64,000 nt of DNA from Lingula anatina (lineage: Eukaryota; Animalia; Brachiopoda), in the NCBI GenBank assembly GCA_051362555.1, contig CM120644.1, positions 2,488,954-2,552,953 on the forward strand. Reading direction: 5' to 3'. Made by a program: the position numbers and the translations under genes. This document shows positions 1-64,000 of this stretch, piece after piece (within the stretch, counting starts at the first letter, position 1; the number at the start of each line of letters is the position of its first letter). The notes beneath the pieces are model-generated. The model made no database searches. It saw only the letters and a program-made list of their open reading frames with translations, and was not told where the DNA came from.

Positions 1-2357
1 CAGGGATAGATCGATCTAAAATCTATGGGAATGGGGTCTAAGTTTCTGGCAATTATCTGCAGCCAAGCACAAATTAAGGGCCGCTAGTCTGTCCCTACCT
101 TAACAGCATTCAATGAAACGACTATTTCAACAGCTATCAGTTGCAGCAGAACTCTCGGATTGATGACCATTATTTCGATAAAAAATGTTCACCTTGTATG
201 GGTCTATAAAAACAAATGATGAACACTTAAGTCGAAAATACTTAAACATACAGTTAAGGTGAAACTGATTTTAACAATCAGTTTTCTCAGAGCTCGCTTT
301 CACAAGATACTAAATGTCCCAAAGTCAAGTTCATTTTAAAACTGATCACGCGCAGAGTTTGCTTGGAGCGTTACATTCGCTGCATACCATTGTATGTATT
401 ACTTACCAGACGATTCCCCTACTTTTCTAAATGTAGCCGTGTCTTTGCTGATATCTATTACCTGATGTCTGTTTACATCCAATACTGTATCACTGCTTTA
501 TGTCTGATAAAATAATCCTGTATTCCAATGTGCATCCCCTATTGCCCCTATCAATATTACAAGATGAACATTTCATTTATAAATGAAAACATAGGCGTTG
601 AGTAGTATATAGAAAGTCTGTGAGTTTACGAGTGCGACTGAAACAACGAGAGTCCCCGCAAAGTTGGATTGGTCTACGCAGACCGGCGGGGCTTACGAAA
701 TGTGGTCTCAGAAATGAAGCGGGAAAGCCTTGAAACCTTTGGAAAACAGAAAATGTTAAATTGTCTCATTGTCAGTTACTGGCTCAAAAAATGGCCTTTA
801 TATCATATCATTCATGTTTGAAGACGTTAAAGAATTCCATAAGTTATTTCCATCTTAGTCGATATCTTTAAAATGTCCTTAACGGGGGATATACCGCAAA
901 ACAATTAAAGGGAACGTTGGATACTTATATAGTATTTACTTTCAATGCCAATGTTTAATTTCTACTCATGAACATGTCTGCAAGTTTTCATCTTCTGAAC
1001 ATGTACACTTCTCCTATCCTGAAATTTGTCTTGAAATATGTGAAATATGAAATAGTGGTCAGCTCACTCTCTTATGACCAAACAAGTGCATTTGTACACG
1101 TTTATACGGTTGGAATCGATTCTCGGTAAAAAAAAATAAAAAAAGGACAAGAAAGTTTTCTTATGCGTTTTCATTGACTGTCAGTATATTTTGATAGAGG
1201 TTTAGTTATAACATTAAAATGAGAATATCATTTTCTTTAGTCTCCATCAGAGTCTTCACCCTAGATATACATGTACCGGCCATATATACAAACTAGACTG
1301 ATAAAAAAGGGGTGGACCTCCCCCCAGTGGTATCTTCTAAAGTTTTTAAGCATTACGTGACTGAACAATATTTTCAAGAGTTATGCAAAAAATTATTTGT
1401 CACAACACAGGCCAATTACAGCCTGCATAGAATGCACATAAGTTACTATAACTGAATATCTATACGCAACTCACAAAAATAGACACCAAATTACTTTCCA
1501 AGGTGAAATAGGAGTTTTGGCTTGCAAGTCACGTTTAAGGTGCGTTGCACCCGCAATTTTTGTATTATTATTCTTACACATACCACGGGACCTCCCAAAA
1601 TACCGAAAGGCGAGATTCATCGTGTCAATTTCGAGATAAGGGGATGTGGGGACTTGCCCCGGGGGCGGACTAGCACTGGCCCCCACTTGTCCCAAATTCA
1701 CGAGACAGCTGGGAATGTATCACATCTCGTGACAGTGCCTAATAAATATCTTACCTAATACCAGCCTTGCACAGCGTTGTACACGAGCAACCGTATACTA
1801 CTCTACATTCCACATCAGAGAGCAGACCGTCGCCGCACCGTGAGTAGAGTTACATTTTCGGGCAAAATTGAGGTTTATCCGTTGCACATTTCTAACCCCT
1901 TTAAAATCTGATAATTGAGTTGGACATGGCCGGCTGACTGCCTCAGATGTGGGATTTCTACTCATCCGATATGTGCTGTAGCAGGCCTACTTTACTATAT
2001 ATGCACGGTGTCCTTCAAATGTTGCGAATGCTGAACAAAATGTATATATCTTTCATATACTCATCTATTTTTCTGTTTTTTCTTCTTTCTCTAATATTAT
2101 TGAAAATTGCCCCTTTTAAATATATGTTTTTATTGCCACAGTTTAATGCACCCTTAGTCGTGCTTATAGTCTGCTTATACCCTCCGCCTCTCCGGTATAC
2201 AAATCTGATCCTGCTTCAAATGCATTGTACATCTGTATAGACATGCTTAATTGACGTTTTGACCTAGAATTCAGTCGCCTGAGGAAGCAAATCTACAATG
2301 GGATGTCAAAGATAAAGTTGTTGATGTGTAAGATTATGTTATATATATATATATATA

Positions 2358-3734
2358 CACTGGACAAAAGAAGTGTCACCCCCTAACTCAGAGTAGTGAA
2401 AGTAGGCAGATCTTGGGTACTTATAATGCCTGGTCTACTTATAATGTGACTAATGAGTATAAAACCGCTATACCATGGAATTGTATTGTTGGTCTTGTGA
2501 ATGTACAGCAAATGTTATTCCTGTCTTCCTCCAGTATGGCAAGATACAGGTAATTATCCAACGGTTATAGGTGCAAGTTATTAACCTGAAGAGGCGGAAT
2601 ATAAGCAATGTCAGAATATCGATACAATTGAATTGTTCAGTCAGAACCGTGCACAGGGTCTGGTCTCGGTATAGAAACACTGGATCAAGAGACAGATTGC
2701 CTCTGAAGGGTCGTCCAAGAAAAAATACTGGCCGTGAAGACCGACGACTGATTTTGATGTCCAGGTTGTTCGACACTGCTTGTCAGTTGACAACACAGTG
2801 GAACAATTTCACACATAAGAATTTGTCTGTGAAAATTGCTAGGCGTCGGTTACATGCTCAGAGAGTGTACAGCAGGGTAGCAAGACTGAAACCTCTTATA
2901 TCGTTACAAAACAGGCAACGTAGAGTAAACTAGGGTCAACAGGATCTGGAACTGGACAGTTCATGACAATTGGTCCTATATATTTTTTTCTGATGAGTGT
3001 CGCTTTGGTCTGACCTCTGATGACAGACGGGCACTATGCTGGCAAACTGCTGGTAAAGCATTTGAACCACATGCACTGAATTTTCGAAACCGGAGCAGCA
3101 TATTCATCATGGTGTGGGGCTGCATCAGCATTCATGGCTTGGGCGAATTGATAGTGGTTAATGGAAACATGAATCACTAGAAATATATCGATGTTTTGGA
3201 GTCAGGCTTGCTACCATCTATTACTAACATGTTTGGTGAAAGGAATTATCCATCTGTTCACCAGGATGACAATGCTCCATGTCACAGGCCCAGAGCAGTT
3301 GATGTTTGGTTTGACCAACAGGACATTCGCAGGGTGATGTGGCCTGCCCAGAGTCCGGATACAAACATAATAGAAAATGTGTGGAATGATATGTCAAAAC
3401 TTTTTAGAAATGCCCGTCTAACCAGCAGAGAAACTCTGTTATATTCAGTGTTTCATGCTTGGGCCAGCATAAGCCCTGAACGCATCAGACAATTAAATGA
3501 ATCCTTGCTTCGTAGACTGGCACCTATTATTAGGTCACGTGGCTATGCCACTCAGTACTAATTTTGGACTTGAAACTACACATTTTGGTAGAATGTATAT
3601 TTTGTTCTTATTTTGTGTTTTTTTTTTTGTGAAATTTGATGTTAATAAAATGATACCAGGAGCATATCATTCCACAGTCATTTATCTCCCCCATAGTATT
3701 AGCTCAGTAGGGGTGACACTTCTTTTGTCCAGTG
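2358..3734 (+). mobile_element. Tc1/mariner (Tc1, DD34E) DNA transposon, inactive
   Basis: 25-bp perfect TIRs CACTGGACAAAAGAAGTGTCACCCC (2358-2382) and its reverse complement (3710-3734). Inserted in a (TA)n tract. Transposase remnant lies inside. Confidence 0.95.
2536..3561 (+). pseudogene. Tc1-family transposase pseudogene
   Basis: N-terminal HTH ending in GRPRK, then W..IFFSDECRF, MVWGCIS.HG.G, QDDNAPCH and WPAQSPDTNIIENVW, with 34 residues between the 2nd D and E. Interrupted by in-frame stops (e.g. TAG 2931-2933, TAG 3178-3180) and frameshifts. Confidence 0.93.
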
Positions 3735-4154
3735 TGTGTATATATATATATAATGTACTTCCGCTGCTTTTAAACTCATGGGAGACAAAAGGGTAGAAAC
3801 GAAGAAGAAAATTCCCCATGTCACCTCAAAATTTCATCCTTCAAAGGACGCTAATGATCGACCAAGGGTGACGCGTGATGGACGTAACGGGAAAGAAGCA
3901 TCGCCCGAATACACAGAGAATCCATTACGTGGCGAACACAGACGTGGCGACAACTGGATATCCATTTTCCAACCACAGAGGTTCTTAAATTAAACCTCCT
4001 TCCCTACTCCTTTGAGAGACAAACCTCCTCCGTGAACTTTGCGTGCTTGATTATGATATCAAATGTTACAATTGCTCCTATTCTTGGTGTAATTAAAATC
4101 AACGAACACGATTTTAGGAAAAATATGCTCAATTTGATTTCAGAATTATACAAA

Positions 4155-6570
4155 ATGTCCACAACACGGCAGGAAGAAATATGGACTATGGTCAAAGGAG
4201 TAAATGCGGCGACTAACAATGTGGGAAAGAGCTTGAACCTCTACCGTCAGTGGGCACCAAACTTTGACCAAGATAATGCGGTAATAAAAGCAATTCTTTA
4301 TACATTTTGTATACGCCTTTCTGGTTATTAAAAACAAGTATGGTGCATGTACCGTACGAATAAACATGTTTACCACTGCATAGAAATGACGAAGATATCT
4401 TTCTATGGTGTGACAGGAATGGTGGTCCTCTAAGAACCGCAATCCGTTCCCCATTACTTTGTTCAGGCGAAATCTTTCAATATGCTGAGCCCAATACGAC
4501 CAATCCTAATTTGAACCAATCGGATGGGACACGGGACTTCCATTTATAGAACTACCATTCCTGTCACAACGGGAAACATGAAGAACTGTGCAGTGTACGT
4601 CACGTAGGCGAAACTGAGCATATACCGCGAGTAATGGTTTATTGGAAAATCCATTAAATAAAGATATTAAGGTTAAGGTCGATGGCGTAAACATTAGATT
4701 TCAAGTATTATCCCGAGAAAATACATATATGTGTATATGTTTATCCTCATAAAAGGCTGTCGGAGCCCATTGTTAGTAGAAAAACGCCATGAAATTGGTA
4801 CTTTCACTTTCATAGGACATTCAATACAACGGACCAAAATTTACTGCCCGGACAATAGACGAACTGTTTGGAGAAAACAAAGATGCTTTGATTCTGGACG
4901 CAGGGGCAGGAACTGGTTTGGTGGGGGAAGAGGTATGAGCAAGATTCTACTATGAAGTATTTATTAGTACAGTATTAGATTTATAAGTAGATTCATTTAA
5001 TTTCCCTGGTAACATTTTACCTGTCTTTTCTTATTTTTGTTAAATTATTTCTTCAATCTCTCATAAGCAGCTTGTCAATTTACTTTCAACTTTAAGTGGC
5101 GGATTCTTTCAAACTACGAACACTGAATTGTTGGAATGCATTTCACTGATTTTTCTTGACAGCTGCAGAATCTGGGATTCACAAACCTGGTGGCTCTAGA
5201 CGGAAGTCAGGAGATGTTAGATGTAGCCAATAAGAAAAGAGTTTACAAGAGCAGTATTTGCAGTTTGCTAGGGCCTGACAGACTGGATGTTGATTCAGGT
5301 GATTCACGATGCGACAGTTTGTCTTTACTGCTTATAAATGCAAGAATCTATAGAGCATTAAAATGCATACATTGTTCGGTAGAATTTCTTACAGCAGAGT
5401 ATTCAAAATTCACATAGAAATTCCAGCAATTTCTGTTGTAAAACTGTTATAAAAATGCAGTCTATTAACATGGTTTCCAGTTGGTAATAATTATTTTTAT
5501 TGTCACGGGTACTGTGAAGCACATGCGTCTCCATCTCACCACTCCTACTACCGCACAAGGGAAGAGGCTCAAAATTTTAAAATCTGTGAATCGAGTAATT
5601 AGACCATAACTTTACCAATGGTTTGGGGCAGCGTGGGCTTACATCTTGATGATAAAGAGGAATATGTTGAAATGTCAATGAAAGTTCAATTTCCGATAAA
5701 TGTGAATGCCCAATGCATCTTGCGTGACTTTAATGTTATTTGTATAGGCACATCAGAGATAGCTATAGACTTTCAAAGTGTAAAATGTGGCCAATGTTCA
5801 TGTCTCGTCTTGGGGTCATATTTTCTTACCTTACATTGTAGTTTGAAACGACAAATGGAAACAGTGTCATGCAACGGGTTTCAGATATTGATGTCGAGTT
5901 TCTTTCCTGTCACACCACTATAAACGTAAAAAATCTCATTCTTCGTGTTCGGTTCTTTGGAGGAAAAGGTTCATTAATACATACCTATTTATTGTTTCCA
6001 GGACAGTATGACTGCGTGGTGTGTGTTGGTACTATGGCAGCAGGCCACGCCAATGCTGGTTGCCTTCCAGAACTGATTCGGATCACTAAGTCTGGTATGT
6101 AAGGAGATATAGTCCTCGAAAAAGTAGTTAAGGTTAAGCTTTTTATTAAACTTCATATTTGTAAACTCCATATTTGTAAGTGGTCCTTACCTTTTCTGGA
6201 TCATTAATTTTTAAATTAATGATAGCATTAAGTGATAGCACGTAGCTACTTCTTCATTTTTTAAACTTAAAAGTTTAAAAAATGAAGAGGTAGCTACGTG
6301 CTATCACTTAATGTGATAGGGTTTTAATTAAAAGCACATCCAGTCAATTGCTGCGAATCATGTTGCATTGCTTTCTGTACAGGTGGCTATGTTGTCATAG
6401 CGATGAGAGAGATACACATTCCAGATTGTGGATATGACGGCAAGAGTTGGGACGACTGGCTGAAGATTCACGAAGACAACGGGCTATGGAAGAAAGTAGA
6501 TATTAGAAATGTTGAAAATTGGCTTTCCGGTGTTTATGTGGGCGTCATTTACGTGTACCAGGTTATATAA
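4155..6570 (+). CDS. METTL27: METTL27/WBSCR27-like class I SAM-dependent methyltransferase, paralogue 1 (219 aa)
   Basis: Exons 4155-4280, 4816-4932, 5163-5298, 6002-6094, 6383-6570, all GT-AG, total 660 nt in frame. Motifs LYRQWAPNFDQD, motif I ILDAGAGTGLVG, ALDGSQEML, YDCVVCVG, LPELIRITKSGGY match the METTL27 family. Confidence 0.9.
6226..6313. repeat. 88-bp near-perfect palindrome in intron 4 of paralogue 1
   Basis: CATTAAGTGATAGCACGTAGCTACTTCTTCATTTTTTAAACTT-AA-AAGTTTAAAAAATGAAGAGGTAGCTACGTGCTATCACTTAATG. 43-bp arms with one mismatch. Confidence 0.95.
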
Positions 6571-6945
6571 TGGTAACCTTGTGCACGTTTCCCGTCATTT
6601 AAATAGTTATTTATCAATTTTATCTCGGAATGGCTAGTGCATTTGCAAGTCATTTGGTTAATTTATAGATACTTAGATATAAATATGGTTCCATTGGAAA
6701 AAAACTATCACACTCATATACATACATGTATAATTGATCACCTGTGAGCAGCCATCGCCTGGAATTAAAAGTATCCCACTACGTTTATAGAACAGATAAT
6801 GTAGAGAAACACCTCATGTACCTGTCAGAAAGAAATTAATACAATCGATTTAAAGCAAGCCCATCTGTATTGAATATCCTAGCTGCGTGCAGCAGGCTAA
6901 AATTTCAGAAATCTAGTGGCGCCAGTCCTGAATTTCTTCCTAGAC

Positions 6946-6979
<34 letters not shown>

Positions 6980-8709
6980 GTAGCTCAGTAGGTCAATGTT
7001 AAAGTGGCAGTTAGTCAGTACTTAATTTATAAAATAAACATCATACGCATGCTTTACTTTAAAATTAATCTTGAAGCTTTGGAAGGCAGTAATCAAATTA
7101 ATAGAGAACAACCCGCCAGCTTTTGTTCAAACTAAGCTTTTAAAATCTGTGATCCCGTATTTGAATGTACATCCCCTATAGTCGGTAAATTTACAAGTTG
7201 AACACATTTGACTTTAAATGTAATCAAGGCCTGTCGAATAAGTCTTAAATAAATAAATCTGTCCTTGCATAGTGTTAAACCATGCGAGAACCTGCATCTG
7301 GCGAGAAACCAGTAGAGCTAGACAAGGTGATCTAATTATGTCAGAGCTTAGCAATCAATAGCAACGCATGGGCATAAACTAAATAAAAAGAGACACCCTA
7401 TGTTGTTAAATATCTTTTGTGGATTGTAGGTGTGATGTGATTGTCACTTTTCAATTTTAAAACAGACATCAATATTTTGAATACACTGTAGACGTTTCAG
7501 CTTATCTTGATTTCTCAGTTGAAAAAAATATACAAAGAAATTGTCAAAATATTCATTGAAATAAAACCAAGATAACACAAACCTTTGAAAATCGTGTGTA
7601 TTTGATCCGTGGACTAGTTAGTCCGCTCCCGTGAAAGCGACCAAAAAGGCAGTCCCCTTGACTCTCTGTGTAGATACTCAGTGTCTGTGCTCTACTTTCA
7701 ATTGTCAGAAAGGTATTAATACGCATATTGTATCACAATTCAACGTGAAAAGGCGATGGCAATAACAGGCACAGTGCAGTGCAGAGCGTCAAGGTTGGAG
7801 CATCGTTTATGCAGGTGAGTGAACAGTTGTGAAAAAAAATCTAATTTTCAAATCACGGCAGGTACTGTGAATTTCCTATCATGATTAGAATAGAGAGTTT
7901 CTTTGTGATATCCCAGGACTATTTATGTTTTTATATAATGGACATGGTTTTAAACGAAAACATTTATTTCACACGGGCTGTACATTTTTGCATTTTCACA
8001 AGAAAAGTCATTGCAAAATCTGAATCCTTCGGAAGATACTTAAACGTCTTTGAATGGCAAGAGCATTACCATATTATATTTACTCCTTAAGCACGAGGCT
8101 TATACAGTACGTGTAAAATGTGTTCATCTGACATGCGTTCAACACTCACGATGGATCCAAAGACCGTTTGGTTACATTAAGCTGTGTCGTGTCTGGCATA
8201 AGTAAAAGATTGGAACAGCCAAACTTCGATTTATGACGATGACATTTTTAGCCTTAATTATAGTTTTAATTCAGTAAATGTGTGCATTTTCATGCTCTAA
8301 TCCTATTGCAATAGCCAGTAGAGGGGTATCTTGAATTGAAACTCCATCATTGCGCATCTCGATTTGACCTCATAACAGTCTCAGTGCAGACAGCAGCTGC
8401 ATTAGACGCATTTATGATCGTTCCTATGAAACAGAAAAAAGCATTCAAGATTATTGCAAGTAAGTGATGATATTCAGTGTTAGTATTCGTACATTAATTC
8501 GTTTAAGACTCGGAACCCCTAAGATCAATGCGTGATCATCATCTTTGTTTTTTGTTGGAATACATGTGCTGTTAGTGGTAGTAATGTTCGTCCTCTCTCC
8601 TGTCCAGAGAGCTCACCTCAGCTGAAGACTCTAAAAAGATGTTGCGTAAATAAGACGCTTTTATACTGAAAGAAATTATTAACGTAATGATGATTAGTAG
8701 GGCATATGA

Positions 8710-8853
8710 CATCGGGACAACGTTGGCAGTCAAACCTTCAGAAATCCAACATTGGCACCACATGCCTACGGTTGGACAAAAGACGTGGGTCCAACGTCGG
8801 CTGGTTAACTAGCCGACGTTATGCTAACGTCTGTACAGCGTTGTGCCGATGGG
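8710..8853. mobile_element. Small degenerate MITE-like element with CCAACGTTG-type subrepeats
   Basis: Ends CATCGGGACAACGTTG / CAGCGTTGTGCCGATG are imperfect inverted repeats. Internal palindrome AACGTCGGCT-GGTTAACT-AGCCGACGTT. Confidence 0.5.
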
Positions 8854-8884
8854 TAAAGCCTCGGGCACAACCGGACGCACGAAT

Positions 8885-9022
8885 TTCAGGATAGTACGTC
8901 CCCTGCGATTTTTGGGACATCTCATGTGGCCCTAGCGTCTCGCAAGACAGATTTTCCTCTACCTCTACGACCTCCACGGCCTCCGTAACACCCGAAAATC
9001 GCAGGGGACGTACGATCCTGAA
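8885..9022. mobile_element. Small MITE/hairpin
   Basis: About 28-bp inverted repeats TTCAGGATAGTACGTCCCCTGCGATTTT ... AAAATCGCAGGGGACGTACGATCCTGAA. Confidence 0.7.
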
Positions 9023-9031
9023 TATCGTTCT

Positions 9032-9413
9032 ATCGTTTGGTTGCTATTTCCGAGACATTGAGCATTTTTCAATATGGTCGTCAATTTATGAGGAAATATA
9101 GAAAAACGACCACAAGTTGCAGGGTAACCTTTATTGACAGCTTTTTTTGAACGTGTATCCTATCAGGAGAGCACAACAGTACTATTGAATACACTTAAGC
9201 ACGTAAATGTTTTGTTTTGACTGCCATTTTGGCTTTTTTACTATATTTTAAGTGTATTCACTAGTCTTGCTGTGCTCTCCTAATAGGATAAACATTTAAA
9301 GAAGCTCTTAATAAAGTTTACCCTGGGACTTCTGATCGTTTTTCTATTTTTCCTCATAAATTGAGGGCCATATTGAAAAATGCTCAATGTTTTGGAAATA
9401 GCAACCAAGCTTA
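9032..9413. mobile_element. Foldback MITE with ~160-bp inverted arms
   Basis: TTGGTTGCTATTTCCGAGACATTGAGCATTTTTCAATATGG... is mirrored by ...CCATATTGAAAAATGCTCAATGTTTTGGAAATAGCAACCAA. Arms align inward to about 9200/9250. Confidence 0.85.
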
Positions 9414-9880
9414 TTTTGCTTCTCTCGACCTGAAGAATGCATTTCAGCAAATAAAAAAATGTTTACATGAAAAAACATTGCAGGATAAGCGTTCTGGCTA
9501 CTTGACTACTCCGCTAAGAAACCGTACGAAAAGGGTATTACGGGCAGTAAACTTGCACCGTGCGGGCATTGCATTTCAAATGTAATCTAGGCTTTACGTG
9601 ACAAACACAGATCAACCACTGTATATCCATTCTGCAACCACGGAGAATCTATATAAAGCCTCCTTCCTGCCTCCCTTGAGAGACTAACCTCCTCCACTAC
9701 ATTTGTGTCATTGAATAGTTTAAACTTTACAGAGACTACGTGTTTTTCAACCCCTCAATATCATATCAATCCCTCAATATATTTGTCGCTAGGCGATTCT
9801 TTGTGTTTTTTCTTTTTTAATCAACGAACACGAATTTTAGAGAAAAATTTATGTGTAATTTAATTTCAGAATTATATAAA

Positions 9881-12143
9881 ATGTCCACGACACGCCAAAT
9901 AGATATTTGGGATGCAGAAACAAGTCAGAACTCCTACGGTCAATACCGGGCGCAATACTATGACCAATCAAGTTTGGTAATAAAAGCATTTTTTAAACAT
10001 TTTGTATAGGCCTTTCTGGCAATGGACGCACAATTGTGGTGCAATAGGGGGTACCGGAGGAAATCAGCATTGGTCAGAATTGTGCCGGAAGTGTGACGTC
10101 AAGTGGTGTAAGACGCGATGCTGAGTGGTCATTTTTTAGCTGGAGGTGAACGGTAGAGAAAACGTGGACTCGGAGAAAAAAGCAGTTTTTCAAACAACAT
10201 GGTAAGATAACATTTCGTCTTTACGCATTTTGGACAGAGAATACTTGTAGAAACAATAGGCACATGATATGAAAACGTGTCACGAAATGTGCAAAATCGT
10301 GCTTAATTTGACAACTTGTTTTGAAATACATGCTGCATCGATCGCCAGCGCGACAAAGAGAGTAAAGGGAAAAGAATTCCCGGGAGGCAATAAATTGTTG
10401 TCATGTGGAATTTTGACATTAATATAATCTGATATGTCTATATCTAAGAATTATTTACGTGATGTTAGAATAACTGCTCTTTTCTCCAAGCCCACGCCTT
10501 CATTCCCATTTACCTCCAGCTAAAAATGACCACTCAGCTTTACGTCTTACACTATTTCACGTCACTTCCGACACAATTTGGACCAATGCTGATCTCCTCC
10601 GGTACCCCTTATTGTACACATATTTGCCACTGTATGGAAATGATAAAGGTATGTTTCGATGACGGCAGAGTTCTCTAGGTTAGGGAGGCGAACCTGAGCA
10701 TATACCGCGTGTAATGATCCACTGGAAAACTAATAAAAGGAACAGTATACTCCTGTGATAATACATGTAACATATACTGTATATTGATAATTTCTAAAGG
10801 AATTTTATGTAATTAAAAAATTCATGATTTTGGAACTTTCACTCTCACAGGTCAATCACTACTATGGCCCAAAATTTACTGCCCAGAAAATAAACGAACT
10901 GTTCGGAGAAAACAAAGATGTTTTGATACTGGACGCGGGGGCGGGGACCGGTTTGGTCGGGAAAGAGGTATGAACAAGATCCTGCTTTTACTTCTTTACC
11001 TTATCTTTTCCCGGGTAACATTTTAGCAGCTTATATGATTTCTTCATTTTTCCCTCATAAGCAGCTGGTCAATTTTACCTTCATGTTTTAAAGGCGATTG
11101 CCTTCAAACTACGAACGTTGAATTATTCTACAGCAGCTTATAACTTTTATTGACAGCTTCAGAATCTAGGATTCACAAACCTAGAGGCTCTAGACGGAAG
11201 TCAGTACATGTTAGATGTAGCCAATCAGAAAGGAATTTACAAGAGAAGTATTTGCAGTTTGTTAGGGCCGAACAGGTTGGATATTGATCCAGGTGATTCA
11301 CGGTGCGATAATTCGTATTTACTGCTTATAAATGCTAGCATATAAAAGACAATTAAAGGCATACAGTATGCAGTAGAACTTTATTTAGAGCAGAGTAATT
11401 AATGTTCTGGTATCATGTGTCATGGAGGACCACATGCTAATGATGTTGACGCTCAACTGCAGTCTATATGATTGATCGATTGATTGATTAAAGAACTTTT
11501 GACGCCTTCGTTTACCTGTCACACTACCAAAATCGTAAAAAATCTTATAGTTCGTAATCATCGGCCGTTTGTAGAACATCGTGATAAAAACACCTACCTG
11601 CTTTAAAAAGCAAAGTCAGTTTTTTGTTTGCAGGACAGTATGAATGTGTGGTGTGTGTTGGTACAATGGCGGCGGACCACGCCAATGCTGGTTGCCTTCC
11701 AGAACTGATACGGATCACAAAGTCTGGTATGTTAGGGGGCATATGCTACTAGATGGTAGTTTTGGTTATGTTGTATATTTGTGTACCAAGTGGTCCACAC
11801 CCGTCCTGGATAATTGATTTTCAAATTGATTCTTAAAAATTTGGAAAACAGAATGTAGCTGCATCCTTACACTACTGTGAGTCATACTTTTTAAATAAAA
11901 ATCACATCCATGCAGTCAATTGATGTGAGTCAGGCTGCAAATACTCTCTCTACAGGTGGCTATGTTGTCATAGCAACGAGGGAGGGGCTCATTCCAGAAT
12001 GTGGTTATGACGGCAAGAGCTGGGACGACTGGCTGAATATCCACGAAGACAACGGACTGTGGAAGAAAGTAGAGATTAAGAAGGTGGAAAATTGGCTGGC
12101 CGGTATTTATGTGGGTGTTATATACGTGTACCAGGTTATATAA
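9881..12143 (+). CDS. METTL27: METTL27/WBSCR27-like methyltransferase, paralogue 2 (209 aa, shortened exon 1)
   Basis: Exons 9881-9976, 10851-10967, 11157-11292, 11634-11726, 11956-12143, all GT-AG, total 630 nt in frame. ILDAGAGTGLVG intact. Exon 1 is 30 nt shorter than in the other two copies. Confidence 0.85.
10042..10614. mobile_element. MITE with ~150-bp TIRs in intron 1 of paralogue 2
   Basis: CAATAGGGGGTACCGGAGGAAATCAGCATTGGTC...GCTGAGTGGTCATTTTTTAGCTGGAGGT is mirrored at 10470-10614. Absent from the alignable intron 1 of paralogue 1 (TGGTGCATGTAC near 4341-4352). Confidence 0.88.
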
Positions 12144-13289
12144 GGGTAGCTCTGTGTACGTTTCCCGTTATTTAATTAGTTATCTGTCAGATAATTCGAT
12201 AAACTTATATAAGTAGATAGGTTCCAACTTCCAAGGATAAAAGACCTACCTCACTTTCATCGTTTAATTTGCCATGTTACAGTGAACATGTAGGCCACAT
12301 ATACAATAACTCTCCATATTCGCAAACGAGGGTGCCGTAGGGCCCCAGCAGGAAATGGTTGAACGAAATGGTGACCGATAGCTTAGGACCATGGCTAACA
12401 AAAAAAAGCAAAACAAAGGCGGGTATGGTTTTTTAATGGGACTAATTTTATCAGAAAAATACTGATTTTACGGTTCTTCTTTACCCTCTTCTGTATCTTT
12501 TGGTGGCCACTTTGATTTTTAAATACCATTAACGTGGATTGCATGGAAGCTACCGATCGATTATCCAACTCTGTTCTTCCAACGGAAAATAGAGCCACAA
12601 ATAAAATATATTTTCGACTTCTGGCTGTTTTTCTATTTTCCCACAAAAAATTGGCGTACAGATTGAATTTTGCTCAATGCCTCGGAAGTAGTTAATTTTA
12701 CTAGTCTAGCCAAAAGGAATTCAATTCTGCAAAGAAAAGTTTACGGGACAGAACAATGCAGGCTTGGCATTCTGGCAACTCGACTGGGGGGAAGGGCATC
12801 ATGCATCCAATATAAAACATCTTCAGGTTTCATAGATGACATCAACGACCACGTGTGAGCATCCTGCCCACCGGCCTTGCACGACCTGAGAGAGCGCAAG
12901 TGATAAAAGTGCACGCTGACCCCAATACAGAGTGTCCCTCAATGTTTAAGGTGTTTTACTTATCAGTTGATTCAGGCCGTTCACACTTTGGCTGATACAA
13001 GAGTGAGGTGAGTACCGATATCTAATTTACAGTATAATTAAGTAAACGTTTCTCATATTTATACAATATCAAGGATTTAAATCTGCATCAAGCACAACAA
13101 TGTTACAAGAGATTTTGTTGCAAATGTGGTTCACAATTGTGAAGTATTTAGCATCTGCATTTGAATCCTCCGATATTTTATCAACTGCCACAGTCTGTCG
13201 TAAGGTTATTTTGTGGGTTACTTTGGTTCAACAGACACGATTTTATTATCGATATTTGTACAATTTCATTTCAGTTTTTTCGTTGCAAA

Positions 13290-16200
13290 ATGTCCACCTC
13301 ACGTATGGAAGAAGTATGGGATATAATCACAGATTTAAGTGCGGCGGCTGATAGTGTGGAAACCAGTCAGGACCTCTATAGACAGTGGGCACCAGACTAT
13401 GACCGAGACAATGTGGTAATATAACCGATTCTTTATGCAATTATTGTATAGGACTTTACTGTTAGGAAAACAATATTCCATAAGCTAATACACACGGCAT
13501 CTGAATGTTATGGTTTGTATACGGGGACTAAAAGTTCAAGTTATAAGTTACTATGGATACATACAAACATAGTTCAAGCATCTGGTGTCCTCCAAGTCAC
13601 CGATATCTGATATTCTTTTAAGCTATTCTTTAAGTGTGGTTATATTTAAAAAGTGGTCTTGTTACAAGAACAAGTCTGACAGAAGGATCCCTTAAGGTCA
13701 CGTCCCAGGAACAACGCATTTATATATAAAGTATATATACTCAAGCCTTGTATCATTAATAATCGCCAAAACAAAATAATAGTTACCTTACATTTTTCGG
13801 ATTTTTTCGAAGTTATACAGAGTTATCTTTATCAGTGGGGCATTAAAAATACATGGCTGATTTAAAATGATAAAGCAATCATAAAAATGCGATTTTTTTA
13901 AGCTGCATAATTTCCAAATCACCAAAACGTGACGCGCCCAGAAATGAACAGTCATACCAATGCTTAATCATGCAAAGGGTCAGAGGTGACGTCCTATTTC
14001 TGCTCTCAAGCGGCTAGGTATGGGTCTTTAATTACATTAAAAGTAGTGATCCGGTTTATTCTAAATTTGTTCAAGGTGCATAGTAGGCCTAGGTTTATAG
14101 GTAAACTGTTCATTTCTCTATTCAAATTGTATGAGATAAAGTTCATAAAAATATACATGTGAACCTACCCATACCTCATAAACTGAAATATACCATATTA
14201 AATGTTACATCGACTTAAATTTAATCCTAATTTGAAGTAAAAATTTCTCAAAGTTGATAGTTTTACAGGACATTCATTACAACGGTCCAAAATTGAGTGC
14301 GCAGAAAATAGCCCAGCTGTTTGGAGAAAACAAAGATGTTTTGATACTGGACGCAGGGGCTGGAACTGGTTTGGTCGGGAAAGAGGTATGAATAAGATCC
14401 TGCTTTTTTTTTTTTTTTTTTTTTTTTTTTTGTCTCCATTCCACGGGTAACATTTTTTAAACCAGTCTCATTTCTTGTACGAGTTCTTTGGTTTCTCTTA
14501 TAAGCAGCTTGTAAATTTTACTCTCATATTATACTGCTGGTGATGACGATTTCTTTCAAACTAAGAATACTGGCTTGTTAAACATCAGCTCACTGAATTT
14601 TATTGACAGTTGCAGAATCTTGGATTCACAAACTTGGAGGCTCTAGACGGAAGTCAGGAGATGTTAGATGTAGCCAATCAGAAAGGGATTTACAAGAGGA
14701 GTATGTGCAGTTTGTTAGGGCCGAGCCGATTGGACATCGATTCAGGTTTGATTCTACAATAAAAAACGTTTTAAGACACACAATACGTGGTAGTTTTTAA
14801 ATAGCAAGATAACGATTTTTCTTGGAAATTTACGCAACTTTTAATTTACCTTCTACTTATCCCCTGCAGTCTCTTTTTTTTTTTCAGAAAACTTTTCATT
14901 AACGTTTGTACACACACATTGGATGCACCAATGCATGACTTCCCGTGGTTGGAAACTTAAACCCACTTGTTCAACCATTTGAAATACTAATGCCCAGTGT
15001 AAGCCCCTTATTTAAATGCCTATTGCTCTGGTGAGCATCTGTGATCCTTGGCAAAGTATAGGGTCAGTGGTTTTATGTAGCATTTCAAAAGCTTTTGAGC
15101 CCCACATGTAAACAGTGCAATGCACAGGATCCTATTTAAGTGTGGGGAGTGGGGAATATAATCGGTTCCCTTTCCCTGCCGCATGGCCAAAATGTCAAAA
15201 CAAGGAAATGACGTGGTCCATCAAGTTATTTCAATTGGTCATTTTTATGTATTCAAAGAATATTTAATTTAAGAAATTCCGTTATAGTAGGGGAGCCAAG
15301 GCTAAAAAAAAGGGTGAAAAAAAAATTTAATGATATAAAATTTTCGAATATATTGTCGGAGAGCCTGATATCTGGGGTTTATGAATCTGCTTATTGGACA
15401 AATGGGCTCAATTGCGAAAGTGCCCAAAAATCCAAGATGGCCGCCACCCCTAAGGAATATGCAATAAATGGATAAATTATGAAAAATGGTTGATATTTTC
15501 AGTTTGTTTCAGGGTAGATATTTTTATTGTCCATATATTGTGGAAATATATACTATCTGGTGATCTGTAGCAGGAATTGGTCAATTGGATTCAAAATGGC
15601 TGCTCTATCCAAGATGGCGGCCAATATTTCAACATTTTTTGCAATTAAATCCTCTTTTCATTGATCTAGAATTTCTTTCAATATTGATATGAGCAGACAT
15701 TTATCAAATAAAGATTGCCTCTACTATTTCCTGCATTTGTACCATCTATGTATAATATAGAGGCTTTGTGAATACAAAAAAAATTCAATATGGCCGCCAC
15801 ACAACCCTTACCATTATGAGTCAAGGTACCATCTGTCTTTTATAAAAAAGTTCAAATATCTACTTTAATGAAGCAAGTGCTATTTCTATTTTACAATTTT
15901 GGGGTAAAGGGGAATTGCTTCAATATTTTAAAGTTAAATTCAAAGAGCTATCTCAATCCAAGATGGCTACTTTATCCAAGATGGCGGCCAAATTTTCACA
16001 AGTTTTTGCAATGAAGCCATGGTTTCTGTAATCTAGAACTACTTTCAATCATGGAAAAAGCTAAATTTTATCAAATATAGAATCTTTTCAATACTGTGTG
16101 CATTTTTGCTATCTGAATGCATAATTAAAGTTTGATTATTAGAGAAAAATCCAATATGGCTGCCATACACCCCTTACCAATATGTGTCAAAGGCGAAACA

Positions 16201-19200
16201 TATATCAGATCAAAAGTTGGTATATCTCATTTAATGAAGTACATTATACTTTCATTTTAAAACATATGGGTAAAGTACACGTGTTTTAATTTTATAAAGG
16301 TTAATTATAGACTGCCTTTAAATCCAATATGGCCACTCTATCCAAGATGGCAGCCAAAATTTGACCAATTTTGCAATTTAATTCCTTTTCTTTACGTCAG
16401 AATTTCTTTCAATCTTCTAGAAGCAAAATTTCATCAAACATAGATACTCTACCCTAACTTTTGCATTTTTTACTATATATATACAGAATGATGGCTTTAT
16501 GCTTATAGAAACACCCAAAATGGCCACTATAAATCCCTTATCATTACCTTCATATGAATCAAAATCACGTATCTCATCAAAAGTTGAAACATCTCCTTTG
16601 TTGAAATACATTTCATTTTTATTTTACAATATATGTGTATATGAGAATGTTTTCACTTTTTGCAGATAAATTTAAGATGGCATGTTTATTCACAGTCAAT
16701 TATTTACAAGTTTTTTTCACTTTCATATGCATGTTCTTGGACCATTGTATTTTACAGCATAAGAACTATGTTGTCAAAGTACATGTCTAGAATGACATCA
16801 TTATCTATTTATTTGTTTATCAAAAAGAAGCTCGAAGGTTTTGTATAATAATAATTCCGATTCCATGCCAATTTCGCTTCATGGAATCAAAGGTAAACTC
16901 ATATTTTATTGAAACTTCACACAACATTCATTGAACTATGCAACAGATACTAGTTTCATTTATTACATTGGTGTTTTAGTTACCTCCGCCAAGTAGGTTA
17001 TGTTTTCACTCGTTTGTTTGTCATCAACATAAAAAGTTATGGATGAATTTCGATGGAATTTTCAGGGTAGGTCAGAAATGGGTTAACTTAGAAGTGATTA
17101 GTTTTTGGTGGTGATCTGGATCAATGATAACCAATAATCAAAAATAAAAAAATTAAGTCATGGACCGATTTTGATGAAATTTTCAGGAACTGTCAGAAGT
17201 GGGCCAAGGAATTAACAGATGATTAGTATTTGGTGGTGATTCGAATCAATCAATAAAAATAAACTTAATCATTATAGAATGAAAATTTAGGGGTGAAACG
17301 ACCTTGGGTGGAGACTTTGCTGCCTTGGTGGAGGTCTGTGCTCTCGGAGTGCCTTTCTAGTTGCAATTTTTTTTTGGGGAATACAGATGGTGGCCACAAC
17401 TATGCATTTTGCTATTTAGCAATTTATTATGTCCCACATCATTAAGTCTAGATTTTAGATCTTAATTTTATTTCTGCTAATTTGCAGAATATTGCAGCAA
17501 AATGGAAAGAAGGAATTGCAATTTGCAGCAGATTTGCAGCAATATTGCAGCAAATTTGCAACTGGCCTAATATTTTGGTAAGGGTAAAGCTCATAAAGTA
17601 TAGAAATGAAGAGCATCCTCAGTTGGTAGGAGAGACCTAAGATCTGCTTTGCAAAAAGCAAATATGCAGGGCCTTTGGTCATATCTAAAGACCCCAAAAT
17701 CCATATAGCTGTACAAAAATCATGCGCACCTCTTCCATAATACCACGTAACTGTAAGGTGGTGACATTCCCCTCCATGCTGGAAAAGGTTGCAAAATGCC
17801 AAGCATTTGCACTTCCCATGCTTATAAGAAGAGGTGATGAAACTGCGCCCAGTAAGCTCATAAACTGTACTCAAATCACACCCATGTGGACCATAAGTGC
17901 TTCATGTAAGACAAATATCAATGTGTGAATTGGAAGAAACCTTCCAATTTTTGCAACCTGCAGTGACCTATGTGTATAGCTAGGTTCTGAGGAATATACC
18001 CATGACCTCTTTACCCATATGCTTGATGAAATACCCAAGTACTAAATGCTCCAAGTCTCCAATCCACTGTAACACCAGGTTTCCTCAGGAGGAATCTGAG
18101 ATGAGTCTGATCCTTTAGTTTCCACTCTCCTTTGGGAAAAGAAAATCTGATCACCAAGCACAAAAAGATTTTTCACCCATGGGCAATGTACTGAAGGAAC
18201 CATAACATAGGGTACTCGAGATGTTTTATTTGGACACGTGGATCTTGTCCCTGTATCTACTATGCTGATTTCAGCTGGTGAAACCTGTGGAACATACATG
18301 TATTGTATCCTTCCAAGGCAGCAGGATGGTGGAGGATTCATAATGTTAAGAGATGGATACACACTTGACCACAGATTGTCCTTGGTTGTTATTCCATGAT
18401 ACTTTAACAGAGCTAGATACAGGGAAGAAGTATTGTTCAATGTAGTGTCCCTTCATATTCAGGTGCACAGCCAATAGCAACTCATTTTTATGGACAAAAA
18501 AGGCTTCACTCTGCAGAGAACTACGAAACTGCTAACAAAACTGCTGGTTAGTTTGGTATGGCCAGCATCTTCCCCAAGCCTTTATCCAAAAAAATAACTG
18601 TCAGGACAGCATCCAGAGCTGTGGAAACATGTTATAGTTGGAGAGAGCTTGTCAGGAATGATGGATCAACATTCCACAGCAAAAATATCAAACACAGGAG
18701 ATGTTATGAAAAGTTAACATAAGCCTGTTTTTCTTTTTTTTTTTTTTTTTTTTTTGAAGTTTGTGATCCAAAAAATTCATACAAGAAAAAAATTCAATTA
18801 ATTATTCCTTCATTAGATAGGTGCTTTATATTGAAAAAAAAGTTCATAATTTTTCATATACCATGTGAAGGATAATTACCACATACTTTGAAATCTGTTT
18901 GTAATCCTGTTTTACCTCTGAAATCAAGTTTTAAAGGTCAATATATCATCTAAATAAGCCCAACTTAATATTAATTGTTAAGTTAAAAGTAATGTTCCAT
19001 GGCAACATTATAGTAACATACATGCCTGTCGTGTCCGACATTAAGATAAAGATATTTTATGAGATCACATGATGTAACCTGTTGTGGTCCAACAGCTCTT
19101 GAGATTTGTGGCGGCCTCTTTGTATAATGCTCATGTGAAGAATTTAACTATACAATTGTTAGCAATTAACGTTTAGATCCACATAAGATAAGAAATTGGT

Positions 19201-21480
19201 ATATAAGCGATGAGAATTGATACCTTTGGGAGAGAAAGAAGAAGAGCAGAAGAGATTGGGAAAGACGGGACAGACGTGTTTTCAAGAAGTTAGGAGTTGG
19301 AGACTTAGAAACATCAACAAATAAATCATTTAACTGGTCATTATGTGGACTTGGGTTTTCTTTGCGCGACCTTATGTAAATCTGACATGAACCATGGAAT
19401 CTTTAGATTGCATTATCCACTAAGTTAGGCGAAATTGTAATTTCCTAATTCAAGCCCACACTTGAATTAAGCATCCTAAATTTTTAAAGTTTACGTCATT
19501 CACTCCATATATAAGGAAAAGTTCATTACATGCCATCTAGAATTGAATGTCATCTATAAAATATATATCACTGCCAACTGAAAAATATACTTCATTAAAT
19601 AAGAGATTTCAACTATCAGTAAAGTACACATGGTACCATTGATTTATAATGGTAAGGGGTATCCATATACACCTTACCATTATAAATTAGAGAAAAATCC
19701 AATGAAAAAGGCCTAAACGTATTCTTTACAGATATTAAAACGTAGGAAATATTTAAGAGAATCTATATTTCTTGAAATATAGCTTTTACCATGGTTGAAA
19801 TAATTTCTAGAGCATAGAACATATGCCTCAGTTGCAAAAATTGGTAAAATAATGGCAGCCATCTTGGATAAAGAAGCCATATTGAAAAAAAGATATGGTC
19901 TTAACTTTACCTTTAAAAATAAACAATTGTCCTTTATCAATAAACTGCAAAGGAAACATGAAATATACTTCATTTAAGAAGATATTTGATCTTGCAAATA
20001 AGGTGCATGCTGTGGGCACCTTTAGGCCATAACAGTCGGGGTACATGGTGGCCATGTTGGATTTTCTTCTAATCATTAAGCTTTATACTGTAGAGAGAGA
20101 GAAAAATACAGGTCATACTGTACATATTTTATATTTGATTTTGTGTTGCTTCTATCATGATTGAAAGTAATTCTAGATTAAATAAAACATGACTTAACTG
20201 CAAAAATTGGCAAAATCTTGGCCGCCATCTTGAATAAAGCAGCCATCTTGGGTCAAGACACCATCTCAAATTTACCTTTAAAATTTAAAACAATTGTCCT
20301 ATACCTGCATATTGTAAAATAAAAATAAAATATACTTCATTTTATAAGGTATTTCAACTTTCAAAAAGATATACATTGTGCTTCTGACTCATAATGGTGA
20401 GGGGCATGTGGCGGCCATATTGGATTTTTCTCTTAATCAAAAAGCCTCCATAGTGCATGCAGACAACAGAAATGTGTGAAATATTATAGAAAAGCTATAT
20501 TTGATGACAGTTTGCTTATATCACGATTAAAAGAAATTCTAGATTGAAGAAAACATGACTTAATTGAAAAAAAATAGTGAAATATTGTCCGCCATCTTGG
20601 ATGAAGCGGCCATTTTGAATCCAATTGACAAATTATTGCAACAGACTCCCAGGAAGTACATATTTCCACAATATATACATAATATAAGTAATCTACACTT
20701 CAGCAAAGAAATATTATTAATCACTTTTCATAATTGATGCTTATTCTGTGTATTCACCATGGCTGGCGGCCATCTTGGATTTTTGGGCACTTTCGCAATT
20801 GAGCCCATTTGTCCAATAAGCAGATTCATAAACCCCAGGTATCAGGCTCTCCAACGATATGTTCGAAAATTTTATATCAGTAAATTTTTTTTACTACCCT
20901 TTTTTGAAGGCTTTTGGAGTTTGGCTCCCCTACTATTACTTGCTATAGGAAATCAAAATCAATTCACTGTTTTACAGGTTATTATGACTGCGTGGTGTGC
21001 ATTGGCAGTGTGGCGGCTAACCATGCAAATGCCGGTTGCCTTCCAGAACTGATTCGGATCACAAAATCAGGTATATTAGAGGGGATAGTTTAACATTGCG
21101 CTTAAGAATAACAGTCTACATTTCTGAAGCAAGCGCTTCATAGGCTTGCTTGTGCATTGGTTTAAATTCAGAAAGCAGGCCCTACATGTAGACTCATTCT
21201 ACCTTACTGTAGGTAATGGCTAAAAATCAATCAATCAATCATATAAGATCTTCAGTCCATTGTGGGTCACGATGCTTCTTCTGTCTCTTCAGGTGGGTAT
21301 GTTTTCATAGCAACCAGGGAAGATAATGTTCCGAACTCCGGGTATGACGGCAAGAGCTGGGACGACTGGTTGAAGATCCACGAAGACAATGGGCTATGGA
21401 AGAAAGTAGAGATTAGAAGGGTCGAAGATTGGATCGCCGATGTTCACGGGGGCATGATGTACATGTACCGGGTTATGTAA
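13290..21480 (+). CDS. METTL27: METTL27/WBSCR27-like methyltransferase, paralogue 3 (219 aa)
   Basis: Exons 13290-13415, 14269-14385, 14610-14745, 20978-21070, 21293-21480, all GT-AG, total 660 nt in frame. Motifs LYRQWAPDYDRD and ILDAGAGTGLVG. Intron 3 is enlarged by a transposon. Confidence 0.9.
16978..17362 (+). mobile_element. Helentron-associated non-autonomous element (HINE/DINE-like) nested in the Academ element
   Basis: 5' TACCTCCGCCAAGTAGGTTATGTTTT. Subterminal IR ACCTCCGCCAAG / CTTGGTGGAGGT (~17324-17335). 3' hairpin GTGCTCTCGGAGTGC then CTAG-TT. Two internal degenerate tandem units. Confidence 0.8.
17560..17880 (-). pseudogene. Remnant of Academ transposase C-terminal (XPG/PIN-like) region
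   Basis: The - strand reads VYELTGRSFITSSYKHGK (resembling H.LTGCD.TS.F..GK), then AYLLFAK and, after a frameshift, KADLRSLLPTEDALHFYTL*AL (resembling LPPT.DAL..H..RA). Assigned from recalled motifs, no search run. Confidence 0.6.
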
Positions 21481-24400
21481 GGTACATGTACAGCCCAGCA
21501 TACGTTTACCACTGTATAATTCTTGACTTGTCACTGTTAACTTCGAATTTCCTCTGCAATGCCAATTGGTTGATATTCTAACAAAACCATCATATTTTGC
21601 ATACCGTAAACATTATGTGTTAGTTATATATTTACATTAAGAGCATGAGCCTACAAAAGATAAATACAAAGATACAAAAAACAACACAATGTTTTTTTTG
21701 TACCACAATGTAGATTGTATTTCTGAACAATATTCATCATGAGCATGGCTAATTGATGCCACACTTTGCGCCACTGTATCAATATGGTAGCAGCAATGTT
21801 ACAATGTATATCTATAAATACTGACTTCAGCAAACATTCAACAATGTACAATTAAAAAATGCAGAAAGACAAAAATATGAATCTACAAAGCAGACAGCAG
21901 TGTGACATATCACGACAGAGAAAGAACTTTGGACGTACATGTATATCTCACAGTATGAAATACCTATTGATCAGAATAAAATAATTAAATGAAGAAAAAT
22001 ACTTCTTGTTTACCTATTGGAAAATTATCAAATTATTTGGGAAAACAATATTTTATGAATGCAATGAATTATTTCTTGTTTCAAAAAATATGTCAGAAAT
22101 GTCAGATTACTCATGAGAACACTACGCGTATATTGATAACTATTCGGGCAAGGGAGATCTATTTGAAATCGTTATTTCAGGTTTCATCCCAAAAACGTCG
22201 TTGTTGTGTCGTCAGCTAGAAGTAGAAAACTCGCCACGTTGTTTTTGCTCGTAACATAGCAGAGTTAGTTTCTGTATTATCAAAACGGACAAGGAAAAAA
22301 TCACTATTGTTATTAATGCCATTCATTTTATCATAATACACAAGTGTGGTATTTTAAATCATTTTAAGTGGTTTTTGGATTCTTTAACTGATCAAGGTGT
22401 CAGCCATGCAGAATCAGCATCCCCTTCCAGACACACGCGCACGAACGCACACACTCCCACACGCACACACACACACACACCTGCGTACTCTCTCTTTTTC
22501 GAACAAGAGCACCTGTTCTTGCAGTCTGCTGGTCTGATGTGAACAATTTCAGTTGTTGCGTGTTGGTTTCAAATACAACAAAACATTGCAGGTTTGTCTC
22601 AACTGTCGCAATCAAAGAAACAAAGCTTTTCCTCCTCTTCATTCCAACTAATACAAGTTTGATGTCTAACCCTTGATTTGTAGATGTGTAACGCCAGGTT
22701 GAAGTGAAAAGAGTAATAATGAAATATGGGTAATGCAGTGGTTAAACTCGAGTTGTCTGTAAAATTTGTTGTCTTTTTTCATCTTTTTTTGTGTGTCGTG
22801 AATGGAAGTCATGTGGGGCGCGACTAAAAGGAATCTAAAAGAATCTAACGATCTCTAACGTAACTGCCATTTTCGTAATATAATATGAAAAAAGTTATAT
22901 TCCCAAAAGTGAGATGTTTTAATAAATCGGACACGTGAAATCAGCAAAGAAAATTATGGGGAACATATCCAAAACACGACTTAAGCCCGCTCCAGTACAC
23001 CGCTGCTCTTATGTGCGAAAAATAAAGCTGGTGAAATGCCTCATGGGAGCAGGGGTCTTCGAGCCGGGTTGGGGGTGGGTAACACCCGCAGAACGAATTA
23101 AAATAACAATAATATTTTAAAAATGCTTCCCACATGTAAGTAGGACGACTGAATTTCTGTTGTTGACTGATCACAAAAAGAGATTTGGTCGCCACATCGA
23201 TGTGAGTAAGCGACAACCATGTCTGCCAGTCTAACCAACCTACGGAGACAGAGGAAATGTTCCAATATCATTCGCATCTAACCCGGCGTCTATTATATAC
23301 TCCATTAATTCACTTCGGCTAGAAGGCACAACGGCAGAGCAAACCGGTGACTTAGGCTTCGTTCACACTGACTAAAGCCATTTCGATCCTGCTTCGTTTC
23401 TATTTCTCTCCAACATGCATGCAGGACCACTAAACTGTTTATTGGGTATAGTAGCTCCAGCGTGAACGAGTTCAGTATCTGTCGGCATCTTGGATCACTG
23501 ACGTTTTTACTGAAGTAGATGACAGTCAGTAGACAGTTGATTGCTTTATCGAGCGCTCTGAACTCTCCGCGACGTGGGACTTTACGACAGCACGGCGTTA
23601 AGTCGTAGCATGGCGTCGCAGAAACAATAACCTACACAACCAGAAAAAAATTACATTTCAATTGTCGTCATGAAATAGCAGCCCCTTTGCAGCGGAAGGT
23701 TGGAAACTCCTCGGCTCTTGTCAACATATTTAGAGATAATAGACAGACTAAAGCTTGGACATACTCTCTTATTATGTCCAAGTCTAAAGCGAAGACGGAT
23801 CGACCGTTTTGTCATGGGCCATCGTGAACTTTGCGGATTAATGTAATATCTTTCCCGATAATACAACACGCCCTTCTGCCAAATGCAGGCTTTTTTCTCA
23901 CATGTCTGATTCGGTTATAAGGGTAGCTATGCTAACGCGCCATCGGCCTGGTGAAACAATTACGTCTTTTATTGTTTCTGTCGTTATGATTCAAGTACTA
24001 GAATAAATCGAGATTTTGCACTTTTCCCTCACAATGTTTATTCAACGTTTATGTAGTGTAGTAATGTTTACAACTATGTTTTAATCGCATCGGGATAAAA
24101 ATCAAACAAATGTTTGAAAGTATTAAAATGTGATTAATGAAAAGTATTAACTTATTCATGATTTTTTTTTTTCAATTTTAAAGTCAAAAGAGCGTTGACA
24201 GGAAAAAAATCCAATAATAACAATTTGAATTTGTTAAAACAATAATGACAAAGGCATATCGAAGACGCTTCATGGTTGGCTATTTATTTATCAAAACAAA
24301 CATTGGAAAAAATGCATTTTACCTGCGATAAAGTGCTCCCGGAGGGGCACAATTTGAAATATTCGTTACTTCTCTTCCTTCATTTACAATTGAGGGAGAT

Positions 24401-25584
24401 TCCTTAGATATGATTTTCGAAACGCATCTCTTTTTTAATATATTTTTATCAAAACTCTCGGGTTTCACTGCTGCGATCCAACGATCATCATCGTGACGCC
24501 AAATTGATGTTACAACATACACTCGTGCCAGACAAAGGGACTCCCTTACAAAACGTCTTGGGTTCAGCTTAGACTGCTTAAAATGGATAGCTGACTACCC
24601 AAAGACGATATTTTGATGCTTGTTTGACATACTTGAAAGATGGTCTACTGTCAATTGTGAGTTTGAACTCCACTGAGACTACGAACTTGCGTCAAAAACA
24701 TTGGTTGATTGATTAAAACAATAAGAGAGTAGTTTACTTCCTTGGTTAAAAGGCAAAAAAAATGAAGTATTTTACATTCTTCGTGAAACGCATCTTAACT
24801 TGCTCCTAGTAAGCGAAGAATTTAGCCCCAAAACTGACTCTAGACTTTGCACACGTTAAGTACAAGAGGTCAATTTTTTCAATAATCACCACGTATTCTA
24901 CTCAGTGCCGGGGGAGGGGGGGGTTCTGAAAAATATATCACACTAATATTCCCCACTTGAAATTAGAATTTTGCCTAGCTGAATTATAGTTCTAAACCAT
25001 ACCAAAGGGCACCGTTTGCCCTCCAAAATACCATTTTTTTTCGGGGCCACACCAAGGGGGCGATGGTCGGCTTTGCATCCGAGGCCTGTCGTTCCGGACC
25101 CCCCCCCCCCCCCTTCAAATAATCCTGGATCCGCCCCTGTTTAGCTTACTTGTTATACCTGTTATATGTGAAAATTCTTTCTGTTAGGTCACAGTTACTG
25201 TAAAAAAAAAATGCATCAGTACCGAAGCAATTAAAATAATGTAGGCCTAGAGCTTTGTTTGTGAAATGCGTGGAAATTTTTACCGATAATCATAGTCAGT
25301 CACAATGTACACGAATCTCACCGGTCTTGTACACTGTCTTAAAAATACGCGGAAGGTATCCTTTACCAAGGCCGCAGATTAATTATGTGGCTTTTTCTTT
25401 ACAAGAGACAGAGAGTACAGAGAATCGTGTCATGAATGAGCCAAAGAAATATCTGTGAATATCTGGTGAAAAATCAATCTGTGGCCCTGGTAGAGGGTAC
25501 GCGGAAAGAAAATTTGTCAATGATCAGTCGGAAGCATTCAGACGCACACCCCACTTTGGAGCCCCATCGAAGAGGGTAAACATA

Positions 25585-25613
25585 GGCGCCTAGCCAATCA
25601 GCACGTGAGTAAC
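25585..25613 (+). promoter_or_regulatory. Candidate proximal promoter cluster: GGCGCC, CCAAT box, E-box, AP-1-like site
   Basis: GGCGCC-T-AGCCAATCAG-CACGTG-AGTAA sits about 150 bp upstream of the ATG at 25755, in a CpG-rich stretch. Confidence 0.45.
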
Positions 25614-25754
25614 TGATCTCCCTTCTCCGCGGCCTCTGAAATGAACATCACACAAGGGAGAGGGAGTACTAGCGACAGCGACATTAAGGGGTCGTTTTGT
25701 GAAAGGACGGGGATGTAAAGTCTCACTGCGAGCTCACGAACAGCCAGCATCAAC

Positions 25755-26497
25755 ATGAACGCCTTCCTTCAAGTCTTGCTGGTGCTTCAGAGTTTGACGT
25801 TCAGCGCAATTAGAGGTAAGCACCGGGTATTACTTGTACTACTGCTGCTACTACTACTACTAGCAGACGCATTGGTCCACGGCTTGAAGTCGCTCGCTGG
25901 CGCAGCGGGGATGAATGAACATAAACGCCAATGTGTACATACAGGGCTGGAGAGTGAAAGAGCTTTTCTGCTCGGGTGAACCTTTAACTATTGACTGCAC
26001 GCCCCCGACCATTCAACATTGTAATCGGCTTTATATTCCTTTCTGTTGTTTACTCTAAGCACAAGGGATAGAGAAAAAAGGTGCTCGACTTTCTAACTCT
26101 GTTAGTGTTAAGAGTTCGCGTGGTGAGATTTTATTGCAACAGTTAACGGGGCTTGTACGCCGATCAGAGAAAGCAGTTTGTCTTACTGTGGCTGCTTTCT
26201 CCCGTACCATCTTTTAGTGAAAAACGCTTTAAATAGGTCTATTTCACTGTGTGGAGTAAGAGGGCATTTCTCGTGTGAATTTTATATAAAATAAAAAAGT
26301 GCATTTCATAGTTATCATCCTGTAAATGACTGTGTCGTTTTTAACAGTTGGTATTGTGTGGATCATGTTCAAATTACCATTTTACAGACTTATACTGACT
26401 GATGCAGGCAAAACGCGAGTAGGATGAAAACACTGATAGAGATGGTTTGCACATCAAGTCCCGTACAGCGACCCAGCCCGTCTTAAGCAATAGATCT

Positions 26498-26535
<38 letters not shown>

Positions 26536-29500
26536 GAGTACAGAACCATTTCAAAGTGATGAAATAACTGGTTAAAACCACCAGGTAGTTCCTTTTGTCT
26601 GCTGTTGAACACATATCTGTTTGGAAGCCTTATGGTCTTTTCCAATTCAAACAAAAGTGATGCATGTGCAAACCATCTACACAGCAAGAAAAGGGAGTGA
26701 AATCCCCCTTCCCCTGCCCCCCCCCCCCCTCACCCACTCCCTCCATTAGAAAAATTCCTGGATTTTCCACTTAGGATATTTGTAAATTCAGCACTAAAAG
26801 CTCACATGTGTACCAGCAAGCCCAGAGGTGGTGTAATGCCGCCAGAGCTAGAAATAATTTCCCAATAGATGGCCTAATGGACACTGAAAGGCCTTAATAC
26901 AATTTCGACAGACGTTAATGTGCAGCACCGCCAGACAATAATTGTACTGTCAGTCCCTTCTAGCCGTTAAGGCCGCAAGCTGCTTCTTGGTAGGGGAATT
27001 GCGCTGTCTGGTGTAGTGAGGGTACTGTAGCATGAAATTCATCTTTAGTCAAATAACTGGAAAATTTTGCTGCATCAAGTTCAACAGTCAAAATGGTGAT
27101 AAAGATGCTAAATTTCCCTTTTCTTGAGCCAAATTAAATTATAATTTAGCATTTGACAAACTCTTTTTTAACATGTGAGTGGGAGAATGTGTTCTATTTT
27201 AAAGCCACATTAGTCTTATCATGTTTCAACAAACATTATTTAACCAGAGAAGAAGGCATGCCTGGCACAACTTATAGGCCTCTCTACTCCTGTTTTTTAC
27301 ACCAGATAATCTAGGCAACTTCTACTCAAAACTCCCAAATCTTGATTTTTTTCTTAGTGTTTGAATCATCATCAACAATTCTGTCTCTTAATTGTAATCA
27401 ACCAGGTGCCTGCAAAGCAAATCTCCTTGAAAAAAACCCTGTGCAGATAAGGGCTACAGTCTGATTTAAGACTGCTGACAGAATGAAATTGAAGTAAACA
27501 TAAAACAATTTTGTTGCTATTTATTTGAATACAAGTTTTTTTTTATTTTATTTTATTTTATTTTTGTATTATTACTCTTAATATTTATCTCTTTAAATTT
27601 TCACCAGCTCATTCTGATGTAAAAAAAATATGAATAAAGATCTATAGGCATAATCATGCAGATCATAGAGGAGATTCAAGCCAGTGGATCGAACAGATTT
27701 GGTTCACTCATGCACAGTGTGAATTCAGCTGATTACAACATAATCTCATTGACCACATCATATGGCAGGAAAATCAGGCAACAGCAAGGCCATAATCTGG
27801 CATCACGAATTTCTATTCAAAAGGCAATGGCTACACAGATTAAATCAATTCTCCCTCTGGAAAAAGATGGATGAAATTATCCTCTGGTGACGAGAGATAA
27901 TTTGCTTATCTTGTCTGCGCTGCTAGTACAATAAGGTTGTTTTTTTTTTCAATTCAGTAGCTAGCCCTCCTTACTTTCTTTCACCAAGCAAGTGACAGGC
28001 AGTAAAGTACCATTGCCTTTTGAGTATGTTTCAATGTAGGGTGTTATTAACTTACGCTATCAGGAAAAAAAATGACTTTATCTCGTCTGTTATCTCTTGT
28101 TGATAACAATAAGAACTTGATTGCTATTCTGTTGACAAATATATGGCAGAGAAGATTGCTGAACTTGATAGATAGAGACCTGATGTCTTTTTCTATCATG
28201 CAAATTCATTCCTGCTGCACCAGATTTAATCTTTATATGATCATGTTATGCTGATGGAGATAATTATTACCATGTCATAAGAAACAGATTATGATTTGTG
28301 TATATGTTATGAAAAAAAATTCTCTGAAAACTTTGACATTTTGGAAATAATCCTGTGACTTGAGTCAGCAGATTGACTTTAAGTTCAACATTTTTAACTA
28401 AACTGTGTTTAATATAATCATTATTAACTAAACTGTGTTTAATATCATATGATAACATTGTAAAATACTGTAAACTTGTGTAATTGCTCAAATACTGAAC
28501 AATATATAGCCAATATTTTGTTTGAGTTATGACCAAAAGGTTTTACTTTGTTTTTAGAATGTTCTGCTGTGAAGGTTAAACAGGGCCAGATTATTTTTTC
28601 TTCTTTTTACCTTTATAACTATGAATTTTTTAAGACTGTTTCTATCTGTGGTTTGTTGACGTTCTGACTCGATCAAAAATTCATTGCCATTTGCCTTTGT
28701 AATGCAACTTTTATGGTATTTAAAGAAGACTGAGTAGGATGGCTTTACAAGATTGCCAGCTCCATGCTTTTTCAGGTATTTTTTTAATTTTTAGAATTGA
28801 CTTTTTTGTTTCTATATGTCTGTAAGTAATCAAAAATTAAACATATTTCAAGTACTAAAACTTTGCTACTCCATTTTCCTCAGATGTTCTTAAGTAGCTC
28901 TATTATTGTAAGCTACTCCTATTACCCTAAAGATCAAAATATACCATGAAATAGACCAAAATTTCTTTTTTTTTCGTTTATCTTACCCAAATTATAATTA
29001 TTTTTAGTTTCTTAGGCACAGTGGTTTTTGAAATTAGTAATACAAGACACGAAATGTGAAAAGATAAGTGGTAGAGTCTTGTAATACAAGAGCCTCAACA
29101 GGAAAATGATGTCAATTAAAATGTACCTTGATCGTGATGTGTAAACAAGCTTTGCTCCACTGTAATACTAGATATATGGCGTTGTAAAAGGACGCCTTTC
29201 AGAGGACAGTAACACAAGACGCAAGATAATTAGAAAAGGTTGCAGTTAAAAGGTATGTTCACCTTGTCAGTAGAAAAGAGCTGGCATTTGATGGCACAGT
29301 TAATGCAAGCAAAAAGCTCTAAAGTAATAACCGACCTTAAAGAGATACATTTATTGTTAAGGTGTGTTTTTAAAAGCCAAAATGTTTACAGTACAATCAA
29401 AGCAACAAATAAAATATTTTTACGAGTAAGTTTATTCAAAACAAAGTAGCTTTCTGAACACTTCACTTAATACTCAGAATAAATGTAATATCAAGTTGTT

Positions 29501-31410
29501 TAGCTTGTAATTAACAATTATACACTGTAACTTAAGTTTTAAACAGGTACAGAATACTTCAAAAGCAGTCAATTTGTCTGCAATAATGAATTCAAAGTCA
29601 AAGTTAGAATTGAATATATTATGATTTTTATTGGTTCAAAGATTCAGGGAAGAAGTGACATTTGTTGAGCAAGTCTTTCTCTGGATGGCCTATAGTGGCT
29701 ATTCTGCCTGAAAAAAAAACATATAGAATACTTCTAAAAAATGGTACAGTAGCAATATTGGCAATGCTGAACATATACATGTGTAAGCACAGGACTGCTG
29801 GGCAGGTAGTAATTATACAGAAGTCAAGGTGCTCCAGAGGTCCTATAATCCTCACTGGCTCAGCATGTTGTGTTGACAGAGCCACGAGCCCATGAAGTAC
29901 ACAGACTTTGCAGCTGGGTTTACACTGGACAATGTGGTGCTACTCTATTACCTACTAGGACCGGATATTTTTTCAGCTACCTTTTTTTGAGACGTGGGGA
30001 AATTTTTGAGGCACTGGCAATCTGAAAGACCTGCACTGCAAGAAATCTGCATGTTCATCTAATAGTCTGAAAAAGAAAAACTTATTACATATTATTTCCA
30101 CTTGCCTAGTATGACTCTACTGACCTAAAACAAAAACAGAGACCAGAAAATGACCAAATTTACCAAAACTGACCGACCAGGCTACAGTTGTGCTGGCCCC
30201 TGGCATGGGGCCATTGTTAACACTTGAGACTGCAACAATTTAGTATTTTTGTAGCATTTAGCCTAAATAGAGCAACTTTATCTTCTTGTATTAACAAAAG
30301 CTGATACACCAGAATGATGTATCTTTCAATAGAAATGGGACTGTTGTGCTGAGCAAGCCTCATTCAGAGATTAACTCCCATGAGCTGTACCCAGGAGCAT
30401 GTGCCAATCATTTGTAAGATATAAACACTGTAGTTATGTTTTAAAGTTCTGTTATAAGGAAAACAAAAATGTTTTATTTGTTTTTACTCTTTTCTAAACT
30501 TTCGTAAACCAGAACCTGCTTTTAGAGAAAAATTTCATCAGCTGTGTTCTGTTGTTATAAGAATGAAGAAATTTTTCTTCTGTCAACAGCTTAATATATT
30601 GAAATAGTTTTTACCTCCAATATTTCTCCTGGATAGAGGCTATTCACCTGGATAGTCTCATTCCCTGATGTTCTGCTAGACATCAAAATATTGGAGGCAA
30701 AAACTATTTCAATATTAAACTGTTGACAGAAGAAAAATAACTTCATTCTTAGAACCTATTTGTACAGAGTGTAAACCAGACTCGGATCCACTTTCAAATT
30801 GGCCCCTGTATAAACCCCACTGGGCCAATTAGAGCAATCAGAATTCAGAAAAGAATGTGTTTTCCACAGCAGAAGGTGGAATTAAACCCCTCCCAGCCAA
30901 CTCCCATATACTTCCCAGTTCTGAGCACACACAATGGGGGCCCCACCACACTATTCATAGAGCTGACCCAGGGAAAAATGACTTCTTTGTATATTTGTTT
31001 AAAGGGGCTTTTTTTTCATAGGTTCAGCTTCAGTACTAAGCCTCTCCGTGGCTTTAGTAGCTCCTGCCATCATTCTTTTTAGTTGCTGACTGTCAGTTGT
31101 CAGTTAAATGGCCAATACCTGCTCTTTGAAAAGTGCAGGCAGAATTATATAGGTGATGCTTAATTTATGTGGGCCCAGCTGTCACTTTGTCGACTACACC
31201 AGCCTTTTTTTATCAAATATTTTAATGCCCCTATATTATGATGATTAGGTATTTTGACTTGGTTAAAAGATAGTGGTGTATTTAAATAAGTGGATACAGT
31301 TGTGGTTTTTTTCTTTCAAAAATTTTAAAATCAGTTGTAAAAACATGATAAGTGTAACTTAGTGTAATATAGAATCTAAATAGTCTTCTTAATCCCATCC
31401 TTTCTGCCTG

Positions 31411-31475
<65 letters not shown>

Positions 31476-34400
31476 TCATGCACACACACACACTTTTATG
31501 CTCATATGCACCCCCCCCCCCCCACACACACACACACACTTTGTCAACTCCCCTTTCTCTTTCTTTTTCTCACACAGGCATACTCCAGTACACAATGTCA
31601 CATTAATGCACCAACACTCACTACACATACTCTCTCTCTTTCCATATTATTCATCAGCATCCCTCTCTTTGCTCTAAGCCTCCCTGCTGCCTCATTGATT
31701 TTACTCTCCAATGTATCAGGTTGTGGTGCAATCTGCATTCAGGAGACTTGCTGGCTAATCCCTCAGAGCTCCATTGTTTCAGAAGTAGTCTAGTCTAGCC
31801 TAATGAGCCTCTAGAGTCTCAGACAGCAAACACGGACAAGCCCACTGCACTATCAAATGTACTAGAGATGGGGAGACTTATTAGTAAGCAGACTCTTAAC
31901 TCCTGTTCAAAGGCAGACATGATTAGTGGACTTGAGAGGTGTTTCCAGTGGTAATGTGACCACTTAACATAGCATTATCTGTTGTGCTATTTCACTGTTA
32001 ACTTCTCTTGGCCATTCCCACTCTTTCTCTCTACTCCCTCCAGTTCTCTAACCCTCTATTTCTCTCTCTCTCCCTCTTACACACACACACACACACACAC
32101 GCACACACACACACACATATGCACACACATACACATACAAACATACACCCAACACAAGCATCATATGCATGCATACAAACACACACACACAGTTACACCA
32201 AGCTTGTAATGAAACAGCCCATTGAGGTGGTTGGTATTGAGATAGACAGACCTAGCCTGACTAAAAACACGTCTTAAGTTTCATATCTCCTCTGTAATTT
32301 CCACTTAGCTGTCTCTTTAGCAGTACATGGGTTATGCATTGTCACAGTGTTTTGCAAATTGCCAACCCAAGGCTTGATTGTAGTCCATATAGTCATTATA
32401 CACCACCAGGGCACATAGACATTTGAGGGATATTTGTGTGGTTGATTTTTAGCAACAGATATGAATACATAAAAGTAATAATATATAAAAACAATAAGGT
32501 TTCCAAACTGCCTTGAAAGGCATGTTCATATGTATAATATTATGTGCAAAATCATGTTTTCTTATACTTTTTCTACTGATAGAATGCTTTGCAGAAAGGT
32601 GTATAGAGACAGAGAAGAAAGATATTTGAGAAATAGCAGTGGCGACTTTCATACACTTTCCAGGCATTATCTAAAACAGTGGAGTGCGCATGCATGGAAA
32701 TAAACATGCATGTCCTTAGTACCAATGAAAATACTGATTTAGGGGCATGTCCACAGTGGTTGGGGCCCTGGAAGAAGTATGCTTACTGTTTATCCCAAAT
32801 GTTTACCAACCAAACCAGTGTTATACATGTTTGGGGCATTCTTTTCAGTGTTGAGGACCATGTTATCAGGATAATGACAGGAGAAAGTAGAGTCATGATG
32901 ACTTTTGAGATATCCCATGTTGTCAAGGGGCTGCCACACCTGTCAAATACCAGGGACATTCTTCACTTACCTGTTGAACTCATTTGAGACTAAGACTGAG
33001 TTCCCATGCCTATATCAATCCATGTGGATTGGTGTGACTCCCTGGGGAGTCTCACTAAATTGCTGTCAGCTTAACAAACTTAAATGTCTGTCATGCCTAC
33101 CAAATCAGCTAGGGGTAAATTAAGATAATTACCCCCTAACAGCTTTACTAGGCATGACAGACATTTAAGCTGGTTAGGTTGATAGCAATTTAGTGAGACT
33201 CCCCAGGGAGATAGATTGATCCAAATATATGTGGAAATGGTCCCCAAATCCTCTCAATTTTGAGAATTCCATGGTGTTCTTGTTGCTGCCAGAAGCTGAC
33301 CCTGAGTTTAGTATATTGAGAGATGAGAGAGAGATATTCTCTCCTAATTCAAATTTTTGAGAAATATTCCTTGTTTCTTATCATGATGTTTCCCCACCCT
33401 CCACCCCTTTTTGCACTTTAATAGGCCCTACTACTAGTATTTAAAGAACAAATTTAATTCTTTAATATAAATGTACAAGGAGAGCTGTAGAGAAGTATAT
33501 GAAATTGATGGTGAAATGGAAATTCTGGATAAAATGTTTTTCTGAAGACAGTCATTAATAGGTTCATTTAAAAAGAAATAAAAAGGCTATAATTCTTGCT
33601 AGGGAATTCATCACAGTTTTTAAGTGGAGTTTTGTGTGCTTTGACCATGGCAAAAGCACTCACTGAAATTTCAGATTAAGCCAACTGATTTACCGATTCA
33701 TCTCAGACAACATCAGCTCATTTTCTTATTTGATAGGCTCTAGTTTATATTTTTCATTTCATTTTCTTTGGTACAAGGCATAATAGTATCATTTACTGTC
33801 TTTAGGAGTAATTCTGGAGTGATAGATTGAACTTGGGCATACAGCTAGATATTATGGGCAGCTCTGCTAGGGGACTCGTAAGGGGGATATGCTTCAGGAA
33901 AATAATGACACATCGAAGATAACATCATTTTTTTTTTCTTAAAACCACATCTGAGTGTCACCCAGGACATAGGGGAGGAGAGGAGATCCATCCGTGTAGG
34001 AGGTGAAATATGCACTGAAGATTGTATCAGCATAGTGTCTGCTTTTTTTAAGGAAAAGGGGTGAAAGGTCATGCCAAATTGATAAGATGGTTAACTGGCA
34101 AGACGACCCTTATTTGGAATAAAGCAGTGGGTTTTGTTAACGAATGGAAAAACATGGATTCTGCATTAGTTTGGATAGTTGAAAAATTCTTAAATGACCA
34201 GAGGAAAAACATAAATACTTTTGTTTTTATATTCAGGAATAACCCAAAACAACTTCAAAATTTAGCTGGTATGCCAATTTAATATCATACAGTATGTTTA
34301 AAAAAATTGTCTACCAAGTTGACCAAGCCTGTTTTCAGAGATCTTCCTCTTGTTAACCAACTTACCAATTTTTTTCTGGCCTAAAAATATTTATCTGCTT

Positions 34401-37122
34401 TTGAGGATAATAGAAAAAGACAGTTTTTCCTGAAAGTAATAGAATATTGTTGATAACAGATAACATCAAGTTGTTATCTTTTTTACGGGGGAAATGTGGT
34501 TTGTGACTTTTTTGACGTGCACACAGTATCAGTCTTTTGGGTCAACCGACTGTTTACCTAACAGAAATGGAATTTGAGATTAAGCAGATTATGTATTATT
34601 TTATGGAAATATAGGTTGAAAGGTAATTTATTAGCATAAAAATTAACTCTGTGTGCAAAATGTGGTAAGAAAGGGTCAAGCCCATCCAGGAATATGATAA
34701 TGGGTTTAGATAAGAGGAAATTGCCAGATCTGATGCCAGGGACCTCACCCTATAAACTGACCCTACTTGAGAAAGGGCATTAAGTTAATTAAACTTAAAT
34801 CAATTGTTCATTCAGAGTGAATTTTCCCCCTGCTCAAATTGGGCAGTTCTTTTGTATCCCCCCCTCTCCCTCACCAACCCCCCCTCCCCCCCTTGCCTAC
34901 TGGACTGAAGTAAACATCCCCTTTTACTCTGCTGAAATTATTAGAATGAATCCTTTCCCCTAAGTCTGTTTATAATGCATCACAAAATAACCAAGTTAAA
35001 ATCACCAGAGATTAAGATATCTTAGAGTTTATTGTACTTTCTATAGTTCTATCAGAGAACCCATTCCCATAGATTTTAGATCGATCTATCCCTGTGGGGA
35101 GTTTCACTAGATTATTGTCAGCTTAGCCGGCTTAAGCGTCTGTCCTGCCTACTAAAAGCTGTAAGGGGGTAATTAACTATGGTACGTGCTCCGCTGACTG
35201 CAATTTAGCGTGAACCCCCAGGGAGTTACCGGTAGGTCGATCTAAATATAAATCTCTGGATCGATCTAAATCTCTGGGAATGCACCCAGAGAAAGAGAGA
35301 GAGAGAGAGTTAAAACGTGTCTGTATGTAGCTTATGTCGAGTGCAATTTGAGATTTAGGTTTAGAAATGCTGGAGAAAATATGGGACTCCAATGCTTCTC
35401 ATAAAATAAGAAGACTTAGTTTGTTGTGTTTTGTTTTTTCATGTCAAGTAATAAAACCAGCACAACTGCAGTCTATGTCCACACTTTAAAAAGATGAACT
35501 ACTCATGAAGATAACCAAAACTTTTAAAGTAACTGACACATTTAAGACATTTCTCAGGCAAAGATAGAATATCACTTTAAACTGACACCCTTTTCTGCCC
35601 AAAAAAAGTGCCTACGCCTGAAGGAGGCTCCCATTTCAGGTAGACTTGACACAGTGAAGGGAGGTTATAAAAGAAGCGGAGCACGAGTCAGCATAAAAGC
35701 ACTCATCTAATATTTACGGAGCAATACAGCAACAAGAAATTGCCATATTACATTACCATTATGGTGAGTTTGCTGTATTGACAAGTTGCGTTAAATTATA
35801 ACCTCTTTTGTGGTCTGGTAAATGCAGGGGCCTATGGTGTGTGTACTGCTTTGTGGGACTTCCAGTCTGTTTTGTTTAGTTCCTGACTCTCTCTCCTTCT
35901 CTCTCCCTCTCTCTCTCTCTCTCTCTTTCTCTCATTAGTGAATATAAAAAGGACATTGCAAATCAAAAGTAAAAACAGAAATGGATTTAAACCCCTCTTC
36001 CATCTCTTTCCCTCTCTCTGTCATTGGTGAATTTATAAAGGCCTAAGTGAAAGAAAAGAGGAAATGGATGAACCCCTCCTCTCTTCTCTCTCTTTCTCTC
36101 TCTCTCTCTCTGCTGTTGTGCTAATAAAAATTCATATAGATAGACTTATATGAGAGCAGGAATCTTGGACATTTACAAGTACCACCATTTCTCTAAGATT
36201 CTGAGTAGTGTCCCCTGTCATGTTATAATATCATGAAAAGGGCCAGGGTGCAGGGGGGGGGGGAGGTTGAGGCCCTCTTCTGGGTCTTCTAGAAGACGGT
36301 CAGATTTTCAAGTTTACATTGATGGGTATGTAATTTTTTTCTGTTGGAAGACTCAGAAAACTGTCAAAAATATCTCTGGATCCGCCCCTGAGGGGGGGGG
36401 GGAGAGGTCAGGATAAGTGAAGTTTCCCTGCATTTATTCTCAACGAGAGCAAACAAAAGTAAAGGCAAATAATAATAGTTCTAATTCTAAAAATAATAAT
36501 AATAATAGTAAAGCTACATTAAGCCAGTTTGCTTTTTACCACAGTGAAAGACTTAAAACTAGAACGTACAGGTCCATAAAATGTGAGTCATTTGTGAATG
36601 GGGCATGACTTTGAATTAAAAGTTTGTCCCTTCAGAAGTACAGTTTCTAGAGCCGAAAGAAGTGAATAATTGTAGCATTAATTCAACTAGACAGGTACAT
36701 TAAATTGGGGTCTTATTAGGAAAAAACAGTATCACAGGTGCTTCACGGCGGCCACCTGGGCCTCAAGTAAATGCAATTTTTGTTGGAAGACATCATTATT
36801 TATTTCGGGGAAATGAACTTTCTTTTTATTTGATAGAGTTAAGATGGATGACTGTGGTTATCGCAAATGTGTTGAGGGTTTAGGGAAGTTTGGGGCCTTT
36901 TGCTTGATTTAGTCGTTGTTGTTATTGTTGACTGTAGTATAGTAGTAGAAGTTGTTGTTGTTGTTATTTAGAGCATTAATTTATTAAATTTGTTTTTCTC
37001 TCACACAAAGTCAACCAAGTGTACTGACACACACATACCCTTTTCTCTTTCTCACACACACATACATACACATACACACACACACTCTCTCTCTCTCACA
37101 CACATACAAACACACACCTCTT

Positions 37123-37155
<33 letters not shown>

Positions 37156-40100
37156 CTCTCTCTCTCTCTGCTCTCGCCAATACAAGATACAAAAACATTT
37201 CTTCTCTTCCAAATGCTTTAACAGACTTACTCATCAAACATGCCCCAAAATTCATCCTCCATACCCTCCTCGCTCCCTCCTTGACCAGGGACAAAAATAT
37301 CAATTTGCTTCATAGATAGATGGATAGATAAAAGTCAGCAAAATAAAACATATCAAAGGGATAAACACAAAAACATGCAGGTGACAAGCTAGACAAAGTC
37401 ATCATTTTGATAATAAATTACTGCCTTTATAGTCTACTACACATGATAATATTAAAAAACAAGGCAAGGATGCTAGCAAAACAATATCACTACACATGTA
37501 ATACTGGTATAACAAATATGGTCGATGGTTTGACAGATGTAATTTGTGACTGGAATTAGTTAAATGAAGTGGATTAATTATCCTCAAGGGAACAATTTCT
37601 ATTTGCTCCTTAGACCTACCAGGGCCCAATTAACAACCCAGGTGAAGCATTGCTGTTAAAGAGACAGGCGACATATGGCTTCAGCATTGATTCAGTGAAT
37701 TTGAACAAAGGATGAAAATCATGAAAAAAAAATGTTTGGAGTTAGAACAAAGAAATTGGCCTGCCTTTATGTCATGTCATGTAAGGGGAAAACTAATTCC
37801 CCATAGACGAGAAATAATGAAAATGGGAGAATCAGATTCTAGTGTTTTAATTGTGCGTCTCTTATCACCCATTTGCTGATGCGTTATTGTACTCTATGGC
37901 TTTTTCATGTTCGATGAAATGTACTTGTAATGCAATATATGAGTGAGGGATGTCAGTCATTTCCCACTAAGTGATATTTTTAATCCCATACTTGAACTCT
38001 GTTTGATGATGTTTACAACGGATCTATTAGGCTATCTATATATAGTGCCAAGGTTTTTTTTTCCATTGCTCTTAGTTTTATTTTAGACTAACATCTTTAG
38101 TTTCAGACATGGCTGGAAATAAAGATTCATTACACCTATGTGCTTGTCACTGGAAATAGGCTTGCTCATAATGTGTGTGAGTTTCTAGTAATTCGTAGTC
38201 TTCATACACGTACGGTTATTATAATTTATCAAATTCAGTTCAATCATTATAATATTATTATTTAGTAAGTTCAGTCCCTGCACTGGTATATACATTTATG
38301 CCTTTACCTATTGTCATAAATGTTATCAAACTGACACACAACACATTATTCAAAGATAGATTTCCTTTTATAAACAAGGTAGCTATTAGAAGATAAACAA
38401 TTAGTTAGATTGGTATTGAAAACAATAATAGCAATTATGGTCATTGTTATTATAATTGTTATTATTCATCTAAATTCACTTCATTTTTGAATAGATATGT
38501 CTTCAGTGAAGTCATAGATGTGTACATCCCATCTCAGCAGGCAATCTGATTAAGGTTAGCTCTCCATTGGAAACCAATCTAATCTCTCTGCTGCCCCACC
38601 CACCACAATTTAAAGCAGTTTTGTTATTGTCTCATCACTTTTAACTGTTTCAAATGTCATATTTTCAAAGTACACATTGGAGCTAGCAGGATATGTCTTA
38701 TGATTCTAACATGGTGTTTGGACATGACAGCTCATATATAGTTAGGTACTGATTTGTTTTCTAAGCAGTGGTCAAACTGAGGCAGTTAGGCCCATGAAAG
38801 TGTATAGCATATGGAGGACAAAGTGATGAAAAAAAATAGTGATTTGGCTAAGTGAAAACAATTGCTAGTGCTACCCCAGTATAGTATTTTAAATAAATGC
38901 TGCAGAAAATGTCTTTTAATTATTCCAGTCTAACTTTGTCATTCAAACAATGACAACGTATACCAGTTTGTCTTTTCTTCTGACAAATCTTATTTGTTTT
39001 TCAACATTTGACAGCATTAACCTCTGATGCATAATGTTAAGATGTTTTTATTTACTGACTTCTAATGACAAAGGGGTAGGGTGGAGGGGAGCAGACATGC
39101 TGAAACTATCGGTCCGATTGGTCATGACCAGGAAAATTTGTCTGGACTGGTAGAAAATTGAATTTGGTTGGTCCAAAGAACCGACAAGAGTTTTAAGAAC
39201 CACAATTTTGAATATACAGTCATCATTCGACATACCTCACTAATAAAATTATATGAAACCCAAAGAGTTTTTTCCCTTCCATTTCATAACTATCACATTC
39301 ACAAACAAAGTAAGCTACCTAATTGTACTGGTAGTATCTGTCTCAAACGAACAGAGTGATTTTCGATCCGAGAAAAATCCATTCGGTCTACCAAATTTTT
39401 CATTACAGCCCGTCCAAATGTCCAGCCATTCTGAAAAGTTTTCAGCATGTCTGGGGGAGGAAGGACGGAAACCCTTCACAACTCTTAAAAGGGCATGAAC
39501 TATGAGACACATTGCCTCCTTATTTCCTCCTCTCCCCCCCCCCCTCCACCACCCCACCACCCCAAAAAATGTCCTTGTATGCAAATAGTAGGATGAGACA
39601 AAACAGGATTATTTTCATCCTCATCCTGTATTCCAAACCTCGGATTTCTAGGACAAAACTGGTATCTCCCAACACCTCATAGTACAGATACTGGTATAAT
39701 GGCAAAGGTATGCTGTTAGTAGAGAGATGAAGAGAGATGAGTTTTTTTTTATGTTCTCTGATACTCAGCCCCCCCCCCTTCCCCTCTTCCTTGCCCTAAT
39801 ACCATACAATAACATAGTGAAATCTTGGCTGTATGATTATCCTGAATTGCATGTAAAACAATATCTCTGGATCGACCTGGGCACATGGAGAGAGCCGCTT
39901 TAAAATAACACTGAGAATATTCCTGCTTGGAGGTCAGAAATATGACTCAGGTCTTGCCTTGTACTTGCTGTGGCATTCTCATCAGATTGAAGTCAACCAT
40001 TGAAACAAATGGCAGCTGAAATGTTATAGATTTGGAGAATGCTGGCAATTTTTCTTTCTTTTTTTTTTTTTTTTTTTTTTTTTTTGTAGAGCAGAGACCT

Positions 40101-43100
40101 AATTTTTTACATTCATTTTGATGAGGTTAATGTGTTCATTTGGAACTACATTTCTTTTTTCTTAGAGTTCAAAAACATCACTGCATTCCTAAATCATATT
40201 AGAGAAGGTCATATTTAAAGAACTGCCAAATGTTGTATGAGGTTCTTAATTACTCTTATGGAATTCTTCATTTGAAAAGATAATTTGTGTCATGGACTGT
40301 TAAAAAGAGCCAAAAATCATTTAAATCACTTGTGCATTTTTACAAAAAAAAAATCAAGCTCATAAGATACAAAATGGTAATTCTTTCAAGATGAATGGAA
40401 CTTTGTTTCAAATGTCATAAAAAATTAACAAGATCACTATGGGCGGTAAAGTAGCGGACCACATGAAAGAAAAACGGTGTGGCGGCTGTTGACTTTTTTA
40501 CAACTTTTCATCTGCATAATTGGATTATGAGAGAATTCCAAGAATGTTTGTTTTCCATCTTTCCTCCCCTCAATAGCCCTATCCTTATAACCCTTTCCTT
40601 CCTCCTTCCCCCATTTTCGCATAGCCCTCCCTCCATCTATCCCCATTTCCACTCTTCTTTATCTTTGTTGCTTTTTTCTCATAAGTTTATTGAATGTAGG
40701 CTTCAGCAACCTTTGCACGCACACATACACACACACACACACACACATGCACATGCATGTACATACACACATCTTCATCATCATCACGGTATATCATTAT
40801 GTGTGCATTAACATGCACATGAGTGTTATAGACAAACATAGTTGACAACATTTTGGTAAATTTGTTATCAAGTTATCCCAGTAATAGTAGAGGTATTAAA
40901 ATATGGGAGCAATTAAATGTCCACTTTCAGATTATTAAAACAGAGTGTACTTTAGTTTAAAGTCAGTAAAAAGAACACCTTTCTCTCTCTCCTTTCTCTC
41001 TCTCTCTCTCTCTCTCTCTTCTTCTTCTTCTTCTTCTTCTTATATCCACATTTTTGTCACATTTTTTGTTTTTTTATACATTTAAAAAAACATGTTGGTC
41101 GAGAAAATTGCCCAAGTGCAATTTAGCCTGCACATGTCATTTCCCATCCCACTTAGTGAAGGCAATACCAGGGGCACTTTTCAAGCACTGATGTATTTTT
41201 GAATTGTCTCCTAAATCATTGTGTATATCTCATTCTGTTGTATTTTATGGTCATTTACCAAAAGCCCTCCTTGGGCATTAATTCGAAGAAACCCTATCCA
41301 TTTTTTGGGCCTCATTAAAACACATGAGTGACAGTCATGAATTGTTGACACCGCATCATGTATATCCACAATCAGGGGCCTTGAGGCTTGCCACCTAAGC
41401 CCTGTCATGGATAATTTATCAGAGAATCTTGGTGTAAGATGGCACCTGACCTCTTTCATCTGTCAGCCATGATGGATCGCAGGTCAGGTATCTGAAAAAA
41501 CTCTGAAGAAAAAATATCTGATTAGAATCCAGTCCTCAACTGCAAATGAACCCCAAAGATAATTGGGTTCTGATTGAAATGGGGGTTGTACAGAAGGCAG
41601 GCCTTTATTACTTGCCAACTTTGATTTTTATGGGGGAAAATGATTTGATGGAACGGAGCCTGAGCTTTGTCAGGTCTGTTAGCCTTTCATTGCCATTGAA
41701 TAGACCTTGCATGGATTTAATTTATAAAACCAGGGGTTTATTTTCTTGATGTTTGTAACAAGTAGGATTGTATGAATGTCTGCATCAAAGAAAAAGGTGA
41801 AGAAAGCATGAACCATTTCAAAACCAGATTTTTTTGAAACTTGGTTTTTCTGGTTGCCTTGGAGACTTGCAAAAAGCATCATAATTTTGGTTTATCCGGG
41901 ATATATATAATGATCTGCCTCCACCCTGTTCATTTATTACCACTATGCCGCCTCATAATTTTAAATGATCTATGGTCTCTAAGTATGGCAATACTTAACT
42001 GCATTTTCCATTATCCCCACAATTTAGATTTTGTTTTGGAGACAGCATCAATTATTTATAAGGGCAATTTACAGAGATAAAATATATTTAAGTGACGTCT
42101 TTCAACATAGGCCTGTTTTTGGAAGGAAAAAGAAATCGAGTTGGTGTGGAGACAGCCACAATAACAAAAATGAGAACCTAGACTATCAGAGAGAGAGAAA
42201 GAGAAAGCAGCATATGTAATTAAGTTCAATCAGAAAGAACTTGGCAGTTTTAATTATTAAAATAGTATGCATGTAGTATGCATTACTCAGTTTTCAAACT
42301 AAGCCCCCATCTGTTTTTAAGAATATGTTTGAACTTTCTCATATTTCACCTGCCATTTTCAAGTCCTTGAAAAATCAACTGAATCCAGAGTGGATTTACA
42401 GTGGCATCTTCATTGTGCTACTTTCTCAGATTATTCATTGTAGTCTGAATTATTTGCTGTGAATGACATAATTGACTGCATTTACCATTTTGGGAAGAAG
42501 AATTAAACACAGAGTCGAAAAAACAGAAAATTATCCTGAGTCATGATGACAGTAGTATAAAATATTTATTACCGTACACGTGTAGTTATGATAGCTGCCT
42601 ACCACACAAATGGCAAAACCATGTAGACAACTAGCATTATTTATTGACTACAATGAATGAACAACAATTTACATGCATGTCACTAATGGATAGTGATTGA
42701 TGTTCAGAGCAAATTCACCGAGTGAACAAAAAAAAATGACTGACATAAAGATTTACTGTTATCAGAACATCACAACTTGCTACTTTCTACATTTCAATAC
42801 TGAGGACAATAGAGAACATGGTTTCTTTGATTATTTCCACGTACATTGTATGTCAGCCAGTGCTATTTAACCTCACCCAAAATAAAAACAGAATTACTTC
42901 AGCAACAGGTTACAAAATGTTAAAGTTAAATGCTATGTCCAGGTATTGATGACAAAATCAGCCTTATTTTCAGTTCACACAAAAGACCACAATACTGTGT
43001 CATTCTCCTCTGAACTACCTAGTTTTGCATTGAATTTCATAATTTAAGAAACCAAAGTCTAAAAGAAATACAATGGAAGACAAACTCACCAAACGAAGAA

Positions 43101-46100
43101 TTGACTTGCGAAATCAATCGCAAGTAATTATACTAATGTAGCTAGCATTCATATATTTAAAACACTGAAGTTTTATATACCGACTTTAAGTTTGGAGAGA
43201 TGTAGGATGGTAAGGGGGCATCGCAACAGACCATTTGGTTCATTGGTCCGAAGGTTCATTGGTATGAAATATTTCACATTTTCATCAGTTTTTTAATCAA
43301 GGGTTTTTTTGGTCCAAAGGTTCTATAGTGAAATGAACGCAAATGTACGTAAAAAATTACAAGTATTTGCCATTACACTAATTGATATGATATAAACCAT
43401 GTTAATTCATGAAAATTTACTGAAACATGTTTTAAGAGCAGAATCAATGGTGTCTTTAAATAATGTATGATATATTTATAAATATTTATTGTACATAATC
43501 GTCACAGCAGTGGTGTATTTGTCTGCCATACGCCCTCTTTTGAACTTAAAAAGTGGAATATTTGAAGTCAATTTTGTTTTTGGGATGATTTTAATTTTAA
43601 ACATAGAATAGAGAAATTTTAAATGAATGTAATTATATAAATCTAAAGGAATGATCTGTGTTTCAGAAAAATTATGAAATAATTTGATACCACTTTTTGC
43701 TCTGGTCTCTAAATTTTCTCTCCACAAAAACAGGATGGTTGTTTTTCACTGCTGTAACATGTACGGCACATTTGGGTAATTTTTATCAATGAACCCATGC
43801 ATGTGTTCCGTGTAAAAAAACATGACGATGGCTAACTGAGACATTAAGGTTGCTGTAAGTTTGCAATTTTTCCCTTCTGAGCGTAATATAATTTCACTGG
43901 TACGGACTGGCGAGAAACATCGTAGTTACGTCATATTGCCCCGAGCTATGTTTTATTTCAACATGTTGGGTTTTAAAATGACATCGTGTATGCACGGCTT
44001 TTACGGTGAATTATGTGATGGTAAACACAAGGCATTCCTTCAGGATCAAAAATGTTACTGCCTGTTATTGTGAACCTCATGTGTGGCATATAAAAAGTTT
44101 AAATGAAAAATCATGGAGGTGAATGTGAAAAACATCAGGCAGCTCCTTAAATGTTTTCATTTCTGGCCACAGATCAAGAGTTTGATTGCACAGTTTTCAT
44201 TCTGGTTAAGAAAACTTGGGTATTGCCTTGACATATACTACCCCCCTCCCCCCCCCCCCCCCACCCCACCCAACCTGCCTTTCTTTCTTTCTTTCTTTCT
44301 TTTTTTCATCTTTTTCCTCTTTCTTCACTAACTTTTTCAGTTTGAGAAGCCCTATAATGAGAGGATGGATAAGAACATCTGTTCCTGGAATGTCAGCCAC
44401 TGATAACTCAATTCCCTCACCACACATTACATGTGCCGGCAATTTGATAGCTTTTGATCTGGGCAATAATTTAGTCCCCCGTTAGATAAAAACAGGAAAC
44501 AAAAATGGCTGTGCAAAGTGTTAGCTATTGGCTACACGTGTTTTCTCTACATGTGCGTAAGGACCATAACCGTTCCTCGGGTCAGGGCGCAGCACTGCTT
44601 ACTTTTCTTGGATGTAGAGGCCAATTTCTGCTCTGAAGGAGCCTTTAAAACTGACCTCAATTCTAGAAGTTTAAGGGGTAATGAAAAGTATATACCATAA
44701 GAATGAAAAGGAAGAGTAAGGGAAACATGAAAAGTAGCTCAAGATCATGCTACTCCTACTCATTCTACTCTCGGTCCCTCCATGGTCCCTCCATAATCTG
44801 ACCGTAAACTGGTGATATCAGTTAGACAATTTCTGGTGTAAGGTCCCATTCAGAACAGTGGACTAACTAATCCGAGGGTCAAATATGGCAACCCACTACA
44901 AAGCTTGCAATCGAATAGATTTCTGTTAATAGACACTGAATAGATACTCCGTGGGGAAGTATTCAAATGGGTTGGCCATATTTGTCCATCGGACTAGTTA
45001 GTCCCTTAATTATTCTGAATGTGGTCTAAGTTAGCTCAGCTTTAAACATGCCTCAGAAATAAAATACTTAAACACCTGGCTACTATAACTTAAGTGCTAA
45101 GACCAATATCTCCACAGGTATGCCTTTAATAAGGTAAAGAGAGTAAAAGGAATGTAAAAGGTCAAGAAATAACTTGCATCCTCTATCAAGAGAACTAGCT
45201 GTTCACAAGAGCTGGTCTGGTCTAATGTGATGTCACCAAGCAGGCAATTGATATTTTTAATGATTAACTTATTTGCTGTCAAAGAGGAGGTTGCTGCTGA
45301 CCACCTTCCTAAGAGAATGCAATAAACTTTTGTTTGGTTGGTTGTTTGTTTTTTAAAGTGAAAAATTTCTGACCGAGTGGATAATTTATTTTATGCCTTC
45401 TACTTACATGTAGCAGTAAAAATAAAGCAAAAAAAAAAAAAAAACAAGGAGGAAGTAAGTAAAAAGATGTATTTGGCTGTTGGACTGCTAAATTAAGGTG
45501 TTCTTGCTCTGTTCTGATAGAAACAGTGAAATAATTGAATGATCACAGGGAATCAGTGATGTATGTGAAACCTGTGAATACATCAGGGGCAGCTGCAGTG
45601 TGTGTTGCTTGTGCTTGGTAATGCCTTTCCCCGTTGCCTGTGAATTATTGGGACTATCCCAATATTACCTTCAGGTGGCTGGCAGTGAGTTAATGGAAGA
45701 AATATGAGGGTATTTATGACATGAGGAATTCATCCTGGAAATTGATAGATATCGTACTAGCTTGTTGTTTTACAAAGGATGATTGCCCTTTAAATCTTAT
45801 TTTGAAAATTTTTGCTTTTAGACTCCTTGGTAGAGTGGACCATGAATCTTGGAAAATAGTTTTAAAGCTGCCACATTCATAAGGTTTTTTGGGGGGTTGT
45901 CAGATGCTGAAAAGCCTGCCTTCTGGGAAATGGTGCCAATCGAAAGAGAAATATTTCACTATGTTTAATTGTTAAGATTTAAGCTGGGAGTCCAGATTAG
46001 ACAGGGTGGGGGTCTTTTTGTAATGACACTTTGACATTTTTTAAACTGTGCAGGATTTCAGGTGTGTGTTTGTATGGGTAGTTTATGTGCTTTTATTTCT

Positions 46101-46156
46101 TTTTGTAATGTTAATATTTTTCATTTCTATCCCCTGTTCTGTATGTGACTTTGTGT

Positions 46157-46191
<35 letters not shown>

Positions 46192-46991
46192 ACAGATTGT
46201 GTTTATTGAGATCATCTGAGGACATGTATAAACTTTTAAACATTATGAAAGAGTTTTTATATACAGTGTGCGTGGCAACATTATTATGGCATGGGAGATT
46301 ACCCACATTGCATTGAAGTGTATTATAATTTTATATATTGTAAGCTGTTGTTATATGATAACCCTCTGACGTATTTCAAAAAAATATATATATATTTGAA
46401 ATTATTTGATTTTTTTTTTTTTTTTCAATATCCTGTTTCACAATTGGTTCTCCAGCTGTGTAATTTTTTCACTCATAAAAATGTTAAAGGCACCATGTAT
46501 GAAATCATTTCAGCACTTTTTTTTTTCATTTTAAATATATATAAATCGTTTTGTCTTTAAGCAAAAGACAAAATGATGAATATACTGCCCTATACTTATG
46601 CAACTACCACCAACATGGAACACTATTGACAATTTAATATTATTTTACTTCAGCATCCATCCAGTGTGAATGTACGACGGCGGACTGCAGCCGTGAGCAG
46701 AAGACCACATGTTTGGCAGAACATAGTTGTTATGTCCAGCATCTTCCAGTCGATAAAGATGACGGCCCCACGCCACCTATACTCAGAGGCTGCATTAATG
46801 ATCCAACGCCATTACTGTGTGAGAACCGGCGCCCTCTAGGATATAAAGGTCCCTGGCCGGTGCTACATTGCTGTTTTACTAATGGATGTAATAAAGAAGT
46901 TTTACCCCCTGAAGCCCCAAGGGATGATAACAGTAAGTTTCTTGGAAGTATTTCTCGATGTCAGTCCCTTTTTTGTTCAGGGATAAATAGA

Positions 46992-47022
<31 letters not shown>

Positions 47023-50000
47023 TTCTCTCCCTTTTTTTTTACTTCAGATTCAGTGATATGATTTTTCAATGAAGATCTAAGAGTTATATTATTTACCAAA
47101 ATGCTGATTACATTGAGGTTGTTTTTGTCAGAAATCAGTTTTGAGCATATGAAAAAAAGCATAATCTCAGAATTGATGTGTTATTTGTGTTGTTGGTTAG
47201 ATAATGCTGCTGAAAAAGTGAGGGACACACACACGCAGAGAGAGAGGGAGGGAGGGAGGGAGAAACAAAAAGAGAATAACATTTCACCTTTAAAATAATT
47301 TTGCTTCCTCTTTTTTCAACAGTTCCTTAGTGATTTTTAAGTGCCAAATATTAGTAGTTGTAGTCACCTGAAGAGAGCAAATCCTAGAAATTCGATAAAA
47401 TGAGTACAGAATCCCAGTGGGAATAATACATGGAGTGAATATTTCCCCCTCTGACATTTGGCATGAGTTAAAATCATCTAAACTGATATCCCTTTTGTTG
47501 ATTTCCAACCTTGTTCCGTTTTGCTCTCCCCAACCCTCACAACTGTTGGCAGTCTTTTTTTAAACAAAACTCCAATTGGAATTGACAGATCTACTTAGGA
47601 ATGAGTAAGGGATCTTGTTTGGGCTGAGGATAAGATCAGGTTAGGGCTAGGGATAGAGTGTCACTCATTGAATCGTCCTTTGTGCAGAAAAGGATATTGC
47701 ATTTTTAATGGCAGTAGATGGAATGAGATGCCATTCTTGAAGTAGTTTCTTTTTCTTTACTTTTTTTTTAAGTTGTAGATGAACTCTGTGTTCTTGTTCT
47801 TGAATTTAAAAAGATTTCTATTTACTCCATATGACACTTTGTTTTGACTTAAAAGTCAAGTTGTAGAAGTACTCGAGAATCTTAGTGAAGTTGTGAAAAC
47901 ACCTTAATTGCTCTAATAATTTGAGGTAAATGTAATTCACAAGTAAAATGGACTTAAAATATTCCTGTTATAGATGGTTTCATACTCCTGAAAAGAGTTT
48001 TGTTTCAAGGTCATTCATGTTAATACAAGGTTTATAAAATCAAATCAACATTTTAGCCAATCAACCTTTTTATTTATTTATTTATTTATTTATTCATTTA
48101 TTTATTTATTTATTTAGGCTACTTCTAAGCTTCATTCATACTTGTAATCAAGTAATAACATTGTTTGTAACCTTAGTCTGTATTCCTGTATATATTAGTA
48201 TTTCATGATTAAAAAGATTTTAAAAAAACAATTATGAAATGTAAACAATGGAGGATAACATGGTTGATTTTACACTTTCAAAATTTATATATTTAAGCTT
48301 TTCTTTTTCAATTCCTATATGTAAAATGTCATTTTCTTTGATAATTGACAAATAAATGAATAAATAAATAAGTATATAGATAAATGAATGAATAAATAAA
48401 TTTGAATATAAATAATTGTACCACCAGCGTTAGCGCTGGCGGTACACATGGTTTCGGTCTCGTCCGGATCGTTCCGCCGGCTCCGCCGGCTCCGCCGGCT
48501 CCGCCGGACGGCTACCGTTACCGCTTCTCCTCCTAGACGGTAAGGCCCCCCATACCCATCTCATGGATTTAGGTCACCTATAATCTCAACTCGTTCCACG
48601 TAAAATTTGGGCTTTGTCGGTATTGGGGTCTGGGTGTGGCACTCATTGCAATGCACCCTTGTCCAAAAATGGCAAAATTAAATGCTAATTATCTACCCTA
48701 CGGAAGGAGTTACGGGAAAATTTTCTACAGACGGCTTTCCAAAAGTCATATGTGTAGATTTCAAATATACCCTCGGATTTGACCTTTGACCTTTACTTCA
48801 AGGTCAAATGGGCCAAAATTTTCAAAAAAATGAAATTTTTTACGAAAAAAAAAATTTTTGCCCTGTTATTCAGACACCACACAGACTTAACCAATAATAT
48901 TATTGGAAAGTGTTACCCTTCAGGTCATCTTTCATCTCCGTGAATTTGGGGTCAATCGGTGCATTTTCACAGGAGTAGCGGCCATAAGATACCGAAACTG
49001 AAAACTGTCTCTAATTCGGGAACCGTTAATGCTAGAGACCCATTCTTTTTTGCATTTTGTAGAGCATGTAAAGCCCAACACTGGAGGTGGTCTCGGTTTT
49101 TTTGTATTCCATACGGTTTTCGAGTTACGCTGTATCAAAAAGTACATATTGGTGGTGAAAGGAAAATGTACGGAAGCCCACTGGTGCCATATGTAGAAAA
49201 AAAAATTATCTCGAAATTTCGAGATACTATTTTGAAATTTGAACAAAAAAATTTACCACCAGCGTTAGCGCTGGCGGTACACATGGTTTCGGTCCCGTCC
49301 GGTCCGTTCCGCCGGCTCCGCCGCCATGTTACCGTTACCGCTTCTCCTCCTAGACGGTAAGGGCCCCCGTACCCATCTCATGGATTTAGGTCACCTATAA
49401 TCTCAACTCGTTCCACGTAAAATTTGGGCTTTGTCGGTATTGGGGTCTGGGTGTGGCACTCATTGCAATGCACCCTTGTCTAAAAATGGCAAAATTAAAT
49501 GCTAATTATCTACCCTACAGAAGGAGTTACGGGAAAAATTTCTATAGACGGCTTTCCAAAAGTCATATGTGTAGATTTCAAATATACCCTCGGATTTGAC
49601 CTTTGACCTTTACTTCAAGGTCAAATGGGTCAAAATTTTCAAAAAAATGAAATTTTTTACGAAAAAAAATTTTTTTGCCCTGTTATTCAGACGCCACACA
49701 GACTTAACCAATAATATTATTGGAAAGTGTTACCCTTCAGGTCATCTTTCATCTCCGTGAATTTGGGGTCAATCGGTGCATTTTCACAGGAGTAGCGGCC
49801 ATAAGATACCGAAACTGAAAACTGTCTCTAATTCGGGAACCGTTAATGCTAGAGACCCATTCTTTTTTGCATTTTGTAGAGCATGTAAAGCCCAACACTG
49901 GAGGTGGTCTCGGTTTTTTTGTATTCCATACAGTTTTCGAGTTACGCTGTATCAGAAAGTACATATTGGTGGTGAAAGGAAAATGTACGGAAGCCGACTG

Positions 50001-52653
50001 GTGCCATATGTAGAAAAAAAAATTATCTCGAAATTTCGAGATACTATTTTGAAATTTGAACAAAAAAAATTTTTATCTCGAAATTTCGAGATAGCATTTT
50101 GAAATTTGAACAAAAAAAAAATTATCTCGAAATTTCGAGATAGCATTTTGATATTTGAGCAAAAAAATTTATCTCGAAATTTCGAGATAGTATTTTGAAA
50201 TTTGAACAAAAAAAATGCTATCTCGAAATTTCGAGATAATTTTTTTTTTCAACATATGGCACCAGTCGGCTTCCGTAAAAATGTGCAGTACGGTAATGGA
50301 TAATAAATTTTGAACTCCGGAAAAATAAAACATAATGCTTGGCAAAGCAGACAACTTGTGGTCAAAAATGACATTATTTTATCAAATTTAAACTTCTGCA
50401 ACTTCAGAGAACCTCCCATTTCAAGAACTTTGACCAAAATGACCTTTTCTTTATTTTAATTAATTTTTTCTGTAGGAAATTTATGGCACATTATGGTAAC
50501 TCCAAAATTATAACATTTAGTCCCTTATATCTCCAAAACTGGCAGAGATAGGTCCATAGTTACTATTGAAGTTGAATAGGAAGTCATATACTGGCAATCT
50601 TACTGTGACCTTGACATTGACCTTTGACCTACTTTTCACCATGAACTGAACTTTGCAAATTTTGCTTCCCTTTTATCTCCAAAACTGGCAGAGATAGGTC
50701 CATAGTTACTATTGAAGTTGAATAGGAAGTCATATACTGGCAATCTTACTGTGACCTTGAAATTGACCTTTGACCTACTTATCACCATGAACTGAACTTT
50801 GCAAATTTTGCTTCCCTTTTATCTCCAAAACTGGCAGAGATAGGTCCATAGTTACTATTGAACTTGAATAGGAAGTCATATACTGGCAATTTTACTGTGA
50901 CCTTGAAATTGACCTTTGACCTACTTTTCACCTTGAACTGAACTTTGCAAAATTTGCTTCCCTTTTATCTCCAAAACTGGCAGAGATAGGTCCATAGTTA
51001 CTATTGAACTTGCATAGGAAGTCATATACTGGCAATTTTACTGTGACCTTGAAATTGACCTTTGACCTTCTTTTCACCATGAACTGAACTTTGCAAATTT
51101 TGCTTCCCTTTTATCTCCAAAACTGGCAGAGATAGGTCCATAGTTACTATTGAAGTTGAATAGGAAGTCATATACTGGCAATCTAAATGTGACCTTGAAA
51201 TTGACCTTTGACCTACTTTTCACCATGAACTGAACTTTGCAAATTTTGCTTCCCTTTTATCTCCAAAACTGGCAGAGATAGGTCCATAGTTACTATTGAA
51301 GTTGAATAGGAAGTCATATACTGGCAATCTTACTGTGACCTTGAAATTGACCTTTGACCTACTTATCACCATGAACTGAACTTTGCAAATTTTGCTTCCC
51401 TTTTATCTCCAAAACTGGCAGAGATAGGTCCATAGTTACTATTGAACTTGAATAGGAAGTCATATACTGGCAATTTTACTGTGACCTTGAAATTGACCTT
51501 TGACCTACTTTTCACCTTGAACTGAACTTTGCAAAATTTGCTTCCCTTTTATCTCCAAAACTGGCAGAGATAGGTCCATAGTTACTATTGAACTTGCATA
51601 GGAAGTCATATACTGGCAATTTTACTGTGACCTTGAAATTGACCTTTGACCTTCTTTTCACCATGAACTGAACTTTGCAAATTTTGCTTCCCTTTTATCT
51701 CCAAAACTGGCAGAGATAGGTCCATAGTTACTATTGAAGTTGAATAGGAAGTCATATACTGGCAATCTAAATGTGACCTTGAAATTGACCTTTGACCTAC
51801 TTTTCACCATGAACTGAACTTTGCAAATTTTGCTTCCCTTTTATCTCCAAAACTGGCAGAGATAGGTCCATAGTTACTATTGAAGTTGAATAGGAAGTCA
51901 TATACTGGCAATCTTACTGTGACCTTGAAATTGACCTTTGACCTAATTTTCACCATGAACTGAACTTTGCAAATTTTGCTTCCCTTTTATCTCCAAAACT
52001 GGCAGAGATAGGTCCATAGTTACTATTGAAATTGGATAGGAAGTCATATACTGGCAATTTACTGTGACCTTGAAATTGACCTTTGACCTACCTTACAATG
52101 AACTTAACTTTGATTGCACCATTTTTAGTTATATATATTTTTTGCATATTTTGAAAATTCTTGTTGATTGCATTTTTTACAGCTTGTCAAGCACAAGACT
52201 GGTGGCTGCACCCCTTATTTTGTGTATGTGGGGGTCTATACGAATGCGCTTGCTCCAGCTGGTGGTACAATATTCGGAGGCGGTATCGCCTCTCTGATCC
52301 TCTAGTTCATTTTTATTTCAGATACAAGTGCCCAGGTAACAGTGGCCTCTGACATCTATACCTCAGACCTCAACACTCACCACATTGAGAACACCCACAC
52401 TGTAAGATTTCACAACATCAACCCTGTCTACATCGCTGTTCCAACCGTGGGTGTGTGCTCTCTCCTAGCTATCATCATCTTCACCATTTACATGCTCAAA
52501 CGGCATCAGGCGCATTATTATAAAGCCTGCGACAAAGCAGGAAATTTACAGACAGTCAGTTCCAGGACAAGTAGCGAGGATAGTTCAGTGCGTGATATGG
52601 AGGATGTGTCCGTGGAACAGTCCATACAGAGTGACTGTAGGCTGTTGGTGTGA
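25755..52653 (+). CDS. Divergent BAMBI-like, kinase-less TGF-beta type I receptor-like membrane protein (223 aa)
   Basis: Exon 1 25755-25815 (signal peptide MNAFLQVLLVLQSLTFSAIR, donor G|GTAAG, phase 1). Exon 2 46654-46932 (IQCECTTADC..TC..HSCY..RGC..LLC..HCCFTNGCN, 10 Cys, phase 1). Exon 3 52322-52653 (TM PVYIAVPTVGVCSLLAIIIFTIYMLKR, ~50-aa tail, TGA). Total 672 nt in frame. Linking exon 1 across the 20.8-kb intron is inferred from phase and signal peptide. Confidence 0.8.
30558..30751. mobile_element. Small foldback MITE
   Basis: About 65-bp arms: TAAGAATGAAG..TTTTTCTTCTGTCAACAG..ATATTGAAATAGTTTTTACCTCCAATATTT and its reverse complement ending CTTCATTCTTA. Confidence 0.8.
31415..31540. repeat. 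Compound (CT)n(CA)n microsatellite
   Basis: Directly visible. Similar tracts at about 26500, 32060-32190, 35890-36110, 37050-37175, 40725, 40980-41041, 46150-46190 and 46990. Confidence 0.95.
32990..33245. mobile_element. Palindromic ~250-bp MITE family, copy A
   Basis: CTCCCTGGGGAGTCTCACTAAATTGCTGTCA...TTAAATGTCTGTCATGCCTA is mirrored by TAGGCATGACAGACATTTAA...GCAATTTAGTGAGACTCCCCAGGGAG. Related copies at 1-42, 35055-35290 and 52742-53005. Confidence 0.8.
35055..35290. mobile_element. Palindromic ~250-bp MITE family, copy B
   Basis: CCATTCCCATAGATTTTAGATCGATCTATCCCTG ... GATCGATCTAAATCTCTGGGAATG. The left end is the reverse complement of window positions 1-35. Confidence 0.8.
39092..39453. 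mobile_element. hAT-like MITE (CAG...CTG termini)
   Basis: 14-bp TIR CAGACATGCTGAAA / TTTCAGCATGTCTG. Both flanks share GGGGAG, but there is no perfect 8-bp TSD. Confidence 0.65.
44839..45029. mobile_element. Small MITE
   Basis: CATTCAGAA..GGACTAACTAATCCGA..CAAATATGGCAACCCA is mirrored by TGGGTTGGCCATATTTG..TCGGACTAGTTAGTCC..TTCTGAATG. A related fragment occurs near 7600-7630. Confidence 0.7.
49988..50275. mobile_element. TA-flanked MITE nested in the HINE
   Basis: TA|CGGAAGCCGACTGGTGCCATATGT ... ACATATGGCACCAGTCGGCTTCCG|TA. The interior holds five copies of the palindrome TATCTCGAAATTTCGAGATA at 47-50 bp spacing. Confidence 0.85.
50521..52110. repeat. Tandem satellite array, ~11 x 146 bp
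   Basis: CTCCAAAACTGGCAGAGATAGG recurs at 50531, 50677, 50823, 50969, 51115, 51261, 51407, 51553, 51699, 51845 and 51991, an exact 146-bp period. Confidence 0.98.
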
Positions 52654-52741
52654 CCAGGTTCAGGAATTTCCAAATTTGACACTCTCACAAAAAGACGAAG
52701 GGAGTAGGGGGCATGTTATTTTGCAGGCATGCCATTTTAAA

Positions 52742-53005
52742 CTAAGACTGGGTTCCCATACCTAGATTGATATAACTGGATGGACCCATCTCCAAGGGGT
52801 TTCTCGCCAAATTGCTTTTAGCGTAAACGGCTACTTTGTCTGGCATGGCTACTAAAGCCCCTAAATGATATTTAATTGCCCTCTAAGAGCTTCAGTGGGT
52901 GTGCGGGACATCTAAGCTGCTGAAGTTGATAGCAATTTAGTGCGAACCCCCTTGTAGATAGATCGATCGAAAGTTAGTTCCATAATCTATGGGAATGGTC
53001 TCTTA
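52742..53005. mobile_element. Palindromic ~250-bp MITE family, copy C, in the 3' UTR of the BAMBI-like gene
   Basis: CTAAGACTGGGTTCCCATACCTAGAT ... GATAGATCGATC..ATCTATGGGAATGGTCTCTTA, similar to copy A. Begins about 90 bp after the stop codon. Confidence 0.75.
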
Positions 53006-56000
53006 ATTCCCTCACTTGTCTGCCTGGAGCAGTGCATTGTGGGAAATTATTATCCACCATATTGAAAAATCATAAACAAAAGGCAAAAACCTCTTTCTGT
53101 CACTTTAGACACATAAGTTATCATAAGGAAAATTGAGAGATAAAAGAAATGGCTAAATCATTTGAATGGAAAACATCATGTGATATTATACTTGATTGTT
53201 TGAAAGCAAAAAAAAGTCCTAAATCTTAAATCCCAATCTCGGAGGATAAATTTACTTCAGATGTGTGTTATGTTAAAAGTAACTATTTCATGGAATCCCC
53301 CTATATAAGAGTATTCAAAAATGATCAGTTAAACTGAACTCTTTGGGGAAAAAGAACATGAAGAAATCTTTGATTGAATGTGTTAGTTGTGACTGAATGG
53401 GGAAGATTGTGTCATATAGGGTTGAAGAAATCCACAGTTGATTTGCAAGTTTCAGAACAAAAAAAAAGTCTCAAGTTCATCTCTCTTAAACTTTGTAAGT
53501 TTTTGTCTATATGTTTGGTAAGATATTGGTGCATTGTAAATAGTGAACCATTGTAATTGTAACACTGTATCGATCACTTGTAAATAATCAAATGGTGCTA
53601 CCCAGAGTCCCAGTTGGCAATGGACTGATATTGGTAACTGATGACACATGTTACTGTTACTTTATAACTATATCTGGTGCTGTATAGGATGTTAACTAGT
53701 TGTTGTTATAGTAATCCTGGTGCTTAGTGTAGGTTACTCCCTGCAACATGTCATGGGCAGATGTATGTTTGTGGGAAGAGTTCAGTCTAAAGTTGGGAGG
53801 AAAGGACAGGATGGTTATTATTATTGTCTTCAATTTTTTATTTATTTTTTTTAATTATTATTTATTTTTATTTATTTGCTTATTTATTTGTTTGTTTGTT
53901 TACTGGAGGTCCAAGATCATTTTGATTTCTAGTATGGTTTCTTTTACCATCCAGGAAAAGAGAAGGCATCTGAAGGCATGACAATTTTTTTATTTGCAAT
54001 CCATTTAAAATACTGGTAATTAAGATCATCTTGTGTGATTGAAATAAACCTTAGTTTTCTTCACCAGTACACCTCTAACCTAACAAACACCTAATCAGCT
54101 ATATCGTTCTTACGCCAAAGTGCCACTGAAATCCAATTCCTCAACGTATAGTTACTTATTTGCCAAGTGAAGTTAGTTGTGTTCTGTCGTGTAAAAATAA
54201 ATACAATGCATTTAAACTAGATTAATACTATGAAAAAGTACATCAGTTGACATTATTATCTTTTTACGAATGTTTTAGTGATTTTAACCACCCACTTCAG
54301 AAACAAATGATTAGTGAAACGGCTACATTTTTATCTTGTCACAAGGGCGTCATCAGGCATACCGAGTCTACTTTTGTGTATTCTTATAAAATATTATAAT
54401 GTACATAAAGTATCAGTTATATTGCTCAAATGTTGACATGGAGATTGTCATTGTAAAAACGGTTTACTGTATTATGGTATGTAATGTAATTGTGTATCAA
54501 TTAATGGTTTATAATAAAATGTAATTGTGATGTAAGTGTGGAGTTTAGTATGGTAATTTTTAAGCCCTCTTTTTTTCCCGTGGAAAGAAAACGAGGCGAG
54601 GGTTAGGAGAGCAGTGGAAAGAAGCCGGTTCGTATTTCAGTGCTTGATTTGCAGTCCACGCTCCTTTTTAATAAATTCTCCCCGAAACCAAAGTAACTAA
54701 GGTTAGGCATGCATTGTTTTAGGTCATATACGTCGGGCAGGTCCACGTTTTCTGTCTATTAAACTGGAAGGACCCTTCAAAGTGTAGATTTGTCTCGGCC
54801 AGATGAGTTTTAAACAAGTTAAATGTGCCCGGAATGTGATTTCATTTTCCATTCCTTCATCCGTTTTAATTAATTATCCAACCAACGAATATTTGAGCGT
54901 AAAACTAATATCGGTTCCTTCTACTCGCTCGATATTACAAATCTGTTTTCTTGAAAATGAAAACATTCGTAGAAACTGTTTCGTCTGCCATGTTTTTTTA
55001 TGTCGTCAAACTAGCACATAAACATACAAAAGAATGAACGTATTAAAACAGCACATTTGCTAACAGATCAGACTAAACGGAAAATATCATATTACCTACC
55101 TCACAAAAAGAAAAAAAACGGTTTATAATTATAAATAACTAATATAAATGAAGTTGCCACACAAACGCAAAGGACTGTAGGCCTACCATTCACATTAATA
55201 CACATAGAACAGAAATTGCCATTAGAATACTAAACAACACAAACTTTATAGGACTAGACCACATAATTTAATTTAAATATTTTGTAGTGGAAATATTTGC
55301 ATAACTATCCAGCTACGTCAGTTTTCTTCTTTATATATTTTTGCCAAGTGAAACAGAGACTATCTTGCTTTGTTTTTTCAAAATATGTTAGTTTTAAAGT
55401 AGCCTTATAAATATGCTCTAAAATAGTTCTGGTCGATTCAAAGACCTTTCTTTCAATTAATTAGTTGCTTAAATAAAAAAAATTAACTCATGTTAGCATT
55501 ATGTATTTTATTTACTTATGATAGATAGAAAGATAGATAGATTGTGGTCATTGTGTTAGGTGGGTCCATAGCACAATTTGCTTCCCACTCCTCCCTCAAC
55601 ACGGGGCTTACTGAAGAATGCGCAGCTTTACCATTGCCTTACAAAATGTCACATTCCAAACGCAATCCTCCATGTGTCATCAAAATCCAAGCCTCCACAC
55701 AACACAAAAAGAAACTATACAGACTTCAAATGCCTGCTTTTTCTTTGTCTCACTGACAACTTGTGGACTGAAAACGGAACTCCTTAGTCGTCTGCAGGAC
55801 AAGAGAGTGCAGATTGGATGTCGGCCTAAAAGTCTCTTAACTTTTTTATCTCTGCTATCATAGGTAAGTGGACCCAAGCTTTATACAGGTAACCGGTCCA
55901 CACGTAAAGAAAAGGGGGGGGCAGTCGGAGTGTGTGGTGGATACTGACACATTTATCTGTGTAATGTTAGCATGTCGTGAGAACAAACTGGGTAGCCTAG

Positions 56001-56069
56001 CCGTAAAGAGGGGCTTTTAGTCAGTACCATTAAATCTTGACTTGGCGTTCGTCCTATTAACAGTTAATA

Positions 56070-56103
<34 letters not shown>

Positions 56104-57940
56104 CAGAGTAAATTGACTTCTGCCTAAGATGCCAAGGTGTGTTTTATGTGACCAAAGAAGTATCAAGGCCGAGCCTATCTCTGGCATGTTTTTTGTTTTT
56201 TTTTCCTTCTTTTGGTTAAGTGTCTTCCTAATTTCGGCTTTTCTGGAGGTAAATTGAAACGCAGTGTTATACAGACAAAACTGCGAACAGTTGTTAACAA
56301 ATACAAACACACACACACACATACAGAGAGAGAGAGAGAGAAATAGGGGGAGGACATAGCCCACAAATAGGAAAAGCGCTAGCCGGTATAACAAATAAAG
56401 TAGCACTCGACAAAAAATTGAAATCTTTTTTAAGCACAGTGGGAAAAACAGAAAAACAATTAATTCTTTTATTTTCGCTTTTTCCACTTGCGTGACGAGG
56501 CAGGAGTTGAAACCGCGCCAGTGGACCGTGAGACACAAGAACGGCATTAATTTTATTAATGTTACTTTCACTTAAAAGGAACAGAAATAGCGGCGTCTTC
56601 AGTGGACCGCGAAATGAGTCAGAAACTTTTATTCTGAAACTGGTAATCTGGCGCGATTGCTTTGTCTACTTTTCATCTAAAAGAAAGGTTCCAACACTTA
56701 TTGAAATTCTGATTCAAATGTGGAATTTCTTCCAAATTTTCCACTTTCTATGCCTCCATCTCTTCTCATCTCATCTCATCTCATTTCTCCCTGCATTTAC
56801 TCTATCAAAGAACCTCGGCGACCAGATCCTTGTTGTTTACCTGTGTTTACCAAAGAACGCGCCGCTTTGGGGCTGTTTTCCTGTTATTTGCAGCGTCTAC
56901 GCAGCATGGCGACGTTTTTACGACTTCGATACCGTTCGTCTGCCTGATAAAACACGTCTATTTGTGACTAATCTAAAGAGCGTTGTTGTATCTATAGTCT
57001 CTAGTGTTTTATAGTTATATGGACATGTTTACGTTCCTGGAGGACCCTGGCTGCACGTTCTGTGACGGATTAGAAGATCGATACTGAAGTGCGCCGCTCT
57101 GAGGGGAAGTACATGTAAATCCAGGTGTGTTAGGAGAGAGAGAGAGAGAGAGATATCGGTTGTCCCCTTCTACGCTTGTTCACATAGGCCTAAAATTTCA
57201 ATTTGCAAGACATCAAGGGTTGTTCAGTAGGCCTACATTGTGACAAATCATGTTTGGAGCCACTGAAAGAGGCTTAGCGAGAGGGACAAAGAGACTCACC
57301 CAATTCCAGAAGAAAAATTGATGCATCAGTTTTTTCTTTGTCTGTTTCTCCCCCCCCCCCCCCCTCTTTTTTTTTTTTTTTTTTTTTTTTTTCCACATCA
57401 ACAGATCCATTATTTGAAACGTACCGACATTACGCTTATTTCAAAACTAATACGTGTGTAGGCCTACACCACAAAGTGAATTTTCAAATATATTGCGCGG
57501 ATAGCAATATTTCTAGAAAGCATCAGAACACATCTTTAAACATTATGCTGTCACTTTTCTTTTATATCACGACTTAACTTGGGACATTCAACATTATATA
57601 CGCTCGTACGTCTCAAGAGACTTCTTTTTAATCTCCAGATTTCAATAATAAGCTCCCGGCCACACGTGACAAAAACCACCCGATTCTGTACAAACAGTGA
57701 CTTAAATGAACTTTAACGCGGAGGAATAATTGAAACAATAAATCAAACAACATATGCCTGGTTTCAAGTTTAAATTAAACAGTAAGATCTGTTTTTATTG
57801 GCAATAATAAATAGATCATATCTTTACTCATAAATACACAAAACGAGGACACGGTACTCGTTTTTTAACAACATACAACGTCTTTTGAAACAGGTTTCAT
57901 ACAGAATTATTTACACCAATGTACAAGTTCATATTTACAG

Positions 57941-60900
57941 CTATACAACAGTTAAATTCTCTGTGCTCTGGGGCTGCGCGCCCCATATCACGATAGAGCT
58001 TCGAGCGTCAGAGTCGCTTCCACTCCCGCTCCCTTTTAATTTCTCATAATCTGTCTTTTCGGGATCAATTTTTATATGAACATCTTTGTATATTTTGTTT
58101 TGCTTTCCTAACATGGCGTTGTTGAAATGAGCATTTTTATTCCCATGGTCGTAGAAGTGATCTGCGACGTAGAGTTGAGCTTTTGTCAAAGTTTTGTGAT
58201 GATGACGCAACTTCCGGTGACGTAATCGGCTCGCGTCGTGTTTGAGCATGCGCACTGCAAGAAGTACGAGCATTATAAGAATAAATCCGCCAGCTATTGG
58301 CACGGCTATAACCGCGGCTTTAAACCAGAGTTCTCTCTCTATGGAAGGGTGGTTGGACTTTTCGTGAGCTTTCTCCTCCGAAGGAAAAAGTAACGAACTG
58401 CCGTCTCTTTGGTCTTGCTTTGCTTCTGAAAAAATAGATGATAAAAATCTTGAGTGTTGCTGGCTTAAGAATAAAAAATTTAAAATATTTGAAAAGATTT
58501 TTGTATCAATCTTTATCAACCAGCAAATATTCACTAGGCCTATATTTTTCTCCGTGGTCTTAAACTCAGAAAAAAATCTGAACACATCTAATTCGCATTT
58601 GCTCAAGACCATTAACTAGTTCTGTCACAAGAGAAAATTGCCGTCTTTTCAGCAAACCATTACCGTTATTCAGTATAACTTAGCGTGTCTTTTGCGGCCG
58701 TTAAAAAGTACTTAGAGAAATCTACGATTTGCAGAAATGCTGATAATTCGCTTAATTTGCATTCAGTCCCGAAAGGAAGTAAATTGAATTACATCGACGT
58801 CGCATAAATCTAGGCAAGACAAAAGAATGCCATTATCAAATTAGGGAGTTTGAACAAGAATCGTTCCCATTTGATGTCTCTTTGAAATGGAATTGAAATT
58901 TATGTAAATGGAAAATGGGCGTTTGTCAGACCGCGTGGCCGGGGCAGCATTTCCGCTTTAACGTATATCCGTGGATCGTCGACACTAGGGTGTCATTCAC
59001 CTACAGAACGCAGGCTCTCGTCCCTCTGCGTTTAACAGACGGTCACAATCTTGATAGCCCAGACAGACTGACATATTGAATGAACTACCAGTCAACCAGG
59101 ACGTCCGAGGGGACATTTTAACCACATAAGCACACGCTAGCCATGTATTACCGTAGGTGTATAGGTTAAAACTCCCCTATAGATCAGATATAGGCCTATA
59201 GATGTCATCCAGTTTCTACACAGCGCTTGCAACGTGATACTAAGGGTGATTAAGGGACCAGTTTACTTTAAACAAAAACCCCAGTAGGTTCGTCGAATGC
59301 GTTTCATGCCCGTTCTTTCAATGACGATGGTTAACAATTGTTTTTGTTGCGAAGTGTGTGTCATATTTCGTTTATATATATTAGTTTTATATCTTCACCG
59401 ATTTCATTTTATTTTTATTGGTCCCAACCCACATCATTACGGGCTATTAATATCAATGAAATGTTGACAAGTGTGAGCTATGGGTAATGATTTCCCTAGA
59501 AATGAAAACGGACAAAAAATTAATTGACTTGGAATGATTCACGGTATTCTAGACCAAGCAAGTTTCTAGGTAGGCCTACGCTCCAATCATAAAGGTTTTT
59601 TTACCACAAATAGTTTTTAAGTATCAGTTTCAACTTTGTACAAAGTATTATCTGAACATTTCATCTGAAACACCGTGCAAACGCAGTCGATCAAAAAGGT
59701 TCTGATCTTCAAAATTCAACTTTGCTCCGATGGAACTAAAGTAATTAATCATCGCAATATTTGAAGGTGAAAATTAAAAGATGTTGACAGTGAAAAAAAA
59801 AGATGACATAGGACTACAATCTCATTTTGTTACGACGATTTGAGCACAACGCCGATCCGAGACCGTGACACCGGGGTGTCATTTTGTTGTTTGCGTTTTG
59901 GACACCAAAATGGTTCAGATCCGTGCAAACCTTGTCTGATCGCGTCTGCTGAAATCTTTTCGAAAGTCTCCTCTAAAATTGACTTGTTTGCCTTGTTTGA
60001 ACCCTGCGCCGACAAACACAGACGTAATCAATTGTTTGTCATGCTTGAAACAGAACACAACAGGCTTACTCCTAAACCGTACAGATTTGGCAATAGTAAA
60101 CAGATAGAGTTCCATACCAGGACAATTTTTAGCAAGGCACTTGCAGGGGAAAACGACAGGAATGGCAATGGCGACCACATCAGCGGTTCTCTCGCAGACG
60201 ATGAAAAAATAGTCCCCAGTCAAGTGGTCGCCATTAAGTGCAGTTGCAGCTAACAACGCTCTCAGCCATGCGTTTTATTCCCAAGCATAAAAATCCAGCA
60301 GATGCACTTTAACTTTTACGGTTTAAATACAACATGAAACGATTTTAAATCACCATAGTCGTCCTGCGTGGGTCGAAAATAGTGATTATTAAATGAAATG
60401 GCGGCGGTTGCGAACTTTAGTTCAGTATGTTGTCAGTGTTGATGAATGGCGACTGCCACTGATAATGTTGAACGATTGCGTTAATAAAAAAAAATTCAAC
60501 ACGGTTTTCATGGACGGTTTACCATAAAATTACCCCCACTTCGTCTCTTCTAAAACGACTTTACGACGAATCAATTCTTCCGCCCTACAGACCATCTCAT
60601 TTAACTTTCCTATTATCTATCTAGTCCAAAAACGATTTTGAAAATTACACCGAACTTCGTGAAAGCTTGAAAGATGGGGTCGCAGTATCGGAGATAAGTG
60701 TTACTTCCACACGCTAGCTGCGGTGGCTTTATAAGGAGATACCGTCTGACATAGCAGGGTATATTCTGGTTCTTAATTATTCGCCGGGGAGAGCGTCTCT
60801 ACTAGGTTTGTTTTGTGATACTTGTTAAAATGAGTTTCCCTGGTAAAGGCACTGAAGGCAGTTTATTTCTTTCATTGAAAATATCTTTAGTTTTCTAATT

Positions 60901-62384
60901 CAGGTCTTGTTGGAAAATAAATAAATACTGTTTTGTTTCATTTTCTTTCTCTTTTTTCAAATATAAAGTTTGTTTAATCAGGTTGTATGGTTTTAAGAGA
61001 TCTTAAGATAGGGCCTACATGGTTGTTTCTGTAGCTTTTTTAATTGGGCTAATTTCTAGAAATAAAATATCGCACGTAGCAATGCATGTTTGTCTACTTA
61101 TAGTTCGCTTTTACTCATGCGGTTGATCTCACTAGGTTAGATGTGGTCTAGAATTCCGCCGGGATAAAAAACAACAAATGACGCAACATGGTACAATTTT
61201 CAACCCCACTGCTTGGAAAGTATCGCAACGTCTGTTTTCATTTGAAACACGGTACCAGACACGTCCGCTCAATCAGGTTTCATCTGTATCTGAGCAGACG
61301 ATCGGCGCATCATGGCGGCTCAACCTGGTGTCGTCTGCCACTTGACAACGATATGGTAGAAAATCGCTCGTGCTGTTGTTAATTAACAGTTAAACCAGAC
61401 TAGATAAGATGGGAGACTTTTTTTGAAGGGCGATTGTCGGCAACATCAGAAGACACGACCGTTGAAAGGCGAACAAAGTTACAAGGAAAATGAATACGCA
61501 CCTTGTGCCATAGGCGGGGCTTAAGGTTAGGATCAGTGGAGGAAATAATATGCCGTCGTCTAGATGCAGCCATCTCGGCAGATCTCTTACAATATATTTT
61601 TTTTTTTACTCATTGATCTTTTTTTTCCTTAAAGAGTACGTAGAACAAAAACACTACAGTCACGAGATAAGGTGATGTTCACAATTATCACAAAAATTAC
61701 GATGAGAAACCTTTGCCGCCAATGGGCCGGACGGGCTTAGTAACATAATTTCACATCCACTTGGGGGCGAATTCTGAAAGGCTCATTAAAAAGTCTGAAC
61801 TAAATATTCAAGACAGGAACAAAATAAAGGCTTTCCATGGGAGTAATTTTTTCGACAGAAGTAAGACAGACGCAGTTGTAGGAAATCCACCCCCCTTTAA
61901 ATAAGCACGTCCGTGGTAAATAATTCAGCAAAAATAATAAGGTGTCCACAAGCGTGCAGATCAAGCCGTAAAACATTTAGAGGTAATTTCTATCATGGAG
62001 GGGAGACAGCGCCGCAAATTGCTGATTGTCTAGCAGAAAATCGATCTAATTAGTTACAGTTCGTTCCAATTTATCGGAAAGAGAATACTAAAGGTCACCG
62101 CCGAGCTCGACTTGGAAGTATGCGGGGCAGATTTATTGGAGCACTGGATAAAATCTCGAGTGAATTCTGCAGAGATGTCAAATTGCATACTCAGTTCTAA
62201 ATTGATGCTTAACAGTCCCATTTTGAACACTCTTCCACAATCTCGCCTTCTTTTATGTCTGCAACCGTTCTGGAACTCCAGTGTGCAAAAGTAGGCCTAG
62301 ATGGTTGCGACCAATAATCGCATTTACTCTTCAACAATCTTTTTTAACAGAGAGGCTTGCTGCAAGTCTGTGTTATCAATAAAC

Positions 62385-62425
<41 letters not shown>

Positions 62426-63436
62426 GGCGGGCCATTAATGCAAGCAAGGAATCACCAAGGGAACTGTCGTCAAGGTTCAAACATTGTGCACTGATTTGTT
62501 TCTCAATTATCTTCATCAATTTGTCGGCGTCAGCTTACCTAATTGTGTTTTTATACATTAATGAACGTTATACGTAATCAAATAGCTGCAGAATTTACCA
62601 GACGCCGTGTTTCGTGACGACGTTGCTGTTGCGTGAGAACAATAGTGCAATTAACGAGTCTGAAAATGCTGTTGTATAATTAAGACTCCGCTAAGTGCAG
62701 TTTTGCCGTGTGTTGTTCAAGGAGTGCGCAGAGATAGCAATAGATATACTTTGTATCAAGAACAAAGCGGTATTCTTGACTTCAAAGGCAAAATTATGCA
62801 CTTAAAATAGGTGCAAGCGCCTACGTGTACGTGCGTGGCCTACTTTCGTTGAAGACGAACTTGCGTTACCGATGGTGGCAACTATAAATTAGAGCCCATA
62901 TCTCCTAGAAAAGGTTAAATGTGTCTAGAAACGACGCTTATTCCACATAAGAAATAATAGATTAACCTTTTTATTTTAGTGCAAGTCATATTTTTTCTAG
63001 GTGGAATCCAAACTTCATCTTCCTTGTTATTTACTTCGTAGAACCCTCGGCTTAGATGCTGAATTAATTATTTTTTTCTACAAAACATTTTTTCAATTTC
63101 TTGGCACAATCTTACCTTGCTTGTAAGTTGTCTCGTTAGTTCTCGTACTGACGAGAATGCTGATGTCCAAACTGTCCATGTAGTTGCACATATCCTCTTT
63201 ACAGCACATGATAATTGGCATATCTGGGTTTTGGGTGGCTGGGTTTTGCGCCCTTGCAACGTCCCTTGGCCGATCACAGACGGCGCTTGCTGACTGCGAC
63301 AAACTCTCCATGCATCCGTGAACGGAGCGCGAGAGCGTCGTGTCAAACATCAGCTGCGTGAAGCACTGCCCCCTGGACTTGCACATGTAGCCCGTAGCTA
63401 TACAATGGGGTTCATTGCAGTAGCACCGCACTTCAC
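57941..63436 (-). CDS. BAMBI: BMP and activin membrane-bound inhibitor (5'-partial; signal-peptide exon beyond window)
   Basis: Exon 63436-63116: GEVRCYCNEPHCIATGYMCKS...HGC...CCKEDMCNY. Exon 58425-57941: RELWFKAAVIAVPIAGGFILIMLVLLAVRML, ending ENLTVV-TAG. Both closely match vertebrate BAMBI (GEIRCYCD..HCVATGYMCKS, CCHEDMCNY, KELWFRAAVIAVPIAGG). Phase-1 GT-AG junctions. Confidence 0.97.
62385..62425. repeat. (ATT)n microsatellite in the BAMBI intron
   Basis: Directly visible trinucleotide run. Confidence 0.95.
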
Positions 63437-64000
63437 CTAAAATATCAAAGAATAACAACATTTATAACGCAATCTAATGAATCACGTCAAAATTAAAATA
63501 CATTGTGTTTGATACTACATGAAATTTAGGAATCGCATAATTTAAGACAAGCGTTTTCTGAAATGTTTTGAAAGATGCATCCTAAGATTTATTGCCACGC
63601 CACATTAAATGACAGCCGGGGAATTTTTTCAGACAAAGATAGAACCAGCTTCATCGATGTTGGAACCAATACAAAAAATGTCATAAATGCATTAGCAAAT
63701 GCGTGTAAGCATGTAAAATTGATGACCCCTGTATGTTCGTCAGTCACGCATTGTTTTGAGCAACATTCATCCATTAAGACAGTAGCGTGGCCTAATCACT
63801 GTTTCGAAATACAATAATGCCCAATGACACGTGCCAGGCATTGCAACACGCGATTCATTAGGGTCTGGTCGGCGCGTATTACCCGTGACTGCAGTCAACC
63901 CCATTACAGTTTTTGTGTCGTACTGTAATAAGCAAATTTCATTAGTTTAATGAATATTGGCGTGAACTAAGAAACAAAGTTCGTGTGCGACTTATTTGTC

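Follow-up and report, generated by a model that had tools for sequence, protein, structure and literature searches.

The brachiopod Lingula anatina carries, next to its canonical BAMBI gene, a second gene for a kinase-less receptor, which we call gene X. It is a real, expressed gene and belongs, as a typical member, to a conserved invertebrate family that has no name so far (hereafter the X family), whose nearest family by profile is BAMBI. Gene X lies on the + strand of the 64-kb window, that is, the whole stretch of Lingula DNA analysed here, and corresponds to the BAMBI-like paralogue of a preliminary description of this DNA.

Structure and expression of gene X and its BAMBI neighbour

The features of the two genes within the window are the following.

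25755..25815, + strand: first coding exon of gene X, encoding the signal peptide and ending in a phase-1 donor; N-terminus same as in RefSeq XP_013409175.1
46654..46932, + strand: gene X exon 2, phase 1/phase 1, entire 10-Cys ectodomain of type I-receptor fold
52322..52653, + strand: gene X exon 3, stalk, transmembrane (TM) helix, 50-aa cytoplasmic tail and stop, kinase-less
52654..54520, + strand: gene X 3' UTR, from RNA depth, end approximate
57941..58425, - strand: last exon of canonical BAMBI, which encodes the TM helix and the cytoplasmic tail (Pfam BAMBI_C, E 2.1e-15; identical to RefSeq XP_013409167.1)
63116..63436, - strand: canonical BAMBI ectodomain exon, phase 1/phase 1 (Pfam BAMBI, E 5.8e-18)

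The exons of gene X have GT..AG ends and join in phases 1 and 1 to encode 223 aa, and the Lingula anatina RefSeq entry LOC106172815 has the same residue at 221 of them. The protein has a hydrophobic N-terminus, 10 ectodomain Cys ending in CCx4CN, one TM helix near residues 148-172 and a 50-aa tail; the three-exon gene and the architecture proposed in the preliminary description, with a tail of about 50 aa, are confirmed by exon ends, RefSeq and RNA. The latter comprises four runs, chosen by species label. Junction 46932/52322, also predicted earlier, is crossed by reads in all four (9, 3, 16 and 7 reads) and is the one of the two junctions read directly; exon 1 rests on RNA depth, with coverage on the right strand that drops to zero past the donor in 4/4 runs. 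Intron 1 measures 20.8 kb. Reads of the 5' UTR start at about 25611, and an in-frame stop precedes the ATG by 15 codons. At the other end, RNA depth continues until about 54509 and is zero over 54510 to 55777, with AATAAA at 54043, 54196, 54513 and 54670. Among the RNA variants listed for the coding exons, 12 of 16 are synonymous. Read-through into a kinase was ruled out, and the splicing into a kinase domain considered in the preliminary description was not found: no kinase frame occurs among window ORFs of at least 110 aa, and the 3' UTR is covered by RNA. The single BMP-response composite consensus searched for has no match in the window. The isolated GGCGCC at 25585 is compatible with chance (3 occurrences vs 2.1 expected).

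The signal-peptide exon of canonical BAMBI is located outside the window. The BAMBI junction 58425/63116 is read in three of the four runs (14, 0, 17 and 8 reads), and in stranded runs the junction reads of the two genes fall on opposite strands. Their stops are 5,287 nt apart, tail-to-tail, in agreement with the earlier estimate of 5.3 kb, and both genes indeed place the ectodomain in a phase-1/phase-1 exon and the TM helix plus tail in the last exon. The TM pattern said to be shared is present in both, although the spacing from G to MLK is 13 residues and not 10. The tail-to-tail adjacency is shown in Lingula only. In Tubulanus, an X-family gene and BAMBI each lie on a contig of 14,301,023 bp, and the numbers of their accessions differ by 113. 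The 16 metagenome X loci, whose downstream flanks do not exceed about 2 kb and are too short to bear on adjacency, have no BAMBI-type gene among the rows listed.

A conserved invertebrate family

One search recovered 123 family matches at E<=0.01 among proteins of 102-490 aa; another, which covered 1.84 billion representatives, gave 341 matches at E<=0.001. The named members belong to nine invertebrate phyla, with brachiopods, annelids, molluscs, nemerteans, arthropods, tardigrades, a horsehair worm, starfish and a hemichordate as hosts; no chordate member is present among the named matches. A TM helix and a cytoplasmic tail are kept across the family, the stalk is long and variable in all members, the tails differ by clade, and a kinase motif occurs in none of the 213 stored proteins. 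The Lingula end branch is ordinary (0.42 vs a family median of 0.34), so that the label of highly divergent paralogue is not supported: gene X is a typical representative of a conserved family, and the duplication far predates brachiopods. Our literature search, in which subscription journals were thinly covered, found no paper defining this family. One scallop and one starfish protein named 'BAMBI homologs' in databases actually belong to it.

Relationship to BAMBI

Profile-profile comparison aligns the X family with BAMBI over ectodomain and TM helix (E 4.5e-12). The X profile reaches 49 bits on BAMBI ectodomains (8 of 12 score 29.7-49.2) and 22 bits on the best solved type I ectodomain, the solved ones being from vertebrates only, so that receptor scores may be understated. 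Going down the best 150 of 341 matches, the first proteins that could be recognised as lying outside the family are BAMBIs. At E<=0.1, the Pfam models BAMBI and BAMBI_C match 38 and 21 of 66 X members, mostly weakly; the domain search proposed earlier for the Lingula protein returned Activin_recp, under cut-off (E 0.021), and neither BAMBI nor BAMBI_C at the curated cut-off. Among the 66 members, 58 match Activin_recp and two QVR. A W-P ahead of the Cys box is found in the X family and in 5/9 BAMBIs, and the intron acceptor has the same position, 11 nt ahead of the codon for the first Cys, in gene X, BAMBI and five relative loci.

Two results count against kinship, however: the X profile scores only 5-6 bits on the four crustacean BAMBI ectodomains, and in atlas models an X ectodomain lies as near to type I receptors (TM-score 0.64-0.66) as to BAMBI (0.60-0.63). 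An atlas feature search with one X ectodomain gave low scores only. The BAMBI hallmarks RCYC[ND], GYMCKS, DMCNY and WF[KR]AA, present in 9/9 BAMBIs, are not the X consensus at those columns; the preliminary description had noted that gene X lacks ATGYMCKS, EDMCNY and ELWF.

In an unrooted tree of 35 X and 9 BAMBI rows, the two families separate with 100/100 support, and each clade contains both protostomes and deuterostomes. Gene X does not fall inside the BAMBI orthologue clade, as shown by this split and by AU tests, which reject a young duplicate of BAMBI (p-AU 1e-54) and a duplication within Spiralia (p-AU 1e-5). The earlier view of an old duplication is thus supported, whereas an origin by inversion and a conserved two-gene module stay at the level of proposals. 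Since the tree is unrooted and includes no type I receptor sequence, an X plus BAMBI clade cannot be shown with it; we infer that the X family is likely the sister of BAMBI, and likely split from it before protostomes and deuterostomes diverged. Altogether, it is highly probable that X represents an ancient BAMBI-related family.

Ectodomain and cytoplasmic tail

A structure search with the predicted X ectodomain (pLDDT 80-98) is led by eight type I ectodomains (Z 7.4-9.7), Ly6 and type II folds reaching at most 5.8. The earlier view of a kinase-less, single-pass relative of BAMBI is supported, with a type I fold predicted from the structure search and BAMBI as the nearest family by profile. 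Exon 2 encodes the family motif GC-x5-PLLCENRRP-x6-WPxLxCC-x4-CN. Residues 72-81, which form a short helix in the predicted model, are 76-100% conserved in 63 X ectodomains and free in nine BAMBIs. The invariant motif TPLLCENRRP aligns to the SDFQC segment of BMPR-I, the ligand hot-spot helix of BMPR-IA, which according to the available text of PMC2946932 carries the Phe85/Gln86 binding hot spot. As X has Leu at the position of the hot-spot Gln, any grip on a ligand cannot be identical, but the conserved helix is the predicted site through which X would bind ligand.

Of 69 proteins with the spiralian TM motif, 53 have at their C-terminus a conserved motif matching in register the 12-mer of the GS loop (sequence from the accessible part of PMC10635513). 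Spotted by eye and scored afterwards, this resemblance has a score of 15.3, reached by 0.16% of shuffles and 23/39,829 background 12-mers. The motif follows the TM helix at a median distance of 44 residues, with a minimum of 36; it is eroded in Lingula (score 11.5) and absent from arthropod, tardigrade and ambulacrarian X tails. The Pfam families listed for 26 X members, and those listed for 66, do not include TGF_beta_GS, which matches 0/6 tails, and a PDB search with one tail gave no match. The statement that gene X has no GS box probably holds for the Lingula protein, in which the resemblance is weak, but a GS-like motif closes the tail in most of its spiralian relatives.

Possible roles of the X family

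BAMBI is a brake on BMP/TGF-beta signalling that is described as disturbing the assembly of receptor complexes, and type I receptors become dominant negatives when truncated. Since the motif aligned to the hot spot is invariant in X and free in BAMBI, the likeliest role of X is that of a ligand-binding decoy damping BMP/activin signalling, a prediction from sequence towards which we lean slightly. X would occupy the place of the type I receptor on a BMP/activin ligand, and complexes containing it would be unable to phosphorylate Smads, so that signalling would be damped. A division of labour between X and BAMBI would fit the conservation of the first finger and the TM/juxtamembrane segment in BAMBI, and of the type I ligand-gripping loop in X.

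There is a minor chance that X is instead a positive co-receptor, binding one conserved ligand via its invariant helix and presenting it to signalling receptors or holding it at the cell surface. Judging from the fold, X would then occupy the type I site that the signalling receptor needs; its nearest family is, moreover, an inhibitor, and the dominant-negative action of truncated type I receptors also speaks against such help. On the other hand, a co-receptor would suit the conserved ligand-face motif and the long variable stalk, and the differences of the tails between clades, which place the shared function outside the cell, count for it as well. The kinase-less co-receptor betaglycan, which helps or hinders depending on cell type (PMC3333473, available text), provides a precedent. 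We consider unlikely a separate origin of X from that of BAMBI, in which a type I receptor was cut off immediately after its GS box and kept the GS-like tail as a substrate or docking site for type II kinases. The in-register motif of the 53/69 spiralian-type tails would be explained in this way, and the structural comparison singles out neither BAMBI nor the type I receptors as the closer group. Nevertheless, the TM helix, the intron position and the profile scores favour BAMBI, whereas the GS resemblance was seen before it was scored, finds no Pfam TGF_beta_GS or PDB match, and is missing or eroded in the lineages named above. A GS remnant would fit equally well a single truncation ancestral to X and BAMBI.

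Tentatively, one may imagine that the protostome-deuterostome ancestor already possessed BAMBI and X, both derived from one truncated type I receptor. X would be a phantom type I receptor, with its ligand-gripping helix and spiralian GS remnant, taking ligand and type II phosphorylation; it would have been lost in chordates and flies and would still sit beside BAMBI in slowly rearranging genomes. Such losses would account for its being missing from the textbook pathway inventory. It appears quite improbable that X has left the TGF-beta pathway, its three-finger ectodomain serving another membrane partner as in Ly6/uPAR. Both by fold and by sequence, type I ectodomains come far ahead of Ly6, X has a TM helix and tail instead of a GPI signal, and gene X adjoins BAMBI; in favour of a departure, the ectodomain motif is unlike that of BAMBI, the structure search does return Ly6-type folds at lower ranks (Z up to 5.8), and ligand binding by X is a prediction.

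The genes of frog, fly and sea urchin are the basis of BMP pathway inventories. A second kinase-less receptor in nine phyla is probably an added component of the ancestral bilaterian toolkit, mostly missed by pathway surveys, and it occurs in animals used to study the evolution of dorsal-ventral patterning. If the prediction for the ligand face is correct, the X decoy would be a natural ligand-selective one, unlike BAMBI.

Comparison with known systems

Planarians have a second BAMBI-like gene, bambi-2 (dd23400), whose kinase-less product has a single TM helix and an activin-receptor domain that is weak; the available parts of its description report that it groups with BAMBI, apart from BMPR1, and that its dorsal-midline expression is lowered by bmp4 RNAi (bioRxiv 10.1101/2022.08.31.506052; PMC10545109). 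RNAi of bambi-2, alone or with bambi, left a normal appearance according to the preprint, as far as available (bioRxiv 10.1101/2022.08.31.506052). The gene was published as a BAMBI homologue and not as a separate ancient family; by its description it is a candidate X orthologue and, if it is one, the normal appearance argues against an inhibitory role of X. Two 'BAMBI-like' copies in a spider and one in a harvestman are named in passing in the accessible text of PMC12717030. We found two X-family proteins in the same spider species (P0041 and P0088), and these arachnid copies are candidate members of the X family. The Lingula genome paper, in the part available, lists bambi as single-copy (PMC13121700).

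Among receptor families, Ly6/uPAR (LU) proteins differ from X, which has a TM helix and a 50-aa tail and no GPI signal. With the type I receptors (BMPR-IA/IB, ALK1, ALK2, ALK4, ALK5), X shares the ectodomain fold (Z 7.4-9.7), the CCx4CN box followed by a Pro-rich linker, a short helix at the ligand hot-spot position and, in spiralian members, the GS-like tail; in contrast to them it is kinase-less, has no Pfam GS box and carries Leu for the hot-spot Gln. BAMBI and X have in common a signal peptide, an ectodomain of 10 Cys similar to that of type I receptors, a single TM helix with IAVPxxG and a short kinase-less tail. X differs from BAMBI in lacking RCYCN..GYMCKS, DMCNY and WF[KR]AA, in having an unlike tail, and in keeping TPLLCENRRP where BAMBI varies.

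Results

The preliminary description had proposed a three-exon gene for a 223-aa protein lying tail to tail with a clear BAMBI, the kinase-less pseudoreceptor of TGF-beta/BMP/activin signalling. Our analysis confirms both genes:

25755-25815, plus strand, gene X exon 1
46654-46932, plus strand, gene X exon 2
52322-52653, plus strand, gene X exon 3
63116-63436 and 57941-58425, minus strand, BAMBI exons

Gene X has canonical splice sites and two phase-1 joins, and its 223-aa product starts with a hydrophobic stretch, followed by an ectodomain whose ten cysteines close with CCx4CN, one transmembrane (TM) helix and a 50-aa tail. The protein is identical at 221 of 223 residues to RefSeq XP_013409175.1 ('uncharacterized protein LOC106172815', Lingula anatina). 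Its minus-strand neighbour passes both Pfam BAMBI models and corresponds to the RefSeq BAMBI homologue XP_013409167.1, with 5,287 nt (5.3 kb) from stop to stop. This tail-to-tail adjacency was seen only in the Lingula window; in Tubulanus, both genes lie on a contig of 14,301,023 bp, and the metagenome loci with X relatives have a downstream flank too short to reach such a neighbour. A shared regulatory module for the pair is hypothetical; no composite BMP-response element was found in the window, outside which the BAMBI promoter lies. The window also carries a broken Tc1/mariner transposase (2571-3561, plus strand), whose HTH part (E 7.6e-6) is read in a different frame from its DDE_3 part (E 1.2e-9). 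The BAMBI tail (57941-58425, minus strand) contains GSGSGS near its C-terminus, probably by chance as judged from the alignment, since the other BAMBIs aligned do not have it.

Both genes are transcribed. The 46932/52322 junction of gene X, predicted from the sequence, is crossed by spliced reads in all four RNA runs aligned (9, 3, 16 and 7), and the BAMBI junction in three of four. Exon 1 is supported by coverage rather than junction reads, on the right strand and with depth stopping at the donor in 4/4 runs. In stranded runs the two RNAs come from opposite strands, and coverage of the X 3' UTR ends at about 54,500; the transcripts therefore appear not to overlap. Among the best-supported RNA variants listed for coding exons 2 and 3, 12 of 16 are synonymous. 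Intron 2 harbours repeats (48170-52307): a tandem array with a 146-bp unit in 10.9 copies (50521-52112), a second array with a 49-bp unit, and a segment present twice (at 48944 and 49761). Read depth over this region climbs to 500-1,300. In stranded runs these reads are mainly plus-strand, and many of them can be placed at two positions; the signal probably stems from a repeat family transcribed elsewhere. Two RNA runs, X7 and X8, display many fixed differences from the window, most aligned reads being 90-95% alike, which suggests that a separate population or a cryptic species has been sampled under this species name.

Gene X belongs to a conserved family that, by sequence, falls outside the BAMBI orthologue group. 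A five-sequence profile (proteins up to 490 aa) retrieved 123 proteins, and a 66-sequence profile without length limit retrieved 341 clusters when the cut-off was E<=0.001, of which the best 150 were listed; at 1e-30 there were 82. Named members span nine phyla: brachiopod, annelids, chiton, gastropods, bivalves, cephalopods, nemerteans, chelicerates, sea spider, millipede, crustaceans, cockroaches, orthopterans, hymenopterans, tardigrades, horsehair worm, starfish and hemichordate. No chordate, fly, nematode or cnidarian was seen among the named matches (many are nameless), and because of this absence we infer loss in these groups. Some database 'BAMBI homologs', a scallop and a starfish protein among them (P0031, Argopecten; P0061, Patiria), fall in the X family. 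The ectodomain is doubled in P0023 (Periplaneta), P0134 and P0147 (Hyalella); the repeat in the last of these looks like an assembly or gene-model artefact. The horseshoe crab Tachypleus (P0029/P0062) and the spider Parasteatoda (P0041/P0088) have two copies each, as expected after genome duplication. Among relative loci, L008, L010 and L011 have an additional intron within the ectodomain, and in L002 and L003 no intron separates ectodomain from TM.

The two Lingula proteins are 21% identical, and profile-profile comparison links X to BAMBI across ectodomain and TM (E 4.5e-12). The X profile scores 29.7-49.2 bits on 8 of 12 BAMBI ectodomains and 5-6 bits on the four crustacean ones, versus 22 bits on the best solved type I ectodomain. 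The non-family proteins recognised among its listed matches are amphioxus, lamprey and nemertean BAMBI. Both window genes and five relative loci share a phase-1 acceptor 11 nt upstream of the first Cys codon; this lends modest support to kinship, since single-pass proteins often have phase-1 domain exons.

A tree was built from 35 selected X rows together with 9 BAMBI rows, over 123 columns of ectodomain and TM. X and BAMBI separate in it at 100/100, with protostomes and deuterostomes on each side. AU tests on 24 of these rows rejected a young Lingula duplicate, with both Lingula genes joined (p-AU 1e-54), and a spiralian-level duplicate, with all spiralian X and BAMBI joined (p-AU 1e-5). The tree dates the split; sisterhood is not proven by it, as it contains no type I outgroup. 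The proposed 'highly divergent' BAMBI-like paralogue holds as an old, kinase-less receptor, whereas its high divergence does not: Lingula X sits among spiralian rows on an ordinary end branch. None of the 213 family proteins examined carries a kinase motif.

The predicted structure (mean pLDDT 76; ectodomain blocks 80-98) best matches the type I ectodomains of ALK1, BMPR-IB, BMPR-IA, ALK2, ALK4 and ALK5 (Z 7.4-9.7; top match rmsd 2.8, 74 aligned), with Ly6 proteins and type II receptors lower (Z 5.8 or less). Foldseek gave the same picture. Counting against a special kinship with BAMBI, an X ectodomain in Atlas models is no further from type I receptors (TM-score 0.64-0.66) than from BAMBI (0.60-0.63).

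Tail ends differ by clade: a Y[DE]NK-type motif in 21 family proteins (chelicerate where named), GDPY..EKFF in three ambulacrarian proteins, and ERSSSGSE[TS]KL[LF] in 53 of the 69 proteins having the spiralian TM motif. The GS-like character of the spiralian motif was first spotted by eye; Pfam and PDB searches detect no GS box in X tails, and the Lingula copy is eroded. A GS remnant is possible, if somewhat doubtful; alternatively, the motif may be a phosphodegron or a PDZ-type terminus.

Discussion

Residues 72-81 of X (TPLLCENRRP) are 76-100% conserved in 63 family ectodomains, whereas the same columns vary freely in nine BAMBIs except for the Cys. In the model they form a short helix aligned to the SDFQC segment of BMPR-IA/IB, which in BMPR-IA holds Phe85 and Gln86, the BMP-2 hot spot, according to the available text of PMC2946932. 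In X the Gln is replaced by Leu, so its ligand may differ. X would thus keep a putative ligand-binding face under strong constraint and, having no kinase, would form silent complexes. The portion available of PMC3333473 describes BAMBI as hindering the formation of receptor complexes and as acting together with Smad7. X most likely resembles BAMBI in being a kinase-less brake. A positive co-receptor would fit this anatomy too.

The family has probably been noticed in part before, in planarians and in arachnids; we found no definition of it in the open literature. In the accessible text of 10.1101/2022.08.31.506052, planarian dd23400 is named bambi-2, clusters with BAMBI and away from BMPR1 in a phylogeny including Owenia, octopus and spider proteins, and gives no RNAi phenotype; its expression drops on bmp4 RNAi (PMC10545109, in part). 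This gene is likely an X orthologue. Arachnid 'BAMBI-like' genes are mentioned in the accessible part of PMC12717030. The available text of PMC13121700 gives bambi as single-copy in Lingula and two-copy in Lineus, and for Lingula also notes a 'partial duplication of acvr1'; X may be what one or other of these Lingula statements concerns. Its locus id does not occur in the accessible content of three supplementary files of that paper. No second family is described in the accessible portions of PMC4218986, PMC7535936, PMC13719153, PMC11011141, PMC4244043 and PMC11595613.

Compared with known systems, X is predicted to share the ectodomain fold of type I receptors but differs from them by its absent kinase. 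Like BAMBI, it is kinase-less, and its ectodomain and TM resemble those of BAMBI by profile, but it forms a separate clade.
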